Shown here: positions 1 through 64,000 of the stretch, piece by piece
How positions within the stretch are numbered: position 1 is the stretch's first letter
How the letters are laid out: every line of letters begins with the position of its first letter
Sequence record: NZ_CP035506.1
Length of the DNA: 64,000 nucleotides
Source: a plasmid
Strand: one strand, 5' to 3'
Translations under genes and position numbers: made by a program
The notes under the pieces: generated by a model
Told to the model about the DNA's origin: nothing
The model's database searches: none
What the model saw: only the letters and a program-made list of their open reading frames with translations

Positions 1-785
1 GTTTCGGCTTCCTGATCACGCCGACCACCCGGCTGACGCTGGACGGGTTGTATCGCGACTATTCCGCCGACGATACGGAGCAGACCGACCGGCAGACCCG
101 CTCGCTCTCCACGGGTGCCGTGCATGAGGTCAGTACCGGGCTCACGCTCAATGGCTCCATAGGCTATCAGGAGATCGAGAGCGAGAAGACCGATCTCTCC
201 GGCTACCGCGGAACAGAGCGGACGACCGGGGTCATCGGCACTCTCGGCGCCACGCAGGAGCTGACCAACGGCACGGTCGGAATCAGTTTCGACCAGAGCC
301 AGAATACCTCCGGCAGCCGTTCCACCCTCCAGGTGTCCCGCGCAATGGACCTGCCGAGCGGCAGCCTTGCGCTCAGCCTCGGCGCCTCGCGGGGCGACAG
401 CGGCAAGACGACCGCCATCGGGTCGATCACCTACAATCATGACCTGGAGAATGGGAGCCTTTCCGCACGGCTGTCGCAATCGGTCAGCACCAACAGCGAC
501 GACGAAGAGGTGGAGGCGCGCAATTTCCTGCTCCGGCTATCGCATGAGCTGACCCCGGTTTCGGGTGTTTCGCTGAGCGTAAGCTATGCCGATCTCAACA
601 ACCTCCAGGATTCCGGGGGCGACCGGACGCGCAGTCAGATCCGCGCGGCCTATTCCCATGACCTGACCCGGGACTGGGAGCTTTCGGGCGGTTACGAATA
701 TACCCAGCTGGAGCGCCCCGCAGGAACGGCCAAGGAAAACGCCGTCTTCCTGACCATACAGCGCCAGTTCCTTTTCAGGCCCTGA
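1..785 (+). CDS. Hypothetical protein, 3' part (5' end lies outside the window). Ser/Thr/Gly-rich and beta-strand-like; possibly an outer-membrane protein associated with the exosortase locus.
   Basis: The ORF frame is open from position 3 to the stop at 785 and lies immediately upstream of the exosortase gene. The composition (alternating hydrophilic/hydrophobic residues, many T/S/G) resembles beta-barrel proteins found in PEP-CTERM loci. No motif was verified. Confidence 0.3.
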   Translation, partial: FGFLITPTTRLTLDGLYRDYSADDTEQTDRQTRSLSTGAVHEVSTGLTLNGSIGYQEIESEKTDLSGYRGTERTTGVIGTLGATQELTNGTVGISFDQSQNTSGSRSTLQVSRAMDLPSGSLALSLGASRGDSGKTTAIGSITYNHDLENGSLSARLSQSVSTNSDDEEVEARNFLLRLSHELTPVSGVSLSVSYADLNNLQDSGGDRTRSQIRAAYSHDLTRDWELSGGYEYTQLERPAGTAKENAVFLTIQRQFLFRP

Positions 786-979
786 GCTCAGGACCTGAAA
801 AGATCCGTGGGGCCGGGTGCGCTCTCACAACCATGTGAATTTTCTGTACCATTCGCGGCCGGGTCATGGTTTTGCTTCGGTTTCCGCATGTGCAGCCTTA
901 TGTTATACAGGGACATACTTCCGGCGAATATGCCGGGCGCCCTGGGCTATCCCCGGCCACATTTGACTAGAGGATTTCC

Positions 980-2584
980 ATGACGGCCGCGAACGAGAAT
1001 TCCCGCTCCTCCCTGGCGGCTGCGCTTCCCTCGGTGAACGCCCCCGGTTTCATGTGGTTCATTCTGCTTCTGGCCGGGTCGATCCCGATCTTCTGGATCG
1101 GCTTCGTCTCGTTGGCGAAGGCCTGGTCCACGCCGGAATACAGCCATGGGCCGCTCATTCCGCTGATCTCGCTCTACCTCTTCCTGCGGGAGCTGCGGCA
1201 GATGCCTCCGCCCGCGGCCGAGGTGCGGGACCGCTGGCCGGGGCTCCTCGTCATTCTGCTGGGCCTCGTGGTTGCGCTGTTCGGCAACCTCACCCGCATT
1301 CCCGACATCGTCACCTATGCGATGATCATCTGGGTGGGCGGTGTGGTCCTCACCGTCTTCGGCTGGGAGCGGGGCAAGCATCATCAGCTTCCTGTCCTGC
1401 ACCTGATCTTCATGCTGCCGCTGCCGCAGTTCCTCTACTGGCACCTGACGATCTTCCTGCAGGGGATCTCGTCGGAGATCGGCGTGTGGTTCGTGCGCCT
1501 TGCCGGTGTGCCGGTCTATCTCGAAGGCAATGTGATCGACCTCGGGGTCTACAAGCTGCAGGTGGCGGAAGCCTGTTCGGGCCTGCGCTACCTGTTCCCG
1601 ATCCTGAGCTTCACCTATCTCTTCGCCATCCTCTATCGCGGCCCCTTCTGGCACAAGGCTGTGCTGATGCTGTCGGCCGTGCCGCTCACCGTGCTGATGA
1701 ACTCCTTCCGCATCGGGGTGATCGGGGTGCTGGTGAACTCCTATGGTATCGAGCATGCCGAAGGGTTCCTGCACTTCTTCGAAGGCTGGGTGATCTTCAT
1801 CGCCTGTATCGGCATCCTGTTCCTGATGGCGATGGGCCTGCAACGGCTGACGCGGAACCCGCTGCCGCTGGCGGAGGCGATCGACCTCGATACCCGCGGC
1901 ATGGCGCCGCTCATGGGGCGCATCCTGTCGATCCGCCCCTCGAAGGCGCTGGCGGCGGGGGCACTGCTGACGCTTGCCCTGTCGGCGGGCTGGGCGCTGC
2001 ATGGCGGGCCGCAGGCCCAGCAGATGGACCGGGAGCCTTTCGCGCTCTTCCCCCGGCAGTTCGGGGAATGGTCGGGCGCGGCCTCCGGTCTCGACCCGGA
2101 GATCGAGCGGGTGCTGGCCGCGACCGATTACATGAACGCCGCCTATACCGCACCGGGCGAGAAGGACTATGTGCATTTCTTCTCGGCCTATTACGAGAAG
2201 CAGACGGAAGGCGCCGGCATCCACTCGCCGGAAGTCTGTCTCCCGGTCGGGGGCTGGGAGATCTTCACCTTCCAGCCGCACGAGGTGAGCTTCCCGGGAA
2301 CGCCCTACGGTACCTTCACCGTGAACCGGGCGGTAATCCAGAAAGGGTTGTCCAAACAGCTCGTCTATTACTGGTTCGAGCAGCGCGGCAAGCGGATGAC
2401 CAACGATTATCTCGCCAAGGCCAGCGTCGTCTGGGACAGCCTGACCCGCGGCCGTACGGACGGGGCGCTGGTGCGCTATGTCACCCCGATCGGCACGAAC
2501 GAGAGCGAGGCCGACGCCGATGCCCGCATTCAGCGGCTGATGGCGAAAAGCCTGAACGTCCTGCCCCGCTACATTCCGTTCTGA
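980..2584 (+). CDS. Exosortase (EpsH/Xrt family, 8-TM core) with a fused C-terminal EpsI-like domain
   Basis: 534 aa. The N-terminal half is polytopic membrane protein with exosortase-like segments ([33 protein letters not shown]). A C-terminal soluble domain of about 200 aa is typical of EpsI fusions. A GAGGA RBS lies 6 nt upstream of the ATG. Confidence 0.8.
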
Positions 2585-2605
2585 CTTGCTGAAGGCAAAC
2601 TGAAC

Positions 2606-2630
2606 AACCCGGCTCCGGCCGGGTTTTCTG
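2606..2630 (+). terminator. Rho-independent terminator after the exosortase gene
   Basis: GC hairpin cccggctccggccggg followed by TTTTCTG. Confidence 0.5.
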
Positions 2631-2895
2631 CGTTGCAGCATGTCGGGCGCAGCGAATCCCCCTTGTTCGGACACAACTTTCCAAAACGAAAGTATTCAAC
2701 AGTTCACCTGCAAGCAGGTGGATGAAAGAGAATTTTCAATCCTAAGACGAAGATGATTGCCTCTCCCATTTCGCGCCTCACGATAAAAGTTATTAAAAAT
2801 AACACCTTTACGGCGAGCGCATCGGGCTATTCCAGCGAACAAGTTCAAGAAATTCCGATCTTTTGTGCCATATCGGGGACAAAGGCGCTCTCTTA

Positions 2896-3180
2896 GGGTC
2901 AGGACTCTTTCTCGGGTCATAGCCAGAACATGACGGTTGCTGCGAGAGCGATGGCGGAAAGGAAGACCTTGGGGCACCTGTCGTAGCGGGTTGCGACGCG
3001 GCGCCAGTCCTTCAATCGCCCGAACATGATCTCAATCCTGTTGCGGCGTCTGTAGCGGCGCTTGTCATACTTGATGGGTATGCCGCGCGATTTCCGGCCG
3101 GGGATGCAGGGTTTTATCCCCTTGTCCTTCAACGCTTCTCTGAACCAGTCGGCATCATAGCCGCGGTCCGCCAGCAGCCA
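2896..3180 (-). mobile_element. IS5-family (IS427-group) element, distal part of a copy split by a Tn3-family insertion
   Basis: Identical to the 3' end of the intact copy at 32040..32890, with terminal GGGTCAGGAC IR and a flanking TA. The OrfB C-terminal fragment is at 2917..3180. Confidence 0.8.
2917..3180 (-). pseudogene. IS5-family transposase OrfB, C-terminal fragment ([18 protein letters not shown]...), separated from its N-terminal part by the Tn3-family insertion
   Basis: The 71-aa ORF is identical to the C-terminus of OrfB at 32238..32870. Confidence 0.8.
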
Positions 3181-3218
3181 GGGGGCTGATGCCGGAGGGG
3201 GCAGGATCCTACGTTAAG
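3181..3218. repeat. Tn3-family terminal inverted repeat (left)
   Basis: GGGGGCTGATGCCGGAGGGGGCAGGATCCTACGTTAAG, inverted match at 6847..6884. Confidence 0.8.
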
Positions 3219-6099
3219 CCCTTTTCGGCCACTTGTATTCGCCAGTGAGCAGGACATGGGCCCAACCGAGGGGCGAGATGTGCGCCAGAAGGTTCGGCGA
3301 ACAGTCCAGGCCTTCGCGGCGGCGGCTGGCGACGGCCTGGCCGAGATGCTTGGTGTTCCAGTAGATGACGATCGCGGCAAGAAGGTTCAGCCCGGCCATG
3401 CGGAAGTGCTGGGCTTCGGAGGTGCGGTCCCTGATCTCGCCCTGGCGGCCGATGCGGAGAGCGTTCTTCAGCGCGTGGTGGGCTTCGCCCTTGTTCAGGC
3501 CGATCTGGGCGCGGCGCTGCATGCCGGCATCAAGCAGCCAGTCGATGATGAAGAGCGTCCGTTCGACCCGTCCGATTTCCCGCAAGGCGACCGCCAGTTC
3601 ATGTTGCCTCGGGTAGGACGCGAACTTCCGCAGGAGTTGGCTCGGCGGGATGGCTCCTGACGCCATGGTCGCCACGCTGCGCAGGATATCGGGCCAGTTC
3701 GCGGCGATGAGGGACTGCCTGATCTTGCCGCCGATCAGCCCTTTCAGCTCTTTCGGGCAGGCGGCCGGATCGAAGAGGTAGAGGCGCTTGGATGGCAGGT
3801 CGCGGATGCGGGGGATGAACTGGAAGCCCAGCAGGGCGGTGACGGCGAAGACGTGGTCGGTGAAGCCGCCAGTATCGGCATATTGCTCCCGGATCTTCTG
3901 CCCGGCGCTGGTCATCAGCAGGCCATCGAGGATGTAGGGCGCTTCGTTCACGGTAGCCGGGATGGTCTGTGTGGCGAAGGGACCGAACTGGTCGGAGACA
4001 TGGGTGTAGGCTTTCAGCCCGGGCTCATGGCCGTACTTGGCGTTGATCAGATTCATCGCCTCGCCCTGGCGTGTCGTCGGGAAGAACTGCCCGTCGCTCG
4101 ATGCGGTCTGTCCGGCGCCCCAGAACTGCGCCATCGGCAGTGCCGACTGCCCGTCGATCACCATGGCCAGGGCGCGGGCCATCGCCTCGCTTTCGACATG
4201 CCAGCGCGACAGGCGGGAAAGCTGGAAGAAGTCGTGCGTGTTCGTGGCCCCGGCCATCTTGCTGAGGCCGAGATTCAGCCCCTCGGCAAGCAACACGTTC
4301 AGCAGGCCGATCCGGTCCCTGCACGGCGCGCCGGTGCGCAGATGCGTAAAGGCCTCGGTGAAGCCAACCTCCGCATCCACTTCGAGCAGGAGATCGGTGA
4401 CCCTGACTTCCGGCAGGCGGCCATAGAGGTCGAGCACCAAGGCGTCGGCTTCCTCGGGAACCGCCGCAGCCAGCCGGTCGATTTTCAAGGTGCCGTCCTC
4501 GATGGAGCCTCCCGGCATGGTCCCGGCCCTAGCCGCACGCGCCAGGCGATGCAGGGCGTCAGCCATTCGGGCTTTGCGGTCGGCCAGCCAGGTTTCCGGC
4601 TCGAACGGCATGGCCAGCCTCGGCGTGGCGCGGGCGACGTCGACCGGGACCAGCGCTTCCTTCAGGTCGCCATACCTGCGCGAATGCGCCAGCCAGATAT
4701 CACCGGAACGGAAGGCTTCGCGCAGATGGAACAGGACCGCGACCTCCCATATCCGGTGCTCATCTTCGCCATCCAGGTGGCGGTGCCACTTCGAGGCGCG
4801 GCGCAGAAAGGTCAGCGGCCGGACGTCTGGTGTCGCCGTGCCCGCGATGACCGCGCTTGCCGCCAGCAGCGGCTCCGCCACGGGCGCGGCACAGATGTCG
4901 AGTACCCGCAGCATGCGCGGCGCATAACGCCGGAAGCGATGATATCCGTGACCGACATGCGCCAGCGGATCAGCGGCAAACGTGTCGGTCAGTTGAGCGG
5001 CCGTGGCGACAAGCCCCTTGAGGGATATCCAGCCGCCGGCATTGCCGACGGCCTCTTCGAGAGAGGCCCGATCCTCATGCGCTTCCAGGAGCGCCGCTCC
5101 CAATGTCCTGAAGGATTGCAGGGTGTCCTTCAGCGCCGATCTGGCATCGTCCATCCGGGCGTCACATCGTGACTTCGCCTCGCGCCAGGTCTTGCCCACG
5201 ATGCGGTCATGGGTCTCGACGACAGCGTCAGCAATGGCGCAGCGCCATTCCAGCGCGCAGACCGCAAGGATGGCGAGGCGGCGGTCACCCGAGATATCCC
5301 TCAGATCGCCTGCGAAGTATCGCTCTCCCTGCCGACGAAGGCGGGCAACGCGGTGTGGCGGCACATCCGCCAGAATGCCCCGGTCCAGCGCCAGCGCGCG
5401 CAGGTATTCCAGCCGGTCCAGAAGGCGGTTCATGTCGGCCGAATTCTGCCCGGTTTCGAACTGGCGCAGCCAGACGAACCGCGTGACCGAGCCGCCCGCA
5501 TCTTCGGTCAGGAGGGCATCGAGACGTGCTCGCATGGCATCGTCCAGCCGGCCACCGATCCGGGCGTCGATCCGGCGCTCGGCCGCGACAAGCGCCTCCG
5601 CGCAAAGCCGCTCGATGACCGTGATCCCCGGGAAGATGGTCTGGGTTGCCCGGCACTGCTCGACGAAGCGCCGTGCCAGATCCTCGTTCGACCGGGCGGC
5701 TTCGGCGGCATCCTCAAGCCATATTTTCAGGTCACGTGCCCCACGGCCCGCGAACATCTTGTAGCCATAGATCTCGCGCAAGGCGGCCAGGTGCTCATGC
5801 CGGGTCTCTTCCCGGGTCGCATACCCGGCCAGATCGTCAGGCCTCATCCCGAGCTGCGCTGCCAGAAAGCGCGTGACCGCCAGCGGAATGACCTCGCCCG
5901 GCGCCAGCAGCCGCCCCGGATACCGAAGCGCGCAGAGCTGCAGGGCGAAACCGAAGCGGTTGTGCGGACGACGACGGGCGCGGACGATCTCCAGATCGTC
6001 GTCTGCCAGCGTGTAGTGGCGCAGCATCGACGCGTCATCGGTCGGCAGGTCGAACAATGCCGCCCTTTGCCGGGCGGTCAGGATGCTGCGTCTTGGCAT
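3214..6099 (-). CDS. tnpA: Tn3-family transposase TnpA
   Basis: 961 aa. Tn3-family transposase length and composition. The stop lies within the terminal IR, as in Tn3-family elements. Confidence 0.85.
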   Translation of the reverse strand: MPRRSILTARQRAALFDLPTDDASMLRHYTLADDDLEIVRARRRPHNRFGFALQLCALRYPGRLLAPGEVIPLAVTRFLAAQLGMRPDDLAGYATREETRHEHLAALREIYGYKMFAGRGARDLKIWLEDAAEAARSNEDLARRFVEQCRATQTIFPGITVIERLCAEALVAAERRIDARIGGRLDDAMRARLDALLTEDAGGSVTRFVWLRQFETGQNSADMNRLLDRLEYLRALALDRGILADVPPHRVARLRRQGERYFAGDLRDISGDRRLAILAVCALEWRCAIADAVVETHDRIVGKTWREAKSRCDARMDDARSALKDTLQSFRTLGAALLEAHEDRASLEEAVGNAGGWISLKGLVATAAQLTDTFAADPLAHVGHGYHRFRRYAPRMLRVLDICAAPVAEPLLAASAVIAGTATPDVRPLTFLRRASKWHRHLDGEDEHRIWEVAVLFHLREAFRSGDIWLAHSRRYGDLKEALVPVDVARATPRLAMPFEPETWLADRKARMADALHRLARAARAGTMPGGSIEDGTLKIDRLAAAVPEEADALVLDLYGRLPEVRVTDLLLEVDAEVGFTEAFTHLRTGAPCRDRIGLLNVLLAEGLNLGLSKMAGATNTHDFFQLSRLSRWHVESEAMARALAMVIDGQSALPMAQFWGAGQTASSDGQFFPTTRQGEAMNLINAKYGHEPGLKAYTHVSDQFGPFATQTIPATVNEAPYILDGLLMTSAGQKIREQYADTGGFTDHVFAVTALLGFQFIPRIRDLPSKRLYLFDPAACPKELKGLIGGKIRQSLIAANWPDILRSVATMASGAIPPSQLLRKFASYPRQHELAVALREIGRVERTLFIIDWLLDAGMQRRAQIGLNKGEAHHALKNALRIGRQGEIRDRTSEAQHFRMAGLNLLAAIVIYWNTKHLGQAVASRRREGLDCSPNLLAHISPLGWAHVLLTGEYKWPKRA

Positions 6100-6264
6100 G
6101 GCGATCTTTCAGGAAATCGTGATGGACGACCGTCCGTAAGGGGATCGGTGAGCGGACATGTGTCGAGAGGGTTGGGAGCGGTAAGGAAACCGCACTCCAT
6201 CCTATCTCGTATAGATGGTACGATTTGATTCGCACATGCCGCCCCTTATCCGTACACTCGCTAC
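6100..6264. promoter_or_regulatory. Probable res site and divergent promoter region between tnpA and tnpR
   Basis: Intergenic position between the divergently transcribed transposase and serine recombinase, as in Tn3-family elements. Individual subsites were not resolved. Confidence 0.4.
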
Positions 6265-6852
6265 ATGACCGTGACCAAAATTGGCTATGCCCGCTGCTCC
6301 ACCGACCGTCAGGACCTGACAGCGCAACGTGCTGCCCTTGCAGAGCTTGGGGTCACCGTAGACCGCATCTACACGGACCATGGCCTGACCGGCACGAACC
6401 GCGCCCGCCCCGGTCTCGACCAAGCGCTTGCTGCTGTGCGAGAAGGCGACGTGCTGGTCGTGCCGAAACTCGATCGCCTTGCGCGCTCGGTCCCGGACGC
6501 ACGGGCCATCGCGGATCAGTTGGAAAAGAAGGGCGTCAAGCTTGCCCTCGGCGCATCGGTCTACGATCCGACCGACCCGATGGGAAAGATGTTCTTCAAC
6601 ATCCTCGCCACCTTCGCCGAGTTCGAGGCCGACCTCATCCGCATGCGTACCCGCGAAGGTATGGCCATCGCCCGAGCCAGGGGCAAGCTTCGGGGAAAGC
6701 AGCCGAAACTCTCGGAAAAACAACAAAAAGAACTGAGCCGGATGCACGCCTCCGGCGAATATTCCATCAGCGATCTCGCTGAGCTCTTTGCCGTCTCAAG
6801 ACCGACCGTCTACAGGACGCTGCAGCGAAATCCGGCCAAAACTCAGCCTTAG
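6265..6852 (+). CDS. tnpR: Serine recombinase / resolvase TnpR
   Basis: 195 aa. N-terminal catalytic motif YARCSTDRQDL with Ser. C-terminal HTH (SISDLAELFAVSRPTVYR). Confidence 0.85.
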   Translation: MTVTKIGYARCSTDRQDLTAQRAALAELGVTVDRIYTDHGLTGTNRARPGLDQALAAVREGDVLVVPKLDRLARSVPDARAIADQLEKKGVKLALGASVYDPTDPMGKMFFNILATFAEFEADLIRMRTREGMAIARARGKLRGKQPKLSEKQQKELSRMHASGEYSISDLAELFAVSRPTVYRTLQRNPAKTQP

Positions 6853-6884
6853 CGTAGGATTCTGCCCCCTCCGGCATCAGACCC
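6847..6884. repeat. Tn3-family terminal inverted repeat (right)
   Basis: Reverse complement GGGGTCTGATGCCGGAGGGGGCAGAATCCTACGCTAAG. Confidence 0.8.
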
Positions 6885-7259
6885 CAGCCAGTCCGCCTTT
6901 GGCAAGCTGCCCAGAAGTGCTGCGGCACCCGTGTAGTCACTGACCTGACCTGCGGTCACGAAGAAGCGGATTGGCCGGCCATCAGCATCGGTGACGGCGT
7001 GCAACTTGGTGTTCATGCCGCCCTTGGTTCGGCCGATCAATCGGCCCCTCTGATCGTTGGCTCCCCCTTTTTCGCTCGCAGGCTGGTCGCCGTGCGATGC
7101 GCCTTGAGATAGGTCGCGTCGATCATCACCGTCTCCGGAACTGCCGACTCTGCCGCCAGGCCGAGCATCATCCGGGCGAAGACACCCCTGTCGCTCCACC
7201 GCTTCCAACGGTTGTAGAGCGTCTTCGACGGGCCATACTCCTTGGGAGCGTCGCGCCAT
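6885..7259 (-). pseudogene. IS5-family transposase OrfB, N-terminal part truncated by the Tn3-family insertion (ends ...SLPKADWL then out-of-IS sequence)
   Basis: The ORF 6849..7259 matches the OrfB N-terminus and then diverges at the Tn3 IR. Confidence 0.75.
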
Positions 7260-7396
7260 CGCAAACCATTGCGATTAATGAAGATAATGCCGCTGAGAAC
7301 GCGCCGGTCATCAACACGCGGCTTGCCATGGCTCTTGGGAAAGAAGGGCTCCAGGCGCGACATCTGCGCCTCCGTCAGCCAAAAGAGGTTGCTCAT
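7037..7396 (-). CDS. IS5-family transposase OrfA
   Basis: The 119-aa ORF is identical to OrfA in the second copy (32101..32460). Confidence 0.8.
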   Translation of the reverse strand: MSNLFWLTEAQMSRLEPFFPKSHGKPRVDDRRVLSGIIFINRNGLRWRDAPKEYGPSKTLYNRWKRWSDRGVFARMMLGLAAESAVPETVMIDATYLKAHRTATSLRAKKGEPTIRGAD

Positions 7397-7606
7397 TCAT
7401 CGGTCTCCTTGCGGAGCCTGAATCATGCTGAAAGCGCAAGATCAATGGGTCCTGACCCTAAGCGCAAGCAGCTGAGTTTTATTAATAAACTAGGAAATAT
7501 TAAAAAAACCACTGTCACGCCGCATCGCAACATGTTAATAATTGACATAAGCGTGATGAACTCGGCTCCGGCCCCTGAGCCGATTGGCAGAATTATGGAG
7601 AGAAAC

Positions 7607-8158
7607 ATGTTGAAGAAGGTTGTTACGGCTGCCCTCATCGCCGCGGCCTCCGCTGCCTCGGCAAATGCTGCTGTCATTTATGCAAGCAGCGTGGTTTCGG
7701 CTAAACAGAAGGGCTATGTTGCGCCGGTGCGCAGCAACCCGATCGCAGCAACGGGTGCCGAGGATGGGAGCTTCTACTCCCTCGGCTTCGGTGGCAGCAT
7801 CGTGCTCGGCTTCTCGAGCCTGGTGAGCGGCGCTGGGAAGGTGTTCGAAGTCACCAACCTCCCGCGGGAAACCTATATCGAGAGCGCGATCTTCTCGGTC
7901 AGCCTCGACGGAAAATCCTGGACCACTCTGGGAGAATACTCCAACCAGGTCAGCTCGCTCTATTCGGCGACGCCGTTCCTCTTCCTCAAGGTGGAGGATA
8001 CCAGCCCGGTGATCGCCGGCCATGGCCGTGACGGCTATGACATCGACGCCATCGGCTTCGAAGAATATGTCGCCGCGGTTCCGCTTCCGGCGGCGGGCCT
8101 GCTGCTGATCGGTGGTCTGGCCGGCCTGGGTGCCATGAAGCGCCGCAAAGCGGCCTGA
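7607..8158 (+). CDS. VPLPA-CTERM (PEP-CTERM variant) sorting-domain protein, secreted; putative exosortase substrate
   Basis: 183 aa with a signal peptide (MLKKVVTAALIAAASAASANA). The C-terminus is VPLPAAGLLLIGGLAGLGAMKRRKAA (motif + TM + basic tail). An AT-rich promoter region lies upstream. Confidence 0.8.
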   Translation: MLKKVVTAALIAAASAASANAAVIYASSVVSAKQKGYVAPVRSNPIAATGAEDGSFYSLGFGGSIVLGFSSLVSGAGKVFEVTNLPRETYIESAIFSVSLDGKSWTTLGEYSNQVSSLYSATPFLFLKVEDTSPVIAGHGRDGYDIDAIGFEEYVAAVPLPAAGLLLIGGLAGLGAMKRRKAA

Positions 8159-8180
8159 GCCTCAAGAAACGATTTTCGGA

Positions 8181-8210
8181 ACGCCGGTGCGATTGCGCCG
8201 GCGTTTTGCT
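8181..8210 (+). terminator. Rho-independent terminator after the VPLPA-CTERM gene
   Basis: Hairpin acgccggtgc-gatt-gcgccggcgt followed by TTTT. Confidence 0.5.
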
Positions 8211-8271
8211 TTCCGGGTTGCTTCCAAGGTTTCCCTTGCATCCTGGGCGTTGCTGGATCACCTCTCAGGCA

Positions 8272-8960
8272 TCATGCGGCCCGACAAACCCCTTCCCGCC
8301 CGTCAGCGTCCCCGCTTCCCGCGGCGGGAGGGCATTCTGACAGACCGAATGCGCGCCATGCCGGTGGTGCTCGTGCTGTTCGTGGCCTGCCTGATCCCGG
8401 AACTCATTCTTTCCGGAGCTGATTACGGGCTTTGGGGCGATCCCGGCTGGCGGCTCTGGGCCTGGCAGCATGGCGGCTTCTGGACGGGGCTTCTGGGCAA
8501 CTGGCGGCCCAACTATGCCGCGCAACCCTGGCTCATGTTCCTGACCTACGGCTTCCTGCACGGGGGGGTGATCCATTTCGGGGTGAACATGCTCACCCTG
8601 TTCTCTCTTGCGCCACCGCTGGTGGAGCGGATGGGACAGGGACGGTTCCTGCTGCTCTACATGGCATCCATGATCGGTGGCGGTCTGGGCTTTGCGCTGC
8701 TGTCCCAGTCTCCGCAGCCGATGGTGGGGGCGTCGGGGGCGCTGTTCGGGCTGGCGGGCGCGGTCATGGCGCTGAGCTGGCAATATCTGCGGGCACGGGG
8801 GGAGAGCCTCAGGCCGGTGATCCGGTCCCTTCTGTGGCTTGCCGGGCTGAACCTGGTCCTCTGGTGGGCGATGAGCGGGATGTTGGCCTGGGAAACCCAT
8901 CTGGGTGGTTTCGTCGTCGGCTGGCTCATGGGCCTGTGGCTGGTGAGGGATGGGCGATAG
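8272..8960 (+). CDS. Rhomboid-family intramembrane serine protease
   Basis: Polytopic membrane protein with the GxSG catalytic motif (GASGALFGLAG) and a downstream His in a TM segment (THLGGFVVGW). The start codon is uncertain; ATG candidates are at 8187, 8272 and 8346. Confidence 0.65.
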
Positions 8961-9030
8961 CTGCATTGCAGCGACTTGTCATGCTCCGGCTCTGCTGGCA
9001 GGCTGCCATGACGACTTCGGAGAGATATCT

Positions 9031-10062
9031 TTGACGAAACATGTATTGGTCACTGGCGGAGCAGGGTATATCGGCTCCCATGCCTGCAAGGCATTACAGC
9101 GCGCCGGCTATGTGCCCGTCACCTACGATAGCCTGATTACCGGCTGGCAGCAGGCGGTGCGCTTTGGCCCGTTCGAGCAGGGCGACCTCGCCGACAGGGC
9201 GCGGCTGGATGAGGTCTTTGCCAGGTGGAGGCCGGTCGCGGTGATGCATTTCGCTGCCCTCTCCCAGGTGGGAGAGGCGATGCGGGAGCCGGGGAAATAC
9301 TGGCGCGGCAATGTCGCTGCCTCCCTCACCCTGCTGGAGGCGGCAGTGGCGGCGGGCTGCCTCGACGTGGTGTTCTCCTCCACCTGCGCGACCTATGGCG
9401 ATCAGGACGGCGTGGTACTGACGGAGGAGACCCCGCAGGCGCCGATCAACGCCTATGGCGCCTCCAAGCGCGCGATCGAGGACATGTTGCGCGACTTCGG
9501 CGCGGCCTACGGACTGCGCTCAGTGATCTTCCGCTACTTCAACGTGGCGGGAGCCGATCCGGAGGCGGAGGTGGGCGAGTTCCACGACCCCGAGACGCAT
9601 CTGATCCCGCTGATCCTTGAGGCGATCTCCGGCAGGCGCCCGGCGCTCACCGTCTTCGGCACCGATTACCCGACGCGGGACGGCACCTGCATCCGCGACT
9701 ATGTGCATGTCTCGGACCTGGTGGATGCCCATGTGCTCGGCGTGAAGGCGCTGGAAGCGGGACGGGTGGCGGATGGCGGGGTGGAGGTCTTCTGCCTCGG
9801 CTCCGGCAGCGGTTTCTCCGTCCGCGAGGTGATAGAGGAGGCCCGCCGCATCACCAATCGCGAGGTGCCGGTGGTCTTGGGGGAGCGGCGCGCGGGCGAT
9901 GCCGTGGCGCTGGTCTGCGGCAGCGAGAAGGCGGGGCGCGAACTGGGCTGGACCCCGGCCCGCTCCGACCTCGGCACCATGATCGAGGATGCCTGGCGGT
10001 CCTATCGCACCGTGGGCTGGGACAGGACGGTGGCGGGTGGCCCGGCGCTGGAGAATGCCTGA
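9031..10062 (+). CDS. galE: UDP-glucose 4-epimerase
   Basis: Rossmann motif VLVTGGAGYIGSH, SxnYxxxK signature (YGASK), and GalE-like motifs (DGTCIRDYVHV). The start codon is uncertain: TTG at 9031, or ATG at 8950 giving an N-terminal extension. Confidence 0.8.
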   Translation: MTKHVLVTGGAGYIGSHACKALQRAGYVPVTYDSLITGWQQAVRFGPFEQGDLADRARLDEVFARWRPVAVMHFAALSQVGEAMREPGKYWRGNVAASLTLLEAAVAAGCLDVVFSSTCATYGDQDGVVLTEETPQAPINAYGASKRAIEDMLRDFGAAYGLRSVIFRYFNVAGADPEAEVGEFHDPETHLIPLILEAISGRRPALTVFGTDYPTRDGTCIRDYVHVSDLVDAHVLGVKALEAGRVADGGVEVFCLGSGSGFSVREVIEEARRITNREVPVVLGERRAGDAVALVCGSEKAGRELGWTPARSDLGTMIEDAWRSYRTVGWDRTVAGGPALENA

Positions 10063-10348
10063 GCCGGGCGCGTGATGCTGCTGCGCCCCTCCGGCACGAC
10101 CCTGCCCGGAGACGGCGAAAGAGCGACGGGCCCCGCCACGGGGCATGGCCCCTCCCGTCCGGTCGGTGCACCCGGTTCCATGCCGCCAAGCAGCCTCTCC
10201 TGCCAGCAGAGCTCCGCCGAAGTGCGGGCAGGGGATGTCACAATCGCGATTGGCTGTGCCGGCGCGGGTTTTCTTGGCGGGATGACGTGTATATTCACCT
10301 CCCGAGGGGCGGGACACCCGCGGGATTCGGAACAATAAAAGGAACGAC

Positions 10349-11425
10349 ATGCGCCAGCATGCCATCTTCTTCTGCCTCCCGCTGATCCTGACTGCCTGCA
10401 CGGATGGTTTCGTCTATTTCCCCGTCGATGAAAGCGGCCAGGAGCGTGCGGCGCAGGAGGAGAATGTCGATATCATCCGTCTGACCCCGGATAATATCGC
10501 AAGCTTCGCTCAGCCCACCAAGGGCCATGTCGCCACCAGCATGCCGCGGGGCGGGCGCTGGAACTATCTTGTCGGGCCGGGCGACATTCTTGACATCATC
10601 GTCTTTGATCATCCGGAGCTGACGCTCCCTGCCGGGCCGCAGCGGGCGGCGGAGGATTCCGGTTTTCGCGTGCAGGCGGACGGCAGTTTCTTCTACCCCT
10701 TCATCGGCCAGGTCCGGGCCGAGGGCCGCCCGCTCGAGCAGATCCGCGAGGAGGTGACGCGGCGGCTGGCCGAATACGTCCCGGAGCCGCAGCTCGAGGT
10801 GCGTGTCGCCGCCTTCAACTCCCAGAGCGTCGTCGTCTCGGGCGAGGTGAAGATGCCGCAGCGGCTGGAGATGACGACCAGTCCCCGCACGCTGCTGGAA
10901 GCGATCAGCGAGGCGGGCGGTTTCACCGAGAATGCCGACATGCGCCGTGTCCGCGTCCAGCGTGGCAGCCAGTTCTATGACGTGGATGTGGAGGGCTATC
11001 TCTCCGCCGGAATGGCCGCCAACAACCCGATGCTCCGGTCGGGGGATGTGGTCTCCGTGCTGCGCAAACGCGCGCAGGAGGCCTATCTGATGGGCGAGAT
11101 ATCGGAGGCGGGGCCGGTCGACCTGTCGCTCGACACCGTCTCTCTCACCCAGGCGCTGGCGCTGCAGAAGGGTGTGCGCTCCACCCGGTCCGATGCGCGC
11201 GGCGTCTTTGTCTTCCGCAACGTGCGGGGGCGCATGACCGTCTTCCAACTCGAGACGAGTTCCCCCACCGGGCTGCTGCTCGGCACGCGCTTCGTGCTGG
11301 AGCCGGGCGATGTCGTCTATGTCACGCGCAACCCGCTGCAACGCTGGAACGACACGATCTCCAAACTGCTGCCGACGGTGCAGGCGACGAATGTGGTCGC
11401 GGCGACCGACAATGCGCTGAACTGA
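10349..11425 (+). CDS. wza: Polysaccharide export outer-membrane lipoprotein (Wza/GumB/ExoF family)
   Basis: Lipobox LILTAC. Poly_export-like region (PGDILDI.VF...). The repeated soluble ligand-binding beta-grasp (SLBB) domain pattern is typical of Wza. Confidence 0.8.
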   Translation: MRQHAIFFCLPLILTACTDGFVYFPVDESGQERAAQEENVDIIRLTPDNIASFAQPTKGHVATSMPRGGRWNYLVGPGDILDIIVFDHPELTLPAGPQRAAEDSGFRVQADGSFFYPFIGQVRAEGRPLEQIREEVTRRLAEYVPEPQLEVRVAAFNSQSVVVSGEVKMPQRLEMTTSPRTLLEAISEAGGFTENADMRRVRVQRGSQFYDVDVEGYLSAGMAANNPMLRSGDVVSVLRKRAQEAYLMGEISEAGPVDLSLDTVSLTQALALQKGVRSTRSDARGVFVFRNVRGRMTVFQLETSSPTGLLLGTRFVLEPGDVVYVTRNPLQRWNDTISKLLPTVQATNVVAATDNALN

Positions 11426-11439
11426 TCCTGGAAGAGCCC

Positions 11440-11916
11440 ATGATTTCGAATGTGATGGTCGTCTGCGTCGGCAATATCTGCCGTTCCCCGCTGGGAGAGC
11501 GCGTGCTGCAGGCGGGTCTGCCGGGGGTCAGAGTGACTTCGGCGGGGATCGGGGCGCTGGTCGGCCATGCCGCGGATCCGCTGGCCGCGGAGGTGGCAGC
11601 GGAGCATGGCATCTCGCTCGAAGGCCATGTGGCGCGGCAGTTCACCGCCGAACTGGGCGGCACGCAGGATCTGATCCTGGTCATGGAGCCGGGGCACAAG
11701 GCGGAAATCACCCGCCTGGCCCCCGCGCTGTCGGGCCGCGTGATGCTGTTCGATCAATGGACCGGCGCCAAGGGGATCGCCGACCCTTATCAGCGGTCGC
11801 GGGAATTCCACGAGGCCGTGCATGGGGAAATCGCGACGGCGGCGCAGGGCTGGATCGCCCGGCTCGGCCCCCGGCCTAGTTCCCGCCCAGGTTCAGGTTC
11901 CGGAGCCGGGGCATGA
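11440..11916 (+). CDS. wzb: Low-molecular-weight protein-tyrosine phosphatase (Wzb-like)
   Basis: P-loop motif VVCVGNICRSP and DP motif. The stop overlaps the wzc start (ATGA). Confidence 0.85.
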   Translation: MISNVMVVCVGNICRSPLGERVLQAGLPGVRVTSAGIGALVGHAADPLAAEVAAEHGISLEGHVARQFTAELGGTQDLILVMEPGHKAEITRLAPALSGRVMLFDQWTGAKGIADPYQRSREFHEAVHGEIATAAQGWIARLGPRPSSRPGSGSGAGA

Positions 11917-14087
11917 GCCCGAAGCCCCCGCGCGAGGCGGAAGCGAAGGAAGTCGATCTCGCCGCGCTGGCCGAGGAGCTCTGGGCCGCCAAGGGCAAGG
12001 TCGCTGGATTTACCGCGGCCGGGCTGCTCGCGGGGGTTCTCTACATCTTCCTCACCGCCCCCACCTATGAGGCGGATGCGCTGATCCAGCTGGAACCGAA
12101 GACCGGCAACCTCGCCGTGCCCTCGGGGCTTTCCGATCTGATGGGCGGTGGTCAGACCCAGGCCACGACCGAACGGGAACTGATTATGTCGCGCCTGGTG
12201 CTGAACCAGGCGGTGGCGGATGTGCATCTGGAATGGACAGCCCGGCCCCGGCAGTTCCCGGTGATCGGCTATGCGCTGCGGTCCCGCGCGCTGCCCTTCA
12301 AGGGAATGAGCTTTCTGCGGCCCTATGCCCAGGGGGGGAGCGGATCCGCCTCGATCTGCTTGCCGTGCCGCCGCACTGGACGGGAGAAACCTTCACCCTC
12401 ACCAAGGGCGACGGGGATACCTTCCGCGTGACCACCCCCGACGGCCGCCTGTTCGAGGGCCGCGTGGGGGAAGTCCTGCAGGATACCGATATCGGCTTCG
12501 CCCTCCGTGTGGGGGAATTGGAAGGCCAGCCGGGACGGCAGTTCGAGATCGCCCACCGCGAGACGCAGGATGTCATCGAAGGGCTTCGCCGGTCCCTGTC
12601 GGTTGCCGAAAAGACCCGCGATTCCGGCATCCTGGAGTTGTCCTTCACCTCCCGCGACCGGGTGGAGGCGCAGCGCACGCTGGCCGCCATCGCGCAGGCC
12701 TATGTCCGCCAGAACGTGGAGCGCTCTGCCGCGCAGGCAGAAAACAGCCTTGGCTTCATCCAGCAGCAGATCCCCAAGGCCCGGCAGGACATGCTGGATG
12801 CACAGGACCGGCTGAACACCTATCGCGAGTCGCAGCGTTCCGTCGATATCCAGTTCGAGACACAGAACCTGCTGACCCAGATCGGCACGCTGGAGACCGA
12901 ACTTCGTGAACTCCGCTCGCAGGAGGACGAGGTCGCCGATCTCTATACCAAGAACCACCCGCGCTACCGCCAGCTTCTGGCGCAGCGGGAGCGGCTGGAG
13001 GATCAGCTCAACAAGCTGCGGGGGAGATCGGCACCCTGCCCGACACGCAGCGGGAGATCCTGAACTACACCCATGACGTGGAAATGGCGCAGGAGATCTA
13101 TACCGAGCTTCTGACCCGCGCGCAGGAAGTGGATGTCATGCGCGCCTCCACCGTCGGCAATGTGCGGATCGTCGATCCGGCAGAGACCCAGATCCGTCCC
13201 GTGGCGCCCCGCAAGGCGCGCGTTCTCGCTCTTGCCCTGTTGCTGGGCGGTATGCTGGGGGCGGGCTATGTGCTGCTGCGGAACTGGCTGCGGAAGGGTA
13301 TCCAGAGCGCTTCCGACCTGGAGGACATGGGTCTCACGGTCTTTGCCACCATCAACAAGAGCCCGGATGCCGAAAGGCCGGAAGGCGGGCGCGGCGGGCG
13401 CGTTCCGCTGCTGGCGGCAACTAAGCCCACCGACCTTGCCGTGGAGGGGCTGCGTTCGCTCCGCACGGGGCTGCATTTCGGGATGCTGGACGCCCCCTCC
13501 CGCACGCTGGCCATCACTTCCACCGCGCCGGGTGCGGGCAAGAGCTTCCTGTCGGCCAACTTCGCCGTCGTCTCCGCCCAGGCGGGACAGTCGGTCTGCC
13601 TGATCGACGCGGACATGCGGCGCGGGCGCCTGCGGCGGATGTTCGACGTGCCCCGCGATGCACCGGGCTTTGCCGATATCCTGACCGGACAGGCGCGGCT
13701 TGAGGATGTGCTGGTGCCAACCGGGGTGCAGGGGCTGGTTTTCCTGCCTGCAGGCAAGTTCCCCCCGAACCCGGCGGAATTGCTGCTCCGCCCGACGCTC
13801 CCGGCGCTCATCCGCGAGCTGGACCAGCGGTTCGATCTGTCGATCTTCGACTGCCCCCGGTTCTGGCGGTCACCGATCCGGTCATCATCGCCAAGGCAGC
13901 GGGGGCGAGCCTGCTCGTCGCCCGCTTCGACGAGACGCCGGAGGGCGAGATCCGTGCGGCTCAGGCCGCGATGGAGGCGGCAGGCACCGGCTTCAAGGGC
14001 GCGGTTTTCAATGCCTATGACCACCGCAAGGCCAAATCGGCGCAGAGCTATTCCTATCGCTATGAATACAAGGCGAAGGAGGAGTAA
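11913..14087 (+). pseudogene. wzc: Wzc/ExoP-family polysaccharide co-polymerase and BY-kinase. The reading frame is interrupted by three -1 frameshifts, each in a G or C homopolymer (possible sequencing errors).
   Basis: Four consecutive ORF segments (11913.., 12233.., 13078.., ~13860..14087) together encode the TM1 and periplasmic coiled-coil Wzz domain, TM2, Walker A (STAPGAGKS), and a Tyr-rich C-terminal tail (YSYRYEYKAKEE). The shifts are at the G7 run 12332..12338, the G5 run 13020..13024 and the C5 run 13854..13858. Confidence 0.8.
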
Positions 14088-14515
14088 CCTCCCTTTCGCC
14101 CGGAAAATGAAAGGCAAAAGATCGCCGATGGCGGCACAGGAGCAACATGGTCTGATGTGCCTGGGCCGCAAAACGATAAACATGGGTCGGCGACCGTTGC
14201 CGTTTGCCAATCATGAGCGATAATGATGGGCGTAGTTCGTGAGCCGTGCAGGACAATCGAATGAGACTTTACACCGGCAGGGCCTCCATGAATGCCTCCG
14301 GGTAGACGGTCCGGAGGGATGAGCCGGCGCCGGATGAAAAGGGCGGTCGTTCCTCCCCTTCCTTCAGGGCACCTGTCAGACTTGGGACAGCCCTGGAGGC
14401 AGTCCTCCACGATCCAGCCTCCTCGGAGGCCTTCTTTCCGGGCTGTCGCGGCCCGGTGCAGCGGGCAGTATTTCCAATGTGGCGGGATATCACCCGCCCA
14501 CCTCAAGGTTCCGGC

Positions 14516-15640
14516 ATGATCTTCGTCAACGCATTCGCCTTCGCGATCCTGGCAAGTTGCCTGTTCGCCACCGTTCTCGTCCTGACGCGCCATTTGCATG
14601 GGCATCTGACCCTCGACAGTCAGGTGGGCGTGCAGAAGCTCCATGCCGTGCCGACCCCGCGGGTTGGCGGGCTTGCCCTCATGGTCGGTGCGCTGGCGGG
14701 TGGTTTCGCCCTGCCGGATGGCGGGCGGGAGCTGTGGTGGATGATCTGTCTTGCTGCGATCCCCGCCTTCGCCTCCGGGCTGATCGAGGACGTGACCAAG
14801 CGGGTGGGCGTGCGCACCCGCCTGCTGGCCACCATCCTGTCGGGGCTGATCTTCTGCCTGCTCTCGGGCTACGCCATCCGGGGGGTGGACCTGCCGGGGG
14901 TGGACATGCTGCTGGCCATCGGCCCGATTGCCGTGCTCTTCACCGCCTTCGCCATTGGCGGCATCGCCAATGCGCTGAACATCATCGACGGGGTGAACGG
15001 GCTGGCTTCGGGGACGGCGATCATCATCCTCGCCGGCTTCGGGCTCATCGCCTGGCAGACGGGGGATACGGCGATCATGGGTGTCTGCCTTGTCGCCATC
15101 GGGGCCATCGCCGGGTTCTTCCTGCTGAACTATCCGCTCGGGCTGATCTTCTTCGGCGATGCCGGCGCCTATGGGACGGGCTATCTGCTGGCGGTTCTCG
15201 CCGTCGCGCTCCCTGCCCGCAACCCGGAGATCTCGCCGATCATCGGCATCCTGCTCCTGGCCTATCCGATGATCGAGACCTTCGTGTCGATCCACCGCCG
15301 CACCGTGCGGACCGGCAGCCATCCCGGCCAGCCCGACCGGTTGCATCTGCACAGCCTCGTCTATCGCAGCCTCGCCCGCCGTATCGCACGGGGGCTGGGC
15401 AGGCCCCAGCTGCGCAACCCCGTGGCCAGCACGATCCTCTGGGCCTTCCCGCTGCTGTCCACCGTATTGGCGGTGTTCTGTGCCAAAAGCTCGCTCGCCA
15501 TCTGGGGGGCGCTGCTCGTGGTGGCCTGCTGCTACCTGCTGCTCTACCGCCGCGTGGCGCTGCTGCGCGGCCGGGGCGGGAATGGCCCTTCCGGGCGGAA
15601 CATCCGTCCGCATCATCCTGCGGCCCATCCGGCCGAATAG
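14516..15640 (+). CDS. Polyprenol-phosphate sugar-1-phosphate transferase, MraY/WecA/WbpL family (candidate priming glycosyltransferase)
   Basis: About 11 TM segments. Conserved motifs include NALNIIDGVNGLASG and DxxD-like segments. Sits between wzc and the GT genes. Confidence 0.7.
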   Translation: MIFVNAFAFAILASCLFATVLVLTRHLHGHLTLDSQVGVQKLHAVPTPRVGGLALMVGALAGGFALPDGGRELWWMICLAAIPAFASGLIEDVTKRVGVRTRLLATILSGLIFCLLSGYAIRGVDLPGVDMLLAIGPIAVLFTAFAIGGIANALNIIDGVNGLASGTAIIILAGFGLIAWQTGDTAIMGVCLVAIGAIAGFFLLNYPLGLIFFGDAGAYGTGYLLAVLAVALPARNPEISPIIGILLLAYPMIETFVSIHRRTVRTGSHPGQPDRLHLHSLVYRSLARRIARGLGRPQLRNPVASTILWAFPLLSTVLAVFCAKSSLAIWGALLVVACCYLLLYRRVALLRGRGGNGPSGRNIRPHHPAAHPAE

Positions 15641-15658
15641 GCCGCAAGGAGCGGCGTA

Positions 15659-16822
15659 TCATCCCCTGAGCGGGATGCGTGCTCCGGCCGGGACAGCGCC
15701 ACCCTTTTCCGCGACGACCCGGCGGACGATCTCCAGATAGCTTTTCGCGCGTTCGGTGGGGCTCATGCCTGCAAAACCCTGCGCGCGGATCATCTCCCGC
15801 TCCTCATCCGACGGGGGGGTGGCCAGTCCTTCGGCGATACAGGCGGCCGCTGCCTCGGGTGCATGGGGGTCGAAATAGCGCGCGAAGGGTCCGCAGATGT
15901 CCCTTACGAAGGGCCGGTCGGAAGCGAACACCCGCAGCCCCATCGCCATCGCCTCCAGCGGCATGACGGAGAAGCATTCAAGCAGGCTCGGGAAGATCGC
16001 GGCGTCCAGCCCCGCGTAGAAGGAGGGGCACTGGGCGAGGTCGAGCGGCCCGACATTGGTGACCGCGCTTCGGAACTCCGGGCTGCGTGCCTGCCATTCT
16101 GCTTCCGTCAAGGTGACGAGGAACTCCACCGCAATCCCATGCCGTTCACGGAGCGCGCGCGCCACCTCCGGCAGGATGGACAGGTTCTTGTGCGGGTAAT
16201 CCCGGCCAAGAAAGCCGATGCGCAGCCCCTTCCGCTCCGGCAGCGCCACCGGCCGCCACAGCTCCGGCTGACGGAAGATGTCGCTCACGCAGTTCGAGAC
16301 CACGCTCACCTGTCCTTCGCGGAACAGCCCGCGGGCGACGAGCCGCTCCTTCACATGCCCGGCCTCCACGATGGCATGGTCGGCATTCCGCCGCAGGATC
16401 GCCGCCTGCAGGCCGTATTTCAGCCGCGATTTCGCTTTGGCGAGCGGGGAAAGGCCTTTGTAGATGTCATTGTCGGGATAGATGATCCACGGCTGGGCAA
16501 AGCCCATCACGCTCACTTTCGGGCGGCGGCGGGCATAGAGCGGGCCGAATATGGTAAAGACCGCATCAGCCCGCGCGATCTCCTCATCCAGCACGGGGTC
16601 GAAGGGCGAGAGACCGGGAACAGAGCGCACCCGGTAGCGCGCAAAGGCGCCCGTGTCGCAGCCGATCTGGGCAAGGTTGCGGTCCACCCCCTCGCAGGCG
16701 AGCACGCTGATCTCCATTCCCTCCGGGCCGAGGCGCGCGATTTCGTCGATGGCGGAGATGCCGACCTGCACCACCCCGCCGACACGGAGGTTGGAGGCAT
16801 TGATCAGAAGGCGAAAGGTCAT
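15659..16822 (-). CDS. Glycosyltransferase, GT-B fold (CAZy GT4-like, group 1)
   Basis: C-terminal GT1 signature region (EAMAMGLRVFASD...), 387 aa. Confidence 0.65.
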   Translation of the reverse strand: MTFRLLINASNLRVGGVVQVGISAIDEIARLGPEGMEISVLACEGVDRNLAQIGCDTGAFARYRVRSVPGLSPFDPVLDEEIARADAVFTIFGPLYARRRPKVSVMGFAQPWIIYPDNDIYKGLSPLAKAKSRLKYGLQAAILRRNADHAIVEAGHVKERLVARGLFREGQVSVVSNCVSDIFRQPELWRPVALPERKGLRIGFLGRDYPHKNLSILPEVARALRERHGIAVEFLVTLTEAEWQARSPEFRSAVTNVGPLDLAQCPSFYAGLDAAIFPSLLECFSVMPLEAMAMGLRVFASDRPFVRDICGPFARYFDPHAPEAAAACIAEGLATPPSDEEREMIRAQGFAGMSPTERAKSYLEIVRRVVAEKGGAVPAGARIPLRG

Positions 16823-16840
16823 GGGATATCCGGGCTGGGA

Positions 16841-17845
16841 TCAGGGGATGTAATAGCCATCGCCCCAGGCATAGATGTTCTCGACGAAGGGGATGGTCTT
16901 CAGGCTGAAATAGACCAGAAGCGCCAGCATCAGCGGATGACTGGCCCGCCGCTCCGTCACGGCAAGGTAGAGCAGGAATGTGACTGCCATGACGTTGATG
17001 CGGGAGGCCCCGAAGACCGCCGCCGCCATCGCGATCGGAATGAGGCCCACCAGGAATGCCTGCTTCCGGCGGAGCACGACCACTCCCACGATGATGAGCA
17101 GCCCCATGCTGGCCAGTTCGGCCACCCCGCCCCCCTGATACGCGGCCATCTTGCCCTGAATGGCGGGCAGGAAGCGCAGCACAAAGAGCAGAAATCCGAT
17201 GATGGCGACCGGAATCCCCATGAGGATGAGAAGCAGCTGTAACGGGGTGACGTAGCGGCGCAGGAAATCGGCAGACCCCACACGCAGACCCGCCCCCGCC
17301 GCGATCAGCAGGAAGGACTGGAAATGCGCCGTCATGGATATGAACAGGATCAGCGCCCTTTTCCATCCCGACACCAGCATGGCGAGCGTCAGCAGGATAT
17401 AGGCGAGCTTCAGGCGTTCGAGCGACGTGAACAGCGTGATGAGGTAGAAGTTCGTAAAGATGAGAGCGGTCGGCAGCACACCAGCCCGATAGCGACGCAG
17501 GAACAGGAAAAGGACCAGCGCCAGTATTCCGTTCATCACGGAAATCACGACATCCTTGTCCAGCCCCGCGCTGGAGGTGACCCACATCAGATAGCCATAG
17601 AGCGGTTCGGCCGAGCCGGTGGTCATCGCCTGAACGATCGGCACGGCATCGGCCCGCACACCCCGTACCTCGTCATAGAAGGCGCGGTAGTTGAGCTGGT
17701 CTCCCCCTGTATAGGCTCCCAGCAGCGAGAGGGAGATGCCGAAGGCCACCAGGAAGACGAGCATCCCCGCCAGCAGATCGGCCCCCCTGAGGCCTGCCCG
17801 GAAAGGCTGTGCGACCGGACTGGCGTCAATGGCGCGGCTCGTCAT
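16841..17845 (-). CDS. Polytopic membrane protein, Wzy/EpsG-like polysaccharide polymerase candidate
   Basis: 334 aa with about 10 predicted TM helices. EPS-locus context. No catalytic motif verified. Confidence 0.45.
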   Translation of the reverse strand: MTSRAIDASPVAQPFRAGLRGADLLAGMLVFLVAFGISLSLLGAYTGGDQLNYRAFYDEVRGVRADAVPIVQAMTTGSAEPLYGYLMWVTSSAGLDKDVVISVMNGILALVLFLFLRRYRAGVLPTALIFTNFYLITLFTSLERLKLAYILLTLAMLVSGWKRALILFISMTAHFQSFLLIAAGAGLRVGSADFLRRYVTPLQLLLILMGIPVAIIGFLLFVLRFLPAIQGKMAAYQGGGVAELASMGLLIIVGVVVLRRKQAFLVGLIPIAMAAAVFGASRINVMAVTFLLYLAVTERRASHPLMLALLVYFSLKTIPFVENIYAWGDGYYIP

Positions 17846-18074
17846 CGCTTTCCCATGCTTGGCCTCCGGGGCGGGGTGCCGCCGGTGGCGGTACTATATG
17901 CAGCCCCGCTGCCGAGGTCGAGCCGACAGGGCGTCACGACCGGATGAGGACCTGCGCGCCGGAGCGGGCGGTCACGGTGCATCTGCGCCTGACGATTTTG
18001 AGGCACCGGAGCGGCGCGCCCCCGAAGCAGGAGGAAGGAGGCCGATGCGACTGGCCGTGTGCATCCCTGCTTCA

Positions 18075-18172
18075 GGAAATGCCGGGCTCAAAATACCAGA
18101 CTCAAAATACCGGGCTCCCACGAATACTGGGCTCCCACGAAATACCGGCCTCCGCGAAATACCGGGCTCACA
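18075..18172. repeat. Six degenerate tandem repeats of about 16 bp (AAATACCGGGCTCCCACG) in a large intergenic region
   Basis: Direct reading of the sequence gaaatgccgggctca / aaataccagactca / aaataccgggctcccacg / aatactgggctcccacg / aaataccggcctccgcg / aaataccgggctcacag. Confidence 0.7.
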
Positions 18173-18752
18173 GGCGGGCCGTGGCCATGCGGGCCTCCGG
18201 GATATTCTGTCGGGGGAGACCGGGGGGAGAGATCCGTGAGGGGAGATCGGGGAGAGAGGCCATCGGTTTCGCCCTCCCGGTCGGGTCGGTATGGGGATCC
18301 GGGAGGGAGAGGCAAGGAAGGCCCGTGGTCAGGCCCCTGCCTGCCCCTGCCCGGGTACCCCCTGCCTGCTGCTTCTCCCTACCCCCCGTTTCGCTTCCTG
18401 CCCAGCCTGCCCCCGCCCACTCTCCACCTGCCCACTCTCCTCCCTCCGGCCTCCTCCCGCCCGGCCTCCTCCTGCACCGCCTCGTCCTCCCCGGTGCAAT
18501 CGACACCAGGCCACCCGCCATGGCAAAGCCGGTCACCGGTATCGTGAGGGCGCCGCACTCCATCCCCTTCCGTGACATGAGGCCATTGGCGATTGAGGGT
18601 CGGGAGCCGGTCGAGGCGAAGCGGCCCCTGCCGCCTGCTTCCGCGCCAGGCGCAGCAATCCGCCTGCCCGCCCCTTCCCTTCCCTTTCCATGACGGCCCG
18701 CCCGTGCTAGGCGGCAGAACCAACCGAAGGCCCAGGATACCCGAGCCACCGC

Positions 18753-19502
18753 ATGAAGATTTCCGCCGTCATGGCCTGCTACAATTCCGGGGCGACGGTC
18801 GCGCGGGCGGTTGAGAGTTTTCTCCTTCAGGACCATGCGGAGCGGGAGCTTGTCGTGGTGGACGGTGCGTCGAAGGACGAGACCTGTACCGTGGTGGAGG
18901 GGTTCGCCAGCCCGCTCATCAGTCTCGCCTCCGGGCCGGACCGCGGCATCTACGACGCGATCAACAAGGGTATCGCCCGGGCGGAGGGAGAGGTGATCGG
19001 CATCCTGCACTCCAATGACCGTTACGCCCATCCGCATGTCCTCTCCCGCGTGGCGGAAGCCTTTGCGGGGGGTGATCTCGATGCGGTCTTTGCCGATGTG
19101 ACCTTTCATCCGCCCGGCCAGCCGGACCGGGTGATCCGGCGCTATGACAGTTCCCACTTCCGGCCCGAGCGGATCGCGGCGGGGGCGATGCCCGCCCATA
19201 CCGCGCTGTTCCTTCATCGCCGTGTGTTCGAGGCACATGGTCTTTACCGGACAGATTACCGCATCGCCGGGGATTTCGAATTCGTGGCCCGCGTGTTCCG
19301 GAAGGGCGACATCCGCTGGCGGCATGTCCCGGAGGTCTGGGTCAGGATGGAGGCGGGCGGCGCCAGCACCTCGGGGCTGAGGAGCAAGATCCTCGGCACG
19401 CAGGAAGTGCGCCGCGCCTGCCGGGAGAACGGCATTGCCACCAGCTATCCGCGCATCCTGTCGAAATATCCCCGCAAGCTTCTGGAACTGGTCCGGCACT
19501 GA
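18753..19502 (+). CDS. Glycosyltransferase family 2
   Basis: N-terminal GT-A motifs (SAVMACYNSG...VVVDGASKDET, DAIN) and DxD-like HSNDRY. Confidence 0.7.
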   Translation: MKISAVMACYNSGATVARAVESFLLQDHAERELVVVDGASKDETCTVVEGFASPLISLASGPDRGIYDAINKGIARAEGEVIGILHSNDRYAHPHVLSRVAEAFAGGDLDAVFADVTFHPPGQPDRVIRRYDSSHFRPERIAAGAMPAHTALFLHRRVFEAHGLYRTDYRIAGDFEFVARVFRKGDIRWRHVPEVWVRMEAGGASTSGLRSKILGTQEVRRACRENGIATSYPRILSKYPRKLLELVRH

Positions 19503-19739
19503 CATGACCTGTCTCCCGGACAATTGCCCTTGCGGCATTCGCCATTCCCGTAGAGCCGGCCTGCCCGGCCGCGCTTCTGCAGCCCGCCCTGCCCGCCCGC
19601 AGGAGGCGCGGCTCTTCGTCCGTCGGCGTCCCGCGGGTATTTCCGCTCTTGTCCGCGCCCGGCGGATTTTCACGATAACCGCCTGCAGTCCGCGGGCGCC
19701 TTCCAGCCATCCCCGCCCGCTTTCAGCCAGGAGACCCCG

Positions 19740-20858
19740 ATGAAAAAGGCCCTTATCACAGGTATCACCGGCCAGGACGGCTCCTATCTGGCGGAATTCC
19801 TGCTCGCCAAGGGCTATGAAGTCCATGGGATCAAGCGCCGCGCCTCGCTGTTCAACACCCAGCGGATCGACCACATCTATGAGGACCCGCACAACCCGGA
19901 CCCGCGGCTGAAGCTGCATTACGGCGACCTCACCGACACGTCGAACCTGACGCGCATCCTGCGCGAGGTGGAGCCTGACGAGGTCTACAACCTCGGCGCG
20001 CAATCCCATGTCGCGGTGAGCTTCGAGGCGCCGGAATACACCGCCGATGTGGATGCGATCGGCACGCTGCGGCTTCTGGAGGCGATCCGCTTCCTCGGGC
20101 TGGAGCAGAAGACCCGCTTCTACCAGGCCTCCACCTCCGAACTCTACGGGCTGGTGCAGGAGATCCCGCAGAAGGAGACGACCCCCTTCCATCCGCGCAG
20201 CCCTTACGCGGTGGCCAAGATGTATGCCTACTGGATCGCGGTGAACTACCGCGAGGCCTATGGGATTTATGCCTGCAACGGCATCCTCTTCAATCATGAG
20301 AGCCCCCGCCGCGGCGAGACCTTCGTGACGCGCAAGATCACCCGGGGCCTGGCCAACATCGCGCAGGGGCTGGAGCAGTGCCTCTACATGGGCAATATCG
20401 ACAGCCTGCGCGACTGGGGCCATGCCAAGGACTATGTCCGCATGCAGTGGATGATGCTCCAGCAGGAGGCGGCGGAGGATTTCGTCATCGCCACCGGCAA
20501 GCAGTATTCGGTGCGCGAATTCATCCGCTGGTCGGCGGCAGAGCTGGGGCTGACGCTGGAGTTCACCGGGACCGGCGTGGAGGAGGTGGCGACCGTCACC
20601 GCCATCACGGGGGACAAGGCGCCCGACGTGAAGGCGGGCCAGGTCATCATGCGCATCGACCCGCGCTATTTCCGCCCGGCCGAGGTGGAGACGCTGCTCG
20701 GCGATCCGACCAAGGCCAAGGAGAAGCTCGGCTGGGTGCCGGAGATCACCGCGCAGGAGATGTGCGCCGAGATGGTGGCCGAGGATCTGCAATCCGCCCG
20801 CCGTCACCGGCTGCTGCGGGAGCATGGCTTCCACGCGCCGGTCTCGGTCGAAGCGTAA
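19740..20858 (+). CDS. gmd: GDP-mannose 4,6-dehydratase
   Basis: [20 protein letters not shown]...YEVHGI... matches Gmd along its full length (372 aa). Confidence 0.9.
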
Positions 20859-20868
20859 GGGGCGGGAC

Positions 20869-21825
20869 ATGAAATACTACGTCGCCGGACATCGCGGCAT
20901 GGTGGGGGGGGCGATCCTGCGCCGCCTGCAGGCCCGGGGGGCGGATGTCGTCACCCGCACCCATGCCGAACTCGACCTGACCGACCAGGCCGCAGTGCGG
21001 GCCTTCATGGCGGAGGAAAAGCCCGATGCCGTGATCCTCGCCGCGGCCAAGGTGGGCGGCATCCATGCCAACAACACCTACCCGGCCGAGTTCATCTATG
21101 AAAACCTGATGATGGAGGCGAATGTCATCCATCAGGCCCACAAGGCGGGCGTGCAGCATCTGCTGTTCCTGGGCTCCTCCTGCATCTATCCCCGCGCCGT
21201 CGCTCAGCCGATGGCGGAGGATGCGCTGCTGACCGGGGTGCTGGAGCCCACGAACGAACCCTATGCGGTTGCCAAGATCGCGGGGATCAAGCTCTGCGAG
21301 AGCTACAACCGGCAATACGGCACCGACTACCGCTCGGTGATGCCCACGAACCTCTATGGTCCGGGCGACAACTTCCACCCCGAGAACAGCCATGTCATGC
21401 CCGCCCTCATCCGCCGCTTCCATGAGGCCGCGCGCGAGGGCCGCGACGAGGTGGTGATCTGGGGCACCGGCACGCCCATGCGCGAATTCCTGCATGTGGA
21501 TGACATGGCGGAGGCCTCGCTCTTTGTCCTGGGCCTGCCCCGCGCGGTCTATGAGGCGAATACCGAGCCGATGCTGTCCCATATCAACGTAGGGACAGGT
21601 CAGGACGTGACCATCGCGGAGCTGGCCGCGATGATCGCGAAGGTCACCGGCTTCGAGGGCCGTATTTCCTTCGACACGACGAAACCCGACGGGACGGCGC
21701 GGAAGCTCATGGATGTCTCCCGCCTCGCCGCGATGGGCTGGCAGGCCCAGACCGGGCTGGAGGATGGCCTGCGCGATACCTACGGCTGGTTCAAGGACCA
21801 TACCGCCGCGCTGCGGGAGGCCTGA
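20869..21825 (+). CDS. fcl: GDP-L-fucose synthase (GDP-4-keto-6-deoxy-D-mannose 3,5-epimerase/4-reductase)
   Basis: [16 protein letters not shown]...GSSCIYP...YAVAKIAG... matches the Fcl/WcaG family. Immediately downstream of gmd. Confidence 0.9.
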
Positions 21826-21831
21826 TCCCCG

Positions 21832-23040
21832 ATGAGCCATCCCGTATCTCCGCCCGAGGCCGCACTCCCGGATACCCGCAACCCCGCAGGGGAAGCTCCG
21901 CGGGGTGTGGAGCCGGGTGTAAAGCCGGCCGGTTCCCTGCCGCGGCTCGTCTTCCTGTGGGAGAATTTCGGCCCCATGCATGCCGACCGCTGCGACGCCG
22001 TGGCGGCGGAGGTCCGCGGAGAGGCGGAGGTGGTGGGCCTCGAACTCTATGGGCAGAGCGACACCTATGACTGGGTGCCGGAGACGGGCGAGGGGTTCCG
22101 CAAGGTGACGCTCCATCCCGCGTCCCGCCCGACGGGGCTGGCGCTCCTGCGCTCTCTCGCGGCTTTCCGGCGGCGGGAGGGGCGGGCCATCTGGTTCATG
22201 TGCCACTACAGCTGGATGCCGGTCTTTGCCTTTGCCTGCCTTCTGCGGCTGCGGGGCGACCGGGTCTATACCATGGGCTGCTCGAAGTTTGACGACATGC
22301 CGCGCAGGCCCTTCCGCGAATGGGTGAAATCGTGGTTCTTGAAACCCTATCAGGGGGCGATCGGATCGGGTTTCAGGACGCGGGACTATTTCCGGTTTCT
22401 CGGAATCCCGGAGAAGCGGATCACGGGGGTATATAATACCGTCTCTCTGGACCGCATCCGCCGGATGTCGGAGGGCCAGCCAGCCCCGGAAGGTATCCCG
22501 TTCGGGGAACGGCATTTCACCATCGTGGCCCGGCTCGTGCCGAAGAAGAACCTCTTCGTGGCGCTGGAGGCCTATGCGCTCTATGCCGCTGCCGATCCCG
22601 CGCCGCGCCCGCTCCATCTCTGCGGCTCCGGCCCGCTGGAGGCAGAACTGCGCGCCCGGGCCGAGGCGCTCGGCATTGCGGAGCGCGTGGTATTCCACGG
22701 CTTCTTGCAGACCGATGCCATCGCGCGATTGCTCACCTCCACCCTGGCCCTCGTGCTGACAAGTACCGAGGAGCAGTTCGGAAACGTGGTGATCGAGGCG
22801 CAGGCGATGGGTGTGCCCTCCATCCTCTCCGATATCTGCGGCGCGCGGGACAGCCTGGTGCGCACCGGCGTGAACGGCTTCGTGGTCGAGCCGGACAATC
22901 CGGAGGGCTTCGCCTTCTTCATGCGTCTCCTGGCCACGGACCGCGATCTGTGGGAACGCCAGTGTCGCGGCGCCGCCGACTACGCCCCCCGCGGCGACGT
23001 GCCCGCCTTCGCCGCCGGCGTGCGGGAACTGATGAAGTGA
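21832..23040 (+). CDS. Glycosyltransferase, GT-B fold (GT4-like)
   Basis: C-terminal GT1 region (EEQFGNVVIEAQAMGVPSILSD). Confidence 0.65.
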   Translation: MSHPVSPPEAALPDTRNPAGEAPRGVEPGVKPAGSLPRLVFLWENFGPMHADRCDAVAAEVRGEAEVVGLELYGQSDTYDWVPETGEGFRKVTLHPASRPTGLALLRSLAAFRRREGRAIWFMCHYSWMPVFAFACLLRLRGDRVYTMGCSKFDDMPRRPFREWVKSWFLKPYQGAIGSGFRTRDYFRFLGIPEKRITGVYNTVSLDRIRRMSEGQPAPEGIPFGERHFTIVARLVPKKNLFVALEAYALYAAADPAPRPLHLCGSGPLEAELRARAEALGIAERVVFHGFLQTDAIARLLTSTLALVLTSTEEQFGNVVIEAQAMGVPSILSDICGARDSLVRTGVNGFVVEPDNPEGFAFFMRLLATDRDLWERQCRGAADYAPRGDVPAFAAGVRELMK

Positions 23041-23086
23041 GCTGACGGCTTCGCCCCGCGGGGGAGCCGGGCAGACGCCGTGAAGA

Positions 23087-23917
23087 TCATCCCAGAAGCG
23101 CGCGTTTCACCCGGGCGGCAAGGCCGAGCGTCATGACGGCCGGCCAGAGCGCGGACCCGGTGTTTCGCCGGTAGAAGGCCGCATGTTGCCGCCAGCTGTC
23201 CGGCCCCCCGAAATGTTTCTTCCAGCGTTTCGAAAGGGTCGAAAGATCCGCCGGGGGATTGCGGCTCGCATATCCGACCGGATTGCCGATCACGATACGG
23301 CGCACTCCGTTCCGGCCAAGCCCGTAACCCAGGTCGATATCGCCATAGGTGTGGTTGTAGCTTGGGCTGAGCCCCCCGAGCGCCTCGAACGCGACCCCGG
23401 GCACCATGACGAAGTTGCCGTTGAACGTGTCGCAGGCGATGTCCTGGCCCTTGGGAAAGACCGGCGCGACAGTCAGGGGGAAATGCCGCGATTTCCGGGC
23501 GTAGCCGCTGTATGTCGGCTCCCGGCTGTCGGGGTCGAGGAAGGAGCCGACACAGGCCGTCGGAGCTTCGCGATTGTAAGCGTCATACCGGGAAATGAAA
23601 TCGACCACCGCCTCCCGGATCAGTACGGAATCGTCATTGTAGAGCAGATAGGCATCCCACGGCCCCTCTTCCCGGGCGGCGGCCTGGGCGCGGCGCATCC
23701 CCTGGTTCCAGAAGAGGTTTCCCGTTCCCTCTATGACCCGCACATCCGGAAAGCGGGTGCGAACCGCTTCCGCCGTTCCGTCGGGAGAGGCATCGTCGAG
23801 CAGGTATATCTTCCACTCCAGCCCCGGTGCGGAGGCGAGCGCGTTCCGCAGGCTTTCAAGGCCCTGGAGCGTGACGGCAACACGATTGAAGCTGGCGCAC
23901 AGGATGGCAAGTCTCAT
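23087..23917 (-). CDS. Glycosyltransferase family 2
   Basis: N-terminal LAILCASFNR...YLLDDASPDGT and DDS motifs. Confidence 0.65.
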   Translation of the reverse strand: MRLAILCASFNRVAVTLQGLESLRNALASAPGLEWKIYLLDDASPDGTAEAVRTRFPDVRVIEGTGNLFWNQGMRRAQAAAREEGPWDAYLLYNDDSVLIREAVVDFISRYDAYNREAPTACVGSFLDPDSREPTYSGYARKSRHFPLTVAPVFPKGQDIACDTFNGNFVMVPGVAFEALGGLSPSYNHTYGDIDLGYGLGRNGVRRIVIGNPVGYASRNPPADLSTLSKRWKKHFGGPDSWRQHAAFYRRNTGSALWPAVMTLGLAARVKRALLG

Positions 23918-23971
23918 GAGGGATTACCTACAGGCCGGAGATCGAAACGGAAAGGGAGCAGAGGCGGAGGA

Positions 23972-25258
23972 TCACGTTGGTGCCTGCTGGTGCAGGAAGC
24001 GCTCGTTCATCCGTCTGAGGATGATACTGCCCAGGCCCGTTCCTGCGGAAATGGCCGCCACCGTGCCGTAGGGCCCGAAGATTTGCCCGATCACGAACCC
24101 CAGCGCGAAAGTCAGGGCAAGGGTGGCAAGGGCCGTCCAGATATTGTGGCGGAGATTTCCCGTCACGAAGCCTATCGATGCACCCGGCGCATTGAGGAGG
24201 GCTGTGAGAATCCCCAGGGTCAGGATCACCGTGAACGCCCAGTAGCGCAGATCCACGTGCCCGAGCCAGAGCCAGGAGGCAACCGGTGCACCGAGGCAGA
24301 TCGCCACGCCGACCGCGACTGTCACCTGCGCGGTGCGGCGCAGGATACGGCGATAGAGGGCACGGCTTGCTTCCGGATCGGTCTTGGTCTGATAGCTGAA
24401 CGCGGGCATGGAGGCCTGAATGCTGGCCATCACGACGGAGCGGGGCAGCATGACCGTCTTGTAGGCCAGTTCGTAGATCCCCTGAAGCGCGGCATCGCCG
24501 AACAGGCTGACGAGCAGTTTCGTGGCAGGCTCGAAGAAGTTGGACAGCGTGCTCGCCACCTGAGCGCGCAGGCTGTAGCCGAGCATCTCGCGGAACCGCT
24601 CGCGGTTGAAGTGATACGGCACCCACCCGGCGGAAGGCACCCAGTGATGCAGCAGAAGCCACCCGACAATCGCCAGGGCGAGGTGCATCGCGATCTGGGC
24701 CCAGGCCAGTCCCAGCAGGCTGAAGGCCGGAATGAGCAGGAGCGCCAACAGAAGCTGCAGGATGTTTCCCGCCACGGAAAGCCGGGCCGCCACATAGCCG
24801 GCATGAAGGCCCTGAAGACTGCCCAGAACGATCCAGGACAGGTTGCTCAGAAAAGACAGAAGAAACAGCCAGGGAAGCAGCGCTTCCCCCTCCGCCAGAT
24901 GATCGGCCGAGACAAGATAAGGCAGGGCCCATGTCAGGATGAGCCAGCCAAGAAGATTCAGCAGTCCGAAGATGGCGCTGTTGGAAAGTATCCCCGTTTC
25001 GATCGTATCCCGGATGACTTCCTGCTCATGATCCAGATCATGCCGTGCCACGAACCTCAACGTGGCCGTGGCAAGGCCCAGATCGCCAAGCCGGATCAGC
25101 GAGGTCCAGGCAAGCAGGAGAGACCATGTTCCGACAGCCTCGATCCCGCTGCGCTCGATCAGGATGCGGTAGGTCAGGAAGGTGAGAGCCAGGCTGACGG
25201 CGAAGGAGAACGCCTGATGGAGGACATTCTTCCTCAGGTTGAAGCGGGCTTCCGTCAT
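23972..25258 (-). CDS. wzx: Polysaccharide flippase, Wzx / MOP-superfamily transporter
   Basis: 428 aa with about 12 TM helices. Typical Wzx topology and EPS-locus context. Confidence 0.65.
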   Translation of the reverse strand: MTEARFNLRKNVLHQAFSFAVSLALTFLTYRILIERSGIEAVGTWSLLLAWTSLIRLGDLGLATATLRFVARHDLDHEQEVIRDTIETGILSNSAIFGLLNLLGWLILTWALPYLVSADHLAEGEALLPWLFLLSFLSNLSWIVLGSLQGLHAGYVAARLSVAGNILQLLLALLLIPAFSLLGLAWAQIAMHLALAIVGWLLLHHWVPSAGWVPYHFNRERFREMLGYSLRAQVASTLSNFFEPATKLLVSLFGDAALQGIYELAYKTVMLPRSVVMASIQASMPAFSYQTKTDPEASRALYRRILRRTAQVTVAVGVAICLGAPVASWLWLGHVDLRYWAFTVILTLGILTALLNAPGASIGFVTGNLRHNIWTALATLALTFALGFVIGQIFGPYGTVAAISAGTGLGSIILRRMNERFLHQQAPT

Positions 25259-25590
25259 GACAGATGCTGGTTCCCGGGGCGCAGATCGGCAGGGATCCCG
25301 TCAGGGCGGGACAGGGTCGCGGAGCCGCTCAGGGGGCCTCTTTCCGTACTGCAGTCCCGCGCATGGGGCGTGTCATGGACTGTCCCCTTGCCGGCAAGCA
25401 CGGGGGGGATTGCGGAACCGAGGCTGCTTGCACCCTCCCGGTCGGAGAAAAGGGGTCGCGGTTGGGGATGATGCAGGTCCATAAGCTCTCCGGTCGGGAG
25501 ATGGGCGGCTCGGAGGGCCACCGTCTCGCGCACCGGGACGGGAATAAAATCTGGCGGAGGGATAGGCAATGCCCGCCTGTGCTCTCAAGG

Positions 25591-26370
25591 CTAGAGCGGC
25601 AGGATTCCCGCGCGAAAGGCAAGATTGCGCAAGTCATTCCTCATCCGCCTGCCGACCCCCTGGGGCGGCAGGCCCTGCCCTGAGGAACCCGACACGCCTT
25701 GCAGGCGCGGGGCGGGGCACATCACATAGCTGCGGGGAGGAAGGCCCTCCAACCCGTCGCGATAGCTGTGCTCAAGGTAATATCCCGCCGGATCGTCGAC
25801 ATCGCGGTAGCGATCGCGAAGATGGCGGTCGAAGAAATCGCGCGCGACAAGATAGAAGCGCGTATCGATGCTGTCGATCCGGGTGCGGCCCCAGAGATTG
25901 AAGCCAGCCTGCCCATTCCACCCCCGAAGACAGGCGGAAAAGTTACTGAGCCACAGCTTCCCCGTGCATTTGGCGAAAGCGGGGCTGTTTTGCAGGATCC
26001 TGCTGTGGCCGAGGGCATGAAGGACGATCTCGCCCTCGCCATAGCCCTTCCCTCGCCGGGCAACCATTTCCTGATCGTTGCGAAAGGAAAGGGCTTCATA
26101 CCGCATATGGGGATGGGCCTGGCGCAGGGGAGCGAGATGCGGCTCCAGATCGTAACCCGAACCGTCGCAGATCACGATTTCCTCTACACCCGGCGTCCTG
26201 CTCCATTCCGCCAGACTGTCGAGATGAGCATCAAGGCGCTGTTTCGCATCGGTCAGGTTGGTCAGGGGCGCAGAGACATGGATGGCCGATGTCAGCAGGA
26301 GGGGAGGAGAAGGCGTCACAGGGTCGGCTCCGGTTGCGCTGCCGGGCAGAACCTGCCCCGGACCCTCCAT
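25591..26370 (-). CDS. Hypothetical protein (EPS-locus associated); start uncertain
   Basis: Coding-like ORF with segments EIVICDGSGYD...GYGEGEI. No family recognised. The upstream in-frame extension to 26547 is low-complexity. Confidence 0.3.
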   Translation of the reverse strand: MEGPGQVLPGSATGADPVTPSPPLLLTSAIHVSAPLTNLTDAKQRLDAHLDSLAEWSRTPGVEEIVICDGSGYDLEPHLAPLRQAHPHMRYEALSFRNDQEMVARRGKGYGEGEIVLHALGHSRILQNSPAFAKCTGKLWLSNFSACLRGWNGQAGFNLWGRTRIDSIDTRFYLVARDFFDRHLRDRYRDVDDPAGYYLEHSYRDGLEGLPPRSYVMCPAPRLQGVSGSSGQGLPPQGVGRRMRNDLRNLAFRAGILPL

Positions 26371-26425
26371 AATGCCGCTCTCGCCGCCTTCGCAACCGCT
26401 TCGCTTCGGGCGCAACCGCTTCGCT

Positions 26426-28824
26426 TCAGGCGAAGAAGGGATAGTTGCAGACCGCATCGCCGACCAGAAGATGCATGCCTTCCAGAAGAAACTCCTCATC
26501 GCGGGACGTTTCGAACACGAGGCCGATGTGGAAGGAGGACACCTCATGCGGAACGAAGCATGTCAGCCGGGTGATCCCGAGACCGGTGTCGCTCCGGGTA
26601 ATGCCCTGCTCGGGAGCGGCGGTCGCCGCCGCCTGGGCAGAGGCGGGATCCGCATTCGCCCAGTAGGCGGCGCGCACCAGCCGTCCCTGTCCTGAACCAT
26701 TCCACGCGCCGATGGCGGCCATCGTCACATAGCCTGCGTCCAGGGGCGCAAGGATCTGGAGCGGCACTTCCAGCGTCACCGCCTGACTGGCCGAACCACC
26801 GGCGAGATGCAGAAGGCTTGTCTGCTCGCCGGTCAGGCCGGATACCCGGGGGGAAAGGCGCAGGGTTCTGGAAAGGGATGTGAGACGCTCGGGCGGGATG
26901 CCGTTTCGCCAGGGGGACAGCCTGCCGGTGCGAAGCTGGCCCTGCTCCACGAGAGCTGTATCGAAAGCGGGATTTCGCCCGATGTAGTTGCCGCGAAAGA
27001 GCGCGACCTGCCAGGGGTTCGTCACGGCACGGAACCCGGCCGCCTGGCCCAGGATATTCAGGTTGCGCAGGGTAACCAGGCCGTTCCTGTTATCCACCAG
27101 ATGACGGCAGGTTTCATTGCCGATGAAGAACTTTGTCCCCTCGACGGCAAGCGGGGTGCCGTTCAGGACATAGGGGGCGCCTTTGTCTATCGTTGCGCGA
27201 AAGACCACGGGATAGTCGATATGTTCGATCCATCCTCCCAGCCACTGGACGGTGGAGAAGCTCCTCGCCTCCACGACCGCGCAGCTGAACTGTTCGGCCG
27301 AACAGTTCTCGAATGTCCAGCTCGCCCCGCAGCGCAATATATAGGCCGCCGGGAAATCCTTATCCGCGGCGCAGTGGTAGTGAGTGGTGTTCGTGACCTT
27401 GTTCAGGTTGACGGGGCAGCCGGTCGAGTCGGACCATGCCTCGAAAACCCTGAACGCCTGCCCGCCTCCCTGCCTTCCCCCGAAGAAGCCGAAGCGGCAG
27501 TCGTCGATCGACCAGTAGATCGGCACGCAGCGGAAGAGGAGCTGGAATTCGTTCGATATCTCCAGACGACGGATGCGGAAGCCGCCGGTGTATTTCTTCT
27601 GCGCGGGGCTGTCGTAGAAGATCACGCCGGGGGCGGCTGCCTGTGCGAAGAAGCCCTCCAGAACCGCCGCATAGATCGGTTTTTCATCCCGGTCACGGAA
27701 GATGGCCCCCCCTTTTACCGTGCAGACGAGGCCGTAGCGCCCCGCCTGAAGCTCTCCCCCGGGCCTTCGATGCGCATGCCGGTGACGGGCTGGATCTCGT
27801 TGACCGCATAGGTATGCGGCCCGAGGCGCACCTTGCCGCGGGCGATGGCGCGTGTCAGGGCCGCGCTGTCATCCGTCCGCCCGTCGCCCGCTGCCCCGAA
27901 GGCGTCGAGATCCACGTAGCCATCCCGGTCCGCCTCCACCGCCAGCGCCGTTCCCCCCGCTGTGACCAGGTCGGGGGCGGCCGTCCGGTCTGCGGCCAAG
28001 GTGACATAGCCGAAGCTCCCGGCCCGCAGCCTGTCGCCCGGATCGAACGGATGCCGCGCCGCGCGGAGGCTGGCCACATCGGGGTAATGCGCCCCCGAGA
28101 GGAGCCGCCAGCGGCTGCCATCCTCATGGCGCGTGGCGCCCGCCGGGTCGCGCCGGTAAACCAGTTCCAGCCCGTCCCCCATGACCCGGGCGAGGCGGGT
28201 TGCGGGATTGAGGGGCGCGGAGAGGAACTCCGCCTTGCCGGGCCAGGGCATGGGCGTGGCGATCAGGCCCGCCTGCTCCAGCATCGCGGCAGCGGTCTCC
28301 GCCGTCTCCACCGTGGTCCGGCCCCAGTCGAGCCCGCCCGTCTCCGTCCCCACCAGCGGGCGCCCCGGCTGCGGATGGAGCGGCGCCACCGGCATGTCGA
28401 GCCTGAGCGCCGCATCCAGCCTCCGCGTCTGGTCCTGCAAGGCCCGCACGATGAGGTCGAGCTGTGCCTCCAGCCCGTGCCGCCCCCCGCTCCGCCCCCA
28501 GCCCTGCGCAAGCTGGCTCTGCCGGAAGGGCAGAAGCAGACCCCCTGCCAGCCGCTCCGCCGTTTCGGGCGCGAGCAAAAGCTCCCCCGTCGTAGAGGAA
28601 GCGGGCGGGATCAGCCGGAACTCCGCCTCCGACAGTTCGATCCGTGTATCGTGATGCAGGACCAGCACCCCGATATCCCCCGCCTCATAGGGATGCGGGA
28701 TGGCATAGGGGCCGGGACCGGAGATGCCCTGCACCGGCGAGGGGACGAAGTTCGGAACGGCCACGACGCGCCTCCTGGGGGCAGACCCTGGCTGGAGCCT
28801 TCCAGTCTTGGTGGTTTGGGTCAA
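26426..28824 (-). pseudogene. Large secreted protein with a pectate-lyase-fold right-handed beta-helix domain (candidate polysaccharide depolymerase or C5-epimerase); one -1 frameshift in a G5 run
   Basis: The two minus-strand ORFs 27715..28824 and 26426..27625 are contiguous if one G is added at the homopolymer near 27756..27760 (plus strand C5). Pectate_lyase_3-like motif DLDAFGAAGDGRTDDSAALTRAI. Confidence 0.6.
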
Positions 28825-28926
28825 GCGCGGGAATGTCGGGGCGGATCATGGCGGCTGGTTTCTGCTCCTGCCGCCATCCGATATTTCCGGTGACCCGTCG
28901 CCCGCCGGAGGGGCGCTCAAGGCAAT

Positions 28927-30021
28927 TCAGGAGGTGGAAGTGGCCTGTGGCCCGGAGCTTTCCCGCACGGGGCTCCGCAAGCAAAACTCCTTCACGCGGG
29001 CATAGGTTGCGGCCAGTTCGTGCCGCGGTGCGTTGAAGAGTTTCTGCTGGTCGGCGGAGGCGAGTTCCGCACCGCGCAGGCGATCCCGCGCGAAGGTGGA
29101 TTTCGCCCGCAGCCGGTAGAGCAGGGTCTTGTAGCCGGCAAAGCGCCGGGCTTCCGATTGTATCCGTGCCCATTCCCGCGGATTGTCGGACCTGTCCTTC
29201 GCCAGCACATAGGCGCGGTTGAGGATATGCATGACCCCCATCGCCCGCCCCGCGTCCCGCCGTTCGGGGGCCTTGTGGTGATAGATGAACGCCTGCGTCG
29301 CAGCCACGACGCAAAAATTGTCGAGCGTCCGCAGGGAGGCGTCGATATCCTCGAACAGCGCGTAACGGCCCAGTCCTTCATCGAACTGCAGGGCACGGAT
29401 CACCTCTGTCCGGAAGGACATGCGGAAGCCGGTCATGTAGGGAACATGGATCGCCTGCACCTCTTCCAGCCAGTCCGGCTGCCGCAGGCGCGCAAGTTTC
29501 TGCGCGGCAAGGGTCAGGAAAGGGTCGGGGATCAGCCGGTCCTCCATCCGCCGCCGGAGGGGCAGAAGGGCAAGGGACATCGCATCGCTCCGCCGGCGGC
29601 GGTAGCCGGGGCGGTCGCTGGCCCCGGCGATGCCGGCGCTTTCATGAGGGGCATGGGCTTCCGCCGCGCAGACCCCCCCGATCAAACCCTCGGTATCCCG
29701 CTCATAGACCCGCATGATGTGATCCATCGCATCGGGATAGAGAAGGGAATCGTCATCGGGAAACAGCACGACTTCGCCGGTGACATGGCGCAGGCCGAGG
29801 TTGCGCTGCGCCGCCGCGCCCGGTCCGCTGCGGATGTAGCGCACAGGCAAGGGAGCCGCGGCCGCGAACTCTTCGACAAGGCTGCGGACGGCCGCTTCAT
29901 CATCACTTGAATCAACGACAATGATGTCCTGAGGCGGACGGGTCTGGCCGAGCAGCATCGGTATGCTGAGCTTCAACGCTTCCAGCCGGTTCCGGGTCGC
30001 AATCACGCAGGAGTAGTTCAT
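28927..30021 (-). CDS. Glycosyltransferase family 2
   Basis: SCVIATRNR...IIVVDSSDD...FPDDDS motifs. Paralog of 58782..59831. Confidence 0.7.
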   Translation of the reverse strand: MNYSCVIATRNRLEALKLSIPMLLGQTRPPQDIIVVDSSDDEAAVRSLVEEFAAAAPLPVRYIRSGPGAAAQRNLGLRHVTGEVVLFPDDDSLLYPDAMDHIMRVYERDTEGLIGGVCAAEAHAPHESAGIAGASDRPGYRRRRSDAMSLALLPLRRRMEDRLIPDPFLTLAAQKLARLRQPDWLEEVQAIHVPYMTGFRMSFRTEVIRALQFDEGLGRYALFEDIDASLRTLDNFCVVAATQAFIYHHKAPERRDAGRAMGVMHILNRAYVLAKDRSDNPREWARIQSEARRFAGYKTLLYRLRAKSTFARDRLRGAELASADQQKLFNAPRHELAATYARVKEFCLRSPVRESSGPQATSTS

Positions 30022-30171
30022 GGTGAGATCCTCGTACTCGTACTACGGCAAGGGAGTCACCACCAATGATCTTCAACATGATAATGTTTTACAAGATAAG
30101 ACGTGACCGGGAGGCCAAGCTCGTAGCAAAAAATTTCCGGTCTGCATGCCTCTTGTGCGAAAGGCGTGCGG

Positions 30172-31023
30172 TCAGTCCAGAAATTCGATGTTCGGAACAT
30201 GGGTGAGGCTGGTCCGATAGATCGCGCGAATCTTGTAATCGTTGCCGCTGTACAGTTTCACTTTGCGTCCAACGATCGCCGCACCGATGCCGATATGTAA
30301 CCGGTCGGTCACGATTGTTTCATACCGGGCGATCTCGCGCAGGAAGTCGTCGCCGTTGGACATGTGATTGCCAAGCGCGCTGATGTCAATGTTGCCCGCG
30401 GCCTTCTCGAACCGATGAGAGGATTCCCGATCGCGCCGGTAGGCGTAGCCTACAGGGGTTTCCGGGGGGCCGAAATCGTACTTCAGTCCCTTGGCCATCA
30501 GGTAGAGCGCCATATCATGACAGAAAAGCGACCGCGGGCAGGCTTCCTTGCTCTCATATTCATCTCGGCGAAACAGGGTTCCCCGCACTTTTGGTGCCTG
30601 ATGGTATAAAGTGGAGGGTAAAACGATAAGATTGTCTGTGAAATAGGAAATAAAGGCACAGATATCGCCAGCGTGACGATAGTTGTGCCCCCAGGCGGAC
30701 CCGCCCGAGTAGATGAAGAGATACCGGTTCCTGCGGGCGAGATAGGGCGCCAGGAAATAGCGGGCCGATCCCTTGCCGAGATGAATTTCGGTATGGGGAA
30801 TCCGGTAGTCATACAAGAACCGCTTCGCCCCGTGACGGATCAGCCCATCCCCGAAGTTGCCGGGATTGGGCAGGAAAATGACCTGCCGCCCCGCCGATTT
30901 CTCCTGGATGACACGGGCCAGCGTATCGAAGGCAGGCAGGAGATGGCTGCTGGAAACTTCTGCAGGCGCTTTGGCCAGGGGGGTGACGCGCTCCGAGGAG
31001 GTGGGAAAAGGCAAGAGATTCAT
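30172..31023 (-). CDS. Polysaccharide pyruvyl transferase (ExoV/GumL/WcaK family)
   Basis: PNPGNFGD motif. About 280 aa with family-like architecture. Lower GC than the surrounding genes. Confidence 0.65.
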   Translation of the reverse strand: MNLLPFPTSSERVTPLAKAPAEVSSSHLLPAFDTLARVIQEKSAGRQVIFLPNPGNFGDGLIRHGAKRFLYDYRIPHTEIHLGKGSARYFLAPYLARRNRYLFIYSGGSAWGHNYRHAGDICAFISYFTDNLIVLPSTLYHQAPKVRGTLFRRDEYESKEACPRSLFCHDMALYLMAKGLKYDFGPPETPVGYAYRRDRESSHRFEKAAGNIDISALGNHMSNGDDFLREIARYETIVTDRLHIGIGAAIVGRKVKLYSGNDYKIRAIYRTSLTHVPNIEFLD

Positions 31024-31254
31024 TTCAGGCTCCGGGAAGAGGCTCTGTTACAATGTCGATTGATTGCCACAAAAGGCAATGCAATACATTTTATTTTTTA
31101 AAAATAAAAGAATAACTCTGTTTCCTGGTCGGCGGCCGGGGCGATGTGAATCGGCAGGGAGACCGTCGGACCGCGTGAAACAGAAACAGCCCTGGCCCGG
31201 AGGCAGGGCTGTTTCCTCCGGAGAGTCCCGGAGATCCGTTTTCCGTGTCGCCCG

Positions 31255-31968
31255 TCAGGCGGCGGGCTGACCGGTCGCCACATGGCCGTCATGGGCAAGC
31301 ATCCGCCAGATCATGCCCCCGATCACCGCGCCGAGCAGAGGCGCCAGCCAGAAGAGCCACAGCTGACCAAGCGCCCACCCCCCGGCAAAGAGCGCCTGGC
31401 TGGTTGAGCGCGCCGGGTTGACCGATGTGTTGGTCACCGGAATGGCGATCAGGTGGATCAGCGTCAGGGCCAGCCCGATCGCGATTCCGGCGAAGCCCGC
31501 GGGGGCACGCGGATGGGTCGCACCAAGGATGATGATGACAAAGAAGGCGGTCAGGATCGTTTCGATCAGGAACGCCGACATCATCGAGTAGCCCCCGGGC
31601 GAATGGTCGCCATAGCCGTTTGCGGCAAAGCCGCCGATCTCGAAGCCCGGCTTGCCCGTTGCAATCAGATAGAGTGCGGCGGCGGCGAGAATGGCCCCTG
31701 CAAGCTGCGCCACGACATAGGGCACGACATGGGCGGAGGGAAATCGCCCCGCGACCGCCAGCCCGACAGAAACCGCGGGGTTGAAATGCCCGCCCGAGAT
31801 CCAGCCGACAGCATAGACCATGGTCAGCACGGTCAGCCCGAAAGCGAGAGCCACGCCCGCGAACCCGATCCCGAGTCCGGGAAACGCCGCGGCAAAGATG
31901 GCACTGCCACAACCGCCAAAAACCAGCCAGAAGGTTCCAAGCCCTTCGGCAACCAGCTGCTTCTGCAT
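31255..31968 (-). CDS. aqpZ: Aquaporin Z
   Basis: 237 aa. Near-collinear with AqpZ, including both NPA boxes ([16 protein letters not shown]) and [23 protein letters not shown]. Confidence 0.9.
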
Positions 31969-32039
31969 GATGGAGAACTCCCGAAATTGGGTAGACGTAC
32001 TGAAAACCTCGTTAAGTTTGCACCCGCTTATCCCTTTAG

Positions 32040-32890
32040 GGTCAGGACCCATTGATCTTGCGCTTTCAGCATGATTCAGGCTCCGCAAGGAGACCGATGA
32101 ATGAGCAACCTCTTTTGGCTGACGGAGGCGCAGATGTCGCGCCTGGAGCCCTTCTTTCCCAAGAGCCATGGCAAGCCGCGTGTTGATGACCGGCGCGTTC
32201 TCAGCGGCATTATCTTCATTAATCGCAATGGTTTGCGATGGCGCGACGCTCCCAAGGAGTATGGCCCGTCGAAGACGCTCTACAACCGTTGGAAGCGGTG
32301 GAGCGACAGGGGTGTCTTCGCCCGGATGATGCTCGGCCTGGCGGCAGAGTCGGCAGTTCCGGAGACGGTGATGATCGACGCGACCTATCTCAAGGCGCAT
32401 CGCACGGCGACCAGCCTGCGAGCGAAAAAGGGGGAGCCAACGATCAGAGGGGCCGATTGATCGGCCGAACCAAGGGCGGCATGAACACCAAGTTGCACGC
32501 CGTCACCGATGCTGATGGCCGGCCAATCCGCTTCTTCGTGACCGCAGGTCAGGTCAGTGACTACACGGGTGCCGCAGCACTTCTGGGCAGCTTGCCAAAG
32601 GCGGACTGGCTGCTGGCGGACCGCGGCTATGATGCCGACTGGTTCAGAGAAGCGTTGAAGGACAAGGGGATAAAACCCTGCATCCCCGGCCGGAAATCGC
32701 GCGGCATACCCATCAAGTATGACAAGCGCCGCTACAGACGCCGCAACAGGATTGAGATCATGTTCGGGCGATTGAAGGACTGGCGCCGCGTCGCAACCCG
32801 CTACGACAGGTGCCCCAAGGTCTTCCTTTCCGCCATCGCTCTCGCAGCAACCGTCATGTTCTGGCTATGACCCGAGAAAGAGTCCTGACC
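32040..32890 (+). mobile_element. IS5-family (IS427-group) insertion sequence, intact copy
   Basis: Imperfect terminal IRs GGGTCAGGAC(C/T)C at both ends, flanking TA dinucleotides. orfA/orfB arranged for a -1 programmed frameshift. Confidence 0.85.
32101..32870 (+). CDS. IS5-family transposase OrfAB (orfA 32101..32460, orfB 32238..32870; -1 programmed frameshift at A-AAA-AGG)
   Basis: OrfA carries the HTH. OrfB carries the DDE region (..[10 protein letters not shown]...). A slippery AAAAAGG motif lies in the overlap. Confidence 0.8.
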
Positions 32891-33350
32891 CTAGACAAGA
32901 TGCTGCGATCATCGCTCCGATATCCGGCCGGATCTGCGGTCAGCTTGTACCCGGGGCGAGGGCCGAGTGTCTCCGTTGTGACATGACGTTTGTTCAGGCC
33001 CGCACGTCGCACGAGCGGGTATTTTATGCCGCCTGTGTCCAGGGACCATGCCGTTTGCGCGGCATATAACGCCTTAAATGAACTCTGGCATTGACCGCCC
33101 CGGAGCGCCGACGCCTCCGCAGAGCAATATCAATTGGCTATACGGGGACGTTACATCTTGACCGGGGCATGTCTTGTTGAAGGAGAAAGTCGTCATCCCG
33201 TTCTGATGATTCATTATGATGATACCATAAGCAATACTATTGATTTTGGCGTAAATAATCGCAATTCATTGAAATCGACCCTGCAGACCCATTTCCAATA
33301 CAAAAGATTTCGTAAACTTCATAATATGTTATAGAGATCGGAGTTGCTCA

Positions 33351-33497
33351 ATGCTTCCAGAGATAAAAATCGCCTGCGCCATCGCGATTATCGTCGTCAC
33401 TGTAATATATTTTGCGCTTTCTGTTTCCACGCGCGAGGATCAGGAATGTCAGGATGAGGGCGGCGAGGATCCCGATTACATAGATACTTTCTGGTGA
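33351..33497 (+). CDS. Small ORF (49 aa) predicted to encode a single-TM peptide, in an AT-rich islet
   Basis: GGAG lies 7 nt upstream of the ATG. Product MLPEIKIACAIAIIVVTVIYFALSVSTREDQECQDEGGEDPDYIDTFW has a hydrophobic helix and an acidic tail. The local GC (~40%) is atypical, so coding status is unproven. Confidence 0.25.
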   Translation: MLPEIKIACAIAIIVVTVIYFALSVSTREDQECQDEGGEDPDYIDTFW

Positions 33498-33511
33498 GAC
33501 AGGCCCTCTGA

Positions 33512-35110
33512 TCACCCGCGCTCAGAGGGGGGCCTATTGTCCTGCTCTCTGCTGCGCATCAGGCGGAGCGCATCGGCGAGCCACAGGCGGGCGAGACCGT
33601 GATAGAGCGGCTCCGGCGTCAGGATCCGGGCCACCCCGTAGCCGATGAGCGCCGTGGCCATGACGGGCAGGATGTCGTCATGATTGCCGGTCATCTCGAA
33701 GACGATGACGAAGGCGGTCATCGGCGCCTGAACCACTCCGGCGAAATAGCCCGCCATGCCAAGCACCGCCGCCATGCCGCCCGGCGTGCCGATCAAGGCC
33801 CCGATCACGCTGCCCAGCCCTGCGCCAACGGAAAGGGAGGGCGCGAAGAGGCCGCCGGGAATCCCCGAGACGGTGGAGGCCAGCGTGGCTGCGAACTTTG
33901 CCAGAAAAAACTCCGGTCCCAGCGTCTCGCCCCCGATCGCCGCGCGGGCGTGGTCATAGCTTGTGCCGAAGGCCGCCCCGTGCGTGGCGATGCCCGCCAC
34001 CGCCACGACCAGCCCGGCGATCCCTGCGACCGCCACGATCCGCCGCGCAGGTGATCCGGGATTCCAGCGCCGGATCCGCCGCGTGAGCCAGAGTGCTCCG
34101 GCAGAGAACCCGGCCCCCAGAACGCCGCCCGCCACGCCCGTGGCAAGGATCAGCGGCAATCCCTCCGCCAGCGCCAGCGTGCCCTGCGAGGCCCCAAAAT
34201 AGGTGTAATGCCCCTCTATCGCCAGGGAGGCCAGGCCGGCGATCACGACGGTGGACAGCACAAGGCCATTCGTGCGGGCATGATAGCTCCGCCCCATTTC
34301 CTCGATGGCGAAGACGATCCCGGCAAGGGGGGTGTTGAAGGCCGCGGCGATCCCCGCCGCCGATCCGGCCAGGATCAGCCCCCGCGCCTGAGTCATGCCA
34401 CCGAGCCGGGCGGAAAGCAGCATGATCGCCGCGCCGATCTGCACCGTCGGCCCCTCCCTCCCGATGGAGGCGCCGCAAAGCAGGCCGGCCACGGTCAGCA
34501 GGATTTTCCCCACCGCCGTTCGGATCGAGAGATAGATGAGCCGCCCCCGCCCTTTCAGCTCTCGCGCCGCGATGGTCTGTGGGATGCCGCTGCCCTGCGA
34601 GCCGGGGAAATAGCGCCAGGCGATGAGGGCGCAGGCGATGAACCCCGCAGGGGTCAGCAGGAGCGTGGCCCAGAGCCGCCACGGCGGGCCGGAGATCATC
34701 CTGCCGAACAGATGTTGCGCGGTATCGGCGGCATGGGCAAAGGCCACGCTGACCAGCCCCGTGACAAGCGCGCCGATCCAGAAGACGAGCCTTGCCCGCC
34801 AGCGGGCCGGGGAAACGAGCAGCGCCTGCGACCGGCGGAGAGCCCCCCGGCGCAGCCGCGCCCGGACCGGGCGGGAGGGAGCACCGCCCTCCTCCGGCCT
34901 TCCTGCAGGGCCCGACCGCAGATCCTGCCCCGAATCCTGCTTAGGCTCCTGCTCAGGCTCCTGCCGCGCATCCGGCTCCCCATCCGCCCGGAACATGGCA
35001 GAGGGGGGAGAGGTGCCGCTTTCCCCGCCTCCGGCATTTGCGGTGGAGGCGGGTCCGGCTTCGGCCGGTTCCTGAAGCGGGTGCGTGGCGGGGGGCCTCT
35101 TGTAGGGCAT
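33512..35110 (-). CDS. ClC-family voltage-gated chloride channel / H+-Cl- antiporter
   Basis: ClC selectivity motifs GSGIPQ and GREGP plus GxFxP (GLFAPS). Start uncertain: the ORF opens at 35236, and low-complexity N-terminal candidates include 35110. Confidence 0.8.
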   Translation of the reverse strand: MPYKRPPATHPLQEPAEAGPASTANAGGGESGTSPPSAMFRADGEPDARQEPEQEPKQDSGQDLRSGPAGRPEEGGAPSRPVRARLRRGALRRSQALLVSPARWRARLVFWIGALVTGLVSVAFAHAADTAQHLFGRMISGPPWRLWATLLLTPAGFIACALIAWRYFPGSQGSGIPQTIAARELKGRGRLIYLSIRTAVGKILLTVAGLLCGASIGREGPTVQIGAAIMLLSARLGGMTQARGLILAGSAAGIAAAFNTPLAGIVFAIEEMGRSYHARTNGLVLSTVVIAGLASLAIEGHYTYFGASQGTLALAEGLPLILATGVAGGVLGAGFSAGALWLTRRIRRWNPGSPARRIVAVAGIAGLVVAVAGIATHGAAFGTSYDHARAAIGGETLGPEFFLAKFAATLASTVSGIPGGLFAPSLSVGAGLGSVIGALIGTPGGMAAVLGMAGYFAGVVQAPMTAFVIVFEMTGNHDDILPVMATALIGYGVARILTPEPLYHGLARLWLADALRLMRSREQDNRPPSERG

Positions 35111-35383
35111 GACACCTCCGGGATTTCCTTTCCCGCCTGCACCCGTTCGGCGCTGGACGCAAGCTTCCTGCCCGTCCTGCGGCTGTCCAGCCAGCCCCTC
35201 CGGCCGATCTTTACTGACAGCCCATCGTTCTCCCAAAGGGAAGGATGGCCATTTCCCGCTTTTTCGCCGTTTTTAGGGGTGGCTTTTGCACCCATTGCGA
35301 TATGTCTACAAGTTCGGGGCATTCCGTGCCGGGACGGATACGGAAAGGACCCCTGCAGGAACGGCTTTCCAGAGGGAGGTTCC

Positions 35384-36622
35384 ATGTCACTCGTTCAGAC
35401 GCTTTTAACCACGGTATTGTCCGGTCCTGTCGTGGACCGCATCGCCGGGTTGATCGGGGTCGATCCTGCCAAGGCGCGGCAGGCGATCACGGCGGCAGCC
35501 CCTGCCTTGCTGGCGGGTCTCGTCAGCGCAGCCACCAATCCGCAGGGCAGCAAGGCGCTTGTCTCTGCGCTTACCGGGCTCGGCAAGCAGGAGGGGGATC
35601 CGCTGGCTGACGACCTGACCGCCACCGGGGCGGGCGTGACCGGCGTAGGGGGGATACTCTCCTCCCTCTTCGGAGAGGGGACGCTCAAGACGCTGTCCTC
35701 CAAGGTAGGGGATTACGCCGGTCTTTCGCAGGAGAAGTCGGCCCCGCTGATGGGGGCCGTAGGCAGCCTCCTGCTCGGCTCGCTCGGCAAGGCCGTGGCG
35801 GCGCCGGGGGCTACGCCCGCGGGTATCCTCGATCAGCTCATCGCCGGAAAGGATGAGATCGCCAAGGCCCTGCCTTCCGGCCTGGCCCAGAGCCTCGGCG
35901 CGGCGGGCGGGTTGCTCGGCGGGCTGGGGGGGGCTGCCGCCTCTGCGGCGACCACGGCTTCGACTGCCGCGGCGAGCGGCGTGGAATCCGTGACGGCCAA
36001 GGCCGCAGCCGCCAAGACGGCCGTGGAAACACCGCCTGCCGCCACAGCGAAACCCGCGGCCACTCCCAAGAAAGAGACACCGCCGGCCCAGAAAAGCCCT
36101 TCGAAACTGCCGTTGATACTGGGGGTCGTGGTACTGGCCCTGCTGGCCGCATGGGCACTCGGCGCCTTCCGCTCGCCGCCCCCGGCTCCGCCCGCTCCTC
36201 CGCCCGCGGCAGCCCCGGCGCCGACATCTACGCCGCCGGCGACCTCAACGACCCCCGAACCAACGACTCCCGCACCAACCCCGGCACCGACCACCACCCC
36301 GGCTCCGTCCGGCGGGCCGACGGATGTGATCACAGGGGCTATCGACCGGCTGCGCAGCACGCTTGACACCGTGACGGACCGCGCCAGTGCCGAAGCGGCG
36401 CTTCCCGCCCTACAAGGGGTGAGCGACAGTCTCGGTTCCGTTGCCTCGATGGTGAGCGCCCTGCCAGATACCGCGAGGACTGCGATCAACGGGGTCATCA
36501 ACAGTGCCCTGCCTGCCCTGCAATCCACACAGGAACGGCTCTTCGGCAATAGCGAGATCGCCGAGGTGATCCGCCCGGTGCTCACCGATGTGATGAGCCG
36601 CCTGCGCGGGCTGGTCGAGTAA
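35384..36622 (+). CDS. Hypothetical protein: Ala/Gly-rich N-terminal domain (DUF937-like?), Pro/Thr/Ala-rich linker with a single TM, helical C-terminal domain
   Basis: Strong GAGGGAGG RBS upstream of the ATG at 35384. The ORF track's 804-aa version is an artefactual 5' extension. Domain assignment is from composition only. Confidence 0.5.
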
Positions 36623-36635
36623 CAGGTCGACTGAT

Positions 36636-36670
36636 CTTGCGGGAGGCACCACGAGCCTCCCGCAATTTGG
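36636..36670 (+). terminator. Putative rho-independent terminator
   Basis: 10-bp GC stem cttgcgggaggc/gcctcccgcaa with a short T tract. Confidence 0.4.
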
Positions 36671-37537
36671 CAATCCGGGTCACACCTGTCCGGGGAGCGG
36701 CTTCTTCCTGCATGGGTCGGAAAATCCCCGTAGAGGTCGCCAGCCTGCTCCTGTTGCGGGCCAAGGGACAGGGAACAGGGGACGATCCCACCCTTCCCCT
36801 TCGGCGCCAGCCCACCCGCCGTTTGCCGAGCCGATCCACACCTTCAGCCCGCTTCCGATGAACATGGCGTCGTCGCCAGCGCCGCTGGTTCGCTCAGAGC
36901 CGTGGCGGCGCCCTGAAACGCCGCCCCTTCGGCAGAGCGCCTCCACCCCGGCAGCGGCGGCGGCCCCATTGCCAATGCATTGCGATGCGGTGCGGCATGT
37001 GGAACCGCTGCGCCAGCGGACAGAAGGGCCCATGCCGGCGCCTTTCCGCCCCGCGGAAAGGCTGGCATTTCGGGCGACAGGCCGGAATGGGGCGATCACG
37101 CTCCGCCCGATCAGCGGCGCCGGGCCACGCATCGCAGCCCTTCTGGCGGATGACATCGACCTGACCGAAGCCCCGCCGGTGCAGGAAGGCGACCTTGGGC
37201 AGCCAGCGCAGGGGCTGTGGCAAAGGGGCCGCGCGGCAGCTCGCTATCCGCATGGCCTCCGGCGGACGACCGGGACTCATGCTGCGGGAGGAGCAGGCCC
37301 TTGGCGTCTCGGTGAGTAAGTTTATCGGTAGAAATGGTAGAAATGATGGCGATGACGGGGATCGACCCGCTCCCGCGACAGCCTTGCATGCTCATCGGAT
37401 AGGGCAGCTTGCTGGCGAAAGGCCGTGAAAGGCAGAAAGCAAGACTGCAGGTCAGGGAAACATCATGACTCGCAGGATCCGCAACAGGACGGGGTTCAAA
37501 CGTGGATTCCCCTGCCGCCCACCCCTTCTGAGGCCAT

Positions 37538-37762
37538 TCAGGCCCTGCCCTGTTCCCCCTTCTGGAGACCTGCTGCCGGCCGTGACCGGGCGAGAAGGCT
37601 TCTCAGAACTCCCGGCAGCCGTTCCTGCAACTCGCCGAAACTATGGGCGGAGAGCCTGAGACCGGCGATATCGCCGGAGGTGGCCGTCCAGACTCCGGCG
37701 GCATCGTTCCAGCGGGTACTGACGGTAATCTTCGGCTGTGGCATTCCAGTCCTCTCGATCAT
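37538..37762 (-). CDS. DUF1902-domain protein (HicB-like antitoxin N-terminal domain), apparently orphan
   Basis: WNDAAGVWTATSGDIAGLRLSAHSFGELQERL resembles DUF1902 (..agvwvatsddipGL..). The ATG overlaps an upstream short ORF stop (ATGA), but no HicA-like partner was recognised. Confidence 0.4.
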   Translation of the reverse strand: MIERTGMPQPKITVSTRWNDAAGVWTATSGDIAGLRLSAHSFGELQERLPGVLRSLLARSRPAAGLQKGEQGRA

Positions 37763-38204
37763 CTTCTGTTCCTCAATCTCCGCACCCCCTGCCGGGTTCC
37801 CGCGTCTTTTGCGTCTGCGGCGATGGGGCGCGGCGCCTGATTGCTGTGATGTGGTTGCTGGGGTGGCCCGTCTGCGACCGGCCTGCAGTACTCAGGCCCG
37901 CAGTAATCGGCCCGCAGTACTCAGGCCCGGAGCAATCGGCGCTGGACACCCGGCCTGAGCATCCGGCCTAAACACCTGACCCCGAACACCTTGGACACTT
38001 GGCCCGGATTTGGTCGCCTTCGTGCCCATTTAGCGCGCACCGCCCGCCAAAGAGGCACAGGAAGAAGACAAATATCTCACCTTGTGTGACAAAGCGACAC
38101 ATGACACTCCCTTCGTTATGTGCCGAAGGCCCTTTGGCGGGCGCATCGGTTGCCTAGGGCAGGTGCGCCGATTATGGGGGCCTCATTGTAACAAGGGAGT
38201 GAGG

Positions 38205-39461
38205 ATGACCCAGCAATCCCAACAGGCCGCCGAGCCGAAGTGGAGCATCGTCGGGCCTGGGCTCGTCGTGGCCGCGACCGGCGTCGGGGCGGCCGACCTT
38301 ATCGCCACCACTGTCGCAGGCAGCAAATACGGCTATGCCCTGCTGTGGTCGGTGATCGCAGGCTGCATCATGAAGGTGATCCTGGTGGAGGGCGCTGGTC
38401 GCTATACTCTCGCCACGGGCAACACGATCTTCGAAGGCTGGTCGAGCCTTGGCAAATGGACCAGCTGGTATTTCGGTCCCTATATCGTCATCTGGGGCTT
38501 CGTCTATGGCGCCGCCGCCATGGCGGGCACGGGACTTGCGCTCTATTCGCTGTTCCCCTTCTTCAGCGTCGCCGTCTGGGGCATCATCTCGGGGCTGCTG
38601 GGCATGGCGCTCGTCTGGTCGGGCAAATACGACCTGTTCGAGAAGGTGCTGACCGTGATGGTCATCCTGATGTTCATCTCGATGGTCGCCGCCGCCGCCT
38701 TTACCGTACCGAACCTCGGAGAGATCGTGCGGGGGCTCGTCCCCCATATCCCCGAAGGCGCGATGATCAACGTGCTCTCCGTCGCGGGCGGCGTGGGCGG
38801 CACGATCACGCTTGCCGCCTATGGCTACTGGTTGCGGGAAAAGGGCTGGGACACGCCGCGCTACATGAAGGTCATGCAGATCGACAACGGCGTCGCCTAT
38901 CTGGTGACCGGCATCTTCGTCGTGGCGACACTGATCGTGGGCGCGGAGCTGCTTTACTCGGCCAATATCGCCATCGGTGGCGGCGATCAGGGGATGGTGG
39001 ACCTCGCCACCGTGCTGGGCGAACGCTATGGCACCTGGATGAGCAAGCTGTTCCTGATCGGCTTCTGGTCGGCGGCCATGTCCTCTCTCGTCGGGGTGTG
39101 GAACGGGGTGAGCCTGATGTTCGCGGACTTCCTCGGCCATGTGCAGGGCAAGCCGCATAACGACCCCGACCGGCTCGCGGGCGGGCGGTATTACAAGTTC
39201 TACATCGTCTGGCTGACGATCCCGCCCATGGTGATGCTGTTCCTGGGCCAGCCGGTCTATCTGATCCTGGCCTATGGGGTGCTCGGCGCGCTGTTCATGC
39301 CCTTCATGTCGGTGACGCTGCTGTGGATCCTGAATACCGACCGCGTGCCGAAGCAATGGCGCAACGGGCTGTTCACCAACATCATGCTGCTGCTCTGCAC
39401 GCTGGCCTTCGCCGCTCTCGCGGTGGATCAGCTCCGCGGCGCGATCATGCGGGTGTTCTGA
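38205..39461 (+). CDS. mntH: NRAMP-family divalent metal (Mn2+/Fe2+) transporter
   Basis: About 11 TM helices. NRAMP motifs (GPGLVVAATGVGAADL, consensus transport motif region). GGAGTGAGG RBS. Confidence 0.85.
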   Translation: MTQQSQQAAEPKWSIVGPGLVVAATGVGAADLIATTVAGSKYGYALLWSVIAGCIMKVILVEGAGRYTLATGNTIFEGWSSLGKWTSWYFGPYIVIWGFVYGAAAMAGTGLALYSLFPFFSVAVWGIISGLLGMALVWSGKYDLFEKVLTVMVILMFISMVAAAAFTVPNLGEIVRGLVPHIPEGAMINVLSVAGGVGGTITLAAYGYWLREKGWDTPRYMKVMQIDNGVAYLVTGIFVVATLIVGAELLYSANIAIGGGDQGMVDLATVLGERYGTWMSKLFLIGFWSAAMSSLVGVWNGVSLMFADFLGHVQGKPHNDPDRLAGGRYYKFYIVWLTIPPMVMLFLGQPVYLILAYGVLGALFMPFMSVTLLWILNTDRVPKQWRNGLFTNIMLLLCTLAFAALAVDQLRGAIMRVF

Positions 39462-39480
39462 GCTGCCCTGAAAACCGGAA

Positions 39481-39508
39481 AAGCCCCGCCTTTGCGCGGG
39501 GCTTTTTC
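39481..39508 (+). terminator. Rho-independent terminator after mntH
   Basis: aagCCCCGCctttgGCGGGGctttttc. Confidence 0.65.
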
Positions 39509-39570
39509 ATTTGGGGCTTCTCCTTTCAGGCAGAGGTCGGGCATGGTCAGCCCCCGGCATGAGGGAAACC

Positions 39571-40302
39571 ATGGCCCAGAACATCTACGACACCCCCGAT
39601 TTCTTTGCCGGCTACAGCCAGCTTCCGCGCCAGGTTCTGGGGCTGGCAGGCGCGCCGGAATGGGACGCCATCCGCGCCCTGCTGCCGGATGTGAGGGGCG
39701 CGCGCGTGGCTGATCTGGGCTGTGGCTTCGGCTGGGCCTCCCGCTGGTTCCGGGCCGGGGGCGCCGCCTCGGTTCTGGGGTATGATCTGTCGGAGAACAT
39801 GATTGCACAGGCGCGGGCCAGGACCGATGATCCGGCCATAGAGTACCGCATCGCTGATCTGGAAGGGCTCACCCTGCCCGCGAGTGCCTTCGATCTGGTC
39901 TACAGCGCGCTCACCTTCCATTACATCGTCGACTTCTCCCGGCTGGCCGACATGATCCATCGGGCGCTGGTGCCGGGGGGCAGCCTGGTCTTCACCATCG
40001 AACATCCGGTCTACATGGCCGCGGCGCATCCCGGCTGGACGGAGGATGAGGACGGCCGCCCGACCTGGCCCGTCAACGGCTATGCCGATGAGGGGGAGCG
40101 GCGCACCGACTGGTTCGCACCCGGAGTGGTCAAGCAGCACCGTAAGCTCGCCACGACGCTCAACACGCTGATCGCGGGCGGTTTCGATCTGCTGCGGCTG
40201 GACGAATTCGCCCCGACCAGGGCACAGGTCGCCGCCATGCCGGAACTTGCGGTGGAGCGGGAGCGGCCGATGATCCTGCTCGTCGCCGCCCGGAAGCGCT
40301 GA
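39571..40302 (+). CDS. Class I SAM-dependent methyltransferase
   Basis: Motif I VADLGCGFGW and motif post-I/II spacing. GAGGGAAACC RBS before the ATG at 39571. Alternative ATG at 39559. Confidence 0.75.
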   Translation: MAQNIYDTPDFFAGYSQLPRQVLGLAGAPEWDAIRALLPDVRGARVADLGCGFGWASRWFRAGGAASVLGYDLSENMIAQARARTDDPAIEYRIADLEGLTLPASAFDLVYSALTFHYIVDFSRLADMIHRALVPGGSLVFTIEHPVYMAAAHPGWTEDEDGRPTWPVNGYADEGERRTDWFAPGVVKQHRKLATTLNTLIAGGFDLLRLDEFAPTRAQVAAMPELAVERERPMILLVAARKR

Positions 40303-40584
40303 GATATCGGGATCGGCACTGTAGGGGCCATCAGGCGCCGTCAGGGCGCGGGCATGGACCATTGACGGATTTCCGTTTTCTTCCAGCCATACTTTCTGTG
40401 ATCACAGTAAGGGAGATGCGGCAAAGTCAATCGTGACTATCGGAAAATGTATGTGCGTTGGTGCACATATCATGTGTAATTACGGCACTTATCTACTTTT
40501 ATGTTTGAGCCTATATCAGTGCCGTAGCCGATGGAAAGATCGGTGGACCGCAAGAGTGAAACTGCAAGACGGTCCAAACGAAGG

Positions 40585-40863
40585 ATGAAAGAGATGTTTG
40601 CCAAATCCATGCTCGCCGTTGCTCTTCTGGGTCTTGCCGCTCCCGTCATGGCGCAGGGCGTCAATCCCGGCAAAGCCCAGCTTGCCCAGCAACTCGGTGT
40701 GAACCCCACGGAATTCAGCCTGAACGAGCTGGTCCAGCTCGACAATGCGAAACGCAACAATGACCATGAGCGGATCAACCTGATCCTCAGCCATGATGCG
40801 ATGGTCACCCGCGGTGCCAACACCCCTACCGCGCTGATCGTACCGGATTACGTTGACGACTGA
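40585..40863 (+). CDS. Small secreted hypothetical protein
   Basis: Signal peptide MKEMFAKSMLAVALLGLAAPVMAQG and an AT-rich upstream region. No family recognised. Confidence 0.35.
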   Translation: MKEMFAKSMLAVALLGLAAPVMAQGVNPGKAQLAQQLGVNPTEFSLNELVQLDNAKRNNDHERINLILSHDAMVTRGANTPTALIVPDYVDD

Positions 40864-41019
40864 TCCCCCGGATCACTGCACCACTCGCACAGGGCACGCC
40901 ATTCGCGTGCCCTTTTGCTTTGCCGCCTGTGTGCCGATCCCGGGCAAGCAGGCACGCGACGGGGGCTTTTCCGCCATCGCCGCCCGGTGCGGCTTTCCGG
41001 GATATTTCCGGCGTTCCGC

Positions 41020-41787
41020 TCACCTTTCGGTGCTGCGGAACGCCGCAAGCCCGCCCCCAGCCTCATCAAAGAGAATAAGGGCCTGACCGGTGGGATCTAT
41101 CTGCCAGCGCCGCGCCGCTTCGAGCGCCTGGAAAAGCGCCATTTCCTGCCCCATCGCGATGGGCGGACAGGCCATCATCGTGCTGGCGACGCGGCCGAAA
41201 TCGATCCGCTCCCCCTCTATCCTCGCCTTGCCGGTGATCATGTTGCAGCCGCCAGAGCCGGACAACGTGCCATCTGCCGCAATCTCGATCACCGACTGGA
41301 CCCCCGCCTCCGCCGGCTGACCCATGAGGCTTTCGAGCCGCCAGAGGCCCGCCGGGCTTGCGGCGGGGGTGGCGACGCGTTCCACCACGATTTCGGCCTG
41401 CCCTGCCGGGTGCTCGAAGGCCGGATGACGGGCTGTGGTGATGAAAAGCAGCTGCCCCCCTGCCGTGATGCGTGCCTGCAACGCATAGCTGTGGTTCGGC
41501 ACGATGGCGGCCGCGTCATAATCCAGAGCGAAGGGAAACGGCGCGGCATGGTCGGACTGCAGCGTGGTTTCGCCAAGAACCGTCGCCGGCGCATCGGCGC
41601 GGGAGACATCGACGAGCTTCACCTCCACTTCGGCTCCGGGCGGCAGGGCCATACGCTCCCGATAGGTGACGGTTCCACGCAGGGTCTCGGCGGAAAGGGG
41701 ACTGGTGGAAAGGGAACCGGTCAAGACAGCCGCGGCCAGAATGGCGCAGGCAGGGAAGCGGGAACGGATCATCTGCGGCCTCTTCAT
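41020..41787 (-). CDS. Secreted META-domain (HslJ-like/DUF306) protein with an N-terminal YbaY-like region
   Basis: Signal peptide. C-terminal META-like segment (W.L.SL.G...LSGSGGCN...G..RIEG...F). Composition only. Confidence 0.45.
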   Translation of the reverse strand: MKRPQMIRSRFPACAILAAAVLTGSLSTSPLSAETLRGTVTYRERMALPPGAEVEVKLVDVSRADAPATVLGETTLQSDHAAPFPFALDYDAAAIVPNHSYALQARITAGGQLLFITTARHPAFEHPAGQAEIVVERVATPAASPAGLWRLESLMGQPAEAGVQSVIEIAADGTLSGSGGCNMITGKARIEGERIDFGRVASTMMACPPIAMGQEMALFQALEAARRWQIDPTGQALILFDEAGGGLAAFRSTER

Positions 41788-42799
41788 GTAAGGGCATGGA
41801 CCGGCAGTGTAGCAGGGGCAAGGCCACTCTGTGGAGCAGTCAGCCGCTCCTTGACATTCTTTCGCCCGCGCCCCCTGTGATCACATGTTCAGAGCGGCGG
41901 GCCGCAGGGCATCGGGGCCATGCCTTCAGGAAGCGGTGAGTGGCATGGCAACGGCGCGCGGCAATGACGGCTGATGTCGACAGGTGATGCATCTGCATTC
42001 CACGGCCGAGGCTGTCCTTGGCCATTTAAGGGAATGGCTGTCGCCTGTTCCGCTCGTGGCAGCCAGCAGGCCTGCCGCCCTTCAGGCCAATGCCCGATGG
42101 CTGGCGACCTCCTGCCGCCTGCATGGACCAGGAGAGGCAACCACAGAACCGCTGGCCGATGGAGGATTCACCCGCCGCCACCGTGATCTGTAACAACACG
42201 CCTGTTTACTGAGATATCGGATACTATAGGCGCAGTATTTTGCGATTCCGCGCGCCACATGAAACGACCAAACTGTCCTCAATCATTCCCGATAAGTTGC
42301 GCTTATCGAATGAGATGCAATAATGACAACGCGGCGTCTGAGAACCACCCGCAATGATCGCATGAACCGCCGAAATGGGCGGCTATCCGGGATTTATCGT
42401 GTTCTGAAAGTCCTCCGTCCCGCCATCCCTACGGGCCGCGATGACCCCGGCGGGTGCAGGGCGCAAGAATGATGCCGAAACGGGTTGCCTTCTTACCGGT
42501 GCTGCGCTGGCTGGCCGCTTCTGTGGTTCACGGCGGAGGCGCATAAAATTCTGACCCCCGCACATCGTTCTGAGCGACAGGGCCGTGGTGTTTTCCCATC
42601 CAGATGTTCTCGACGGGGCCAATTGGCCGCCACACGGCTGTCCGGGAACGGGGCGGCGGGTGCCTGAGTCCCCCCCCTGCGCCCGATCGACAGCACGGGA
42701 TGGTTCTGTTCGGCCACGCCTCACTTGCCGGTCCACGGCTTGAACTGTCGTGACAGAAAATCGTTGGCGACAGCCAGATCTCCACTCCTGGCATGCAGG

Positions 42800-43000
42800 G
42801 ACCGTTTCCTCCGCTGCGGGCTTCCTGCTGCCCCGCTCACAGATAGCCACCGCCATTGAGCAACGCCTTCTTCCACGGGGGATCCTCATCGGATGCACGC
42901 CGTATTCGGCCGCCAGCTCCGACACAGGGCGCTCGCCTTTCACGGATCCCAGCGCCATCGCGCCTCCGTCACTGTTTCGGGGGGGAGCTCAGCCCGCGCT
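42800..43000 (-). pseudogene. IS3-family transposase OrfA remnant
   Basis: Minus-strand translation GERPVSELAAEYGVHPMRI...ERGSRKPAAEE matches the IS3 OrfA HTH region (..GEQTVSELASRFGVHPTMIHQW..ERGGRK..). No intact downstream orfB. Confidence 0.4.
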
Positions 43001-43340
43001 CGGCGGGAATGGTCTCCTCTCGGAAGACCCCGGGGCCGATGGCCTATCGGGAACCGGATCGTCCCATCTCGCGTGACCTGCGGCGTGTATTCCCACAATG
43101 GGTTGAAGGGAAACACCGATGTCTGGGAGGGCAACCGCGACTACTTTACGAGTAACATCGTCCCTGGCCCAATGCTGCGTGCATAAGGAATCTGAGCATG
43201 GCACTATTTCGGTATCGGCCTCGGGCGGCAGGGCTCGCGGGCAGCAGGCTCACTTCCTCGCCCCTCTGATCACGAGATCGGGCTACGGCTTGCGTGCGCT
43301 ACACGAGGAACCCGTTAGGTATACGACAGTGGGAGCAGTT

Positions 43341-44975
43341 ATGTCGGGCATGCTGGACCATGACCCATACCCTTCGATCCGGGACGGCGTGCCGAATTTC
43401 GCTATGGACGGCTGGGTCTATGGGCTGCGCGGGGACGAGATCGAGGCGCTGGAACGCGCCGTGACCTTCTCTGGCCCGGCTCACGCCACCTTGGAGGGGA
43501 TGGCGGTCGAGTTCCGCCTTGTCGGTACGGGAGGCGAGGCGGTCACCGGCTGGGTAAGCGCAGGCAGGATCACCGGTGGGGCATGGAGCGTCAGGCGGTC
43601 GATCCCGGCCACGAAGCATTGGTGCTGGCGGGAGGTCCGCCTGACAGCCAGCCCGGAGATCGTGGCGCGGAGCGTCGGGCGCTGCGCTGTCGGGTTCAAG
43701 CATCTGCTGGTTGGCCCGTCCTCGCTGGCGCGCGGAACCCAATGCCCCAATCCGAGCGTCTACGGCGCGGCGTTCACCATGCCTCCCCTGCCGGACATCG
43801 GAAAAGTTGCCTACTGCACCTTCTGGGAAGGGAAATCCACATTGGCCGGAGGGTCTGATGAAGCTCCTGCCCGGTACGGAATTACAGGGTCGGGGACGCC
43901 CCCCGTCAGCACGACCAATCCCGACAGCTTCCAGAACTGCGGCCAGATGCTCCTTGCCCAACAGCTTGCCAGCATGGTTCCGGGCATCCACGCCATCGTC
44001 AACGCCTCGGAGGCGGGGCGAGGCGTCTGGGGCGGGTCGAGGAACCTCCTCCGAATGCAAGCCGAGATTGACCAGCTTCAGACGATGATCGACCTGGCGG
44101 GAAACGACATCACGGTCCTGCTGTTCAACGAAGCCGTCAACGCGGGCAGTGCCACACAGACGCTGGCATCCGTCCTCCGAGGGGGGGCGCCCGGCCAACT
44201 CATGCACTTCGACCAGATCATTCAACCGGGCTATAGGCTGGTAAATGCGCCCGCGCGTGGCCAACAGGCGGTCAATTCAAAACCTGCCAAAGACCAATAT
44301 ATCCAGTCAGCCATCCAATTCGCCGCTGAAGGGGGCGTGACGGGTGTCCTCGCTCTTACGCGCATGGATTTGCGCGACACCGCAGGCTTGGTCGGAAACC
44401 TTACAGCGCATCCGAGGCAGGACGTTACGAATGGCGCTGTCTTGCAGGCCCCGATAACGGGCATGGCGCTGGCAAGCGCTCTCGGACGCGGCCCGGGCAT
44501 TCCTCATTTCGGACAAGCCAGATTTGGTAATGCGCGTCGAACGGAGATCATCGTGCCTGTCGTCGCGGCGAACCGCGGGAATATATCGGCCCTCAATCCG
44601 AAGAACATCTCGGGATTCATGTGGACAGACGTGGCCGCCGGGACGACGAGTTCGTATCTCTTGGCAAGCCTGTCGGATGGGGAAGTCACGATTGTTCACC
44701 CCGAGGGAAAGGCATTCCCGGTCAGCACCAAAGTGCGCATCACTCCGAGCCTCTATCACAGCGCCGGGGGCTACTTCCAGCAATGGCCGGGAAATGGGCA
44801 GCCGGGAGCGACTGCGATGAACGACGCCGGAGATCAAACCGTTTTCGAGGGGATCGTGTGGGAGGCATATCCGAAGGGGTTGTTCGAATACGGCCTCCCG
44901 GTGATAGGGCAGGTCAGCAAGGATGGGCTATATCTGCCGGTCTACGAGAAAGCGGTGCTGCCCTACGCCCCCTGA
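43341..44975 (+). CDS. Hypothetical protein (544 aa), no recognisable family
   Basis: Long uninterrupted ORF with a GGGAG RBS at the ATG at 43341. Convergent with, and 13 bp overlapping, the low-GC VPLPA-CTERM gene. Confidence 0.45.
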   Translation: MSGMLDHDPYPSIRDGVPNFAMDGWVYGLRGDEIEALERAVTFSGPAHATLEGMAVEFRLVGTGGEAVTGWVSAGRITGGAWSVRRSIPATKHWCWREVRLTASPEIVARSVGRCAVGFKHLLVGPSSLARGTQCPNPSVYGAAFTMPPLPDIGKVAYCTFWEGKSTLAGGSDEAPARYGITGSGTPPVSTTNPDSFQNCGQMLLAQQLASMVPGIHAIVNASEAGRGVWGGSRNLLRMQAEIDQLQTMIDLAGNDITVLLFNEAVNAGSATQTLASVLRGGAPGQLMHFDQIIQPGYRLVNAPARGQQAVNSKPAKDQYIQSAIQFAAEGGVTGVLALTRMDLRDTAGLVGNLTAHPRQDVTNGAVLQAPITGMALASALGRGPGIPHFGQARFGNARRTEIIVPVVAANRGNISALNPKNISGFMWTDVAAGTTSSYLLASLSDGEVTIVHPEGKAFPVSTKVRITPSLYHSAGGYFQQWPGNGQPGATAMNDAGDQTVFEGIVWEAYPKGLFEYGLPVIGQVSKDGLYLPVYEKAVLPYAP

Positions 44976-45664
44976 CGCGCCTTGCGCCTGCGCCCGACTG
45001 CCCAAAGCGCAGCCGTCCCGGCCAGCAGCAGCGGAGCGGCTGCGGGAAGGGGGACGGGGGCGGGAAGGCCTTCAACGGTAAATTTACCCAGATTATAATT
45101 AGCTCCATCCACGTAGTTAAAAGCTCCATAGCTTCCAGGTGGAATATATGGTCGTGGAATATGTGCGTGCCATTCATTGTTTTCGGGGTCATTTCCATCG
45201 ATTAAAGTTTCGAACTCTGTAAAATGAACCGAGACATGTGATTCAGTAAAGTTTCTAGAGTCGTATTCGGCGTATTCGCGAATATCCCAATATATAGGCA
45301 GCCAGTTTTCATCAAAACTCAATCTCCACTGCATGATGACCGCGAACTGGTTAGTGAAAACTCCTTTATCTCGCCCATAATATTCTCCTGAAGCTGTAAA
45401 AGGACCTTTCGGAGCTTCGTCGGTATCGAGGTAGAAGGTGTACCAAAGGTCCTCGTACGTCGGCGGTTTTCCCGGTTGGGGGTACGTGGTTTTCTCTATG
45501 AGACTATAGTTTTCCTTATGTCCTGTAGCCGGATTGTAGATGTATCCGACGAGACTGGTGTATCGTTCAATCATGTTCCCCGGATAGAACTTATACGTCA
45601 CAATCGCTGCCTCAGCCTGCCCTACTGTCAGGCAAGCCGCAGCCGCCAGAGCAAACGCTCTCAT
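44963..45664 (-). CDS. VPLPA-CTERM (PEP-CTERM variant) sorting-domain protein, secreted; low-GC gene
   Basis: Signal peptide MRAFALAAAACLTVGQAEA. C-terminus PVPLPAAAPLLLAGTAALWAVGRRRKA. GGAGGA RBS. GC is clearly lower than the neighbouring genes. Confidence 0.75.
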   Translation of the reverse strand: MRAFALAAAACLTVGQAEAAIVTYKFYPGNMIERYTSLVGYIYNPATGHKENYSLIEKTTYPQPGKPPTYEDLWYTFYLDTDEAPKGPFTASGEYYGRDKGVFTNQFAVIMQWRLSFDENWLPIYWDIREYAEYDSRNFTESHVSVHFTEFETLIDGNDPENNEWHAHIPRPYIPPGSYGAFNYVDGANYNLGKFTVEGLPAPVPLPAAAPLLLAGTAALWAVGRRRKARQGA

Positions 45665-46627
45665 CCCAAATCCTCCGATTAACCAATCGGCCTCACGGTG
45701 CCGTGAGGCCGACGATTCGAGCAAGGGTAAAGATTAAGATGTATCAGTCTGCAGGGATGACGGATGCCTCAAGGCGGATCAGCGCCTTCGTCGCGCCCAG
45801 CAGGGGTGAAGAGCGTGGGGTTTCTGATCGGAGACAGCGCCTTGTAAAGGCCTCCCGGCTCAGGCCTGCATCTCGGCGCCCGCGACATGCCACGGGCGCG
45901 ATCCCCGGTTGGGGCAGCAACACCAGCGGGGAACCCAAACCACCGATCACACGGGGCAGGATCCAGGGGCATTATCGGACCGGACCTCGGAGGAAGCCGA
46001 TCCCTGGAGATCGGCCTGAATATTATAACGAATATCGTTAAATATCGTACTGAACGAAGATCCTTCGGGCACCAACGCAGACCCTCGGTTCGTCCAAATT
46101 CAAGCCACAGGCTTGCGCAGCGCCTCCCAGAGCATCTTGAGTTCGACCTCCGAGAGCAGCCGGTGGAGGCTGCGCTTGATCGACTTCGCCGGCACGGTCA
46201 GCAAGTGACAAAACTCCTCCGTGGACACCACAGCCTGGGCGCTATCACCCAGCATGCAATGCAGACGCTTTCCTTAATGTTCGCCCGATGCCCGCTGTGC
46301 ATCCGCACCGCCATCAGCAGCTCGCAGCCGACATCGGGTGCGCGGTGGAGATGAATGCCACGAAGAACACAACTCGGTAAGGTTATGCTTGCTTGAATCT
46401 CTTCGCACCCGCAGAATCCTGAAGTCCTCGTGTGCAGGAGAGAAAAATGCAGCCGGCCGTGTCCCGCATCTCTTCCATCGACCTATTTCGCTATCTCACC
46501 GTTAGCTGCCGCGCGACAATCAGGGTGAGATTCCGCGTCAATCTGGGTGAGACGCCGTGGTGGTCCTGTGGTGGAGGGAGGGCGTAGCCCGACCGGAAGC
46601 ACAGGACCACCACGGCGCGCGCTTTGA

Positions 46628-49098
<2,471 letters not shown>

Positions 49099-49155
49099 AA
49101 TCTCATCCAGATTGACGCGCGCGTCTCTTCCAGATTGTCGCGCTATAGTTAGCTT

Positions 49156-50260
49156 CGCGCTTTTTTCTCACACACTTCTCTTCTTGAAGTCGGACGCCCT
49201 CTCGGGTGGCGATGTGATACTGGGGCTGAAATCGATCACCCGCACCGCAACGCCTGCCCTGATGATCCTGTTCGGGGTCATGGCAGAGATTGTCTACCTG
49301 AGACGCTACCGAAGCGATCCGGACAGGGCAGCGCAGGGCATGATTTCGCGCGCGATCATCTGCTACATCTGCTATGTTGCGCTGGTCGTTCTCGCCTTGG
49401 TCTTCGGCCATGTGAGAGGAGGACAGGCTATACGGGCGACGCTGCTGGTGGCGCCCTCACCTTATGCCAATATCTTCAAAATCTATACCTTTCTGCTGCC
49501 GATTACACTCCTGCTTGTCCAACTCCGGGCGCGCACGGGCCTCCTAGGGCCTTGGGTGGTTGTCGCAGGCATCTGGCTGCTAGACTGGATTGTGCTGGAC
49601 CACTTGCCCGCTCCTCCCGTTTTCGCCCACTTCGCGGGCTTCCTGTTCGGCATCGGAACCTCATGGGGACCGAGTATCCTGCACAGTCTAACACTCGTCG
49701 TGATGGGCATGACCCTGGGTGCCGCTTTCTTCAGCCCTTCCCGGCTGACAGAGAAGGCCGAGATGCATGCGGCCCGCCTCTGGCTCGGCATGGCCACTGG
49801 CCTGAGCCTGCTGCTGTTAGGCACGAAACTCGGCTGGTTCGGGTTGCATGGCGTTCTGCTGCGGATCGCGGACATCACGCAATGGCGGGGGGATAATGAC
49901 ATCGGCTATTACGCCTATGGCCTGCTCTCCGCCCTCGGGCTTCTGTTCCTCGCCCGATCAATCTGCATTATCGCTCCCCAGTGGGTCGTCACGCCGCTGG
50001 CCCGGATCGGCGGTGCGACGCTGGCCTATTTCTTCATTGGGAATGCGCTTCTCCTGATTCTGCCATCGCTCGACTGGCTACCCTTCTGGGGCAAGGCATC
50101 GTTCACGGTGGCTTTCCTTGTGTTCTGCGGAGGCGCCACCCTGATCTGGGACCAGCTAAGGAAGGCATTCCCGGTCCTACAGACGCCGGTTCGTGTCGCA
50201 CAGCAGATGACCGGCCTATTGCTCGGACACAGAAAAAGCCGCACCCTGTCCAATCCCTAG
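49156..50260 (+). pseudogene. Polytopic membrane protein (acyltransferase-3/OpgC-like?), 5' end apparently removed by the IS21 insertion
   Basis: Hydrophobic, about 10-TM ORF in frame from the IS end. The track ORF starts inside IS sequence (49016). Family assignment is tentative. Confidence 0.3.
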
Positions 50261-50289
50261 CGGATGCCCTCTTCGACAGATAGCTGTGG

Positions 50290-51342
50290 TCAGAGCGCGA
50301 TCCGGCCCAGCAGGCCAATATCGAACCGCCCTGCGTCGGTGAAATCATGCGCGGGGCGTTCCTCACCCTCGGCGCTGACGAAGCGCGCCTCGCAGTCCAT
50401 CCTGTAGCCTGTACGGGCGTGGACAGTCTGCCGGATATGGGCAATCAGGGCCAGAACCTCGTCCGATGTAGCGCCGCCCCGGTTGACGATGAAATTCGCA
50501 TGGAGCGGCGAGACCTGAGCCCCGCCCAAGGCAATGCCCTTCAGTCCCGCCTCCTCTATGGCCTTGCCGGGCGGGCCGACCACCGCATACATCGCGGGGT
50601 TCGACAGGAAGGTAGAGCCGCAATTGGGCAGGTTCTTCGGGAATTTCCGCCGGCGGGAGGCAAGGATGTCGATCATCTCGCGCCGGATCGCCGCCGGATC
50701 TCCCGGTTCCAGTTCCAACTCCACTTCGGTGATGGCACAGCCACGGCCCTGCAACGCCGAATGGCGATAGGAAAAAGCCATCTCTTCCTGCGTGAGACTG
50801 CGGATATCTCCCTCCGGCGTCACCACGGTGACGCGGCGGACATGAGCGCCGACGCCCTTGCGCTGGCTCCCGCCGTTCATCAGCACGAGCCCGCCGATCG
50901 TTCCAGGAATGCCTGCCACATGCTCAAGCCCCCTGAGCCCGCGCCGTGCCAGTTCCAAGGCCAAGCGTGGCACCCAGAGGCCACCGCCGCAGATGACTCG
51001 CGTCCCCTCGATGTGCAGCGCGGACATGGCCCGCCCGATCCTGAGCACGAGGCCGCGGTAGCCGTGGCTGTCCATCAACATGTTGGAGCCGTCGCCCAGA
51101 ATGAAGACCGGTACGCCATGCGCTCGCGCCAACCGCAGACAGGCCGCCACCTCCGTGCTGCTTTCCGCCTCCACCAGCAGATCAGCCGGCCCGCCGATCC
51201 GCCAGCGAACCTCTTGGGCCAGCGGCCGCCCTTCGGCGATACGGGTCACTCCCGCCTGACGCAGTGCCACGAGAAGGGCCGCGATAGGTGCGGAGACATT
51301 TGCCCGCAGCAAAGCTGCCTCAGGCGGCATGCCGATCCTCAC
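50290..51342 (-). CDS. murB: UDP-N-acetylenolpyruvoylglucosamine reductase
   Basis: FAD-binding MurB motifs (VFILGDGSNML, GLEHVAGIPGTIGG, C-terminal MurB domain). Start could be 51342 or 51330. Overlaps the murA stop. Confidence 0.8.
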   Translation of the reverse strand: MRIGMPPEAALLRANVSAPIAALLVALRQAGVTRIAEGRPLAQEVRWRIGGPADLLVEAESSTEVAACLRLARAHGVPVFILGDGSNMLMDSHGYRGLVLRIGRAMSALHIEGTRVICGGGLWVPRLALELARRGLRGLEHVAGIPGTIGGLVLMNGGSQRKGVGAHVRRVTVVTPEGDIRSLTQEEMAFSYRHSALQGRGCAITEVELELEPGDPAAIRREMIDILASRRRKFPKNLPNCGSTFLSNPAMYAVVGPPGKAIEEAGLKGIALGGAQVSPLHANFIVNRGGATSDEVLALIAHIRQTVHARTGYRMDCEARFVSAEGEERPAHDFTDAGRFDIGLLGRIAL

Positions 51343-52633
51343 GCACCTCTATACGGCCACCGATGGTGCGCAGCTTGCCCTCCAGGTCGTTGTACCCCCG
51401 AAGCGCCATGTGGACATTGTTGATGATCGACCGCCCGTCGGCACAGAGCGCAGCCATCACGACAGCCATGGAACCGCGCAGATCGGTGGAATCCGCCACC
51501 CCCGGCTTGAAGCGCGCCGACCCGTTGATGGTGATCTTGCCCCGTTCCGCCGTCAGGTGGTCGCCCTGAACGAGCTTTGCCAGTTCACCCACGAAAGCAA
51601 TGCGCTCCGGGTAGCGGTAGTCATAGACCCGAGAAGTGCCCGCCGCCGCCAGCGCAAGGATGACGTAGAAGGACTGCATGTCCGAAATCACACCCGGATG
51701 CGCCCCACAGGCCAACTCAAACGGCTGGACAGAACCGGAGGTCAGGCATCCCGGCGTCACATGCACCGAACGGGAGTTGCGGAAGAAGTCGATACCCGCC
51801 TGCTGCAGATGCAGAAGCGGCACTTCCATGCTCCCGAAAGGCACGTTATGCACGGTGAGTTCGCCGCCTGAGAGGATGCCGTAGACGATCCAGGTCAGCG
51901 CCTCGATCCGGTCGCTCATCACCGACATATGAGTGCCACCGAGCGGCTGGCCCCGCCCCTCCACCACGATGTGGCTGGAGCCGAAGACCTCTATGTTCGC
52001 GCCCATGCGGCGCAGGAAGGCGATCAGGTCCTCGACCTCCGGGGTGATGTAGGCGTTGTATATCTCGCTCCGCCCCTTGGCGATGGCAGTGCAGATCAGC
52101 GCCGTCTCCGTGCCGCCGACGGTGGAGATGCTGAAACGGATTTCTCCGCCCTGAAAGCCTTGGGGGGCTGTGATCTCGATATGGTCGTCCTTTTCCGTCA
52201 CCTCGGCGCCAAGCGCCTTCCATACCATGATGTGCTGGTCATAGCCGCGCCCGCCGGCCGAGCCGCCGCCGATAGGGCAGCCGCTGGGATAAGGGATGCG
52301 CGCGATGCCGGAGCGGAGTACCTGCGCCGCCGAGAGCAGATAGGTCGTGCGGATCGGCACATCGTAGTCGTTGCGGGTTAGCAACCGGGACTTGAGCGCC
52401 TGCGCGCTGATGGAGGCCTGCTCCGTCTCGCGGTCCAGCGTGATCTCGGCCCCGAGCTTGCGGCAGAAGTTTACCTTGTGACCGACATCGACCAGTTCTG
52501 TGGGAAAGTTGCGCAGCGTGACGGGCTCATCGCTGAGCAGAGCCGCCGAGAGAAGCCGCGTTGCAGAATTCTTCGCTCCACTCACCCGGACATGGCCGCG
52601 CGGGACGATCCCGCCGTCAATGATTGCGTACAT
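51320..52633 (-). CDS. murA: UDP-N-acetylglucosamine 1-carboxyvinyltransferase (MurA-like, divergent)
   Basis: 437 aa. N-terminal VSGAKNSATRLL, active-site Cys region SGCPIGGGS, EPSP-synthase fold repeat pattern. Confidence 0.75.
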   Translation of the reverse strand: MYAIIDGGIVPRGHVRVSGAKNSATRLLSAALLSDEPVTLRNFPTELVDVGHKVNFCRKLGAEITLDRETEQASISAQALKSRLLTRNDYDVPIRTTYLLSAAQVLRSGIARIPYPSGCPIGGGSAGGRGYDQHIMVWKALGAEVTEKDDHIEITAPQGFQGGEIRFSISTVGGTETALICTAIAKGRSEIYNAYITPEVEDLIAFLRRMGANIEVFGSSHIVVEGRGQPLGGTHMSVMSDRIEALTWIVYGILSGGELTVHNVPFGSMEVPLLHLQQAGIDFFRNSRSVHVTPGCLTSGSVQPFELACGAHPGVISDMQSFYVILALAAAGTSRVYDYRYPERIAFVGELAKLVQGDHLTAERGKITINGSARFKPGVADSTDLRGSMAVVMAALCADGRSIINNVHMALRGYNDLEGKLRTIGGRIEVREDRHAA

Positions 52634-52921
52634 CCGCTTTCACCTAATGATGCTTGAAAACATACTGTGAGGCTCCACAGGCCTTGTCTCGACCGTAAAC
52701 CAGTTTCTTCTTCCTGCCAATCGCTGCAGTGCAAAAGATACCGCTAACGATTCTATCGGCATATCTCTTTTTTCTAACAAAACATGATGGCAACCTCCAG
52801 ACCCGCCGATTCATCTCAAAGTTAATCTCTGCATTGCAGCTCGGCCACTTGAACCCCGGGATCCATTTGATACTGTTGAGAGGCAGTGGCCTTCCTGCAG
52901 GGTTCTTGCGAACCGGATTGG

Positions 52922-53983
52922 ATGAGAATGACTCCTTCCCACCCCCGATCTCCGAAAGTTTCAGTCGTCTGCGCCTGGTACAACAGGGCGGATTTCGTGC
53001 GCGATACGGTAGACAGCCTGCTGGCCCAGGATTTCGATGATTACGAGATCGTGCTGGTCAATGACGGCAGTCCCGATCCCCGTGTGCGAGAGATCCTCGA
53101 CAGCTACGATACTCCGCGCCTCCGGGTGATCCATCAGGCGAACGCAGGCTTCGTGAGCGCGATCCGCAAGGCCATCGACAGCTCAGGCGGCGAATACATC
53201 GCTGTCATGGGAGCCGGCGATGCTTCCCTGCCTGCGCGGCTGCGCAAGCAGGCTGAATTCCTCGACACCCACCCCGATCATATCGGCGTCGCCTGCGGTC
53301 TGCGGGAGGCGGAGGTAGATCGCGACTGGAAGATCGTCAAGGTCCGCGACCTTGGCCTCAAGGCGCGGCCCGAAATCACGCATGAGCAGGTTCTGGGGCG
53401 CATCCACTCCCCCTTCACCCATGGCGAGGTGATGTACCGGCGCTCCGCCTACGAGGCGGTGGGCGGATACCGGCCGTTCTTCCGTTTCACCCAGGATCTG
53501 GACCTGTGGTGCCGGATGTCGCGCTACGGGGGCAAATATGCCGTGATCCCGGATGTGCTTTACGAACGCCGGCTTTTCGCCGGCGACGGCATCGCCACCG
53601 ACATGCAGAAACATGTCGCCCAGATCACCCTGGCCTTCATGGCGCTGCAATGCGCCCGTGAATGGGACCGGCAGGGGTTCGATTCCATCGATGTCTTTGG
53701 CCTGCAGGCCGGCCTCTTCCGGGAGCCGAGCGCCCATCTGGCCAGCTATCTGGCCAGGATCGCGGTGAAATATCTCAAGGCCGGGCTGGTGGAGGAGGCA
53801 CGGTTCTTTGCCCGCCTCTCGCTTCAGGAGCGCCGGACGTCTGCGGGAAGGATCGCCCGCGGCATGATCGCCCTTCAGGGCGGGCGCTATTCCGGCCGGA
53901 TCGTCCAGACGGCCTTCCGGTTCCGCAAGATCCAGGATCCGCGCCAGATGCGCCCCATTCCCGCGCTGAGGCCGCAGCCCTAG
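52922..53983 (+). CDS. Glycosyltransferase family 2
   Basis: VSVVCAWYNRADFV...IVLVNDGSPD...GAGD motifs. Confidence 0.7.
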   Translation: MRMTPSHPRSPKVSVVCAWYNRADFVRDTVDSLLAQDFDDYEIVLVNDGSPDPRVREILDSYDTPRLRVIHQANAGFVSAIRKAIDSSGGEYIAVMGAGDASLPARLRKQAEFLDTHPDHIGVACGLREAEVDRDWKIVKVRDLGLKARPEITHEQVLGRIHSPFTHGEVMYRRSAYEAVGGYRPFFRFTQDLDLWCRMSRYGGKYAVIPDVLYERRLFAGDGIATDMQKHVAQITLAFMALQCAREWDRQGFDSIDVFGLQAGLFREPSAHLASYLARIAVKYLKAGLVEEARFFARLSLQERRTSAGRIARGMIALQGGRYSGRIVQTAFRFRKIQDPRQMRPIPALRPQP

Positions 53984-54029
53984 CTTCGGCGGCCGGGCCC
54001 TTCGCGGGATCCGGCCGCCGAGGGCCGGA

Positions 54030-54881
54030 TCACCCCCCCAGGCTCTCCCTGCGCCCGGCATCCTGGCCGGCGGGATGGAAATCCACGAACTTGCGCCCCA
54101 TGAGGTGCCAGTCCCGGCGCATCTCCTCGTAGAGAGCGGCATCGATGGGCTCGGGATTTGGCTTTCCGGAGATCCATTTCATCGCCGTGGGCGTCGGCCC
54201 GTCTGTCTCGAAGCCGAGATGGGCGAAGAGCGTCTGGAAGAACAGCTCGTCGCTGCAGAAGACCAGGCGGAAGGCGTTGAGATACCAAGGATTGGCGTCA
54301 AGGAAGGCCACCATCGCCTCGGCAACCGGCCGTTCGATTAGCCACCATTGCCAGCCGGCGTGGGGGCGTATGCCGCGCAGCAGTTTCGCCACATTCCTGC
54401 GCGGCAGGAGCCGGTCCACCGCCCGCGTGACCCAGATCCCCCGGGGCCCCAGGTCGAAGAAGAAGCGCTTCTCGAGCCGGGTCATCGTCCGGTCGGGGAA
54501 AGGCATCTCGCGGACATCCATGAAGTTGCCGCCCTGCCCGCCATTCGCACGCGCCGCCGCCGCGATTCTCGCACGGATCTCTGCGTCGGAGCGCAGGGGG
54601 TAATCCTGCCCGCTCATCAGATAGAGATGGGTCACCTCCGGGTTTGCCAGCGCCGCCTCGATCAACCGCAGCGTCGCCTCGACCTGGGAAAAACCGCCCC
54701 AGTAGACTGCGACCCGGTCGTGCAGGAAGTCGGCCTTTCCGAAAAGCGGTGAAAAAATTCCGATGTCGGACTTGGCATCTATATGGACATACCGTGCCCA
54801 GAGCTCCCCCGAAAGCCGGTCGAGCAGTCTCTCCATCAGGTCCGGGCGGTGATGCGCTTGAATGAGGGCCGCGATCTTCAT
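54030..54881 (-). CDS. Glycosyltransferase family 14-like (core-2/I-branching beta-1,6-N-acetylglucosaminyltransferase 'Branch' domain)
   Basis: N-terminal MKIAALIQAHHRPDLMERLLDRL and downstream YLMSGQDYPL, typical of bacterial GT14 members. Confidence 0.6.
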   Translation of the reverse strand: MKIAALIQAHHRPDLMERLLDRLSGELWARYVHIDAKSDIGIFSPLFGKADFLHDRVAVYWGGFSQVEATLRLIEAALANPEVTHLYLMSGQDYPLRSDAEIRARIAAAARANGGQGGNFMDVREMPFPDRTMTRLEKRFFFDLGPRGIWVTRAVDRLLPRRNVAKLLRGIRPHAGWQWWLIERPVAEAMVAFLDANPWYLNAFRLVFCSDELFFQTLFAHLGFETDGPTPTAMKWISGKPNPEPIDAALYEEMRRDWHLMGRKFVDFHPAGQDAGRRESLGG

Positions 54882-54899
54882 GAAAGAACCCCGTGGAAG

Positions 54900-55910
54900 T
54901 CAGATACAATAATACTTTCTATACCACTCCACGAAACGGGCCACCCCCTCATTGATGTCGGTCTTCGGCAGGGGATGGCCCAGCAAGCGGGTGATGAGCG
55001 TCGCATCCGCCCAGGTGGCGGGCACGTCGCCAGGCTGCATGGGCAGGAAGTTCTTCTCCGCCTCCCGGCCCGTCGCCGCCTCGATGGCGGAGACGAAATC
55101 CATCAGCGGCACGGGCGCGCCATTGCCGATATTGACCACCCGCCAGGGCGCCACCGGGGAGAGGCTGTCGAATTCTCCCACCGGCTCCTGCCCGGGCGCC
55201 ACGTCGATCAGCCCCGCGATCCCCTCCACCAGATCGGCGACATAGGTGAAGTCACGCTTCATGTCGCCGTGGTTGTAGATGTCGATGGGCTTGCCTTGCA
55301 GCACGGCCTTGGTGAACTTGAACAGCGCCATGTCCGGCCGGCCCCAGGGGCCGTAGACGGTAAAGAAGCGGAACATGGTCGTCGGCAGACCGTAGAGATG
55401 GGCATAGGAATGCGCCATCGATTCCGTGGCCTTCTTCGTCGCGGCGTAGAAGGACATCTGGTGGTCGGCCCTGTCCGTCTCCGCATAGGGCATCCTGGTA
55501 TTGGCGCCATAGGCAGAGGAGGTGGAGGCCAGCAGCAGATGTGCGGGCGGCACCGCCCGCGCCGCCTCCAGCACCTCGAAGGTGCCGATGAGGTTCGCCT
55601 CCAAATAGGACCGCGGCGCGTCGATGGAATAGCGCACCCCCGCCTGGGCTGCGAGGTGGATCACCGCATCGGGGCGGAACTCCTCCATCAGGCCGCGCAC
55701 CAGCCCCTGATCCTCCACGCGGCCGATCACCGCGCGGAAGCCGGGATGTGCGCCCAGCATGGCGTGGCGCTTCTCCTTCAGCGAGACCTCGTAGTAGTCG
55801 CTCATCGCGTCGAGGCCGAGGACCTGCCAGCCATCGGAGAGCAGCCTTTCGGCCAGATGGTAGCCGATGAACCCGGCCGAGCCGGTGATGAAAGCCCTCT
55901 GCCCCGCCAT
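54900..55910 (-). CDS. NAD-dependent UDP-glucuronate 4-epimerase (UDP-GalA-forming)
   Basis: FITGSAGFIGYHLAERLL, YxxxK (YAATKKA), and collinearity with Cap1J/Gla-type epimerases. Immediately downstream of ugd. Confidence 0.75.
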   Translation of the reverse strand: MAGQRAFITGSAGFIGYHLAERLLSDGWQVLGLDAMSDYYEVSLKEKRHAMLGAHPGFRAVIGRVEDQGLVRGLMEEFRPDAVIHLAAQAGVRYSIDAPRSYLEANLIGTFEVLEAARAVPPAHLLLASTSSAYGANTRMPYAETDRADHQMSFYAATKKATESMAHSYAHLYGLPTTMFRFFTVYGPWGRPDMALFKFTKAVLQGKPIDIYNHGDMKRDFTYVADLVEGIAGLIDVAPGQEPVGEFDSLSPVAPWRVVNIGNGAPVPLMDFVSAIEAATGREAEKNFLPMQPGDVPATWADATLITRLLGHPLPKTDINEGVARFVEWYRKYYCI

Positions 55911-55923
55911 CTTCTCCGTCCCC

Positions 55924-57228
55924 TCAGCGCCCGACGCCGGCATAGGCGGCAAACCCCGCCTCCAGCACGCCGGTCTCGTCATAGACGTTGCGCAGGTCGG
56001 CCATCCTCGCCACGGCCATCGTCTCCGCCAGCCGGGGCAGGTCGAGGGCGCGGAACTCGTTCCATTCGGTCAGCAGGACCACGCAATCGGCGCCCTTCGC
56101 CGCCTCATAGGGATCCTCGCTCCAGGCGACGCCGGGCAGGAGCTTCTCCCCCTCGCGTTTCCCTTGCGGATCGACGACGGAGACCTGCGCCCCCGCGCCC
56201 ACCAGCGCCGGCACGATGGTGAGCGAGGGCGCGTCGCGCATGTCGTCGGTGTTGGGCTTGAAGGTCACGCCGAGGACGGCGACCTTCTTGCCGTTGACCG
56301 AGCCGTCGCAGAGGTCGACGACCTTGTCCACCATGCGCCGCTTGATCGCGTCGTTCACCGCAATGACCGTCTCCACGATCTGCATCGGCACGGCATGGTC
56401 CTGCCCGATGCGGGCCAGCGCCGAGGTATCCTTGGGGAAGCACGACCCGCCGTAGCCCGGCCCCGCATGCAGGAACTTGTTGCCGATCCGCCCGTCGAGG
56501 CCGATGCCCTTCGAGACCTGCTTCACATCCGCGCCGACCTTTTCGCACAGCCGCGCGATCTCGTTGATGAAGGTGATCTTGGTGGCGAGGAAGGCGTTGG
56601 CCGCGTATTTGATCATCTCCGCCGTTTCCAGATCCGTGTAGAGGATCGGGAAGTCGCGCAGGAAGAGCGGGCGATAGATCGCGCCCATCACTTCCTTCGC
56701 GCGCTCGGAGGTGACACCCACCACCACGCGGTCGGGGCGCATGAAATCGTCGATCGCAGCACCTTCGCGCAGGAATTCGGGGTTGGAGGCCACGTCGAAG
56801 TCTGCGGCCGGATTGGCGTCCCGGATCTCTGCGGCCACCTTGGCATTGGTCCCGACGGGCACGGTGGATTTCGTCACGATCACCGCATAGCCGGTCAGCG
56901 CCTCGGCCACCTCGCGCGCGGCGGCGAAGACATAGGTCAGGTCCGCATGCCCGTCCCCCCGCCGCGTCGGCGTGCCGACCGCGATGAAGACGGCATCCGC
57001 ACCCTCCACCGCCTCCTTCAGATCGCCGGTGAAGGACAGCCGTCCGGCCTGCACGTTCTTGGCCATGAGCTGATCGAGGCCAGGCTCGTAGATCGGCACC
57101 TCGCCCCGCTTCAGCATCTCGATCTTGCGGGGGTCCTTGTCCACGCAGACCACGTCATGTCCGAAGTCGGAAAAGCACACGCCGGAGACGAGGCCCACAT
57201 AGCCCGTGCCAATCATCGCTATCTTCAT
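55924..57228 (-). CDS. ugd: UDP-glucose 6-dehydrogenase
   Basis: MKIAMIGTGYVGLVSG Rossmann motif and catalytic Cys region GGSCFPKD. 435 aa from the internal ATG. Confidence 0.9.
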   Translation of the reverse strand: MKIAMIGTGYVGLVSGVCFSDFGHDVVCVDKDPRKIEMLKRGEVPIYEPGLDQLMAKNVQAGRLSFTGDLKEAVEGADAVFIAVGTPTRRGDGHADLTYVFAAAREVAEALTGYAVIVTKSTVPVGTNAKVAAEIRDANPAADFDVASNPEFLREGAAIDDFMRPDRVVVGVTSERAKEVMGAIYRPLFLRDFPILYTDLETAEMIKYAANAFLATKITFINEIARLCEKVGADVKQVSKGIGLDGRIGNKFLHAGPGYGGSCFPKDTSALARIGQDHAVPMQIVETVIAVNDAIKRRMVDKVVDLCDGSVNGKKVAVLGVTFKPNTDDMRDAPSLTIVPALVGAGAQVSVVDPQGKREGEKLLPGVAWSEDPYEAAKGADCVVLLTEWNEFRALDLPRLAETMAVARMADLRNVYDETGVLEAGFAAYAGVGR

Positions 57229-57337
57229 GGGGAGGTTGCCTTTTGATGCTTGTTCAAGGGGGTGTTCAGAAAAGGAGGGGTGTTCGGGAAGGTTAAAGCG
57301 ACAATCATCTGCCCGCACAACTGCGAAACGTTCCGCC

Positions 57338-58655
57338 TCATGCAGAACTCCCCTCTCGCTGCCGGCGGGCGGCGCGCGCGAGCTCGAAGAAGACATAGCC
57401 GCTGGAGAACAGGTAGAAAAACACCATTATCATGCTGTAGCTGGCCACATAGACCTCTGCCTCCGCCCCGGTGCGCCGGCAGGCCCAGTAAAGAACCAGC
57501 AACAGGGCCACGCGCAATCCGTTGATGATCAGATAGGCCGCCAGATTGCCCATGATGTTGAACACCTGCATGAGCGGCGTCGAAGTGACCTGGAACAGCA
57601 TGTAGAGCGCGAGCCATGAGGCGAAATATCCCGCCTGCGCCCAGTTCGCCCCGAAGACCAGGGAGAAAAGGGACGGTCCCCAGAAGGTCACGACGAGCGT
57701 GGGCAGGATACCCACCAGAAACAGCCGCTTCTGGATGATCTTGCTCAGATCGAAGATGCGGCCCGCCTGACGCCGGCCGAGCTTGGCGATCTCGCCGTAA
57801 TAGGCATTGCCGAGGGTCTGGGAGATGATCACGATCGGCAGCGCCATGACCTGCATGGCAAGGCCGAACTGCCCCGTCGTCGCGGGATCGTAGAGCGAAG
57901 CCGAAAAGATGAGGGGCGCCTGCATGGCGAAGGCCAACAGGAAATGCGAGGGCAGCCGGTAGATCGGAAAGCTGCGGAAGCGCCAGGCGAAGTAGCGCAT
58001 GCGCCGCCAGGAAACCATGCGGAAGCTCTTGCGAAAATCCGGCAGGAAGGCGCGCAGCATCCGCCCCGACCCTCCCCCGCTTGCAAGAACCCCGCCGAGC
58101 AGCAGGCCGATCGACCCGGCAGCGGCAAGGCCGAACCCGATCTTGGCGAGGCTGCTGGTGATGGACTGGCTGATCTGGGACTGCGAGATCACCCGGTAGT
58201 TCCGCCGCCTGACGCCCCAGGACAACAGCATCTCATAGGTTACCGAGGCGATCAGGCCCACGGGGACCAGCCACCACCAGGGCGCCAGATCCTCCATGGA
58301 CATGCGGGCGAAAAGCCGCTCTCCCCAGAAGAACAGCACAAGCGTCACGACCGCGATTATCGTGAGGGCGCAGGTCAGGGAAAGCACGAAAAGGTTCATT
58401 GCCGCGCCGTCGCTGCGCTGCTGGGCGATCGGCGTGCCATAGCGCAGCGTCAGCAGCGGCGCGATCATCCCGGTAAAGGCGAGCATGAGCGCCGCGATGC
58501 CGAAATCATGGGAACTGTAGAGCCGGGTCACGATCGGATAGCTGGCAAAGCCGATGACCCGGGCCGCCATCCCGCCGATCGCCAGAATGCTCATGCCCCG
58601 GAACACGGCGCCCGCGGGCCCGCCGAACAGGGCTGATTTCAGTTTCTGCCGCATG
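57338..58655 (-). CDS. Oligosaccharide/polysaccharide flippase-like MOP-superfamily membrane protein (second Wzx-like gene)
   Basis: About 12 TM helices. The N-terminal extension in the ORF track is low-complexity; the likely start is MRQKLKSALFGG. Confidence 0.55.
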
Positions 58656-58781
58656 GGTGCTCCGCGGGAAGGAAGGGGGGATTGCATGCCAACGGGCGTT
58701 CCACTCTGGTCGGGTTGCCGCCCTGCGGCGGGATCGGAGGTCATCGTTCCGCTGTCACTCGCCACTCCGCCATCATCCCTG

Positions 58782-59831
58782 TCACCCGATACCGAGATCC
58801 CGCGCCAGACGCAGGTATCCCTCCCCCAGCCGGTCGGGAGGCAGTTTCAGCAGCTGATCGAGCGCGCGGAGCGCGTCGCGCGTTCCCTTGAGTTCCGCCC
58901 GCGCCTCTGCCGAACGGATCCGCGGCAAAAGCCCCATCATCCGCAACCGGGCATAGGAATAGGTGCGCGCACGGATATCGGCGACCTGCGCCGGAGCCAG
59001 CCTGCCCGAGCCGAACTGCTTGGCGAAGATGAGGCCACGGTTCAGGATGCTCATCGCGGCGTGATGATACGGATCCGGCCGCCCGGCGGGGGCACGATGG
59101 TGATAGACCCGCGCCCGCCTTGCCGCCACGAGCGCACCGAACCGCATGGCCTGAAAGCTCGCGTCGATATCCTCGAACAGGCCGTAGCCCGCGAAAGCCT
59201 CCTCGAACCCGGAGGGGCGGATCGCCGCGGTGCGGAAGGACATGAGATAGCCGGTCATCCAGCCGACCTTCACCGCATCCTCCTCCTCCAGCCAGTCGGG
59301 AGCGGGCACGAGATCGGCAAGCGCATTGCCCATCGCGGGGAAAGGATTGCGGTCGGCGATGCCCCGTTCGAGCCGGTGCCGGAGCCGCTTCATCCGTGCC
59401 TCGCTCCGATGGGCATCGCTGATCTGGTAGCTGCGCCCCAGATCGATGCCGGGGGGCGGCTCGGGCGCATCGACGCAGCGCACGCCGGCGATCATCTCCT
59501 CCCCGTCCCGCTCATAGATGCGCAGGAGCGCCTCCGTCGTGCCCGGATGACAGAGGGAATCGTCGTCGGGGAAGAACACGACCGGGGCCGTCACTTCCGT
59601 CAGGCCGAGGTTGCGCTGCCGCGTCAGCCCCTTGGCCGACCGCATGAGGCGCAGCGGCACGTCGGACTGCGGGCGCAGCCGTTCGACCAGATCAGCAACG
59701 GGCGCCGCATCGTCCGAGCTGTCGACCACGATGATCCTTGAGGGCCGGCGGGACTGCCCGATCAGCAGGGGAAGGCAGAGTTCAAGCGCATCCGGGCGGT
59801 TTCGGGTAGCCACGACAACGTCGAAATCCAT
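58782..59831 (-). CDS. Glycosyltransferase family 2 (paralog of 28927..30021)
   Basis: VVATRNRPD...IIVVDSSDD...FFPDDDS. Shares long collinear segments with the 28927 gene (e.g. PDWLEE, GLFEDIDAS, YHH.AP). Confidence 0.7.
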   Translation of the reverse strand: MDFDVVVATRNRPDALELCLPLLIGQSRRPSRIIVVDSSDDAAPVADLVERLRPQSDVPLRLMRSAKGLTRQRNLGLTEVTAPVVFFPDDDSLCHPGTTEALLRIYERDGEEMIAGVRCVDAPEPPPGIDLGRSYQISDAHRSEARMKRLRHRLERGIADRNPFPAMGNALADLVPAPDWLEEEDAVKVGWMTGYLMSFRTAAIRPSGFEEAFAGYGLFEDIDASFQAMRFGALVAARRARVYHHRAPAGRPDPYHHAAMSILNRGLIFAKQFGSGRLAPAQVADIRARTYSYARLRMMGLLPRIRSAEARAELKGTRDALRALDQLLKLPPDRLGEGYLRLARDLGIG

Positions 59832-60080
59832 AAGTCTGGCAGCCCTTGCGCTAGTTCGTCCCCGCATCGGAAGGCCCCGATACATTCTTCAATATAAACG
59901 GAAGTTCGGGAAACACAAAGTGGGTTCTGCATTGCAGCATCGGAGGGCCGGCCTGCAGGCAGGGCTGTGCTTCGGGGCACTCCCCTCCGTGAGGAAAGCC
60001 CCTGCCCGCGCGGCCTCCCCCTCCCTCCCCGGCTCCCGCGGGTTGCCGGGGCCCGAAACGGCGCGATGAGGCGCAAGCGA

Positions 60081-60551
60081 TCAGGAAAAGATTTCCGCCC
60101 GGAGACGGGTGAGCAGGTTCTGACGGGAGAGGGACTCCTCCGCCTTCATGGGGGCGAGGTCCGGCTCCGACAGAAGGGCTTGCAGATCCTCGCGCGTCTC
60201 GGCGATGTGGATGCCGGGGATGCGGTTCATCTGGGAAACCGTCGCGAGCTGGTGATCGTTGCGGTGTTCGCCGAAGGCCACGCGCCGCGCCATCAGGACA
60301 AGGGGTTTCTCCGCCTTCAGCCCCGACAGGATCGTGCCGATCCCCGCATGGCCCACGATGACGCGGGCCGCGTCGAAATGCTGCTTGAACTCACGCGGGG
60401 CCAGGAAATCGACGCTTTCAAAGTTGGCAGGCTTCACGCGGGCATTGCCGATCTGTCCGAAGATGGCCTCCTGGAGGCTGGGCGCGACCTCGTCCATCGC
60501 CTTCACCAGACGATCGAACGGCAATTGGGTGCCAAGGGTCAGAAAGATCAT
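60081..60551 (-). CDS. Glycosyltransferase family 28 C-terminal-domain protein, Alg13/PssE/EpsF-like subunit
   Basis: MIFLTLGTQLPFDRL...VIVGHAGIGT motif. ATGA overlap with the upstream Alg14-like gene. Confidence 0.7.
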   Translation of the reverse strand: MIFLTLGTQLPFDRLVKAMDEVAPSLQEAIFGQIGNARVKPANFESVDFLAPREFKQHFDAARVIVGHAGIGTILSGLKAEKPLVLMARRVAFGEHRNDHQLATVSQMNRIPGIHIAETREDLQALLSEPDLAPMKAEESLSRQNLLTRLRAEIFS

Positions 60552-61024
60552 ATGACGCTTCCCCAGTAGGCCGGCTGGTTCTCCTTTTGCGCCAGATGTT
60601 CCCATTGTGTCAGGGTCACGTGACAGAATTTTCGGGCCAGCTTGCCGCTCAACGACAGCTTCTCGGAATTGGCGATGCTGTCGATCCAGATGGTCTTCGC
60701 CCCGAAGACCCGGCCCCAGAGCAGGCAAAGAAGCCCGGGAGCGGCGCCGGTGGACAGAATCACATCCGGTTTCAACCGGCTGACCAGAACGAAGGTCTCC
60801 CCCAGACCGCGCAGCATCTTCAGCGGTTCGTTCTGGTTGTAATCCCGGAGCGAAAGAAAGGCGGGCAGATCGTAATGCTCCGCCTGGCGGGCGTCGGTGC
60901 AGGCAAAGGTGACGCTCCCCCCCTCGAAGGCGGGGGCGATCTGCATGAGCTGCTCCCAGTGCCCTCCCGTTGATGCCACGGCCAGAATTTTGGGGCTGTG
61001 GGATGAGCCACTCTTCTTCATCAT
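60548..61024 (-). CDS. Alg14/PssD/EpsE-like glycosyltransferase membrane-anchor subunit
   Basis: KILAVASTGGHWEQL...VILSTGAAPG motif pattern of the Alg14 family. Confidence 0.7.
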   Translation of the reverse strand: MMKKSGSSHSPKILAVASTGGHWEQLMQIAPAFEGGSVTFACTDARQAEHYDLPAFLSLRDYNQNEPLKMLRGLGETFVLVSRLKPDVILSTGAAPGLLCLLWGRVFGAKTIWIDSIANSEKLSLSGKLARKFCHVTLTQWEHLAQKENQPAYWGSVI

Positions 61025-61485
61025 GGGGAGTTCTCGGCTGACAGGGTCACCCGCATGAAACCGGAAGTTCGCTCCGCGTGCAAGCGGTTGCAGGGGCTTT
61101 GGCGGCGCGTTCTTCGGCTTGGGCGGGAGAGAGGCTGCCCGGTCACAGGCCGGCGGGGGAAGCTGGGAATGTCATAGAAGATCGACAGGATGGAGATCGC
61201 TAGGCCGGGGGTCTGCAGGGTCGGGATCGCCAGGTCGGGGATCGCGCTCCAGGCGCTGGCCGGCCGGTGCTGGTCGGGAGGCGCTGGCCGGAAGACGCTG
61301 GCCGGGAGGCCGGGCCGGGAGTGGAGGCAGGAAGAATTCCGCATCCGCCTGATACCGCAGCGGCCATGCGGGGCGGACAGGCCAACGGCTGGCCTCACAT
61401 CTTCAAGGGCTGCTGGTTCAGATGCTGCTGGCGCGCGCAGTCCGGCGCGCAGGACATGTCTCCGTGCGGAGCGCTCATCCGACCC

Positions 61486-61505
61486 TGTTTCGCGCGCGAA
61501 ACATC
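61486..61505. promoter_or_regulatory. Perfect palindrome TGTTTCGCGCGCGAAACA(TC), copy 1 of 2
   Basis: Exact 20-bp repeat of the element at 62431..62450. Located downstream of the VPLPA-CTERM gene 61558..62064. Confidence 0.4.
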
Positions 61506-61557
61506 CGAAAGGAAAGACCGCCCGAAGGCGGCCTTTCCCGGCAAGGATAATCCGGTA

Positions 61558-62064
61558 TCAGGCGGCTTTGGCGTCCGACCGGCGGGTGCGGGAGACGATA
61601 CCCGCCGCGCCAAGGCCGGCCAGCAGCAGAAAACCGGCGGCCGGAAGCGGCACCGAGGACGGGGGCACCGCCTCGGATATCAGGGTGAGCGTCACGCCCA
61701 CCGGGCTGGCCACGCCGTCAAAGAAGGTGACGTAGAAATCTTCCGACGTCGTGAAGCTGGGCAGCGTCCCGCCGGCGGTGGCAAGCTGCGCACGCCCGAA
61801 GAAGGTGCCGAAGGTGCTCCAGGTATAGGCTTGACCGCCGTTGATGGAGAAGGTCACGTCGAGCAGATCGGTGAAATCGCCCGATCCGGCCAGACTGAAG
61901 TCGAAGGTCATCGGGCTGTCCACGATGACGTTGAAGACCACCGTGCCGCCCGGAGAGAGCACGTCGGTGGCCGAAGTCAGCTCGCCTGCAACCGGTGTTA
62001 TGGTGACCGCCGGAGCCGCGACGGGGAGTGCTGCAAGAAACGCAGCCGCGAGAAGATGTTTCAT
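61558..62064 (-). CDS. VPLPA-CTERM (PEP-CTERM variant) sorting-domain protein, secreted
   Basis: Signal peptide MKHLLAAAFLAALPVAAPA. C-terminus SVPLPAAGFLLLAGLGAAGIVSRTRRSDAKAA. AT-rich upstream region. Confidence 0.8.
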   Translation of the reverse strand: MKHLLAAAFLAALPVAAPAVTITPVAGELTSATDVLSPGGTVVFNVIVDSPMTFDFSLAGSGDFTDLLDVTFSINGGQAYTWSTFGTFFGRAQLATAGGTLPSFTTSEDFYVTFFDGVASPVGVTLTLISEAVPPSSVPLPAAGFLLLAGLGAAGIVSRTRRSDAKAA

Positions 62065-62430
62065 GTTGATCCTTATTGTTTGGGGTCGTCAGACCGCTTT
62101 GGGGGAGCGGAAAAACATTAATTCAACTTTTAGTAGCAAGACCAAGGTAACAAACTGAAAGAATTACAACAATAGGGTTAATACCGGATCTCAAATGCAT
62201 CTTAGATGTGCATTCCGTCAACAATTTAACAACCTTAAGGCGATCTTATGTAACAAAGACAACCTTTTCGTTTCTTGCCCCCCGCAGATGCCTCGGAAAC
62301 TCGCCTGACTGTTTTCCGATCCGCAAAGAACCGCCCCCCGGAATCCGGCGGATTGTTTACGGTGAGAGAGGCGCGCCCCGCCTGCCCTGCCCTCCACAGA
62401 CCCGGTCCGCGTGAAGCTACGATTCGGGAA

Positions 62431-62450
62431 TGTTTCGCGCGCGAAACATC
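62431..62450. promoter_or_regulatory. Perfect palindrome TGTTTCGCGCGCGAAACA(TC), copy 2 of 2
   Basis: Identical to 61486..61505. Lies upstream of the VPLPA-CTERM promoter region and just past the 3' end of repA. Confidence 0.4.
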
Positions 62451-62453
62451 GGG

Positions 62454-63542
62454 TCAGCCCTTCTCTGCCGCCCGCGCCCGGACATAGCCGAGGAAGGCCT
62501 TCCGGGCGGAGGCCAGCCGCGGCCGCCCGGTCGCGGCCCAGTAGCGCCGCCAGTCCGCCTCCAGCGCATAGATATCCCAGCCGGGGGCCAGCGCCCGCGC
62601 CTCCTCGATCGCCTCGGGCGTGAGCTGCGGCGCGCCGAGCGGCGTGCGCGCCCGCTCCACCACCTCGCGCGGCGTGACGCGGAGCACATCGCCCGCCTCC
62701 TCCGCCAGTGTGTAATCGGGCAGGGTATCGGCGGCGATCATGTCGCGGATCATCTTGCGGAACACCCGGCGGGGAGAGGCGGAACCGGATTTCTTGTGCA
62801 GCACCTCGATCGACACCCGCCATTCCGGCTGCCGCCCGCAGTGCTTGCGCGCCAGCTCATAGACCCGCCGCTCCAGCGGCTTCCTGAGCCGGAAGTAGTC
62901 CCGCGAAAGCGTCAGGACCGATTTCGACAGCACGGCCCGGTAGAGCCAGTCCGACAGGGTGACGGAGACGGAGATCATCCGCCCGCCCCGGCTATGCCGC
63001 ACGATCTGCCAGGCCTCGATCATGCCGAAGCCGGTGGTCGTCTCGGTTTCTCCGGTCACCATGTTGGTGGTGATGCGGGTCCCCGCCAGCCGCTCGAAGG
63101 CCTCGCGGAGCCGCTGGTAGCCGTCGCCCGACGCCTCCCGCCCCGTGGCCGCCATCAGGTCCGCCGCCTTGAGCCGGAGACTCCGCGACACCGGGCGACC
63201 GGCGTTGATCGCGGCCATGAGCTGGCTCACGCAGAAGATCAGGATGTCCTTGTCGTGGATCGTGGCGAGGCCGCGGACGGAGGGGGTCACCGTGATCTCC
63301 ACCCCGTTATGGGCATAGGCGAGGATGCGCAGGTCCGGCCGGGTGGAGAGCGAGAACATCGGATGCTCCATGCTCCCCAGATCGTCCTTGGGCAGCGCAT
63401 CGAAGATATCCGCCACGAAGAAGCCGCCCCGCGGCAGTTCGGCCGGAAGGCTCGCAGCGGGCGCAGTTCCGGGCACAGTTTTGGGCACCGGCAGCCCCTC
63501 CGCCCGCGGGGGTTTTCGGCGGCGGGAACCGGCGGCCGTCAT
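62454..63542 (-). CDS. repA: Plasmid-type replication initiator protein (RepA, RPA family)
   Basis: N-terminal motif GGFFVADIFDALPKDDLGSMEHPMFSLS, characteristic of the replication initiator protein A family of alphaproteobacterial replicons. 362 aa. Confidence 0.6.
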   Translation of the reverse strand: MTAAGSRRRKPPRAEGLPVPKTVPGTAPAASLPAELPRGGFFVADIFDALPKDDLGSMEHPMFSLSTRPDLRILAYAHNGVEITVTPSVRGLATIHDKDILIFCVSQLMAAINAGRPVSRSLRLKAADLMAATGREASGDGYQRLREAFERLAGTRITTNMVTGETETTTGFGMIEAWQIVRHSRGGRMISVSVTLSDWLYRAVLSKSVLTLSRDYFRLRKPLERRVYELARKHCGRQPEWRVSIEVLHKKSGSASPRRVFRKMIRDMIAADTLPDYTLAEEAGDVLRVTPREVVERARTPLGAPQLTPEAIEEARALAPGWDIYALEADWRRYWAATGRPRLASARKAFLGYVRARAAEKG

Positions 63543-64000
63543 GCCCCCCGCCCCCGGCTGCCGCCCGGTTCCGCAGCCTGTGCCGCGCCTGTCTTCCGCA
63601 TCTGCCCGACCCTCTCCGGTCCCCTCTGACGGGGTGACTCGTTTCGTGGTTTCAATGACACCCTAGAAAGCGCGCGTCCTTCCGTCCAGCGCCGCGGGGG
63701 AGGGCGATGCAGATCCTGCGGCCCGCCGAGCGTGGGATCGGAATCGGAGCGACGTGGTTTCCGAGTCGGAGAAACGGGGTTTCGGATTCACTCCTGCGCC
63801 TGCGAGCCGCCGCTCACCCCGTGAATTCAGGGCTTTGCGGAAAGGGCGTGATCCCGTAACTATGAAATAACTCCATACCTAACACCGCCCGCCGCTGGAG
63901 CCGTGACAAGCGCGCCACAAATGAACGAAAAATTGCGCGGGCCCCTCCTTCGGAACCCCTTTATTTGCTGAGAAAAAATCGGCTGTGTTCGCTTTTCTGT

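Follow-up and report, generated by a model that had tools for sequence, protein, structure and literature searches.

The window, by which is meant the whole stretch of 64,000 nucleotides analysed here (plasmid sequence record NZ_CP035506.1), carries near its start the xrtD gene (980-2584, plus strand) for an exosortase that is specific for VPLPA-CTERM proteins and fused to an EpsI domain; it scores 710 bits against TIGR04152 (cut-off 400) and also matches PF09721 and PF11984. Contigs from other assemblies (L001, L102) show that a separate cluster upstream ends with xrtD, and a spacer of 458 bp, the landing place of the left of two insertion sequence (IS) copies, lies between it and the neighbouring substrate gene. 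The latter encodes a VPLPA-CTERM protein of 183 aa (7607-8158, plus strand; 39.7 bits against TIGR03370, cut-off 25.35), with its start codon 145 bp from the IS. An exosortase with at least one substrate close by is what distinguishes an XrtD/VPLPA-CTERM sorting system, and both are found here. Further VPLPA-CTERM-type C-terminal tails occur at 44963-45724 and 61558-62064, each on the minus strand.

Next to the substrate gene, a native polysaccharide locus extends over 8274-31968, as delimited by Pfam matches and by gene calls on near-identical contigs. It begins with genes for a rhomboid protein (8274-8960) and a galE-like epimerase (9031-10062), followed by wza (10349-11425), wzb (11440-11916), wzc (11913-14223) and a GT4 priming transferase (14516-15640). 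A GT1 gene (15659-16822) and an EpsG/Wzy-like gene (16841-17845) come next on the minus strand, and after them an unknown gene (17944-18693), a GT2 gene (18753-19502), gmd (19740-20858), an fcl-like gene (20869-21825) and a second GT1 gene (21832-23040). The remainder lies on the minus strand and includes a GT2 gene (23087-23917), wzx (23972-25258), an unknown gene (25591-26370), an unknown 779-aa gene (26426-28765), a further GT2 gene (28927-30021), a pyruvyl transferase gene (30172-31023) and finally aqpZ (31255-31968). The three ORFs of wzc and the split 779-aa gene were considered as pseudogenes and rejected as such; they arise from single-nucleotide deletions relative to otherwise near-identical contigs, three of the four within G/C runs, and the frameshifts in both genes are probably consensus errors.

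Two inverted copies of an IS5-family element

A repeat search of the window revealed two inverted pairs, each 100% complementary, of which one joins 6885-7461 to 32036-32612 (577 nt) and the other 2894-3181 to 32606-32893 (288 nt). Perfect matches of these lengths cannot have arisen by chance, and the same search found no third copy of the IS in the 64-kb window. The right copy, copy B, is an intact element of 854 bp (32038-32891, plus strand), as delimited by its sequence and by profile matches, whereas the left copy, copy A, is split into two fragments on the minus strand. The right-end fragment (2896-3180) retains the 3' part of orfB and the IRR and is 100% identical to the copy B arm at 32606-32893; the left-end fragment (6886-7459; PF13340) retains the IRL, orfA (7037-7396) and the 5' part of orfB and is 100% identical to 32036-32612. 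On copy B the two arms overlap by 7 nt, made up of the TGGCT duplication described below and one chance base on either side. Every end of the two copies is bordered in the sequence by TA, namely at the outer end (2894-2895, half of the duplicated target) and inner end (7460-7461) of copy A, and at the inner end (32036-32037, 68 bp upstream of the aqpZ start codon) and outer end (32892-32893) of copy B.

The terminal inverted repeats (IRs) start GGGTCAGGAC, and the element as a whole runs from GGGTCAGGAC to GTCCTGACCC. In copy B, orfA (32101-32460, plus strand) covers positions 3-115 of NF033580, the profile for IS5 family transposases, while orfB, in the -1 frame and ending at 32870, covers positions 102-258 and matches PF01609 and PF13586. 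The NF033580 scores are 168 bits for orfB and 109.6 for orfA, against a cut-off of 110, and the Pfam matches of the IS comprise PF01609, PF13340 and PF13586. The overlap of the two ORFs includes GCGAAAAAGGGGG; their -1 arrangement is seen directly, and the frameshift itself is predicted from the sequence. The reading frames are intact in copy B, and copy A is cut inside the DDE domain by a Tn3-family element.

The IS resembles the IS427 group in size, two-ORF organisation and TA target, and by these three features it is a putative member. In the IS427 group, as described by Dziewit et al. 2012 (PMC3281130), the two overlapping ORFs yield a whole DDE transposase only when joined by a -1 frameshift. 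The IS here is organised in the same way. The IS427-group elements captured in Paracoccus spp. are likewise of about 0.85 kb, with short terminal IRs and hosts among the Paracoccaceae. The nearest copies in a plasmid collection, from Thioclava and Paracoccus yeei, share 84-87% identity and are annotated as IS5 family transposase. Since the collection contains no copy at 95% identity or above (best match 87%), the IS may be an unnamed isoform.

The insert in orfB of copy A is a cryptic transposon of the Tn3 family, 3705 bp in length (3181-6885, minus strand). It encodes tnpA (3214-6099, minus strand; PF01526, PF13700), which reaches 1062.7 bits with the Tn3 family transposase profile NF033527 (cut-off 500), and a putative serine recombinase/resolvase, a 195-aa ORF (6265-6852, plus strand), for which serine recombinase models matched below their cut-offs only. 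The repeat search gave IRs of 38 bp that are 92% complementary, and the 5-bp target duplication TGGCT flanks the element in the sequence at 3176-3180 and 6886-6890. A large Tn3-type DDE transposase, IRs of about 38 bp and a 5-bp duplication together place the insert in the Tn3 family. Copies with 100% identity to it occur on the Haematobacter massiliensis OT1 plasmids pOT1-7, pOT1-8 and pOT1-9, where the genes are annotated as Tn3 family transposase and recombinase family protein. By description it can be likened to Tn3434a and Tn6122 of Paracoccus, which are cryptic transposons with transposition functions only and 38-39-bp IRs (PMC3281130); the insert carries only tnpA and a putative tnpR, divergently arranged, between 38-bp IRs starting GGGG, with a 5-bp duplication. 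Unlike them, it is nested in another IS.

Much of this had been described in the first-pass annotation. Its assignment of two identical, inverted copies to the IS5 family, the left one disrupted by a Tn3-family element, is borne out by the profile scores and by the perfect 577- and 288-nt arms, and the coordinates that it gave (2896..7458 and 32040..32890) were right to within a few bases. The genes that it listed inside the bracket agree with the content of 7462-32035 in profile searches. The exosortase gene does lie outside the bracket, as had been pointed out, but this position has no special meaning, since xrtD ends a separate upstream cluster and the IS landed in the spacer that follows.

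Empty sites and polymorphic states in related sequences

In the H. massiliensis type strain CCUG 47968, contig JGYG01000013.1 has both insertion sites empty, with a single TA at each. At the left site the contig (alignment L013) has window positions 1-2895 directly followed by 7459, the two parts overlapping by the 2-bp TA, and stays collinear up to 17146 at 99.2% identity; at the right site (alignment L092, running from 42514 down to 21271) it joins 32039 to 32892. The window has 4125 bp between these two compared parts and the type strain 4128 bp, and two metagenome contigs (L122, L123) span this stretch collinearly. The type strain order, from xrtD, the VPLPA-CTERM gene, rhomboid, galE and wza-wzb-wzc to aqpZ and CLC, is the order and orientation of the window, at about 99.2% identity. 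For the CLC protein, the type strain's start does not hold in the window. In H. missouriensis (L014) the left site is empty as well, and in Falsirhodobacter flavus (L015) xrtD is still followed by the rhomboid gene. G+C within the block, at 0.63-0.68, is no different from that of the flanks, and a scan of G+C across the window gave no compositional sign of a foreign block. Since the IS-free type strain has the block in the same place, order and orientation, the block is native and its orientation in the window ancestral.

Metagenome contigs document further states of the two sites. In sample ERZ27295626 the left site is empty (L102) while the right IS is present with native flanks (L097), and the right IS with native flanks is also crossed by L100, L101 and L115. 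Another contig (L113) has the left IS in the ancestral arrangement but carrying an IS110 element in place of the Tn3 insert. Five contigs in total run through an IS into flanks that both belong to these two sites, and every one of them has the ancestral junctions, although these are short-read assemblies, which a minority inverted subpopulation could escape. The short-read contigs of several samples terminate precisely where an IS ends or where the Tn3 element joins (L001-L010, L103, L105, L107, L108, L117). Such exact breaks, together with the contigs that cross an IS, indicate that the arrangement in the window exists in nature. In another metagenome, a contig (L098, the same record as L114) has the aqpZ side of the right IS joined to an inverted flank at window position 44966, which hints at IS-mediated rearrangement nearby.

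Insertion, inversion or a mobile block

The best explanation, to which we assign a probability of roughly 0.88, is that one active IS5-family element made two independent and very recent simple insertions at the edges of a native polysaccharide locus of H. massiliensis. The window would derive from this species, probably from strain OT1. The left copy would have entered an intergenic TA in the spacer between xrtD and the VPLPA-CTERM substrate gene, and the right copy an intergenic TA 68 bp upstream of aqpZ. We infer that the right copy probably came earlier and the left copy later, an order drawn from two contigs of one metagenome, possibly from different strains. The left copy would then have lost its function when the Tn3-family element entered the region coding for the DDE domain and duplicated 5 bp of target. 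The IS is presumably active at present, and its insertions may affect expression of aqpZ or of the VPLPA-CTERM gene; promoter and terminator consensus scans found no promoter-like sites around the right IS or the empty left site.

A second, though improbable, reading is that the identical IS copies act as sites of homologous recombination, so that the 24.6-kb block would occur in both orientations, and aqpZ and the VPLPA-CTERM gene would trade upstream regions. Arms of 577 and 288 nt in inverted orientation are what an invertible segment calls for, and as perfect repeats they would be adequate RecA substrates. Moreover, both inner genes point away from the ISs, and inversion would swap their 5' contexts with no gene broken. 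The substrate for IS-mediated inversion between inverted copies, identical repeats of several hundred bp, is thus present, but no inversion product of this segment was seen; the window, the type strain and the five IS-crossing short-read contigs all show the ancestral orientation. The junction in L098 is the product expected from IS-mediated inversion of a different segment, but it could be a chimeric assembly through a repeat. In addition, a promoter swapped in by inversion would be separated from its new gene by 0.85-4.6 kb of IS. No dedicated invertase or short recombination sites are present, the only recombinase nearby being the putative Tn3 resolvase within copy A. Being a palindrome and the same at every IS end, the TA would bear no trace of a past inversion followed by re-inversion. 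Intramolecular replicative transposition, by which the second inverted copy and an inversion would arise in one step, was also considered and rejected, the segment not being inverted relative to the IS-free relatives.

It is more doubtful still that the IS pair flips the 24.6-kb block or occasionally moves it as a 30-kb unit from one to another of the many replicons of this strain; were this true, surface polysaccharide, the VPLPA-CTERM protein or aquaporin would be expressed unevenly across the population.

Least credible among biological readings is a functional composite transposon, in which the ISs brought the EPS block or could move a 30-kb unit by their outer ends. Two inverted copies of one IS around passenger genes are certainly reminiscent of Tn10, Tn5 and the Paracoccus transposon Tn6097, and, as in Tn10 and Tn5, the outer ends are intact; copy B retains its reading frames, with transposase function predicted, and TA stands at both outer ends. 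The inner ends are also TA, however, and as every insertion of this IS makes a TA duplication, the outer TAs do not tell whether the unit moved as a whole. Each IS has its own TA pair, one sample has the right IS only, and the transposase of copy A is broken by the Tn3 element. The passenger DNA lies in situ and collinear without ISs in CCUG 47968, with precise empty sites and in the same orientation, and so was not delivered by the ISs. Neither the plasmid collection nor the contig look-ups showed a second location of the 2896-32891 unit. The window searched against the plasmid collection gave distant matches only and so lies on none of the eight OT1 plasmids in it, a set without pOT1-6. In contrast to Tn10, Tn5 and Tn6097, then, the block is native and older than both ISs, one IS is inactivated, and there is no sign that the unit moved.

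An assembly artefact, with one IS copy or the segment orientation a misjoin of the long-read assembly, is hardly conceivable, for although the single-base deletions in G/C homopolymers of the window look like long-read consensus errors, independent short-read metagenome assemblies stop precisely where each IS copy begins and ends and where the Tn3 element joins, and several contigs cross the ISs with the flanks seen in the window.

Compared with its IS-free relatives, the bracketed 24.6 kb is therefore judged to have been neither delivered by the ISs nor inverted, and to lie in its ancestral place and orientation. The composite-transposon proposal of the first-pass annotation is contradicted by the identical gene order in CCUG 47968 without ISs, the very finding that it had named as decisive against itself. 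Its suggestion of an invertible segment stands insofar as the repeats could support RecA-dependent inversion, but not as regards the orientation, which is ancestral, or the IS-crossing contigs, none of which is inverted. The TA that it proposed to look for at both outer ends is there, and at the inner ends too.

Meaning for the polysaccharide locus of H. massiliensis

The arrangement is an ordinary insertion polymorphism, rather than a mobile or flipped block, and is of little importance beyond annotation. Before a gene block between two ISs is called a composite transposon, relatives should be examined. The practical points are modest, namely a right IS 68 bp upstream of aqpZ and an insert of 4.6 kb upstream of the VPLPA-CTERM gene. 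For H. massiliensis, the elements documented are an IS5-family element that is presumably active, nested IS110 insertions and a cryptic Tn3-family element that its replicons share, and together they create structural polymorphism around the XrtD-linked polysaccharide locus.

Two copies of an IS5-family element

An intact IS5-family element of 854 bp, with the ends GGGTCAGGAC ... GTCCTGACCC, occupies 32038-32891 on the plus strand of the window, and a second copy on the minus strand (2896-7459) is split by a Tn3-family element. Repeat searches of positions 1-40000 and of the whole window matched the two as perfect inverted pairs, one of 577 nt (6885-7461 against 32036-32612) and one of 288 nt (2894-3181 against 32606-32893), and found no third copy in the window. 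When the junctions were read from the sequence, TA was present on both sides of each copy, at the inner ends as well as at the outer ends where it had been proposed to look. In the right copy, orfA (32101-32460, plus strand) matches PF13340, while orfB, in the -1 frame and ending at 32870 (plus strand), matches PF01609 and PF13586. The overlap of the two frames includes GCGAAAAAGGGGG, and jointly they cover positions 3-115 (orfA) and 102-258 (orfB) of the IS5-family model NF033580. Paracoccus elements of the IS427 group, within the IS5 family, are described as having this same two-ORF frameshift organization (PMC3281130). Both copies are intergenic, the left one lying 310 bp past the stop codon of xrtD and 145 bp ahead of the start codon of a VPLPA-CTERM gene, and the right one preceding the start codon of aqpZ by 68 bp.

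The Tn3-family element (3181-6885; 3705 bp) has 38-bp terminal repeats that start with GGGG and are 92% complementary by repeat search. It is flanked by a 5-bp target duplication, TGGCT, at 3176-3180 and 6886-6890, which is why the 577-nt and 288-nt arms overlap on the intact copy. It carries a transposase gene (NF033527, 1062.7 bits) and, running divergently, a gene for a putative 195-aa serine recombinase. Three plasmids of Haematobacter massiliensis OT1 carry the element in full at 100% identity. Because the insert cuts the IS5-family transposase in its DDE domain, the left IS is unable to make its own transposase. The perfect inverted pairs, the junctions, and the NF033580 and NF033527 matches together confirm the observation, made in the first-pass annotation, of two identical inverted copies with the left one disrupted by Tn3.

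The bracketed polysaccharide genes and their surroundings

Pfam and NCBIfam matches, together with gene calls on near-identical contigs, agree with the genes originally listed for the ~24.6 kb of polysaccharide (EPS) genes between the copies. These encode a 183-aa VPLPA-CTERM protein (TIGR03370), a rhomboid protease and a GalE-like epimerase, Wza, Wzb (LMW phosphatase) and Wzc, a GT4 priming transferase, an EpsG/Wzy-like protein, Gmd and an Fcl-like enzyme, several GT1 and GT2 glycosyltransferases, a Wzx-type flippase, two unknown proteins, a pyruvyl transferase and AqpZ. The exosortase does lie outside the bracket; it is XrtD (TIGR04152, 710 bits, cut-off 400), and H. massiliensis CCUG 47968 and H. 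genomosp. 1 share it at 100% protein identity. Taken with the plasmid copies of the Tn3-family element, this assigns the window to H. massiliensis or one of its very near relatives, and probably to strain OT1. On contigs that extend upstream of window position 1 (L001, L102), a larger exosortase cluster ends with xrtD, which accounts for the gene's place outside the bracket. The other genes of that cluster encode a Bac_transf priming transferase, an 831-aa TPR protein, a Poly_export protein and a 493-aa unknown protein, along with chain-length and ATPase genes.

Within the block, 1-nt deletions at 12331, 13020, 13854 and 27761 leave wzc (11913-14223) as three ORFs and a 779-aa gene of unknown function (26426-28765, minus strand) as two; the comparison is with the type strain and with metagenome contigs whose identity is elsewhere as high as 99.99%. 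G/C runs of five contain three of these deletions, and all four are probably long-read consensus errors rather than pseudogenes. The H. massiliensis OT1 assembly was made from PacBio RSII reads (PMC6498234).

Beyond the block, a second polysaccharide cluster (50290-60728) contains MurB- and MurA-like genes, GT2s, a UDP-glucose dehydrogenase, an epimerase and a flippase, one GT2 being a paralogue of that at 28927-30021 by repeat search. A small gene at 61558-62064 (minus strand) encodes a further PEP-CTERM/VPLPA-type protein, and a gene at 62454-63542 (minus strand) matches plasmid-type replication initiator protein A (PF10134, 331 bits), with ~77% DNA identity to the RepA genes of Cereibacter sphaeroides 124-kb plasmids. 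The window may on this account be plasmid DNA; the plasmid collection searched included every OT1 plasmid except pOT1-6 (CP035506).

Empty sites in IS-free relatives

Species-representative genomes were scanned with an XrtD query, and 10 kb on each side of the gene was compared with the window by BLAST. On contig JGYG01000013.1 of the H. massiliensis type strain, window 1-2895 (98.8% identity) abuts 7459-17146 (99.2%) with a 2-bp overlap corresponding to a single TA. The left site is also empty in H. missouriensis, and in Falsirhodobacter flavus the rhomboid gene still follows xrtD at a short distance. A look-up with the AqpZ protein led to the same type-strain contig, where window 32039 abuts 32892 within a match spanning 42514 down to 21271. 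The stretch between these two type-strain regions measures 4128 bp, versus 4125 bp in the window, and is spanned by two metagenome contigs (L122, L123) collinear with the window. The type-strain empty sites (...ggcgctctctTAagcgcaagc... and ...atcccttTAgacaagatg...) match the window flanks exactly, and together with this collinearity they indicate that the whole block is native, in its ancestral place and orientation. Its G+C is no different from that of the flanks. Each IS is a simple insertion with its own TA duplication.

The first-pass annotation had proposed that the pair might mobilize the block as a composite transposon. That reading fails, since the IS-free type strain keeps the same order and orientation, the very outcome named against it; delivery of the block by composite transposition is ruled out, and its future mobilization by the ISs is conceivable but finds no support.

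Two other differences lie close to these sites. At the spot equivalent to window 2895/7459, after xrtD, H. genomosp. 1 H2240 carries a different 3.3-kb insert (L012 11917-15254), on either side of which ~90 bp of target sequence is directly duplicated. The insert contains an IS1380-like transposase gene, a truncated ORF and a gene for one more protein whose C-terminal tail is of the VPLPA type; the spacer after xrtD seems to be a hot spot for insertions. The second difference is at 33344/33345, between the right IS and the CLC gene, where the window lacks a ~304-bp AT-rich segment found in the type strain (L092 9183-9486) and several metagenome contigs.

Insertion polymorphism and probable origin of the arrangement

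Exact-protein look-ups of metagenome contigs, followed by BLAST mapping to the window, showed both IS sites to be polymorphic. L102, L104 and L106 carry an empty left site, and in several samples contigs break within ~30 bp of the IS ends (L001-L005, L007, L009, L010, L103, L105, L107, L108). In sample ERZ28620688 the contigs of both arms end exactly at the Tn3 junction (L006, L117), and the window arrangement is therefore real and recurrent. The right IS is crossed with native flanks by L100, L101 and L115, and also by L097 of sample ERZ27295626, where the left site is empty (L102); the combination in this one sample suggests that the right insertion is older than the left. L113 spans the left IS, likewise in ancestral arrangement, with an IS110-family element inside the IS instead of the Tn3 element.

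That IS110-family element (342-aa transposase) is nested in IS5-family copies on L113, L114, L120 and L121, from different metagenomes, at a position identical in left-site, right-site and third-location copies (window 32556/32557), which suggests that the IS110-family element either targets this IS in a sequence-specific way or has spread together with it as one unit. In other samples the IS5-family element has a third target, the TA at 44965-44966, at which the 43119-44975 ORF and a VPLPA-CTERM gene (44963-45724, minus strand) meet with their 3′ ends. One flank of this TA is joined to the aqpZ side of the right IS (L098) and the other to non-window DNA (L112), junctions that could be a real rearrangement or chimeric assembly. 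An IS21-family element at 46628-49098 (istA 46628-48208; istB 48205-49098, PF01695) is another insertion polymorphism, since L112 lacks 46515-49147.

With a probability of almost nine in ten, an active IS5-family element would have inserted twice, independently and recently, at the edges of the block, and the Tn3-family element would then have entered the left copy. Conceivably, the inverted repeats could also serve as a RecA-dependent substrate for flipping the block. Since aqpZ and the VPLPA-CTERM gene, the two inner genes, are both oriented with the ISs behind them, flipping would exchange their upstream contexts. However, a swapped promoter would need to read through 0.85-4.6 kb of IS, and none of the metagenome contigs mapped showed an inverted product, with aqpZ connected through an IS to the xrtD flank or the VPLPA-CTERM gene to the CLC flank. 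L098 and L114, which are one record, connect the right IS on its aqpZ side to window 44966 in inverted orientation. Either that strain has undergone an inversion involving a third IS copy, or the assembly is chimeric. An assembly artefact behind the IS arrangement is unlikely, as independent metagenome contigs show the same junctions. The original observation is thus real and its interpretation only partly right, composite delivery having been refuted; for the two recent insertions favoured here, the biology is that of ordinary IS insertion polymorphism around a native locus.

Follow-up and report, generated by a model that had tools for sequence, protein, structure and literature searches.

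Does plasmid pOT1-6 of Haematobacter massiliensis OT1 carry a wzc gene that mutation has broken in three places, or do the breaks belong to the deposited sequence and not to the bacterium? The question arises from a stretch of 64,000 nucleotides (hereafter the window) which forms part of this plasmid (CP035506), itself 118,868 nt in size (PMC6498234, Table 1); the fragment ORFs considered here are exact matches to plasmid-labelled OT1 proteins (HmaOT1_...), and map exactly onto the window. According to a preliminary description, three one-base lesions in G/C runs interrupt wzc and a fourth of the same type splits a second gene, a pattern that was ascribed to systematic sequencing error or, were the lesions real, to loss of wzc function or homopolymer slippage acting as a phase-variation switch. 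The OT1 genome was sequenced on one PacBio RSII SMRT cell with C4 chemistry, and assembled with HGAP v2.3 and Quiver at 233x coverage; the assembly received no short-read polishing, and the PRJNA517385 deposit comprises PacBio data only (PMC6498234). On comparison with related sequences, the four frameshifts are very probably consensus errors of this long-read-only assembly, rather than pseudogenes or a phase switch.

The affected genes lie in a 24.6-kb polysaccharide locus bordered by two inverted copies of one insertion sequence (Table 1). The left copy is interrupted by a Tn3-family element of ~3.7 kb (DDE_Tnp_Tn3, 449 bits), and short-read contigs break at the right copy. Downstream of wza, wzb and wzc are genes encoding an initiating GT4, a GT1, an EpsG (Wzy-like) protein, a Polysacc_synt Wzx-type flippase, several GT2s and a pyruvyl transferase, and on this predicted gene content the locus is a standard Wzx/Wzy-dependent EPS locus.

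Table 1. Features of the polysaccharide locus and the four lesions, in window coordinates.
Feature	Coordinates	Strand	Remarks
Inverted second copy of the IS at 32036..32893	2894..7461		Left locus border; interrupted at 3181/6885
wza, outer-membrane polysaccharide export protein	10349..11425	+	Intact; Poly_export, SLBB_2, Wza_C
wzb, low-molecular-weight phosphotyrosine phosphatase	11440..11916	+	Intact; PF01451 LMWPc; 4-nt overlap with wzc start
wzc, polysaccharide co-polymerase / BY tyrosine autokinase	11913..14087	+	Three frames in the record; 725 aa once repaired
Lesion 1	12332-12338	+	G7 in record, ccaGGGGGGGagc; G8 in H2240 and metagenome contigs; AAG7 in CCUG 47968
Lesion 2	13020-13024	+	G5 in record, tgcGGGGGaga; G6 in all relatives
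Lesion 3	13854-13858	+	C5 in record, ctgCCCCCggt; C6 in all relatives
Hypothetical protein gene, possibly pectate-lyase-like beta-helix	26426..28764	-	779 aa once repaired; 349-aa and 399-aa ORFs in the record
Lesion 4	27756-27760	gene on -	C5 on + strand (tctCCCCCggg) = coding-strand G5; C6 in 11/11 relatives
IS5-type IS, ~858 nt	32036..32893		Right locus border; DDE_Tnp_1, inverted repeats

The interrupted genes and their repaired products

As deposited, the open frame of wzc steps from 0 to -1 to -2 and back to 0. The earlier claim that the gene is broken by three one-base lesions in G/C runs was confirmed in each respect, in that the runs lie at the positions given for them, the frame steps are present, and alignments with relatives of 99-100% identity place each one-base gap, including that of the fourth lesion, exactly in these runs. 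The record encodes wzc pieces of 172 aa (QBJ22822.1 / WP_131389047.1) and 211/232 aa, and the third fragment lacks both Walker B and the Tyr-rich tail. Adding one base to each run yields a 2178-nt ORF without a stop, encoding 725 aa, and the product matches WP_035713541.1, from other H. massiliensis isolates, at every residue. The proposal that such a repair restores a full-length Wzc with Walker A and a Tyr-rich tail is thus upheld by the identity between the repaired protein and a database protein.

The repaired Wzc matches the Pfam models Wzz (PF02706; 54.0 bits, cut-off 25.5), WZC_N (PF23607; 85.4 bits, cut-off 27) and GNVR (PF13807; 95.4 bits, cut-off 27.7), contains a P-loop domain, and passes the BY-kinase model TIGR01007 (146.8 vs 108.05). 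Its C-terminal kinase motifs are readable as Walker A (APGAGKS), A' (IDADMRRG, of the pattern DxDxR) and B (SIFDCPP, of the pattern hhhhDxPP), all of which align with E. coli Wzc; the third lesion falls within the Walker B codons D-C-P-P (GAC TGC CCC CCG), and this motif is present only once the C at that site is restored. The sequence ends in ...SAQSYSYRYEYKAKEE, with the tail YSYRYEY and 4 Tyr among its final 13 residues. The alignment with E. coli K30 Wzc (7NI2; 469 bits) runs the full length of the protein, over residues 11-724. With the E. coli K30 and K-12 proteins, which are PCP-2a BY-kinases (PDB 7NHR, 7NI2, 3LA6), the repaired Wzc shares the Wzz, WZC_N and GNVR periplasmic region, two TM segments, Walker A/A'/B and a C-terminal Tyr cluster, and the gene order wza-wzb-wzc is likewise common to the OT1 and E. 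coli loci. Unlike its E. coli counterparts, OT1 wzc is plasmid-borne in a Rhodobacterales (Paracoccaceae) host, adjoins an exosortase gene, and has an ORF that is interrupted in the record. The NCBIfam equivalog model for E. coli Wzc (NF008568) scored 570.4 bits against a curated cut-off of 1068, and on this sub-threshold score the repaired Wzc is an ordinary family member, and not an ortholog-level equivalog of E. coli Wzc.

For the second split gene, the earlier account stands as to the lesion, a G5 run on the coding strand (C5 on the plus strand), and needs amendment as to the gene: its span had been given as 26426..28824, and relatives start it at a GTG matching window position 28764. The label of beta-helix gene has as its sole basis a sub-threshold Pfam match (PF12708; 17.7 bits, cut-off 27), and a PDB sequence search with the 779-aa protein gave no match. 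The 399-aa fragment of this gene corresponds to QBJ22835.1; other fragment proteins from the two genes are QBJ22823.1 (HmaOT1_00265, plasmid), WP_423221701.1 and QBJ22836.1. Once repaired, the 779-aa protein has the same sequence as JGI protein P0011.

Independent sequences and the census of runs

In a scan of species-representative genomes, H. missouriensis carried the locus at ~90% identity, and Haematobacter genomosp. 1 H2240 and H. massiliensis CCUG 47968 at ~99%. Searching for exact copies of the Wzb and GT2 proteins brought up ~20 JGI/ENA/Logan metagenome contigs and three isolate assemblies (CCUG 47968, H2240 and GCA_002196955), with the exact Wzb protein present in 16 contigs. In all of these related sequences, more than 20 in number, the run is the longer one and the gene is intact. 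wzc is called as a 725-aa gene wherever it is fully covered, partly covered contigs are in frame throughout their extent, and the second gene is intact, at 779 aa, in 10/10 contigs from the GT2 look-up.

The most extensive comparison is provided by JGI contig Ga0121049_100158 (24.8 kb; L060 and L071), which spans window positions 7343-32138 with 2 mismatches and four one-base gaps, these being the four lesions and no others. No mismatch occurs in contig L072 (13,139 nt, 1 gap), in L064 or L067 (3 gaps each), or in the partially covering L063, L065, L066 and L068 (2 gaps each). The metagenome contigs end within the very IS copies that flank the OT1 locus, and these copies are absent from CCUG 47968; since the contigs share OT1's IS junctions, they represent an OT1-like clone that was sampled independently.

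At the first site, the in-frame reading is CAA GGG GGG GAG in CCUG 47968 and CAG GGG GGG GAG in H2240; in H. missouriensis, CAG GGC GGT GAA stands at this site and CGG GGC GAG at the second, and other genera have unrelated codons at the wzc run sites.

Counted in the reference state, G/C runs of at least 6 nt number 29 in the 24.6-kb locus, and four of these are one base shorter in the window; none of its 60 runs of length 5 differs. Each of the four changes removes one base from a G/C run whose true length is at least 6. We found no clear rule of sequence context separating the 4 changed from the 25 unchanged runs: three of the four changed runs consist of a G-run followed by AG, and the same context occurs at 8797 and 18222, where the runs are unchanged. 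Of the four long runs that wzc contains, three are changed, a clustering that is nominally significant (hypergeometric P=0.004, for a comparison chosen post hoc). The other ~39 kb of the window holds no changed run, and the difference between runs inside and outside the locus (4/29 vs 0/23) is not significant (Fisher P=0.12).

A GC3 frame plot of the whole 64 kb independently recovers the four frame switches, and the only other GC3 switch in the window is a two-ORF switch inside the IS copies, which probably belongs to the element itself. What looked like a further switch, at 60.1-61.0 kb, proved to be an ordinary overlapping pair of small glycosyltransferase genes, one Alg13-like (Glyco_tran_28_C) and the other a probable Alg14-like partner. 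Gene-by-gene tblastn across 31-46 kb, where the relatives available for 33-46 kb are only ~98% identical, revealed no truncated genes, and all orthologues were full length. A G6 run at 33527-33532, which is G7 in two isolates, was considered as a fifth error and set aside as natural polymorphism, given that JGI contig L089 also has G6. Window positions 49148-56262 align with L080 without any gap. The exact-protein look-up gave no match for the ORFs at 46628-48208 (IS21 IstA-like) or 58782-59885 (GT2), and 56-64 kb was checked by frame plot and ORF inspection, without an identical reference. By these means no further frameshifts were found in the 64 kb, so that the total stands at four, of which wzc has three.

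Sequencing error, mutation, switching and recoding

If the deposited sequence is at fault, then each lesion would be a one-base undercall in a G/C homopolymer with a true length of 6-8, and the other assemblies suggest that the real OT1 DNA most likely reads G8, G6, C6 and C6. These longer runs would encode an intact, ordinary Wza-Wzb-Wzc export module, together with an intact 779-aa protein. There is close precedent in the assembly of Streptomyces albus SM254 (73% GC), in which 205 indels remained after PacBio sequencing at 262x and Quiver polishing to QV>50, 'nearly all ... within G or C homopolymer regions' (PMC4832174). Like that of OT1, this is a high-GC, long-read-only, Quiver-polished assembly at >200x, with residual single-base indels in G/C runs and false frameshifted ORFs; and indels left in polished long-read assemblies are known to truncate predicted proteins (bioRxiv 10.1101/285049). 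The two cases differ in that the S. albus errors were demonstrated and corrected with Illumina data, whereas error in OT1 is inferred by comparison with other assemblies. They differ also in local density, at 4 per 25 kb in OT1 and a genome average of 1 per 35 kb in S. albus; at the latter rate ~1.8 errors would be expected per 64 kb, and the probability of at least four is 0.11. The earlier attribution to systematic homopolymer error is supported by the PacBio-RSII-only record, by lesions that are the only indels against otherwise identical contigs, and by relatives that all have the longer runs. We note that four errors in 24.8 kb, amounting to some six times the S. albus density at a nominal 233x coverage, count against an artefact. 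The clustering in wzc is not explained by uniform error, and could reflect a local dip in coverage or quality.

It is improbable, in our estimation, that the deletions are instead real, having arisen by replication slippage in G/C runs, perhaps in an MMR-deficient background or under relaxed selection, such that wzc was inactivated three times and the 779-aa gene once. G/C runs of at least 6 nt are genuine slippage hot spots, above all without MMR, and 96% of mutator indels were located in G:C runs, with a modal length of 6 bp (PMC4702332). All four lesions fall in one dispensable, IS-bracketed polysaccharide locus, with none in the rest of the window; the plasmid bears other signs of decay or IS activity, such as an IS21-like insert in a 388-aa gene; and the concentration in wzc (P=0.004) would be unexpected under uniform sequencing error. 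However, further mutations in wzc are neutral after a first frameshift, and therefore selection cannot explain three; such neutral later lesions should moreover bring substitutions with them, of which there are none across 14.6 kb (L060) or 13.1 kb (L072). Measured spectra run to at least 5 substitutions per indel. In mutation accumulation with wild-type P. aeruginosa (66% GC), 44 substitutions were recorded to 8 indels, one of the latter in a homopolymer, and in MMR-deficient lines 690 and 108, respectively; insertions in these lines outnumbered deletions 3.3-fold (PMC4702332). Under these spectra, which are from Pseudomonas and not Haematobacter, four deletions with 0-2 substitutions over ~25 kb have a probability of ~1e-3, or ~1e-6 when direction is counted, and one still well below 1% when the higher run density here is allowed for. 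None of the four alleles occurs in any other sample of the clone, and the lesion is exactly the residual error typical of the platform. The preliminary description's conditional case of a real wzc null allele is consequently disfavoured by its ratio of indels to substitutions. Were the lesions real after all, to which we give little credence, this skin isolate would have silenced its plasmid EPS export locus by repeated slippage, for example in a transient mutator episode, with the G8 run mutating first and possibly serving as a reversible switch; the locus would in that case no longer give OT1 any export of high-molecular-weight EPS.

The suggestion that homopolymer slippage switches wzc, and with it capsule or EPS export, with OT1 caught in the off state by slipped-strand mispairing in the G8/G7 tract and possibly at other runs, has in its favour that a G8 run placed within a gene for surface polysaccharide is how contingency loci are classically built, and that the first site varies between strains (AAG7 in CCUG 47968, AG8 in H2240). 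Yet both of these alleles are in frame, as are all other contigs and isolates everywhere, so that no independent sample offers an off-length allele; a switch needs one tract, and here three are off together, two of them with a length of just 6 nt; H. missouriensis and other genera lack such tracts; and the fourth lesion has an identical form in an unrelated gene. With contingency loci, such as the homopolymer switches discussed for P. aeruginosa mutators (PMC4702332), OT1 wzc shares a poly-G run in a surface-polysaccharide gene in which a one-base change abolishes the product; unlike them, its tracts are unconserved, show no length heterogeneity among samples and include several short ones that are off at once, and the variation is seen only in an error-prone assembly. 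As the runs are in frame elsewhere and the tracts unconserved, we regard them as by-products of GC-rich codon use, and not as maintained tracts. With no off-length allele elsewhere, and no such tracts in the sister species H. missouriensis, the phase-variation proposal was not sustained, and we rate a switch as very improbable. Expression of wzc in spite of the frameshifts, via programmed ribosomal frameshifting or transcriptional slippage at the runs, is scarcely credible. Each lesion does need a -1 shift, homopolymers can promote slippage, and the three shifts sum to -3, which returns the C-terminal Tyr tail to the starting frame. We know, however, of no precedent for three consecutive recoding events, and runs of G5 and C5 are too short for efficient slippage; the identical flanking DNA of relatives encodes the protein directly, with one extra base per site, and the data are explained without any conserved stimulatory element.

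Consequences for the record, and the wider plasmid

If sequencing error is indeed the cause, then the finding brings no new biology, and its main value is in data hygiene. The only complete Haematobacter genome that we found in a literature search is this long-read-only assembly, and at least five spurious fragment proteins from the two genes have entered GenBank/RefSeq/UniRef (QBJ22822.1, QBJ22823.1, WP_423221701.1, QBJ22835.1 and QBJ22836.1). Loss of EPS or capsule, pseudogene load or phase variation inferred from CP035506-CP035515 would thus mislead as to the biology of a skin-associated opportunist. Should the lesion density of the window apply genome-wide, then roughly 260 false frameshifts would be expected in the 4.2-Mb genome, and CP035506-CP035515 should therefore be polished before comparative use.

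Elsewhere on the plasmid, the 388-aa gene mentioned above is split by its IS21-like insert. In a copy of PLSDB from which the OT1 plasmids were absent, the wzc region found no match, and the RepA end matched replicons from other genera alone, with identities of no more than 78%. The window carries a RepA-type initiator at 62454-63542, in keeping with a plasmid origin.

Run-length and small indel differences from relatives

A further candidate for the kind of assembly artefact described for wzc lay in the CLC channel gene, in whose final codons the window carries a G6 run (33527-33532) and both CCUG 47968 and GCA_002196955 carry G7, such that the C-terminal residues of the channel differ. We rejected this run as a fifth error, because a JGI metagenome contig (L089, Ga0121049_100422) has G6 at the same position; a run length common to that contig and the window marks it as a natural polymorphism. 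In L089 itself the channel gene (9691-10475) is called as two pieces of 167 aa and 94 aa, and the contig departs from the window by one-base differences at 33802 and 34356, both in C runs. The split could stem either from a frameshift or from faulty assembly of L089, and leaves the window unaffected.

Small indels also distinguish the window from CCUG 47968 and H2240 at three places (see table), one of which, at 18.1-18.5 kb, is probably intergenic. All are present in metagenome contigs that are 100% identical to the window, and are thus genuine strain differences. Pieces (11913-13063 and 26426-28764) of the two broken genes have entered nr, RefSeq and UniRef as separate proteins. QBJ22822.1 / WP_131389047.1 is labelled 'Wzz/FepE/Etk N-terminal domain-containing protein'; the others (QBJ22823.1, WP_423221701.1, QBJ22835.1 and QBJ22836.1) are labelled hypothetical proteins.

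Features of the window discussed in this part
Feature	Position	Strand	Details
Exosortase gene	971-2584		EpsH + DUF3485; 537 aa
IS5-type element, two copies	2894-7461 and 32036-32893		DDE_Tnp_1; ~858 nt; inverted orientation
Insert interrupting left IS5-type copy	3182-6884		~3.7 kb
Tn3-family transposase	3214-6108	minus	964 aa; DDE_Tnp_Tn3 449 bits, DUF4158
In-frame insertion	10077-10080		3 nt
Several small indels	18104-18451		between ORFs
In-frame deletion	21875		15 nt; start of GT1 gene (21832-23040)
IS21-like element	46507-49147
IstA-like protein	46628-48208		526 aa; of IS21-like element
IstB	48205-49098		297 aa; of IS21-like element
Second polysaccharide gene cluster	49148-61024		same plasmid as EPS locus
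PEP-CTERM-like protein	61558-62064		168 aa; C-terminal PEP-CTERM-like sorting signal (VPLPAAGFLLLAGLGAAGIV...); PF07589 at threshold
Replication initiator protein A	62454-63542		PF10134, 332 bits

Mobile elements

The polysaccharide locus (7462-32035, 24.6 kb) lies wholly between two IS5-type copies that are 100% identical to each other, an arrangement that is composite-transposon-like; CCUG 47968 has neither copy. Metagenome contigs assembled from short reads end exactly at these copies. Several metagenomes contain the locus at 100% identity to OT1, whereas the DNA flanking it in the same JGI sample (L089) is only ~98% identical. The insert within the left copy carries the Tn3-family transposase gene.

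The IS21-like element is present in OT1 as an insertion relative to CCUG 47968 and contig L080, and splits a 388-aa gene, residues 1-20 of which are encoded at 46447-46506 and residues 19-388 at 49148-50257. This break is a structural disruption, as opposed to a single-base call.

Second polysaccharide cluster and neighbouring genes

The second cluster encodes MurA-like and MurB-like proteins, a Branch-type GT, GT2s, an epimerase, a UDP-glucose dehydrogenase and a flippase, together with a small glycosyltransferase pair, one member of which is Alg13-like (Glyco_tran_28_C) and its partner probably Alg14-like. Two GT2 genes are 71% identical to each other over 140 nt (29339-29478 vs 59161-59300).

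RepA shares ~77% DNA identity with RepA of Cereibacter sphaeroides 124-kb plasmids, in keeping with a plasmid origin of the window; the PLSDB copy searched held no Haematobacter plasmids. The exosortase gene adjoins the EPS locus, and the gene for the PEP-CTERM-like protein is close to the second cluster.

Follow-up and report, generated by a model that had tools for sequence, protein, structure and literature searches.

A murA-murB-like gene pair in a plasmid-borne polysaccharide cluster of Haematobacter: a probable dedicated route to a lactyl-ether UDP-sugar

Do a murA-like and a murB-like gene that lie inside a polysaccharide cluster serve the cell wall, or do they supply a building block of the polysaccharide itself? 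This question is raised by the window analyzed here, a stretch of 64,000 nucleotides of a Haematobacter replicon (NZ_CP035506.1) that encodes RepA, in which both genes are intact and overlap on the minus strand, within a Wzx-type polysaccharide cluster and near an IS21 element (Table 1). In an initial annotation of this DNA, the pair was suggested to supply an exopolysaccharide (EPS) with an enolpyruvyl- or lactyl-ether-modified UDP-sugar or, alternatively, to be a redundant accessory copy. On the sequence comparisons described below, the pair is probably dedicated to making a UDP-sugar that bears a lactyl (1-carboxyethyl) ether and that the neighbouring GT2 glycosyltransferase would move into the polysaccharide.

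Table 1. Features of the window that bear on the murA-murB-like pair (positions are those of the window).
Feature	Position	Strand	Details
murA-like enolpyruvyl (1-carboxyvinyl) transferase	51320..52633	-	437 aa; accessory R327 clade; Pfam, NCBIfam
murB-like FAD-dependent enolpyruvyl reductase	50290..51342	-	350 aa; Pfam, NCBIfam
Divergent intergenic region, murA-like gene to GT2	52634..52885	.	252 bp
GT2 glycosyltransferase, conserved partner of the pair	52886..53983	+	Pfam Glycos_transf_2, 90.9 bits
GT14-like (Core-2/I-branching) glycosyltransferase	54030..54881	-	Pfam Branch, 56.5 bits
NAD-dependent (SDR) sugar epimerase/dehydratase	54900..55982	-	Pfam Epimerase, 178 bits; probable start near 55910
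ugd, UDP-glucose 6-dehydrogenase	55924..57396	-	Three UDPG_MGDP_dh domains; TIGR03026, 468 bits; probable start 57228
Wzx-type flippase	57338..58765	-	Pfam Polysacc_synt, 34.6 bits
Second GT2 glycosyltransferase	58782..59885	-	Pfam Glycos_transf_2, 53.2 bits
Two-part glycosyltransferase	60081..61024	-	Alg13-like 60081..60728, Alg14-like 60548..61024; Pfam Glyco_tran_28_C, Alg14
Pyruvyl transferase	30172..31023		PS_pyruv_trans, 29.2 bits against a cut-off of 25.3
RepA, plasmid replication initiator	62454..63542	-	Pfam PF10134 (RPA), 331.6 bits
IS21-family element	46515..49147	+	istA 46628..48208, istB 48205..49098; IstB_IS21 212.7 bits, Mu-transpos_C_2
Multi-pass membrane-protein gene, 3' part	49148..50260	+	Convergent on the murB-like gene

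The stop/start overlap described in the initial annotation was confirmed, and all the neighbours that it named (GT2, GT14/Branch, SDR epimerase, ugd and the pyruvyl transferase) are present. The murA-like gene ends with a TGA at 51322..51320, and the overlap measures 23 nt if the murB-like gene begins at a GTG at 51342 or 11 nt if it begins at the more likely start, an ATG at 51330 that GAGGA precedes at a distance of 5 nt; the murB-like gene is translationally coupled to the murA-like gene. The divergent intergenic region is presumed to hold promoters for both the murA-like gene and the GT2 gene, and a sigma-70 consensus scan of this region found no site. It had also been claimed that this is not the usual dcw context, which agrees with the finding that no dcw genes occur within the window and that the murB-like gene is surrounded by the murA-like gene, glycosyltransferases, ugd, Wzx and IS21. 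The murA-murB cluster itself contains a Wzx and has neither a phosphoglycosyl transferase nor a polymerase; at a distance of 30-40 kb, another cluster of the window encodes a WecA-like transferase and an EpsG-like polymerase, together with Wza, Wzb, Wzc and a second Wzx. From its position beside ugd, the epimerase may be a uronate 4-epimerase.

The proposal of a plasmid segment is supported by the repA gene together with Tn3 and IS21 elements, and the presence of the three on one replicon points to accessory DNA. Likewise, the membrane-protein gene beside the pair is indeed interrupted by IS21: its 5' end (46446..46514) is parted from the 3' part by the element, the sequence GTTAGC is read repeated at the insertion point, and H. 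massiliensis CCUG 47968, which lacks this IS21 and is otherwise collinear, has an unbroken version of the gene (393 aa). Neither the disrupted membrane protein nor the product of a 618-aa ORF at 43119..44975 matched any Pfam family even at E = 1; an N-terminal motif permits the guess that the former is an O-acyltransferase. Since the 3' part of the GT14-like gene is, in addition, a mosaic segment relative to H. massiliensis, the IS21 insertion and the mosaic glycosyltransferase segment both differ from strain CCUG 47968, which suggests that the plasmid carries a strain-variable surface polysaccharide trait.

The MurA-like protein matches Pfam EPSP_synthase (164.7 bits) and passes only one of three MurA models, the NCBIfam subfamily NF006873 (312.7 bits against a cut-off of 297), whereas it stays below the murA equivalog TIGR01072 (300.3 against 392.7 bits) and below NF009470 (236.8 against 552). 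Its AF2 model (pLDDT 89, pTM 0.87) predicts the two-domain inside-out alpha/beta barrel of enolpyruvyl transferases, the best PDB folds retrieved by Foldseek being those of MurA (TM 0.86-0.87). When it was aligned to E. coli MurA, whose numbering is used here and whose reference sequence was checked to be identical to 1UAE, residues K22, N23, R91, C115, R120, D305, R331, D369, R371 and R397 were found to be conserved. The protein differs from E. coli MurA by an insert of 5 aa after the cysteine, in the Cys lid loop, and by the replacement of P121-V122 by G-Y and of V327-F328-E329-N330 by R-Y-P-E, so that the canonical motifs R-P-(V/I/M)-D and (V/I)-F-E-N-R-F are absent and R-G-Y-D and R-Y-P-E-R-I stand in their place. 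From crystal structures, positions 121-122 and 327-330 are taken by us to line the ligand pocket of MurA. The same positions are placed there by docking tables on 1UAE (PMC10816260). Among 148 sequences, P121 was found in 89 of the 113 with a canonical position 327 versus 5 of the 35 of the R327 class. A role as a fosfomycin-resistance MurA was also considered and was dropped, because the target cysteine is retained.

The MurB-like protein comprises FAD_binding_4 and MurB_C domains (Pfam, 78.8 and 97.6 bits) and, in an alignment to 1HSK, keeps the Arg/Ser/Glu triad as counterparts of R188, S238 and E308 of S. aureus MurB. It passes two murB equivalogs, NF010480 (279 bits, cut-off 259) and TIGR00179 (191.2 bits, cut-off 144.5). 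As the MurB-like protein is accepted by these models and its MurA-like partner by a MurA subfamily model, sequence models separate neither of them cleanly from the cell-wall enzymes.

The nearest relatives of the MurA-like protein, 65-81% identical, occur in Celeribacter, Pelagibacterium, Stenotrophomonas, Luteimonas, Microbacterium, Arthrobacter and Corynebacterium callunae, that is, in Alpha- and Gammaproteobacteria and in Actinobacteria, whereas identity to canonical MurA is 30% for E. coli and 32% for Ruegeria pomeroyi, a member of the same order, and these two canonical proteins are 51% identical to each other. In a library of 50%-identity clusters, scores with the MurA-like protein were 507, 370 and 356 bits and then fell to at most 260. 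By these comparisons the protein belongs to a tight clade apart from canonical MurA, the grouping having been obtained by average-linkage clustering and by counting nearest neighbours, a coarser approach than a full phylogenetic tree; the description of this murA as divergent in the initial annotation is thereby borne out. All the clade members that were seen with a source name are labelled as housekeeping MurA or MurB. An exact-sequence contig look-up with the MurA-like protein gave no match, a plasmid search by nucleotide gave weak matches only, and a protein search of PLSDB found no plasmid with a MurA-like member of at least 60% identity.

The gene neighbourhood is conserved along with the protein. 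In the 8 genome loci, the murA-like gene is always followed directly by a murB-like gene. Of the 61 metagenome loci that extend at least 1.1 kb past the murA-like gene on its downstream side, 49 show this arrangement, 4 have the murB-like gene elsewhere in the locus, and in the available sequence of the remaining 8 none was found. Additionally, the neighbouring GT2 has a homologue, 30-46% identical, close to the pair at each of the 8 genome loci and at 20 of the 29 large metagenome loci. The annotated relatives lie in Wzx/Wzy clusters with Bac_transf, Wzc, ugd, WecG-type transferases and pyruvyl transferases, and a polysaccharide-type neighbour is present in 35 of the 40 metagenome loci that span 10 kb or more. 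In more distant lineages (about 35% identity), a murA-murB-GT2 operon stands alone on a Qingshengfaniella plasmid, outside any large EPS cluster, and the order ugd-epimerase-Alg14/13-murB-murA occurs in a plasmid EPS cluster of Agrobacterium sp. MA01, where the Alg13/Alg14-like pair thus also adjoins murB/murA. If a murA-murB-GT2 polysaccharide cassette is defined, by a definition made here rather than taken from a curated family, as an R327 MurA-like gene that is immediately followed by a murB-like gene in the same orientation and has a homologous GT2 no more than a few kb away, the window contains one. Identities of 65-81% across phyla indicate transfer as a cassette, and the pair, judged by these sequences, belongs to a widely transferred murA-murB-glycosyltransferase cassette. 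An attempt to read the acceptor sugar from co-occurring genes was dropped: among the 40 large metagenome loci, ugd accompanied the pair in 10, a WecG-type gene in 11 and an epimerase in about a quarter, and since no single sugar-modifying gene accompanies the pair, the acceptor cannot be deduced from context.

Taken together, the two genes would form a small operon and, within a Wzx/Wzy-type polysaccharide pathway encoded on the plasmid, a dedicated branch for making a nucleotide sugar. A UDP-sugar would first receive, on one of its hydroxyls, the enolpyruvyl group that the MurA-like enzyme takes from phosphoenolpyruvate; the vinyl ether so formed would be converted to a lactyl (1-carboxyethyl) ether by the MurB-like flavoenzyme, with NADPH as reductant; the neighbouring GT2 would add the acidic sugar to a lipid-linked repeat unit; and Wzx would flip this unit. 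In favour of this route, all the catalytic residues are kept in both proteins, members from different phyla share the pairing as well as the polysaccharide context, and lactyl-ether sugars, MurNAc included, are documented outside peptidoglycan (PMC7685785; PMC4515632). The lactyl-ether UDP-sugar suggested in the initial annotation therefore draws support from the clade, from the linkage to MurB and GT2, from the polysaccharide neighbours and from the RepA and mobile elements. As the acceptor would be some UDP-sugar, the product could be UDP-MurNAc made outside housekeeping control; about equally plausibly, the altered pocket may indicate that a different UDP-sugar is used or that the enzyme escapes feedback by UDP-MurNAc. 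No paper assigning a function to murA-murB pairs in polysaccharide clusters was found in the open-access literature.

It is unlikely that the two genes are redundant peptidoglycan isozymes of the MurAA/MurAB kind that came to lie in a polysaccharide cluster by chance and provide extra UDP-MurNAc under some conditions, and the redundant accessory copy offered as an alternative in the initial annotation is disfavoured. Such isozymes would be expected to show what is observed in the catalytic residues, all conserved, and in the murB equivalog cut-offs, which are passed. Moreover, an extra, strain-variable murA/murB pair of Corynebacterium glutamicum was read by its authors as peptidoglycan isoenzymes, and its deletion measurably reduced peptidoglycan (PMC6844371). 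However, that published pair is not tied to the R327 clade. The idea that the C. glutamicum pair (PMC6844371) belongs to the clade was pursued and dropped as a link that was not established. A search seeded with the C. callunae protein retrieved no C. glutamicum protein among its best 120 matches, the nearest match being 75% identical. The C. glutamicum genes are presumably the adjacent cg0422/cg0423. Peptidoglycan isozymes would also leave unexplained why linkage to GT2 and Wzx/Wzy genes is conserved in four phyla, why canonical MurA is only 30-32% identical and differs systematically in the pocket, and why identities across phyla are at a level that indicates cassette transfer.

It is improbable, too, that the pair makes a precursor for a product other than a repeat unit, such as a modified nucleotide, a secondary metabolite, a glycolipid or a glycoprotein glycan. 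NikO of nikkomycin synthesis uses the enolpyruvyl-transferase fold on UMP and gives a clear fold match (TM 0.84; E = 5e-33), the nucleotide-side residues 121-122 are changed in the MurA-like protein, and the Qingshengfaniella trio lies outside any large EPS cluster. Nevertheless, the neighbours are overwhelmingly Wzx, Wzc, glycosyltransferase and ugd genes, no natural-product genes were seen among them, and the MurA-like protein is nearer to MurA than to NikO. Finally, murB of Alphaproteobacteria normally lies in the dcw cluster, and that the pair is the only, housekeeping murA/murB of the organism, carried on an essential secondary replicon (chromid), is very improbable: a plasmid-borne housekeeping murA does exist in the order, on the Ruegeria pomeroyi megaplasmid beside DUF2948 and glmS, but the MurA-like protein is only 32% identical to that canonical MurA, lacks the RP(M/V)DLH and (I/V)FENRF motifs and scores below the murA equivalog cut-off, while the window has no dcw genes, the same cassette lies in capsule/EPS loci of Actinobacteria and Xanthomonadales, and no plasmid in PLSDB has a member of at least 60% identity.

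With a lactyl-ether UDP-sugar retained as the preferred reading, a broader proposal can be advanced tentatively, namely that R327-type MurA-like, MurB and GT2 genes may constitute a mobile three-gene cassette by which capsules, EPS and O-antigens of different phyla acquire lactyl-ether sugars, that the acceptor may not be UDP-GlcNAc (for example a UDP-hexose or UDP-uronic acid, Arg327 reading the new group), and that thousands of entries may be misassigned as housekeeping MurA/MurB. Many O-antigens, capsules and marine exopolysaccharides contain sugars with a lactyl (1-carboxyethyl) ether, and an open-access literature search found no genes assigned to their synthesis. If the proposal is true, a portable murA-murB-GT2 cassette would be a testable genetic basis for this chemistry, and its presence in a genome could be used to predict polysaccharides that are acidic and lactylated; it would also correct a systematic annotation error that can mislead essential-gene and drug-target counts. 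Furthermore, since the fosfomycin-target cysteine is kept, it may be asked whether fosfomycin affects capsule formation.

The surface glycans already known to carry lactyl ethers show that a product of the predicted type exists in surface polysaccharides: such sugars are found in E. coli O58, O69, O124, O146 and O150, MurNAc occurs in the lipooligosaccharide (LOS) of Psychrobacter arcticus and the capsule of Vibrio vulnificus, and wfeP is required for UDP-GlcLA in E. coli O124 (PMC7685785, PMC4515632); MurA/MurB-type genes are not named for these sugars in the two papers. Ketal pyruvyl transferases (PS_pyruv_trans: CsaB, PssM, WcfO and the one in the window) likewise place a three-carbon carboxylate from phosphoenolpyruvate on a polysaccharide sugar, but their fold is unrelated, their substrates are lipid-linked or polymeric, and the cyclic ketal that they form requires no reductase (PMC6801904). 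NikO (enolpyruvyl-UMP transferase, 4FQD) is likewise a MurA-fold enzyme recruited outside the cell wall; it differs in acting on UMP and in having no MurB partner, and the window protein matches MurA with E = 1.6e-53 versus the weaker NikO match given above. MurAA/MurAB (MurA1/MurA2) of Firmicutes resemble the present case in that a genome has a second enolpyruvyl transferase gene. In Firmicutes, both enzymes serve peptidoglycan, have the canonical pocket, lack a second murB partner and are encoded outside polysaccharide loci. Lastly, MurA (EC 2.5.1.7; E. coli 1UAE) and type II MurB (EC 1.3.1.98; S. aureus 1HSK) share folds, domains and catalytic residues, the fosfomycin-target cysteine among them, with the window pair, which would follow the same two-step logic of enolpyruvyl transfer and flavin-dependent reduction to a lactyl ether. 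Unlike them, the window pair combines 30-32% identity to canonical MurA, a sub-equivalog score, a 5-residue lid-loop insert and changed positions 121-122 and 327-330 with an arrangement in one operon, in a plasmid Wzx-type cluster, linked to GT2 instead of murC-F/mraY.

As described in the initial annotation, a murA-like and a murB-like gene overlap at their stop and start, by 23 or 11 nt according to whether murB-like translation begins at GTG 51342 or ATG 51330, the murA-like stop codon being TGA 51322..51320. ATG 51330, which has GAGGA 5 bases 5′ of it, is more probably the start, and translation of the two genes is coupled. The murA-like protein passes the NCBIfam MurA subfamily model NF006873 (312.7 bits versus a cut-off of 297) and falls far short of the murA equivalog TIGR01072 (300.3 versus 392.7); the murB-like protein passes two murB equivalog models. 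The G+C content of the pair is that of the remaining window.

Neither gene shows any sign of being a pseudogene. In an alignment to E. coli MurA, whose sequence is identical to PDB 1UAE across 419 residues, the murA-like protein keeps K22, N23, R91, C115, R120, D305, R331, D369, R371 and R397. Its AlphaFold model is confident (pLDDT 89, pTM 0.87) outside residues 118–128, the lid loop with the catalytic Cys and a 5-residue insert, and Foldseek matched it to MurA structures (TM 0.86–0.87, identity 25–31%). Similarly, the murB-like protein is alignable with type II MurB (4PYT, 3TX1, 1HSK), and residues R188, S238 and E308 of S. aureus MurB all have conserved counterparts in it.

Every descriptive point of the initial annotation was borne out, including the flanks of the pair, with an IS21-truncated membrane-protein gene on one side and GT2, GT14, ugd and epimerase genes on the other, and the plasmid assignment is upheld by a RepA gene. 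The membrane-protein gene is uninterrupted (393 aa) in L001, a contig of Haematobacter massiliensis CCUG 47968 otherwise collinear with and about 98% identical to the window; the insertion, at L001 13474..13486, is precise, with a GTTAGC repeat at each end. This protein has no Pfam match, and the resemblance of its N-terminus (SSIDLFRYLTVSFALFSH) to an O-acyltransferase start is a guess. The strains also differ in a short mosaic segment (window 53948..54458, L001 8228..8686) that takes in the end of the GT2 gene and the 3′ portion of its GT14-like neighbour, where the flanks are ~98–99% identical and the GT14 protein 58–76%, aligning in three pieces, which suggests recombination or decay in one strain. 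A second non-homologous stretch (window 45062..45601, L001 14392..14892) was seen, and the 220-aa product of L001 14329..14991 has a PEP-CTERM-like tail. The remaining window carries an exosortase, Tn3 transposase and resolvase, Wza/Wzb/Wzc, a WecA-like initiating transferase, an EpsG-like polymerase, gmd/fcl-type genes, more glycosyltransferases, a second Wzx and a pyruvyl transferase; this gene content indicates a RepA-type Haematobacter replicon rich in polysaccharide genes. The exosortase and the PEP-CTERM protein share the replicon with the polysaccharide clusters. The Wzc tyrosine-kinase co-polymerase is split into two ORFs, which could reflect either a frameshift or a genuine bipartite system. 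No Pfam match was obtained for the 318-, 399-, 369- and 618-aa ORFs.

Features of the murA-like/murB-like locus and of the replicon around it
Feature	Position	Strand	Details
murA-like gene	51320..52633	-	437 aa; Pfam EPSP_synthase
murB-like gene	50290..51342	-	350 aa; domains FAD_binding_4 and MurB_C
Partner GT2 gene	52886..53983	+	Divergent from the pair across a 252-bp gap
GT14/Branch-type transferase, SDR epimerase, UDP-glucose dehydrogenase, Wzx flippase		-	Beyond the partner GT2
Second GT2, Alg13/Alg14-like pair, PEP-CTERM protein		-	Further along
Plasmid RepA gene		-	Further along; PF10134, 331.6 bits
IS21-family element (istA/istB)	46515..49147		Splits membrane-protein gene convergent on the murB-like gene
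Exosortase	980..2584		EpsH and DUF3485
Tn3-family transposase and serine resolvase	3214..6852		Transposase 961 aa; another mobile element on the replicon
Wzc, first ORF	12233..13063		Wzc N-terminal domain
Wzc, second ORF	13078..14223		GNVR and P-loop
Long ORFs	25591..28824		318, 399 and 369 aa; gene-like codon bias; between first Wzx and a GT2
Long ORF	43119..44975		618 aa; gene-like codon bias; conserved in L001
PEP-CTERM protein	61558..62064		The one listed above; marginal Pfam match, 20.6 bits versus cut-off 20.7

The murA-like protein shares 30% identity with E. coli MurA and 32% with the canonical MurA of Ruegeria pomeroyi, from the same order, while these two are 51% identical to one another; judged by its sequence, it is not an ordinary MurA. 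On the other hand, it is 65–81% identical to members of its clade, delimited here by distances and motifs, in Alphaproteobacteria (Celeribacter, Pelagibacterium), Gammaproteobacteria (Stenotrophomonas, Luteimonas) and Actinobacteria (Microbacterium, Arthrobacter, Nesterenkonia, Demequina, Corynebacterium callunae), a pattern consistent with horizontal transfer of a conserved gene rather than with vertical descent. After clustering at 50% identity, a protein library retains three full-length members of the clade (507, 370 and 356 bits), below which scores fall to at most 260 bits and identity to 36–39%. No close corynebacterial relative of the C. callunae member was found among its best 120 matches, the next match being 75% identical, which points to recent horizontal acquisition of that cassette. 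The canonical murA of R. pomeroyi DSS-3 (8962..10227 of locus L010) itself lies on a 492-kb megaplasmid, beside DUF2948 and glmS, so plasmid location alone does not mark an accessory murA.

The closest 150 representatives divide by motif, and 35 of 148 sequences carry Arg at E. coli position 327 (R327). Here canonical enzymes read (V/I)FENRF, with Val or Ile at 327, and the window protein R-Y-P-E-R-I; at positions 120–123 it has R-G-Y-D versus the canonical R-P-V-D. In the R327 sequences, Pro121 is mostly replaced by Lys or Gly (it is kept in 5/35, versus 89/113 of the others) and Val122 mostly by Tyr, Phe or His; for 34 of the 35, the nearest neighbour is another R327 sequence. Positions 121–122 and 326–329 probably line the pocket in MurA crystal structures. 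Docking studies with 1UAE count them as lining the ligand pocket (PMC10816260). These changes may reflect a different acceptor sugar. Canonical MurA is regulated by tight UDP-MurNAc binding, from which the changes may alternatively provide an escape.

The murB-like gene lies directly downstream of the murA-like gene in all four genome loci found by searching with the protein (Haematobacter, a Celeribacter MAG, Luteimonas salinilitoris and a Verrucomicrobiia MAG with 54% identity) and in all four annotated contigs of named homologues, which are all Wzx/Wzy clusters. These comprise Pelagibacterium nitratireducens (Bac_transf, sulfation genes, ugd, epimerase, WecG-type GT, pair, Wzx, GT2, Wzy), Microbacterium sp. 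Root61 (Wzc, Bac_transf, pair, GT2, GT4, two pyruvyl transferases, Wzx, Wzy, WecG-type GT), Stenotrophomonas chelatiphaga (Wzc, ugd, WecG-type GT, pair, Wzx, two GT2, Wzy, acyltransferase) and C. callunae (sugar aminotransferase genes, Bac_transf, GTs, ugd, Wzx, pair, GT2, Wzy). A homologue of the window GT2 (30–46% identity) occurs within ~2.5 kb of the pair in 8/8 of these loci. Additionally, 80 metagenome loci (members 52–72% identical) were fetched by two clade-specific peptides, a retrieval biased toward the clade and not toward any particular neighbour. In the 61 with at least 1.1 kb 3′ of the match, the murB-like gene was adjacent on the same strand in 49, elsewhere in the locus in 4 and not seen in 8; the GT2 homologue was present in 20 of the 29 with enough flanking sequence. 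When loci were restricted to those 10 kb or longer (40 in all), 35 had one or more polysaccharide-type neighbours, and the neighbours counted were MurB (38), Wzx (28), GT2 (25), WecG-type (11), Wzc (11), ugd (10) and phosphoglycosyl transferase (8). It is unlikely that the pair represents redundant peptidoglycan isozymes, which would leave unexplained both this GT2 and Wzx/Wzy linkage and the divergence from canonical MurA.

In the favoured polysaccharide role, the MurA-like enzyme would attach PEP-derived enolpyruvyl to a UDP-sugar, the MurB-like enzyme would reduce the product to a lactyl ether, and the partner GT2 would pass the lactyl-ether sugar to a lipid-linked repeat unit. The chemistry is proposed from established MurA/MurB mechanisms and the intact active sites, the conserved linkage being the one basis for the transferase role. 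None of the sugar-modifying genes recurs in every locus, which favours a common precursor such as UDP-GlcNAc, UDP-Glc or UDP-Gal. The pocket changes disfavour an unaltered UDP-GlcNAc site. In eight metagenome loci (L023, L065, L068, L076, L078, L087, L088 and L090; members 52–67% identical), the sequence at hand contained no MurB-like gene; their products may be enolpyruvyl ethers left unreduced, or the reductase may be encoded elsewhere. In L076, a GT2 homologue is immediately 3′ of the murA-like gene.

Other accessory R327-type murA-like lineages, at ~35% identity, occur on plasmids and chromids with the same theme. A Qingshengfaniella alkalisoli plasmid (L009 8965..12202) carries an operon of murA-like, murB and GT2 genes. 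On an Agrobacterium sp. MA01 plasmid (L012 8870..11230), murB and a murA-like gene, whose product has an insertion following the catalytic Cys as well, lie beside an Alg14/Alg13-like pair, an epimerase and ugd, in a cluster with tyrosine autokinase and Wzy-like genes. A murA-like gene is also found on a Rhizobium gallicum chromid (L011 about 10001..11197), and in the related Rhizobium replicons H22/H29 a murB-like match adjoins the murA-like gene there. That the pair acts outside polysaccharides, in the manner of NikO, seems quite improbable: the stand-alone Qingshengfaniella trio would suit such a role, but no other neighbourhood speaks for it. Finally, a sole housekeeping murA/murB on a chromid is very improbable, a reading against which the motifs speak, as do the equivalog score and the mobile context.

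All source-named relatives are labelled UDP-N-acetylglucosamine 1-carboxyvinyltransferase, and the partner in annotated plasmid records is labelled murB with peptidoglycan GO terms. A full-text search, mainly of open-access papers, returned no literature assigning MurA/MurB-type genes of Wzx/Wzy clusters to lactyl-sugar synthesis, and a review on pyruvate substitutions discusses MurA solely in connection with peptidoglycan (PMC6801904). A dispensable murA/murB pair reported in C. glutamicum (PMC6844371) may be a related case; no tie between it and the clade was found among the best 120 matches to the C. callunae member. Sugars of the predicted type are known: lactyl ethers of Rha, Glc and GlcNAc in E. 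coli O58, O124, O146, O69 and O150 (PMC7685785), and MurNAc in Psychrobacter arcticus lipooligosaccharide and, as cited in the same paper, in a Vibrio vulnificus capsule (PMC4515632). The enzyme families and their chemistry are already known, and to these the genomic comparisons add a distinct, conserved and mobile murA-murB-GT2 cassette that probably has a new role and may act on a new substrate.

Follow-up and report, generated by a model that had tools for sequence, protein, structure and literature searches.

The systems closest to the one described here are the parS sites of chromosomes and of repABC plasmids, and the maintenance module of RepA-I plasmids. Canonical chromosomal parS is a 16-bp site with a CACGTG core; it is found at oriC, it belongs with Spo0J/ParB, and its consensus is TGTTNCACGTGAAACA (PMC7022226). 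The related repABC replicons have several parS sites which are variably placed, with the Cevallos consensus GTTNNCNGCNGNNAAC and a relaxed search pattern, GTTNNNNGCNNNNAAC (PMC9040568). Palindromes of this kind are diagnostic for the RepABC-1 to -9 plasmids of Rhodobacterales, pAMI4 of Paracoccus aminophilus being a repABC example (PMC9040568, PMC11107812). In the published scheme of the RepA-I module the origin lies between repA and parAB (PMC5030684). In the literature that we searched, only RepABC palindromes were found and no motif string or palindrome of RepA-I-type plasmids; the RepA-type classification of Petersen 2011 lay outside this search. Here we have analysed a pair of identical palindromes in a plasmid sequence of 64,000 nucleotides, the whole of which is referred to as the window. 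Judging from sequence comparison, they very probably serve the plasmid's own ParABS system, a partition system of type Ia, as centromere sites of the parS type.

Results

The window contains exactly two copies of the perfect 18-bp palindrome TGTTTCGCGCGCGAAACA (Table 1). The identity of the two sites extends to the 20-mer TGTTTCGCGCGCGAAACATC, at 61486-61505 and 62431-62450, and the copy at 62431 can be read further, as the perfect 20-bp palindrome ATGTTTCGCGCGCGAAACAT. By chance, 0.02 matches would be expected, and none of 100 shuffles of the window gave two matches. There were no further matches to the 18-mer in the window, even at three mismatches, and the approximately 61 kb away from the two sites are free of copies. 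On these points the preliminary description was borne out, as it was on the position of the copies, which do bracket a VPLPA-CTERM gene together with a stretch that is truly AT-rich. Its further inverted repeat, AATGCA-N9-TGCATT, is present as well; the arms are only 6 bp long and nothing else spoke for it. No promoter was called at the palindromes by the promoter scan and no terminator by the terminator scan. Folded as RNA, the palindromes give a stem of 7-9 bp without a U-tract (-8 to -13 kcal/mol with flanks, z = -0.6 to -1.6), and no Rfam match was obtained in the window or in seven loci bearing the motif or the composite element described below.

Table 1. Features at the repA end of the window
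Feature	Coordinates	Strand	Evidence or remark
Second putative parS-type site	61486..61503	.	950 nt past repA stop, downstream of VPLPA-CTERM gene and its terminator
Terminator-like hairpin of VPLPA gene	61511..61538	-	12-13 bp G+C-rich stem, UUCG loop
VPLPA-CTERM small secreted protein gene, 168 aa	61558..62064	-	TIGR03370 E=1e-6
AT-rich stretch upstream of VPLPA gene	62075..62299	.	GC 0.40 vs 0.62-0.79 around (composition profile)
Minor inverted repeat AATGCA-N9-TGCATT	62194-62214		in AT-rich stretch; 6-bp arms only
repA-proximal putative parS-type site (TGTTTCGCGCGCGAAACA)	62431..62448	.	5 nt past repA stop codon
repA, plasmid replication initiator (RPA family, RepA-I-like)	62454..63542	-	Pfam PF10134 E=3.2e-99
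repA-parA intergenic region, cut by window end	63543..64000	.	layout in relatives and contig L004

The replicon is a Rhodobacterales RepA-type (RepA-I-like) plasmid. Its RepA is 68-72% identical to RepA of RepA-type plasmids of Cereibacter, Dinoroseobacter and Phaeobacter, and the gene set and order, repA, origin and divergent parAB, are those of the Rhodobacteraceae RepA-I module in the classification of Petersen (PMC5030684). By analogy with this module, the origin would be located in the repA-parA spacer, in which neither iterons nor DnaA-type repeats were clearly resolved. Polysaccharide-biosynthesis cargo is present in the window; the rhamnose operon rfbABCD, which 'biofilm plasmids' such as P. 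inhibens pPGA1_65 typically carry, was not found in it.

The window ends just short of the divergent parA-parB operon, with parA starting about 95 bp beyond. A contig which is 99.9% identical (L004; 4 mismatches in 2,929 overlapping bp) runs past this end, and parA, parB and four of the six palindrome copies were read from that contig and not from the window. On it, the six copies lie within 5.6 kb around repA-parA-parB, which 0 of 200 shuffles could reach. They are placed directly past repA, 950 nt past the repA stop, at both ends of the parA-parB spacer, directly past parB (with one mismatch) and 94 nt past parB. The spacer bounded by two of the copies is unusually long (337 nt), and one copy lies 21 nt upstream of parB. 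Those copies of the replicon that are found 0-5 nt past the stop codons of repA, parA and parB mark gene 3' ends and not promoters. The presence of one to several palindromic sites within or next to the par operon is a feature shared with type-Ia systems.

The two partition proteins could both be assigned. ParA (464 aa) matches PF13614 (5e-29), TIGR03453 partition_RepA (4e-59) and SopA (2.5e-25) and is 77-84% identical to its RepA-I-type relatives; a Walker-type ATPase gene adjoins the palindromes, as in type-Ia ParABS. As a single sequence, ParB matched TIGR03454 RepB (1e-13) and TIGR00180 (3.6e-6), both below the curated family thresholds, and had no Pfam match and no PDB match; it carries an insertion of about 36 aa. 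A profile built from 21 ParB orthologs matched Noc (7OL9, 7NG0) and H. pylori Spo0J-parS (4UMK, E=1.4e-5), the matches spanning the N-terminal and the DNA-binding domains. Pfam ParB_N (PF02195) was matched by 15 of these 21 orthologs, and in their alignment GLISGWRR, the arginine patch, is invariant, as is EENEIR within the conserved MVEENEIR box. The gene beside parA encodes a ParB/RepB-family protein with the ParB N-terminal fold and a helix-turn-helix domain, again as in type-Ia systems.

How does the palindrome compare with the described parS sites? The six outer bases of each arm (TGTTTC...GAAACA) are identical to those of canonical chromosomal parS, and with the variable central dinucleotide taken out the 18-mer becomes TGTTTCGCGCGAAACA, which matches canonical parS but for the symmetric change A7G/T10C. 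However, the site is 18 bp long instead of 16, has the core CGC-NN-GCG in place of CACGTG and holds its half-sites 2 bp further apart, and so it is not a canonical parS. As with chromosomal parS, copies can sit inside genes, but they cluster at a plasmid maintenance module and not at oriC, and the protein that corresponds to Spo0J/ParB is a divergent, plasmid RepB-like ParB whose relationship is detectable by profile only.

For ParA and ParB of the replicon, the nearest counterparts are RepA and RepB of repABC (TIGR03453 4e-59, TIGR03454 1e-13). With the repABC parS sites the palindromes share the GTT...AAC type, the presence of 2-6 copies placed variably within, between or downstream of the maintenance genes and the occasional distant or intragenic copy. 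Nevertheless, the inner 16-mer, GTTTCGCGCGCGAAAC, departs from the repABC consensus GTTNNCNGCNGNNAAC at positions 6 and 11, where it has G and C and the consensus has C and G. It fits the relaxed pattern GTTNNNNGCNNNNAAC only, and natural variants of the site whose centre is AT or GT fall outside that one too; moreover, the conserved unit is 18 bp and not the 16 bp of the repABC consensus. The replicases also differ: repABC has RepC in one operon, whereas here an RPA-family RepA is encoded and parAB is divergent from the replicase gene.

The site is not peculiar to this plasmid. The motif was found on 132 sequenced plasmids, and about 30 further repA/parAB modules of Rhodobacterales have the core GTTTCGC-NN-GCGAAAC at equivalent positions. 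In these loci, which hold RepA, ParA or ParB homologs, it is placed in the parA-parB spacer, 0-180 nt past parB or 5-150 nt past repA. Most copies in most modules are in the parA-parB spacer or directly past parB, which can place them as far as 3 kb from the repA-parA spacer; sites past repA were also seen in P. inhibens pPGA1_65 and in three further loci (L021, L098 and L117). The complete 65-kb plasmid pPGA1_65, the RepA-I archetype, has just two sites, which bracket the module. The six copies on the near-identical contig exceed the two to four of most relatives, and the unusually long parA-parB spacer is a further difference from other RepA-I plasmids. Positions 2-8 and 11-17 of the palindrome are invariant, while variation is confined to the outermost base and to the centre, which is CG, AT or GT and in some cases asymmetric; invariant arms with a variable centre fit recognition by a protein and not the pairing of a stem. 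Some copies lie inside coding sequence, namely in parB and, at a fixed position with diverged flanking codons, in rfbD.

The association with ParB was also seen in a sample of plasmids chosen by ParB likeness and not by the motif. GTTTCGC-NN-GCGAAAC was present in the module of nine of the ten homology-sampled plasmids with a ParB at least 43% identical; the one exception, plas4 of Alloyangia, which belongs to the RepA-I tier, had no site within the 9.5 kb examined. Five plasmids with a ParB at most 43% identical were without the core. Two of these five, from more distant ParB clades, have other palindromes directly past parB, GTTACCGGCCGGTAAC and two copies of GGTAACCCATGGGTTACC, and no convincing repeated site was recognized in the stretches examined near parAB of the 78-kb and 262-kb Phaeobacter replicons, Paracoccus pNSM5TCb and Alloyangia plas4. 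In Pacificitalea pDY25-C, where Rep is another protein, ParB is 43% identical and two copies of the core flank parAB. The site follows the ParB lineage, with the single exception mentioned, and not the replicase.

A genome scan revealed the exact 18-mer in at least 120 stretches across Rhodobacterales, some of them chromosomal. Among the matches listed, about 88 had no RepA, ParA or ParB homolog in the 8-kb block, at least 25 were on contigs longer than 300 kb, complete chromosomes included, and chromosomal contigs of about 15 roseobacter species carried the 18-mer far from par genes. The copies per genome in other genera numbered 1-4 among the matches listed, these being minimum values. In Marivita, Leisingera, Cribrihabitans, Arenibacterium and others, the 18-mer is often the core of a composite element of 60-95 bp in which it is enclosed by two mini-hairpins, in a subset with a CtrA-box-like TTAA-N7-TTAA on one side, and outside this element similarity stops sharply. 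The copies in the window lack such hairpin flanks. Many dispersed copies are flanked by AAA and TTT, and the intergenic copies that could be resolved among the matches listed (n=56) showed a 3'-end bias, with 23 between convergent, 28 between tandem and 5 between divergent genes. No gene family recurred beside the copies outside par modules; clustering of ORFs gave local synteny among Leisingera species only.

Is there any relation between the palindromes and the VPLPA-CTERM gene that they bracket? The gene and its promoter had been suggested in the preliminary description as their target. This was not supported: the copies mark gene 3' ends, none of the 132 plasmids with the motif was among PLSDB plasmids with a homolog of the VPLPA gene, no link to VPLPA or PEP-CTERM genes emerged and the motif tracks ParAB modules. 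A VPLPA-CTERM homolog was found in 0 of 72,556 PLSDB plasmids and in none of the about 30 other modules with putative parS sites, and no DNA similar to the AT-rich stretch was found in PLSDB. We had also considered a mobile cassette, or another tie between the motif and the VPLPA-CTERM gene, and rejected it, as the PLSDB plasmids have neither a protein nor a DNA homolog. The terminator-like hairpin of the gene is located between its stop codon and the palindrome, and its stem dominates the RNA fold of 61476-61560 on the minus strand (-36.5 kcal/mol, z = -2.1). At the other end, the palindrome copy at 62431 is 367 nt upstream of the start codon, and no sigma-70-like promoter was called in the AT-rich region. 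Most likely, the VPLPA-CTERM gene is bystander cargo lying between two putative parS copies, and the palindromes are not its switches.

Discussion

If the palindromes are the parS sites of this replicon, ParB/RepB-family dimers would recognize the half-sites GTTTCGC through the helix-turn-helix domain. ParB would load at the sites as a CTP-dependent clamp and spread over the neighbouring few kilobases, and the ParA ATPase would then move the partition complex, providing every daughter cell with a copy. A function as incompatibility determinants would also be expected of the sites, and par autoregulation could depend in part on the copy that precedes parB by 21 nt. Situated inside the ParB-loaded zone, the VPLPA-CTERM gene would experience at most mild silencing by ParB spreading. 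The earlier idea of a site for a dimeric regulator is supported in one part: the palindrome is best read as a symmetric site to which a dimeric protein would bind, and the bridging and condensation of DNA are known properties of ParB-parS complexes.

The other part, the assignment to the Crp/Fnr class or to enhancer-binding proteins, with a loop between the copies controlling the VPLPA-CTERM gene and its AT-rich promoter, appears exceedingly improbable. It draws on the dyad symmetry of two 6-bp arms around a spacer of 6 bp, and on the way the copies bracket the gene and its AT-rich upstream region. However, the sequence departs from both the Crp consensus, TGTGA-N6-TCACA, and the Fnr consensus, TTGAT-N4-ATCAA, and the palindromes are not placed upstream of a promoter as such operators are: one is downstream of the VPLPA terminator, the other abuts the repA stop far from the VPLPA start, and no sigma-70-like promoter was called in the region. 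There are four more copies around parA and parB, divergent promoter regions are poor in dispersed copies (5 of 56 among the matches listed) and the 132 motif plasmids encode no VPLPA homolog. Could the palindromes instead act in RNA, as terminators or stabilizing hairpins at the 3' ends of the repA, parA and parB transcripts? Their location 0-5 nt past three stop codons, the general 3'-end bias and the AAA/TTT flanks of many copies elsewhere would suit this, yet an intrinsic terminator has a G+C-rich stem and a U-tract, and the hairpin here is weak and unexceptional, has no U-tract and was not called by the scan, while the neighbouring VPLPA gene possesses its own, much stronger terminator. 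Copies upstream of parB and within coding sequences also speak against it, as does the non-compensatory variation (an asymmetric GT centre, outermost-base changes on one arm), and we regard action at the RNA level as very improbable. The chances are similarly slight that RepA and not ParB binds the sites, in replication control or handcuffing, or that they serve replication termination or multimer resolution. One copy is directly past repA, copies past repA recur in other RepA-type plasmids and the cluster surrounds the presumed origin. On the other hand, Pacificitalea pDY25-C has the same core beside parAB with a replicase of another family, most copies are at the parA-parB spacer or past parB, up to 3 kb from the presumed origin spacer, the canonical ParB site has the same arms and no recombinase is consistently adjacent.

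More questions are raised by the copies outside plasmid modules. A REP- or MITE-like dispersed palindrome, structural or selfish DNA gathering in intergenic DNA with no role in partition, would account for much of what was seen there: the at least 120 stretches in Rhodobacterales, with about 88 lacking rep/par homologs and at least 25 on contigs above 300 kb among the matches listed, the 60-95 bp composite with its mini-hairpins and sharp bounds, the preference for gene 3' ends (23 convergent, 28 tandem and 5 divergent, among the matches listed) and the lack of a recurrent neighbouring gene family. A common dispersed repeat had been named at the outset as a possibility that would speak against a specific role, and it was found in so far as the motif occurs at at least 120 places, some of them chromosomal. 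Its likeness to REP, BIME and MITE elements, as a short, intergenic composite, is limited to these dispersed chromosomal copies. REP elements are by definition not inside coding sequences, and they occur in tens to hundreds of copies per genome; the palindromes of the window do not conform to this. On plasmids the copies are few and located around the rep/par module only (2 in the 64-kb window, 2 in the 65-kb pPGA1_65) and some are inside the coding sequences of parB and rfbD, which argues that they are not of the REP type there. Counts per genome among the matches listed are in single digits, the core is strictly conserved, without compensatory stem changes, and identical to the par-module site, the window copies have no hairpin flanks, and the site co-varies with the ParB clade and follows ParB across replicase types. 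We therefore consider it improbable that the palindromes of the window are such an element.

The chromosomal copies far from par genes do indicate that the motif also exists, or has come to exist, independently of plasmid par modules. We would suggest, very tentatively and as something rather unlikely, that a plasmid-type parS has escaped to chromosomes, either as a mobile element carrying a centromere-like site or with the ParB of RepA-I plasmids also binding the chromosome. A chromosome-binding ParB might bring about cross-replicon tethering, ParB titration or cell-cycle coupling. If such an escape took place, there would be a wider network of ParB sites with the window copies at its plasmid end, and if ParB bound the composite elements on chromosomes, this would suggest that plasmid and chromosome engage in cross-talk.

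As putative centromere sites, the palindromes are an ordinary feature of a plasmid, though a nicely resolved one. In RepA-I-type plasmids, on which many roseobacters and Cereibacter have genes for biofilm and exopolysaccharide, GTTTCGC-NN-GCGAAAC probably acts as the centromere and determines incompatibility. It may be of use for stable vectors and plasmid-curing constructs, for predicting compatibility and for recognizing plasmid contigs in draft assemblies and metagenomes. With the arms of canonical parS, one symmetric base change and a half-site spacing 2 bp wider, the site would also offer a natural test of ParB specificity.

Results

The preliminary description had reported a pair of identical palindromes flanking a VPLPA-CTERM gene and an AT-rich stretch, and both points are borne out. 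The 18-bp perfect palindrome TGTTTCGCGCGCGAAACA occurs twice within a shared 20-mer, and the coordinates and GC profile place the ORF and the AT-rich stretch between the copies. These two are the only matches in the 64-kb window with up to three mismatches allowed; dinucleotide-preserving shuffles gave a mean of 0.02 matches each and two matches in 0 of 100. The inverted repeat AATGCA-N9-TGCATT that had also been pointed out is present, without any further support. The longest perfect palindrome in the window is the 22-bp GAACTGTTCGGCCGAACAGTTC, apparently within a long ORF and unrelated in sequence to the 18-mer.

The right-hand copy lies 5 nt from the end of repA, whose DNA is similar to repA on Cereibacter, Rhodobacter, Dinoroseobacter, Leisingera and Phaeobacter plasmids. 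The annotated order in those relatives is always repA, a spacer of ~400-800 bp and a divergent parA-parB operon; in the RepA-I-type module of Rhodobacteraceae the origin is drawn between repA and parAB (PMC5030684). The window ends inside the repA-parA spacer, and everything past position 64000 is inferred from L004, a metagenome contig which has an identical RepA protein and 4 mismatches in the 2,929 bp overlapping window positions 61072-64000, and which is a near-identical replicon from another assembly. L004 goes on to parA, starting ~95 bp past the window end, and then parB. Six copies of the 18-mer lie within 5.6 kb of this contig, all perfect except for one which has a single mismatch, and this number was reached in 0 of 200 shuffles. 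In the remaining ~61 kb of the window there is no copy; the pair described earlier is therefore one end of a cluster which decorates the module. The parA-parB spacer is long (337 nt versus ~60-140 nt in relatives) and has a copy at either end; a 113-aa ORF called in it gave no family matches and is probably not a gene.

Location of the features discussed (window coordinates unless a locus, L, is named; L004 is the overlapping contig)
Feature	Location	Strand	Remarks
Palindrome copy 1	62431-62448 (20-mer to 62450)		5 nt past repA stop
Palindrome copy 2	61486-61503 (20-mer to 61505)		950 nt past repA stop
Palindrome copy 3	L004		abuts parA stop
Palindrome copy 4	L004		21 nt 5' of parB start
Palindrome copy 5	L004		single mismatch; abuts parB stop
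Palindrome copy 6	L004		94 nt past parB stop
repA, plasmid replication initiator	62454-63542	-	RPA/RepA family, PF10134, E=3.2e-99
parA-parB spacer	L004 7699-8053 (~65844-65490)
Putative ParB, 379 aa	L004 6559-7698 (~66984-65845)	-
VPLPA-CTERM ORF, 168 aa	61558-62064	-	TIGR03370, E=1e-6; PEP-CTERM Pfam, E=5e-4
Terminator of the VPLPA gene	61511-61538		far stronger than palindrome hairpin
AT-rich stretch	62075-62299		GC 0.40 vs 0.62-0.79 nearby
AATGCA-N9-TGCATT	62194-62214
Polysaccharide-biosynthesis genes	58782-61024	-	GT2, GT28 C-terminal domain, Alg14-like; downstream of maintenance module
22-bp palindrome	27287-27308
Copies inside rfbD	L128 9231; L130 7005; L137 6448		dTDP-4-dehydrorhamnose reductase gene
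Dispersed copies (among others)	L007 2978; L008 6530; L012 7224; L016 7331; L022 71; L043 4979; L102 4199; L103 1554; L119 2406
Marivita-type extended copies	L007, L012, L016, L028, L051, L056, L072, L082, L099, L103		from alignment
GTTACCGGCCGGTAAC, C. sphaeroides p.B	L135 5381-5396		right past parB
GGTAACCCATGGGTTACC, Pseudosulfitobacter	L136 5379-5396; 5452-5469		right past parB
Solitary ParB-like gene, pDSHI02	L002 333-1457
AAACCTTCCCCGCGGGGAAGGTTT, pDSHI02	L002 397-420; 2486-2511

The 464-aa ParA belongs to the large partition ATPases of Walker type (TIGR03453, 4e-59; PRK13705, 2.5e-25; PF13614, 5e-29), and its nearest relatives are RepA of repABC systems and SopA. As a single sequence the putative ParB scored under the cut-off with TIGR03454 RepB (1e-13) and TIGR00180 (3.6e-6) and had no match in Pfam or PDB. 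A profile of 21 orthologs from the gathered loci matches Noc (7OL9, 7NG0, 7NFU) and the H. pylori Spo0J-parS complex (4UMK, E=1.4e-5), plus sulfiredoxin, over the N-terminal and DNA-binding regions. Pfam ParB_N is matched individually by 15 of the 21. Invariant across their alignment are the arginine patch GLISGWRR, the canonical ParB counterpart of which is GERRxRA, and the box MVEENEIR-x-LS-x-ERA. The poor single-sequence scores are explained by an insertion of ~36 residues (FRSDLHLSSADGETRGRVMGQGDAARDAAPETG...) in the N-terminal domain of the window replicon's ParB, just ahead of GLISGWRR, which is missing from 20 orthologs.

Scanning one genome per species brought up at least 120 stretches with the exact 18-mer, nearly all from Rhodobacterales; ~9 would be expected by chance over the entire 596-Gb collection, and two Bacteroidota matches fit that number. 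RepA, ParA or ParB homologs are present in ~32 of the loci listed (ParA 77-84%, RepA 52-79% and ParB 38-58% identical), and the sites there recur in the parA-parB spacer, 0-180 nt past the parB stop and 5-150 nt past the repA stop, with a few within parB itself. Both C. sphaeroides plasmid b and Rhodobacter sp. CZR27 have two identical copies of the 18-mer between parA and parB, and D. shibae pDSHI02 has the variant TGTTTCGCATGCGAAACA 45 nt past parB. In PLSDB the motif is found on 132 plasmids, chiefly 65-140 kb replicons of Phaeobacter, Leisingera and Cereibacter. The complete pPGA1_65 of P. inhibens DSM 17395 (65,245 bp) has only two sites at up to three mismatches, and they bracket the module, one just past repA (centre AT) and the other 1.5 kb past parB (centre GT).

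When plasmids were chosen by RepA or ParB homology and not by motif, a sample without bias from selection on the motif, GTTTCGC-NN-GCGAAAC was found in the module of nine of the ten with a ParB at least 43% identical (Cereibacter, Rhodobacter, Dinoroseobacter, Phaeobacter, Gemmobacter, Sulfitobacter W027, Tateyamaria, Tritonibacter and Pacificitalea); the lone exception was Alloyangia plas4, with no site in the 9.5 kb examined. Pacificitalea pDY25-C, with a ParB 43% identical, has a replicase of another family and yet carries two copies of GGTTTCGCATGCGAAACC, 91 nt before parA and 12 nt past parB; the site goes with ParAB and not with RepA. With more distant ParB clades (five examined) the motif is absent, and two of these five plasmids have different palindromes at the equivalent place past parB: C. 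sphaeroides p.B (ParB 37%) carries GTTACCGGCCGGTAAC, and a DnaA-like plasmid of Pseudosulfitobacter (ParB 31%) carries GGTAACCCATGGGTTACC twice. Both are candidate parS sites of other Rhodobacterales ParB clades, and this is the pattern expected of co-evolving ParB-parS pairs. pDSHI02 also has a second, solitary ParB-like gene (32% identical), and nearby are two copies of yet another perfect palindrome of 24-26 bp, AAACCTTCCCCGCGGGGAAGGTTT; gene and palindrome are possibly a further ParB/site pair.

Positions 2-8 and 11-17 are invariant across all sites, and only the central dinucleotide (CG, AT or asymmetric GT) and the outermost base vary, the latter often in one arm only; these are not compensatory stem changes. 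As an RNA hairpin the palindrome is unremarkable (z = -0.6 to -1.6), has no U-tract, and had no match in an Rfam search. The 24-mer AAA-TGTTTCGCGCGCGAAACA-TTT lies at the same position in the rfbD coding sequence of three Sulfitobacter plasmids with diverged flanking codons, which is a DNA-level constraint inside the gene. One of the three plasmids is 242 kb in size and has no RepA typing.

Discussion

We consider it very probable, from comparison of sequences, that the palindromes are the parS centromere sites of the ParABS system of a RepA-I-type plasmid. The observations behind this are the sequence, number, placement and conservation of the sites, their co-variation with ParB and the family assignments of ParA and ParB. 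The arms TGTTTC/GAAACA are shared with the canonical chromosomal parS, TGTTNCACGTGAAACA (PMC7022226). Without its variable centre the 18-mer becomes a 16-mer which differs from canonical parS only by the symmetric A7G/T10C change; given the identical arms and the extra centre, the half-sites are near-canonical and spaced 2 bp wider. At positions 6 and 11 the inner 16-mer departs from the strict repABC consensus GTTNNCNGCNGNNAAC, and it is compatible only with the relaxed repABC pattern (PMC9040568). Such palindromes are cis-acting partition anchors and compatibility markers, whose copies may be multiple and variably placed (PMC9040568; for Rhodobacterales RepABC, PMC11107812, PMC9426580, PMC3910702). 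Our literature search did not find the palindrome of RepA-I-type modules, although it may have been described earlier, the primary classification paper lying outside the search.

Could the pair instead serve the gene which it flanks? Of the mechanism suggested in the preliminary description, only the broad notion that a dimeric protein binds the DNA stands; looping around the VPLPA gene by a Crp/Fnr-type or enhancer-binding-protein operator is unsupported. Neither a homolog of this gene nor a DNA match to its 1-kb region was found among 72,556 plasmids (PLSDB), and its place between the two sites is therefore incidental. Post-repA or post-parB copy pairs are only 41-61 bp apart in some relatives. 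The gene looks like recently acquired cargo put in beside a post-repA parS site; that it was inserted near the post-repA sites is perhaps so, and speculation. The stretch upstream of it has 40% GC in a replicon of 64% GC. No rfbABCD rhamnose operon, a usual feature of RepA-I 'biofilm plasmids', occurs in the window.

More questions are raised by the dispersed copies. No rep or par homolog occurs in the 8-kb block of ~88 of the at least 120 scanned loci, some of which probably sit on plasmid contigs whose module falls outside the block; example loci encode capsule or EPS export, with up to four copies. At least 25 loci are on contigs above 300 kb, complete chromosomes of 3.9-4.5 Mb among them, and chromosomal contigs of ~15 roseobacter species carry the identical 18-mer in low copy number, 1-4 per genome among the matches listed, which is a lower bound. 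The motif is therefore also found outside par modules. The dispersed copies have no recurrent neighbour gene, only assorted housekeeping genes, and are biased towards the 3' ends of genes (23 intergenic copies lie between convergent genes, 28 between tandem and 5 between divergent ones; 6 more are inside an ORF). Frequently they form a composite, ATAGGTC(C/A)G-N-C(G/T)GACC-nAA-18mer-TTn-GGTC...GACCTAT, ~60 bp in which the 18-mer stands between mini-hairpin GGTCNG-N-CNGACC and a second one, with TA at both bounds; mini-hairpins are ~70-fold enriched beside the 18-mer (27 within 12 nt versus 39 in the other 924 kb). Marivita-type copies have a one-sided extension, TTAACC-N-TTTGTTAAC, after which similarity stops abruptly. 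TTAA-N7-TTAA, which has the form of a CtrA box, is enriched >100-fold around the non-par sites: 13 of 98 have it within 80 nt (0.75 per kb versus 0.006 elsewhere). The composite may represent a small element, mobile or REP-like, with a parS-type core, or its copies could be a set of chromosomal ParB targets. The same hairpin flanks surround true par-module sites in Phaeobacter, Cribrihabitans and Tritonibacter; they are absent at the window's two copies. We retain the parS reading of the window's sites despite the dispersed copies because of the clustering at the module, the copies inside coding sequences, the co-variation with ParB and the lack of composite flanks.

By analogy with established ParABS biology, ParB dimers would bind the GTTTCGC half-sites, where they would be loaded as CTP-dependent clamps before spreading onto adjacent DNA, and ParA would then segregate the ParB-DNA complexes; the sites would also be incompatibility determinants. 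The copy 5' of parB may add to autoregulation, and the VPLPA-CTERM gene, inside the ParB-loaded zone, would experience mild silencing at most. The RepA-I-type parS sites would be a new case of a well-known class of site, or at least one not easily found in the literature, and of all these features only the chromosomal composite elements might prove surprising.
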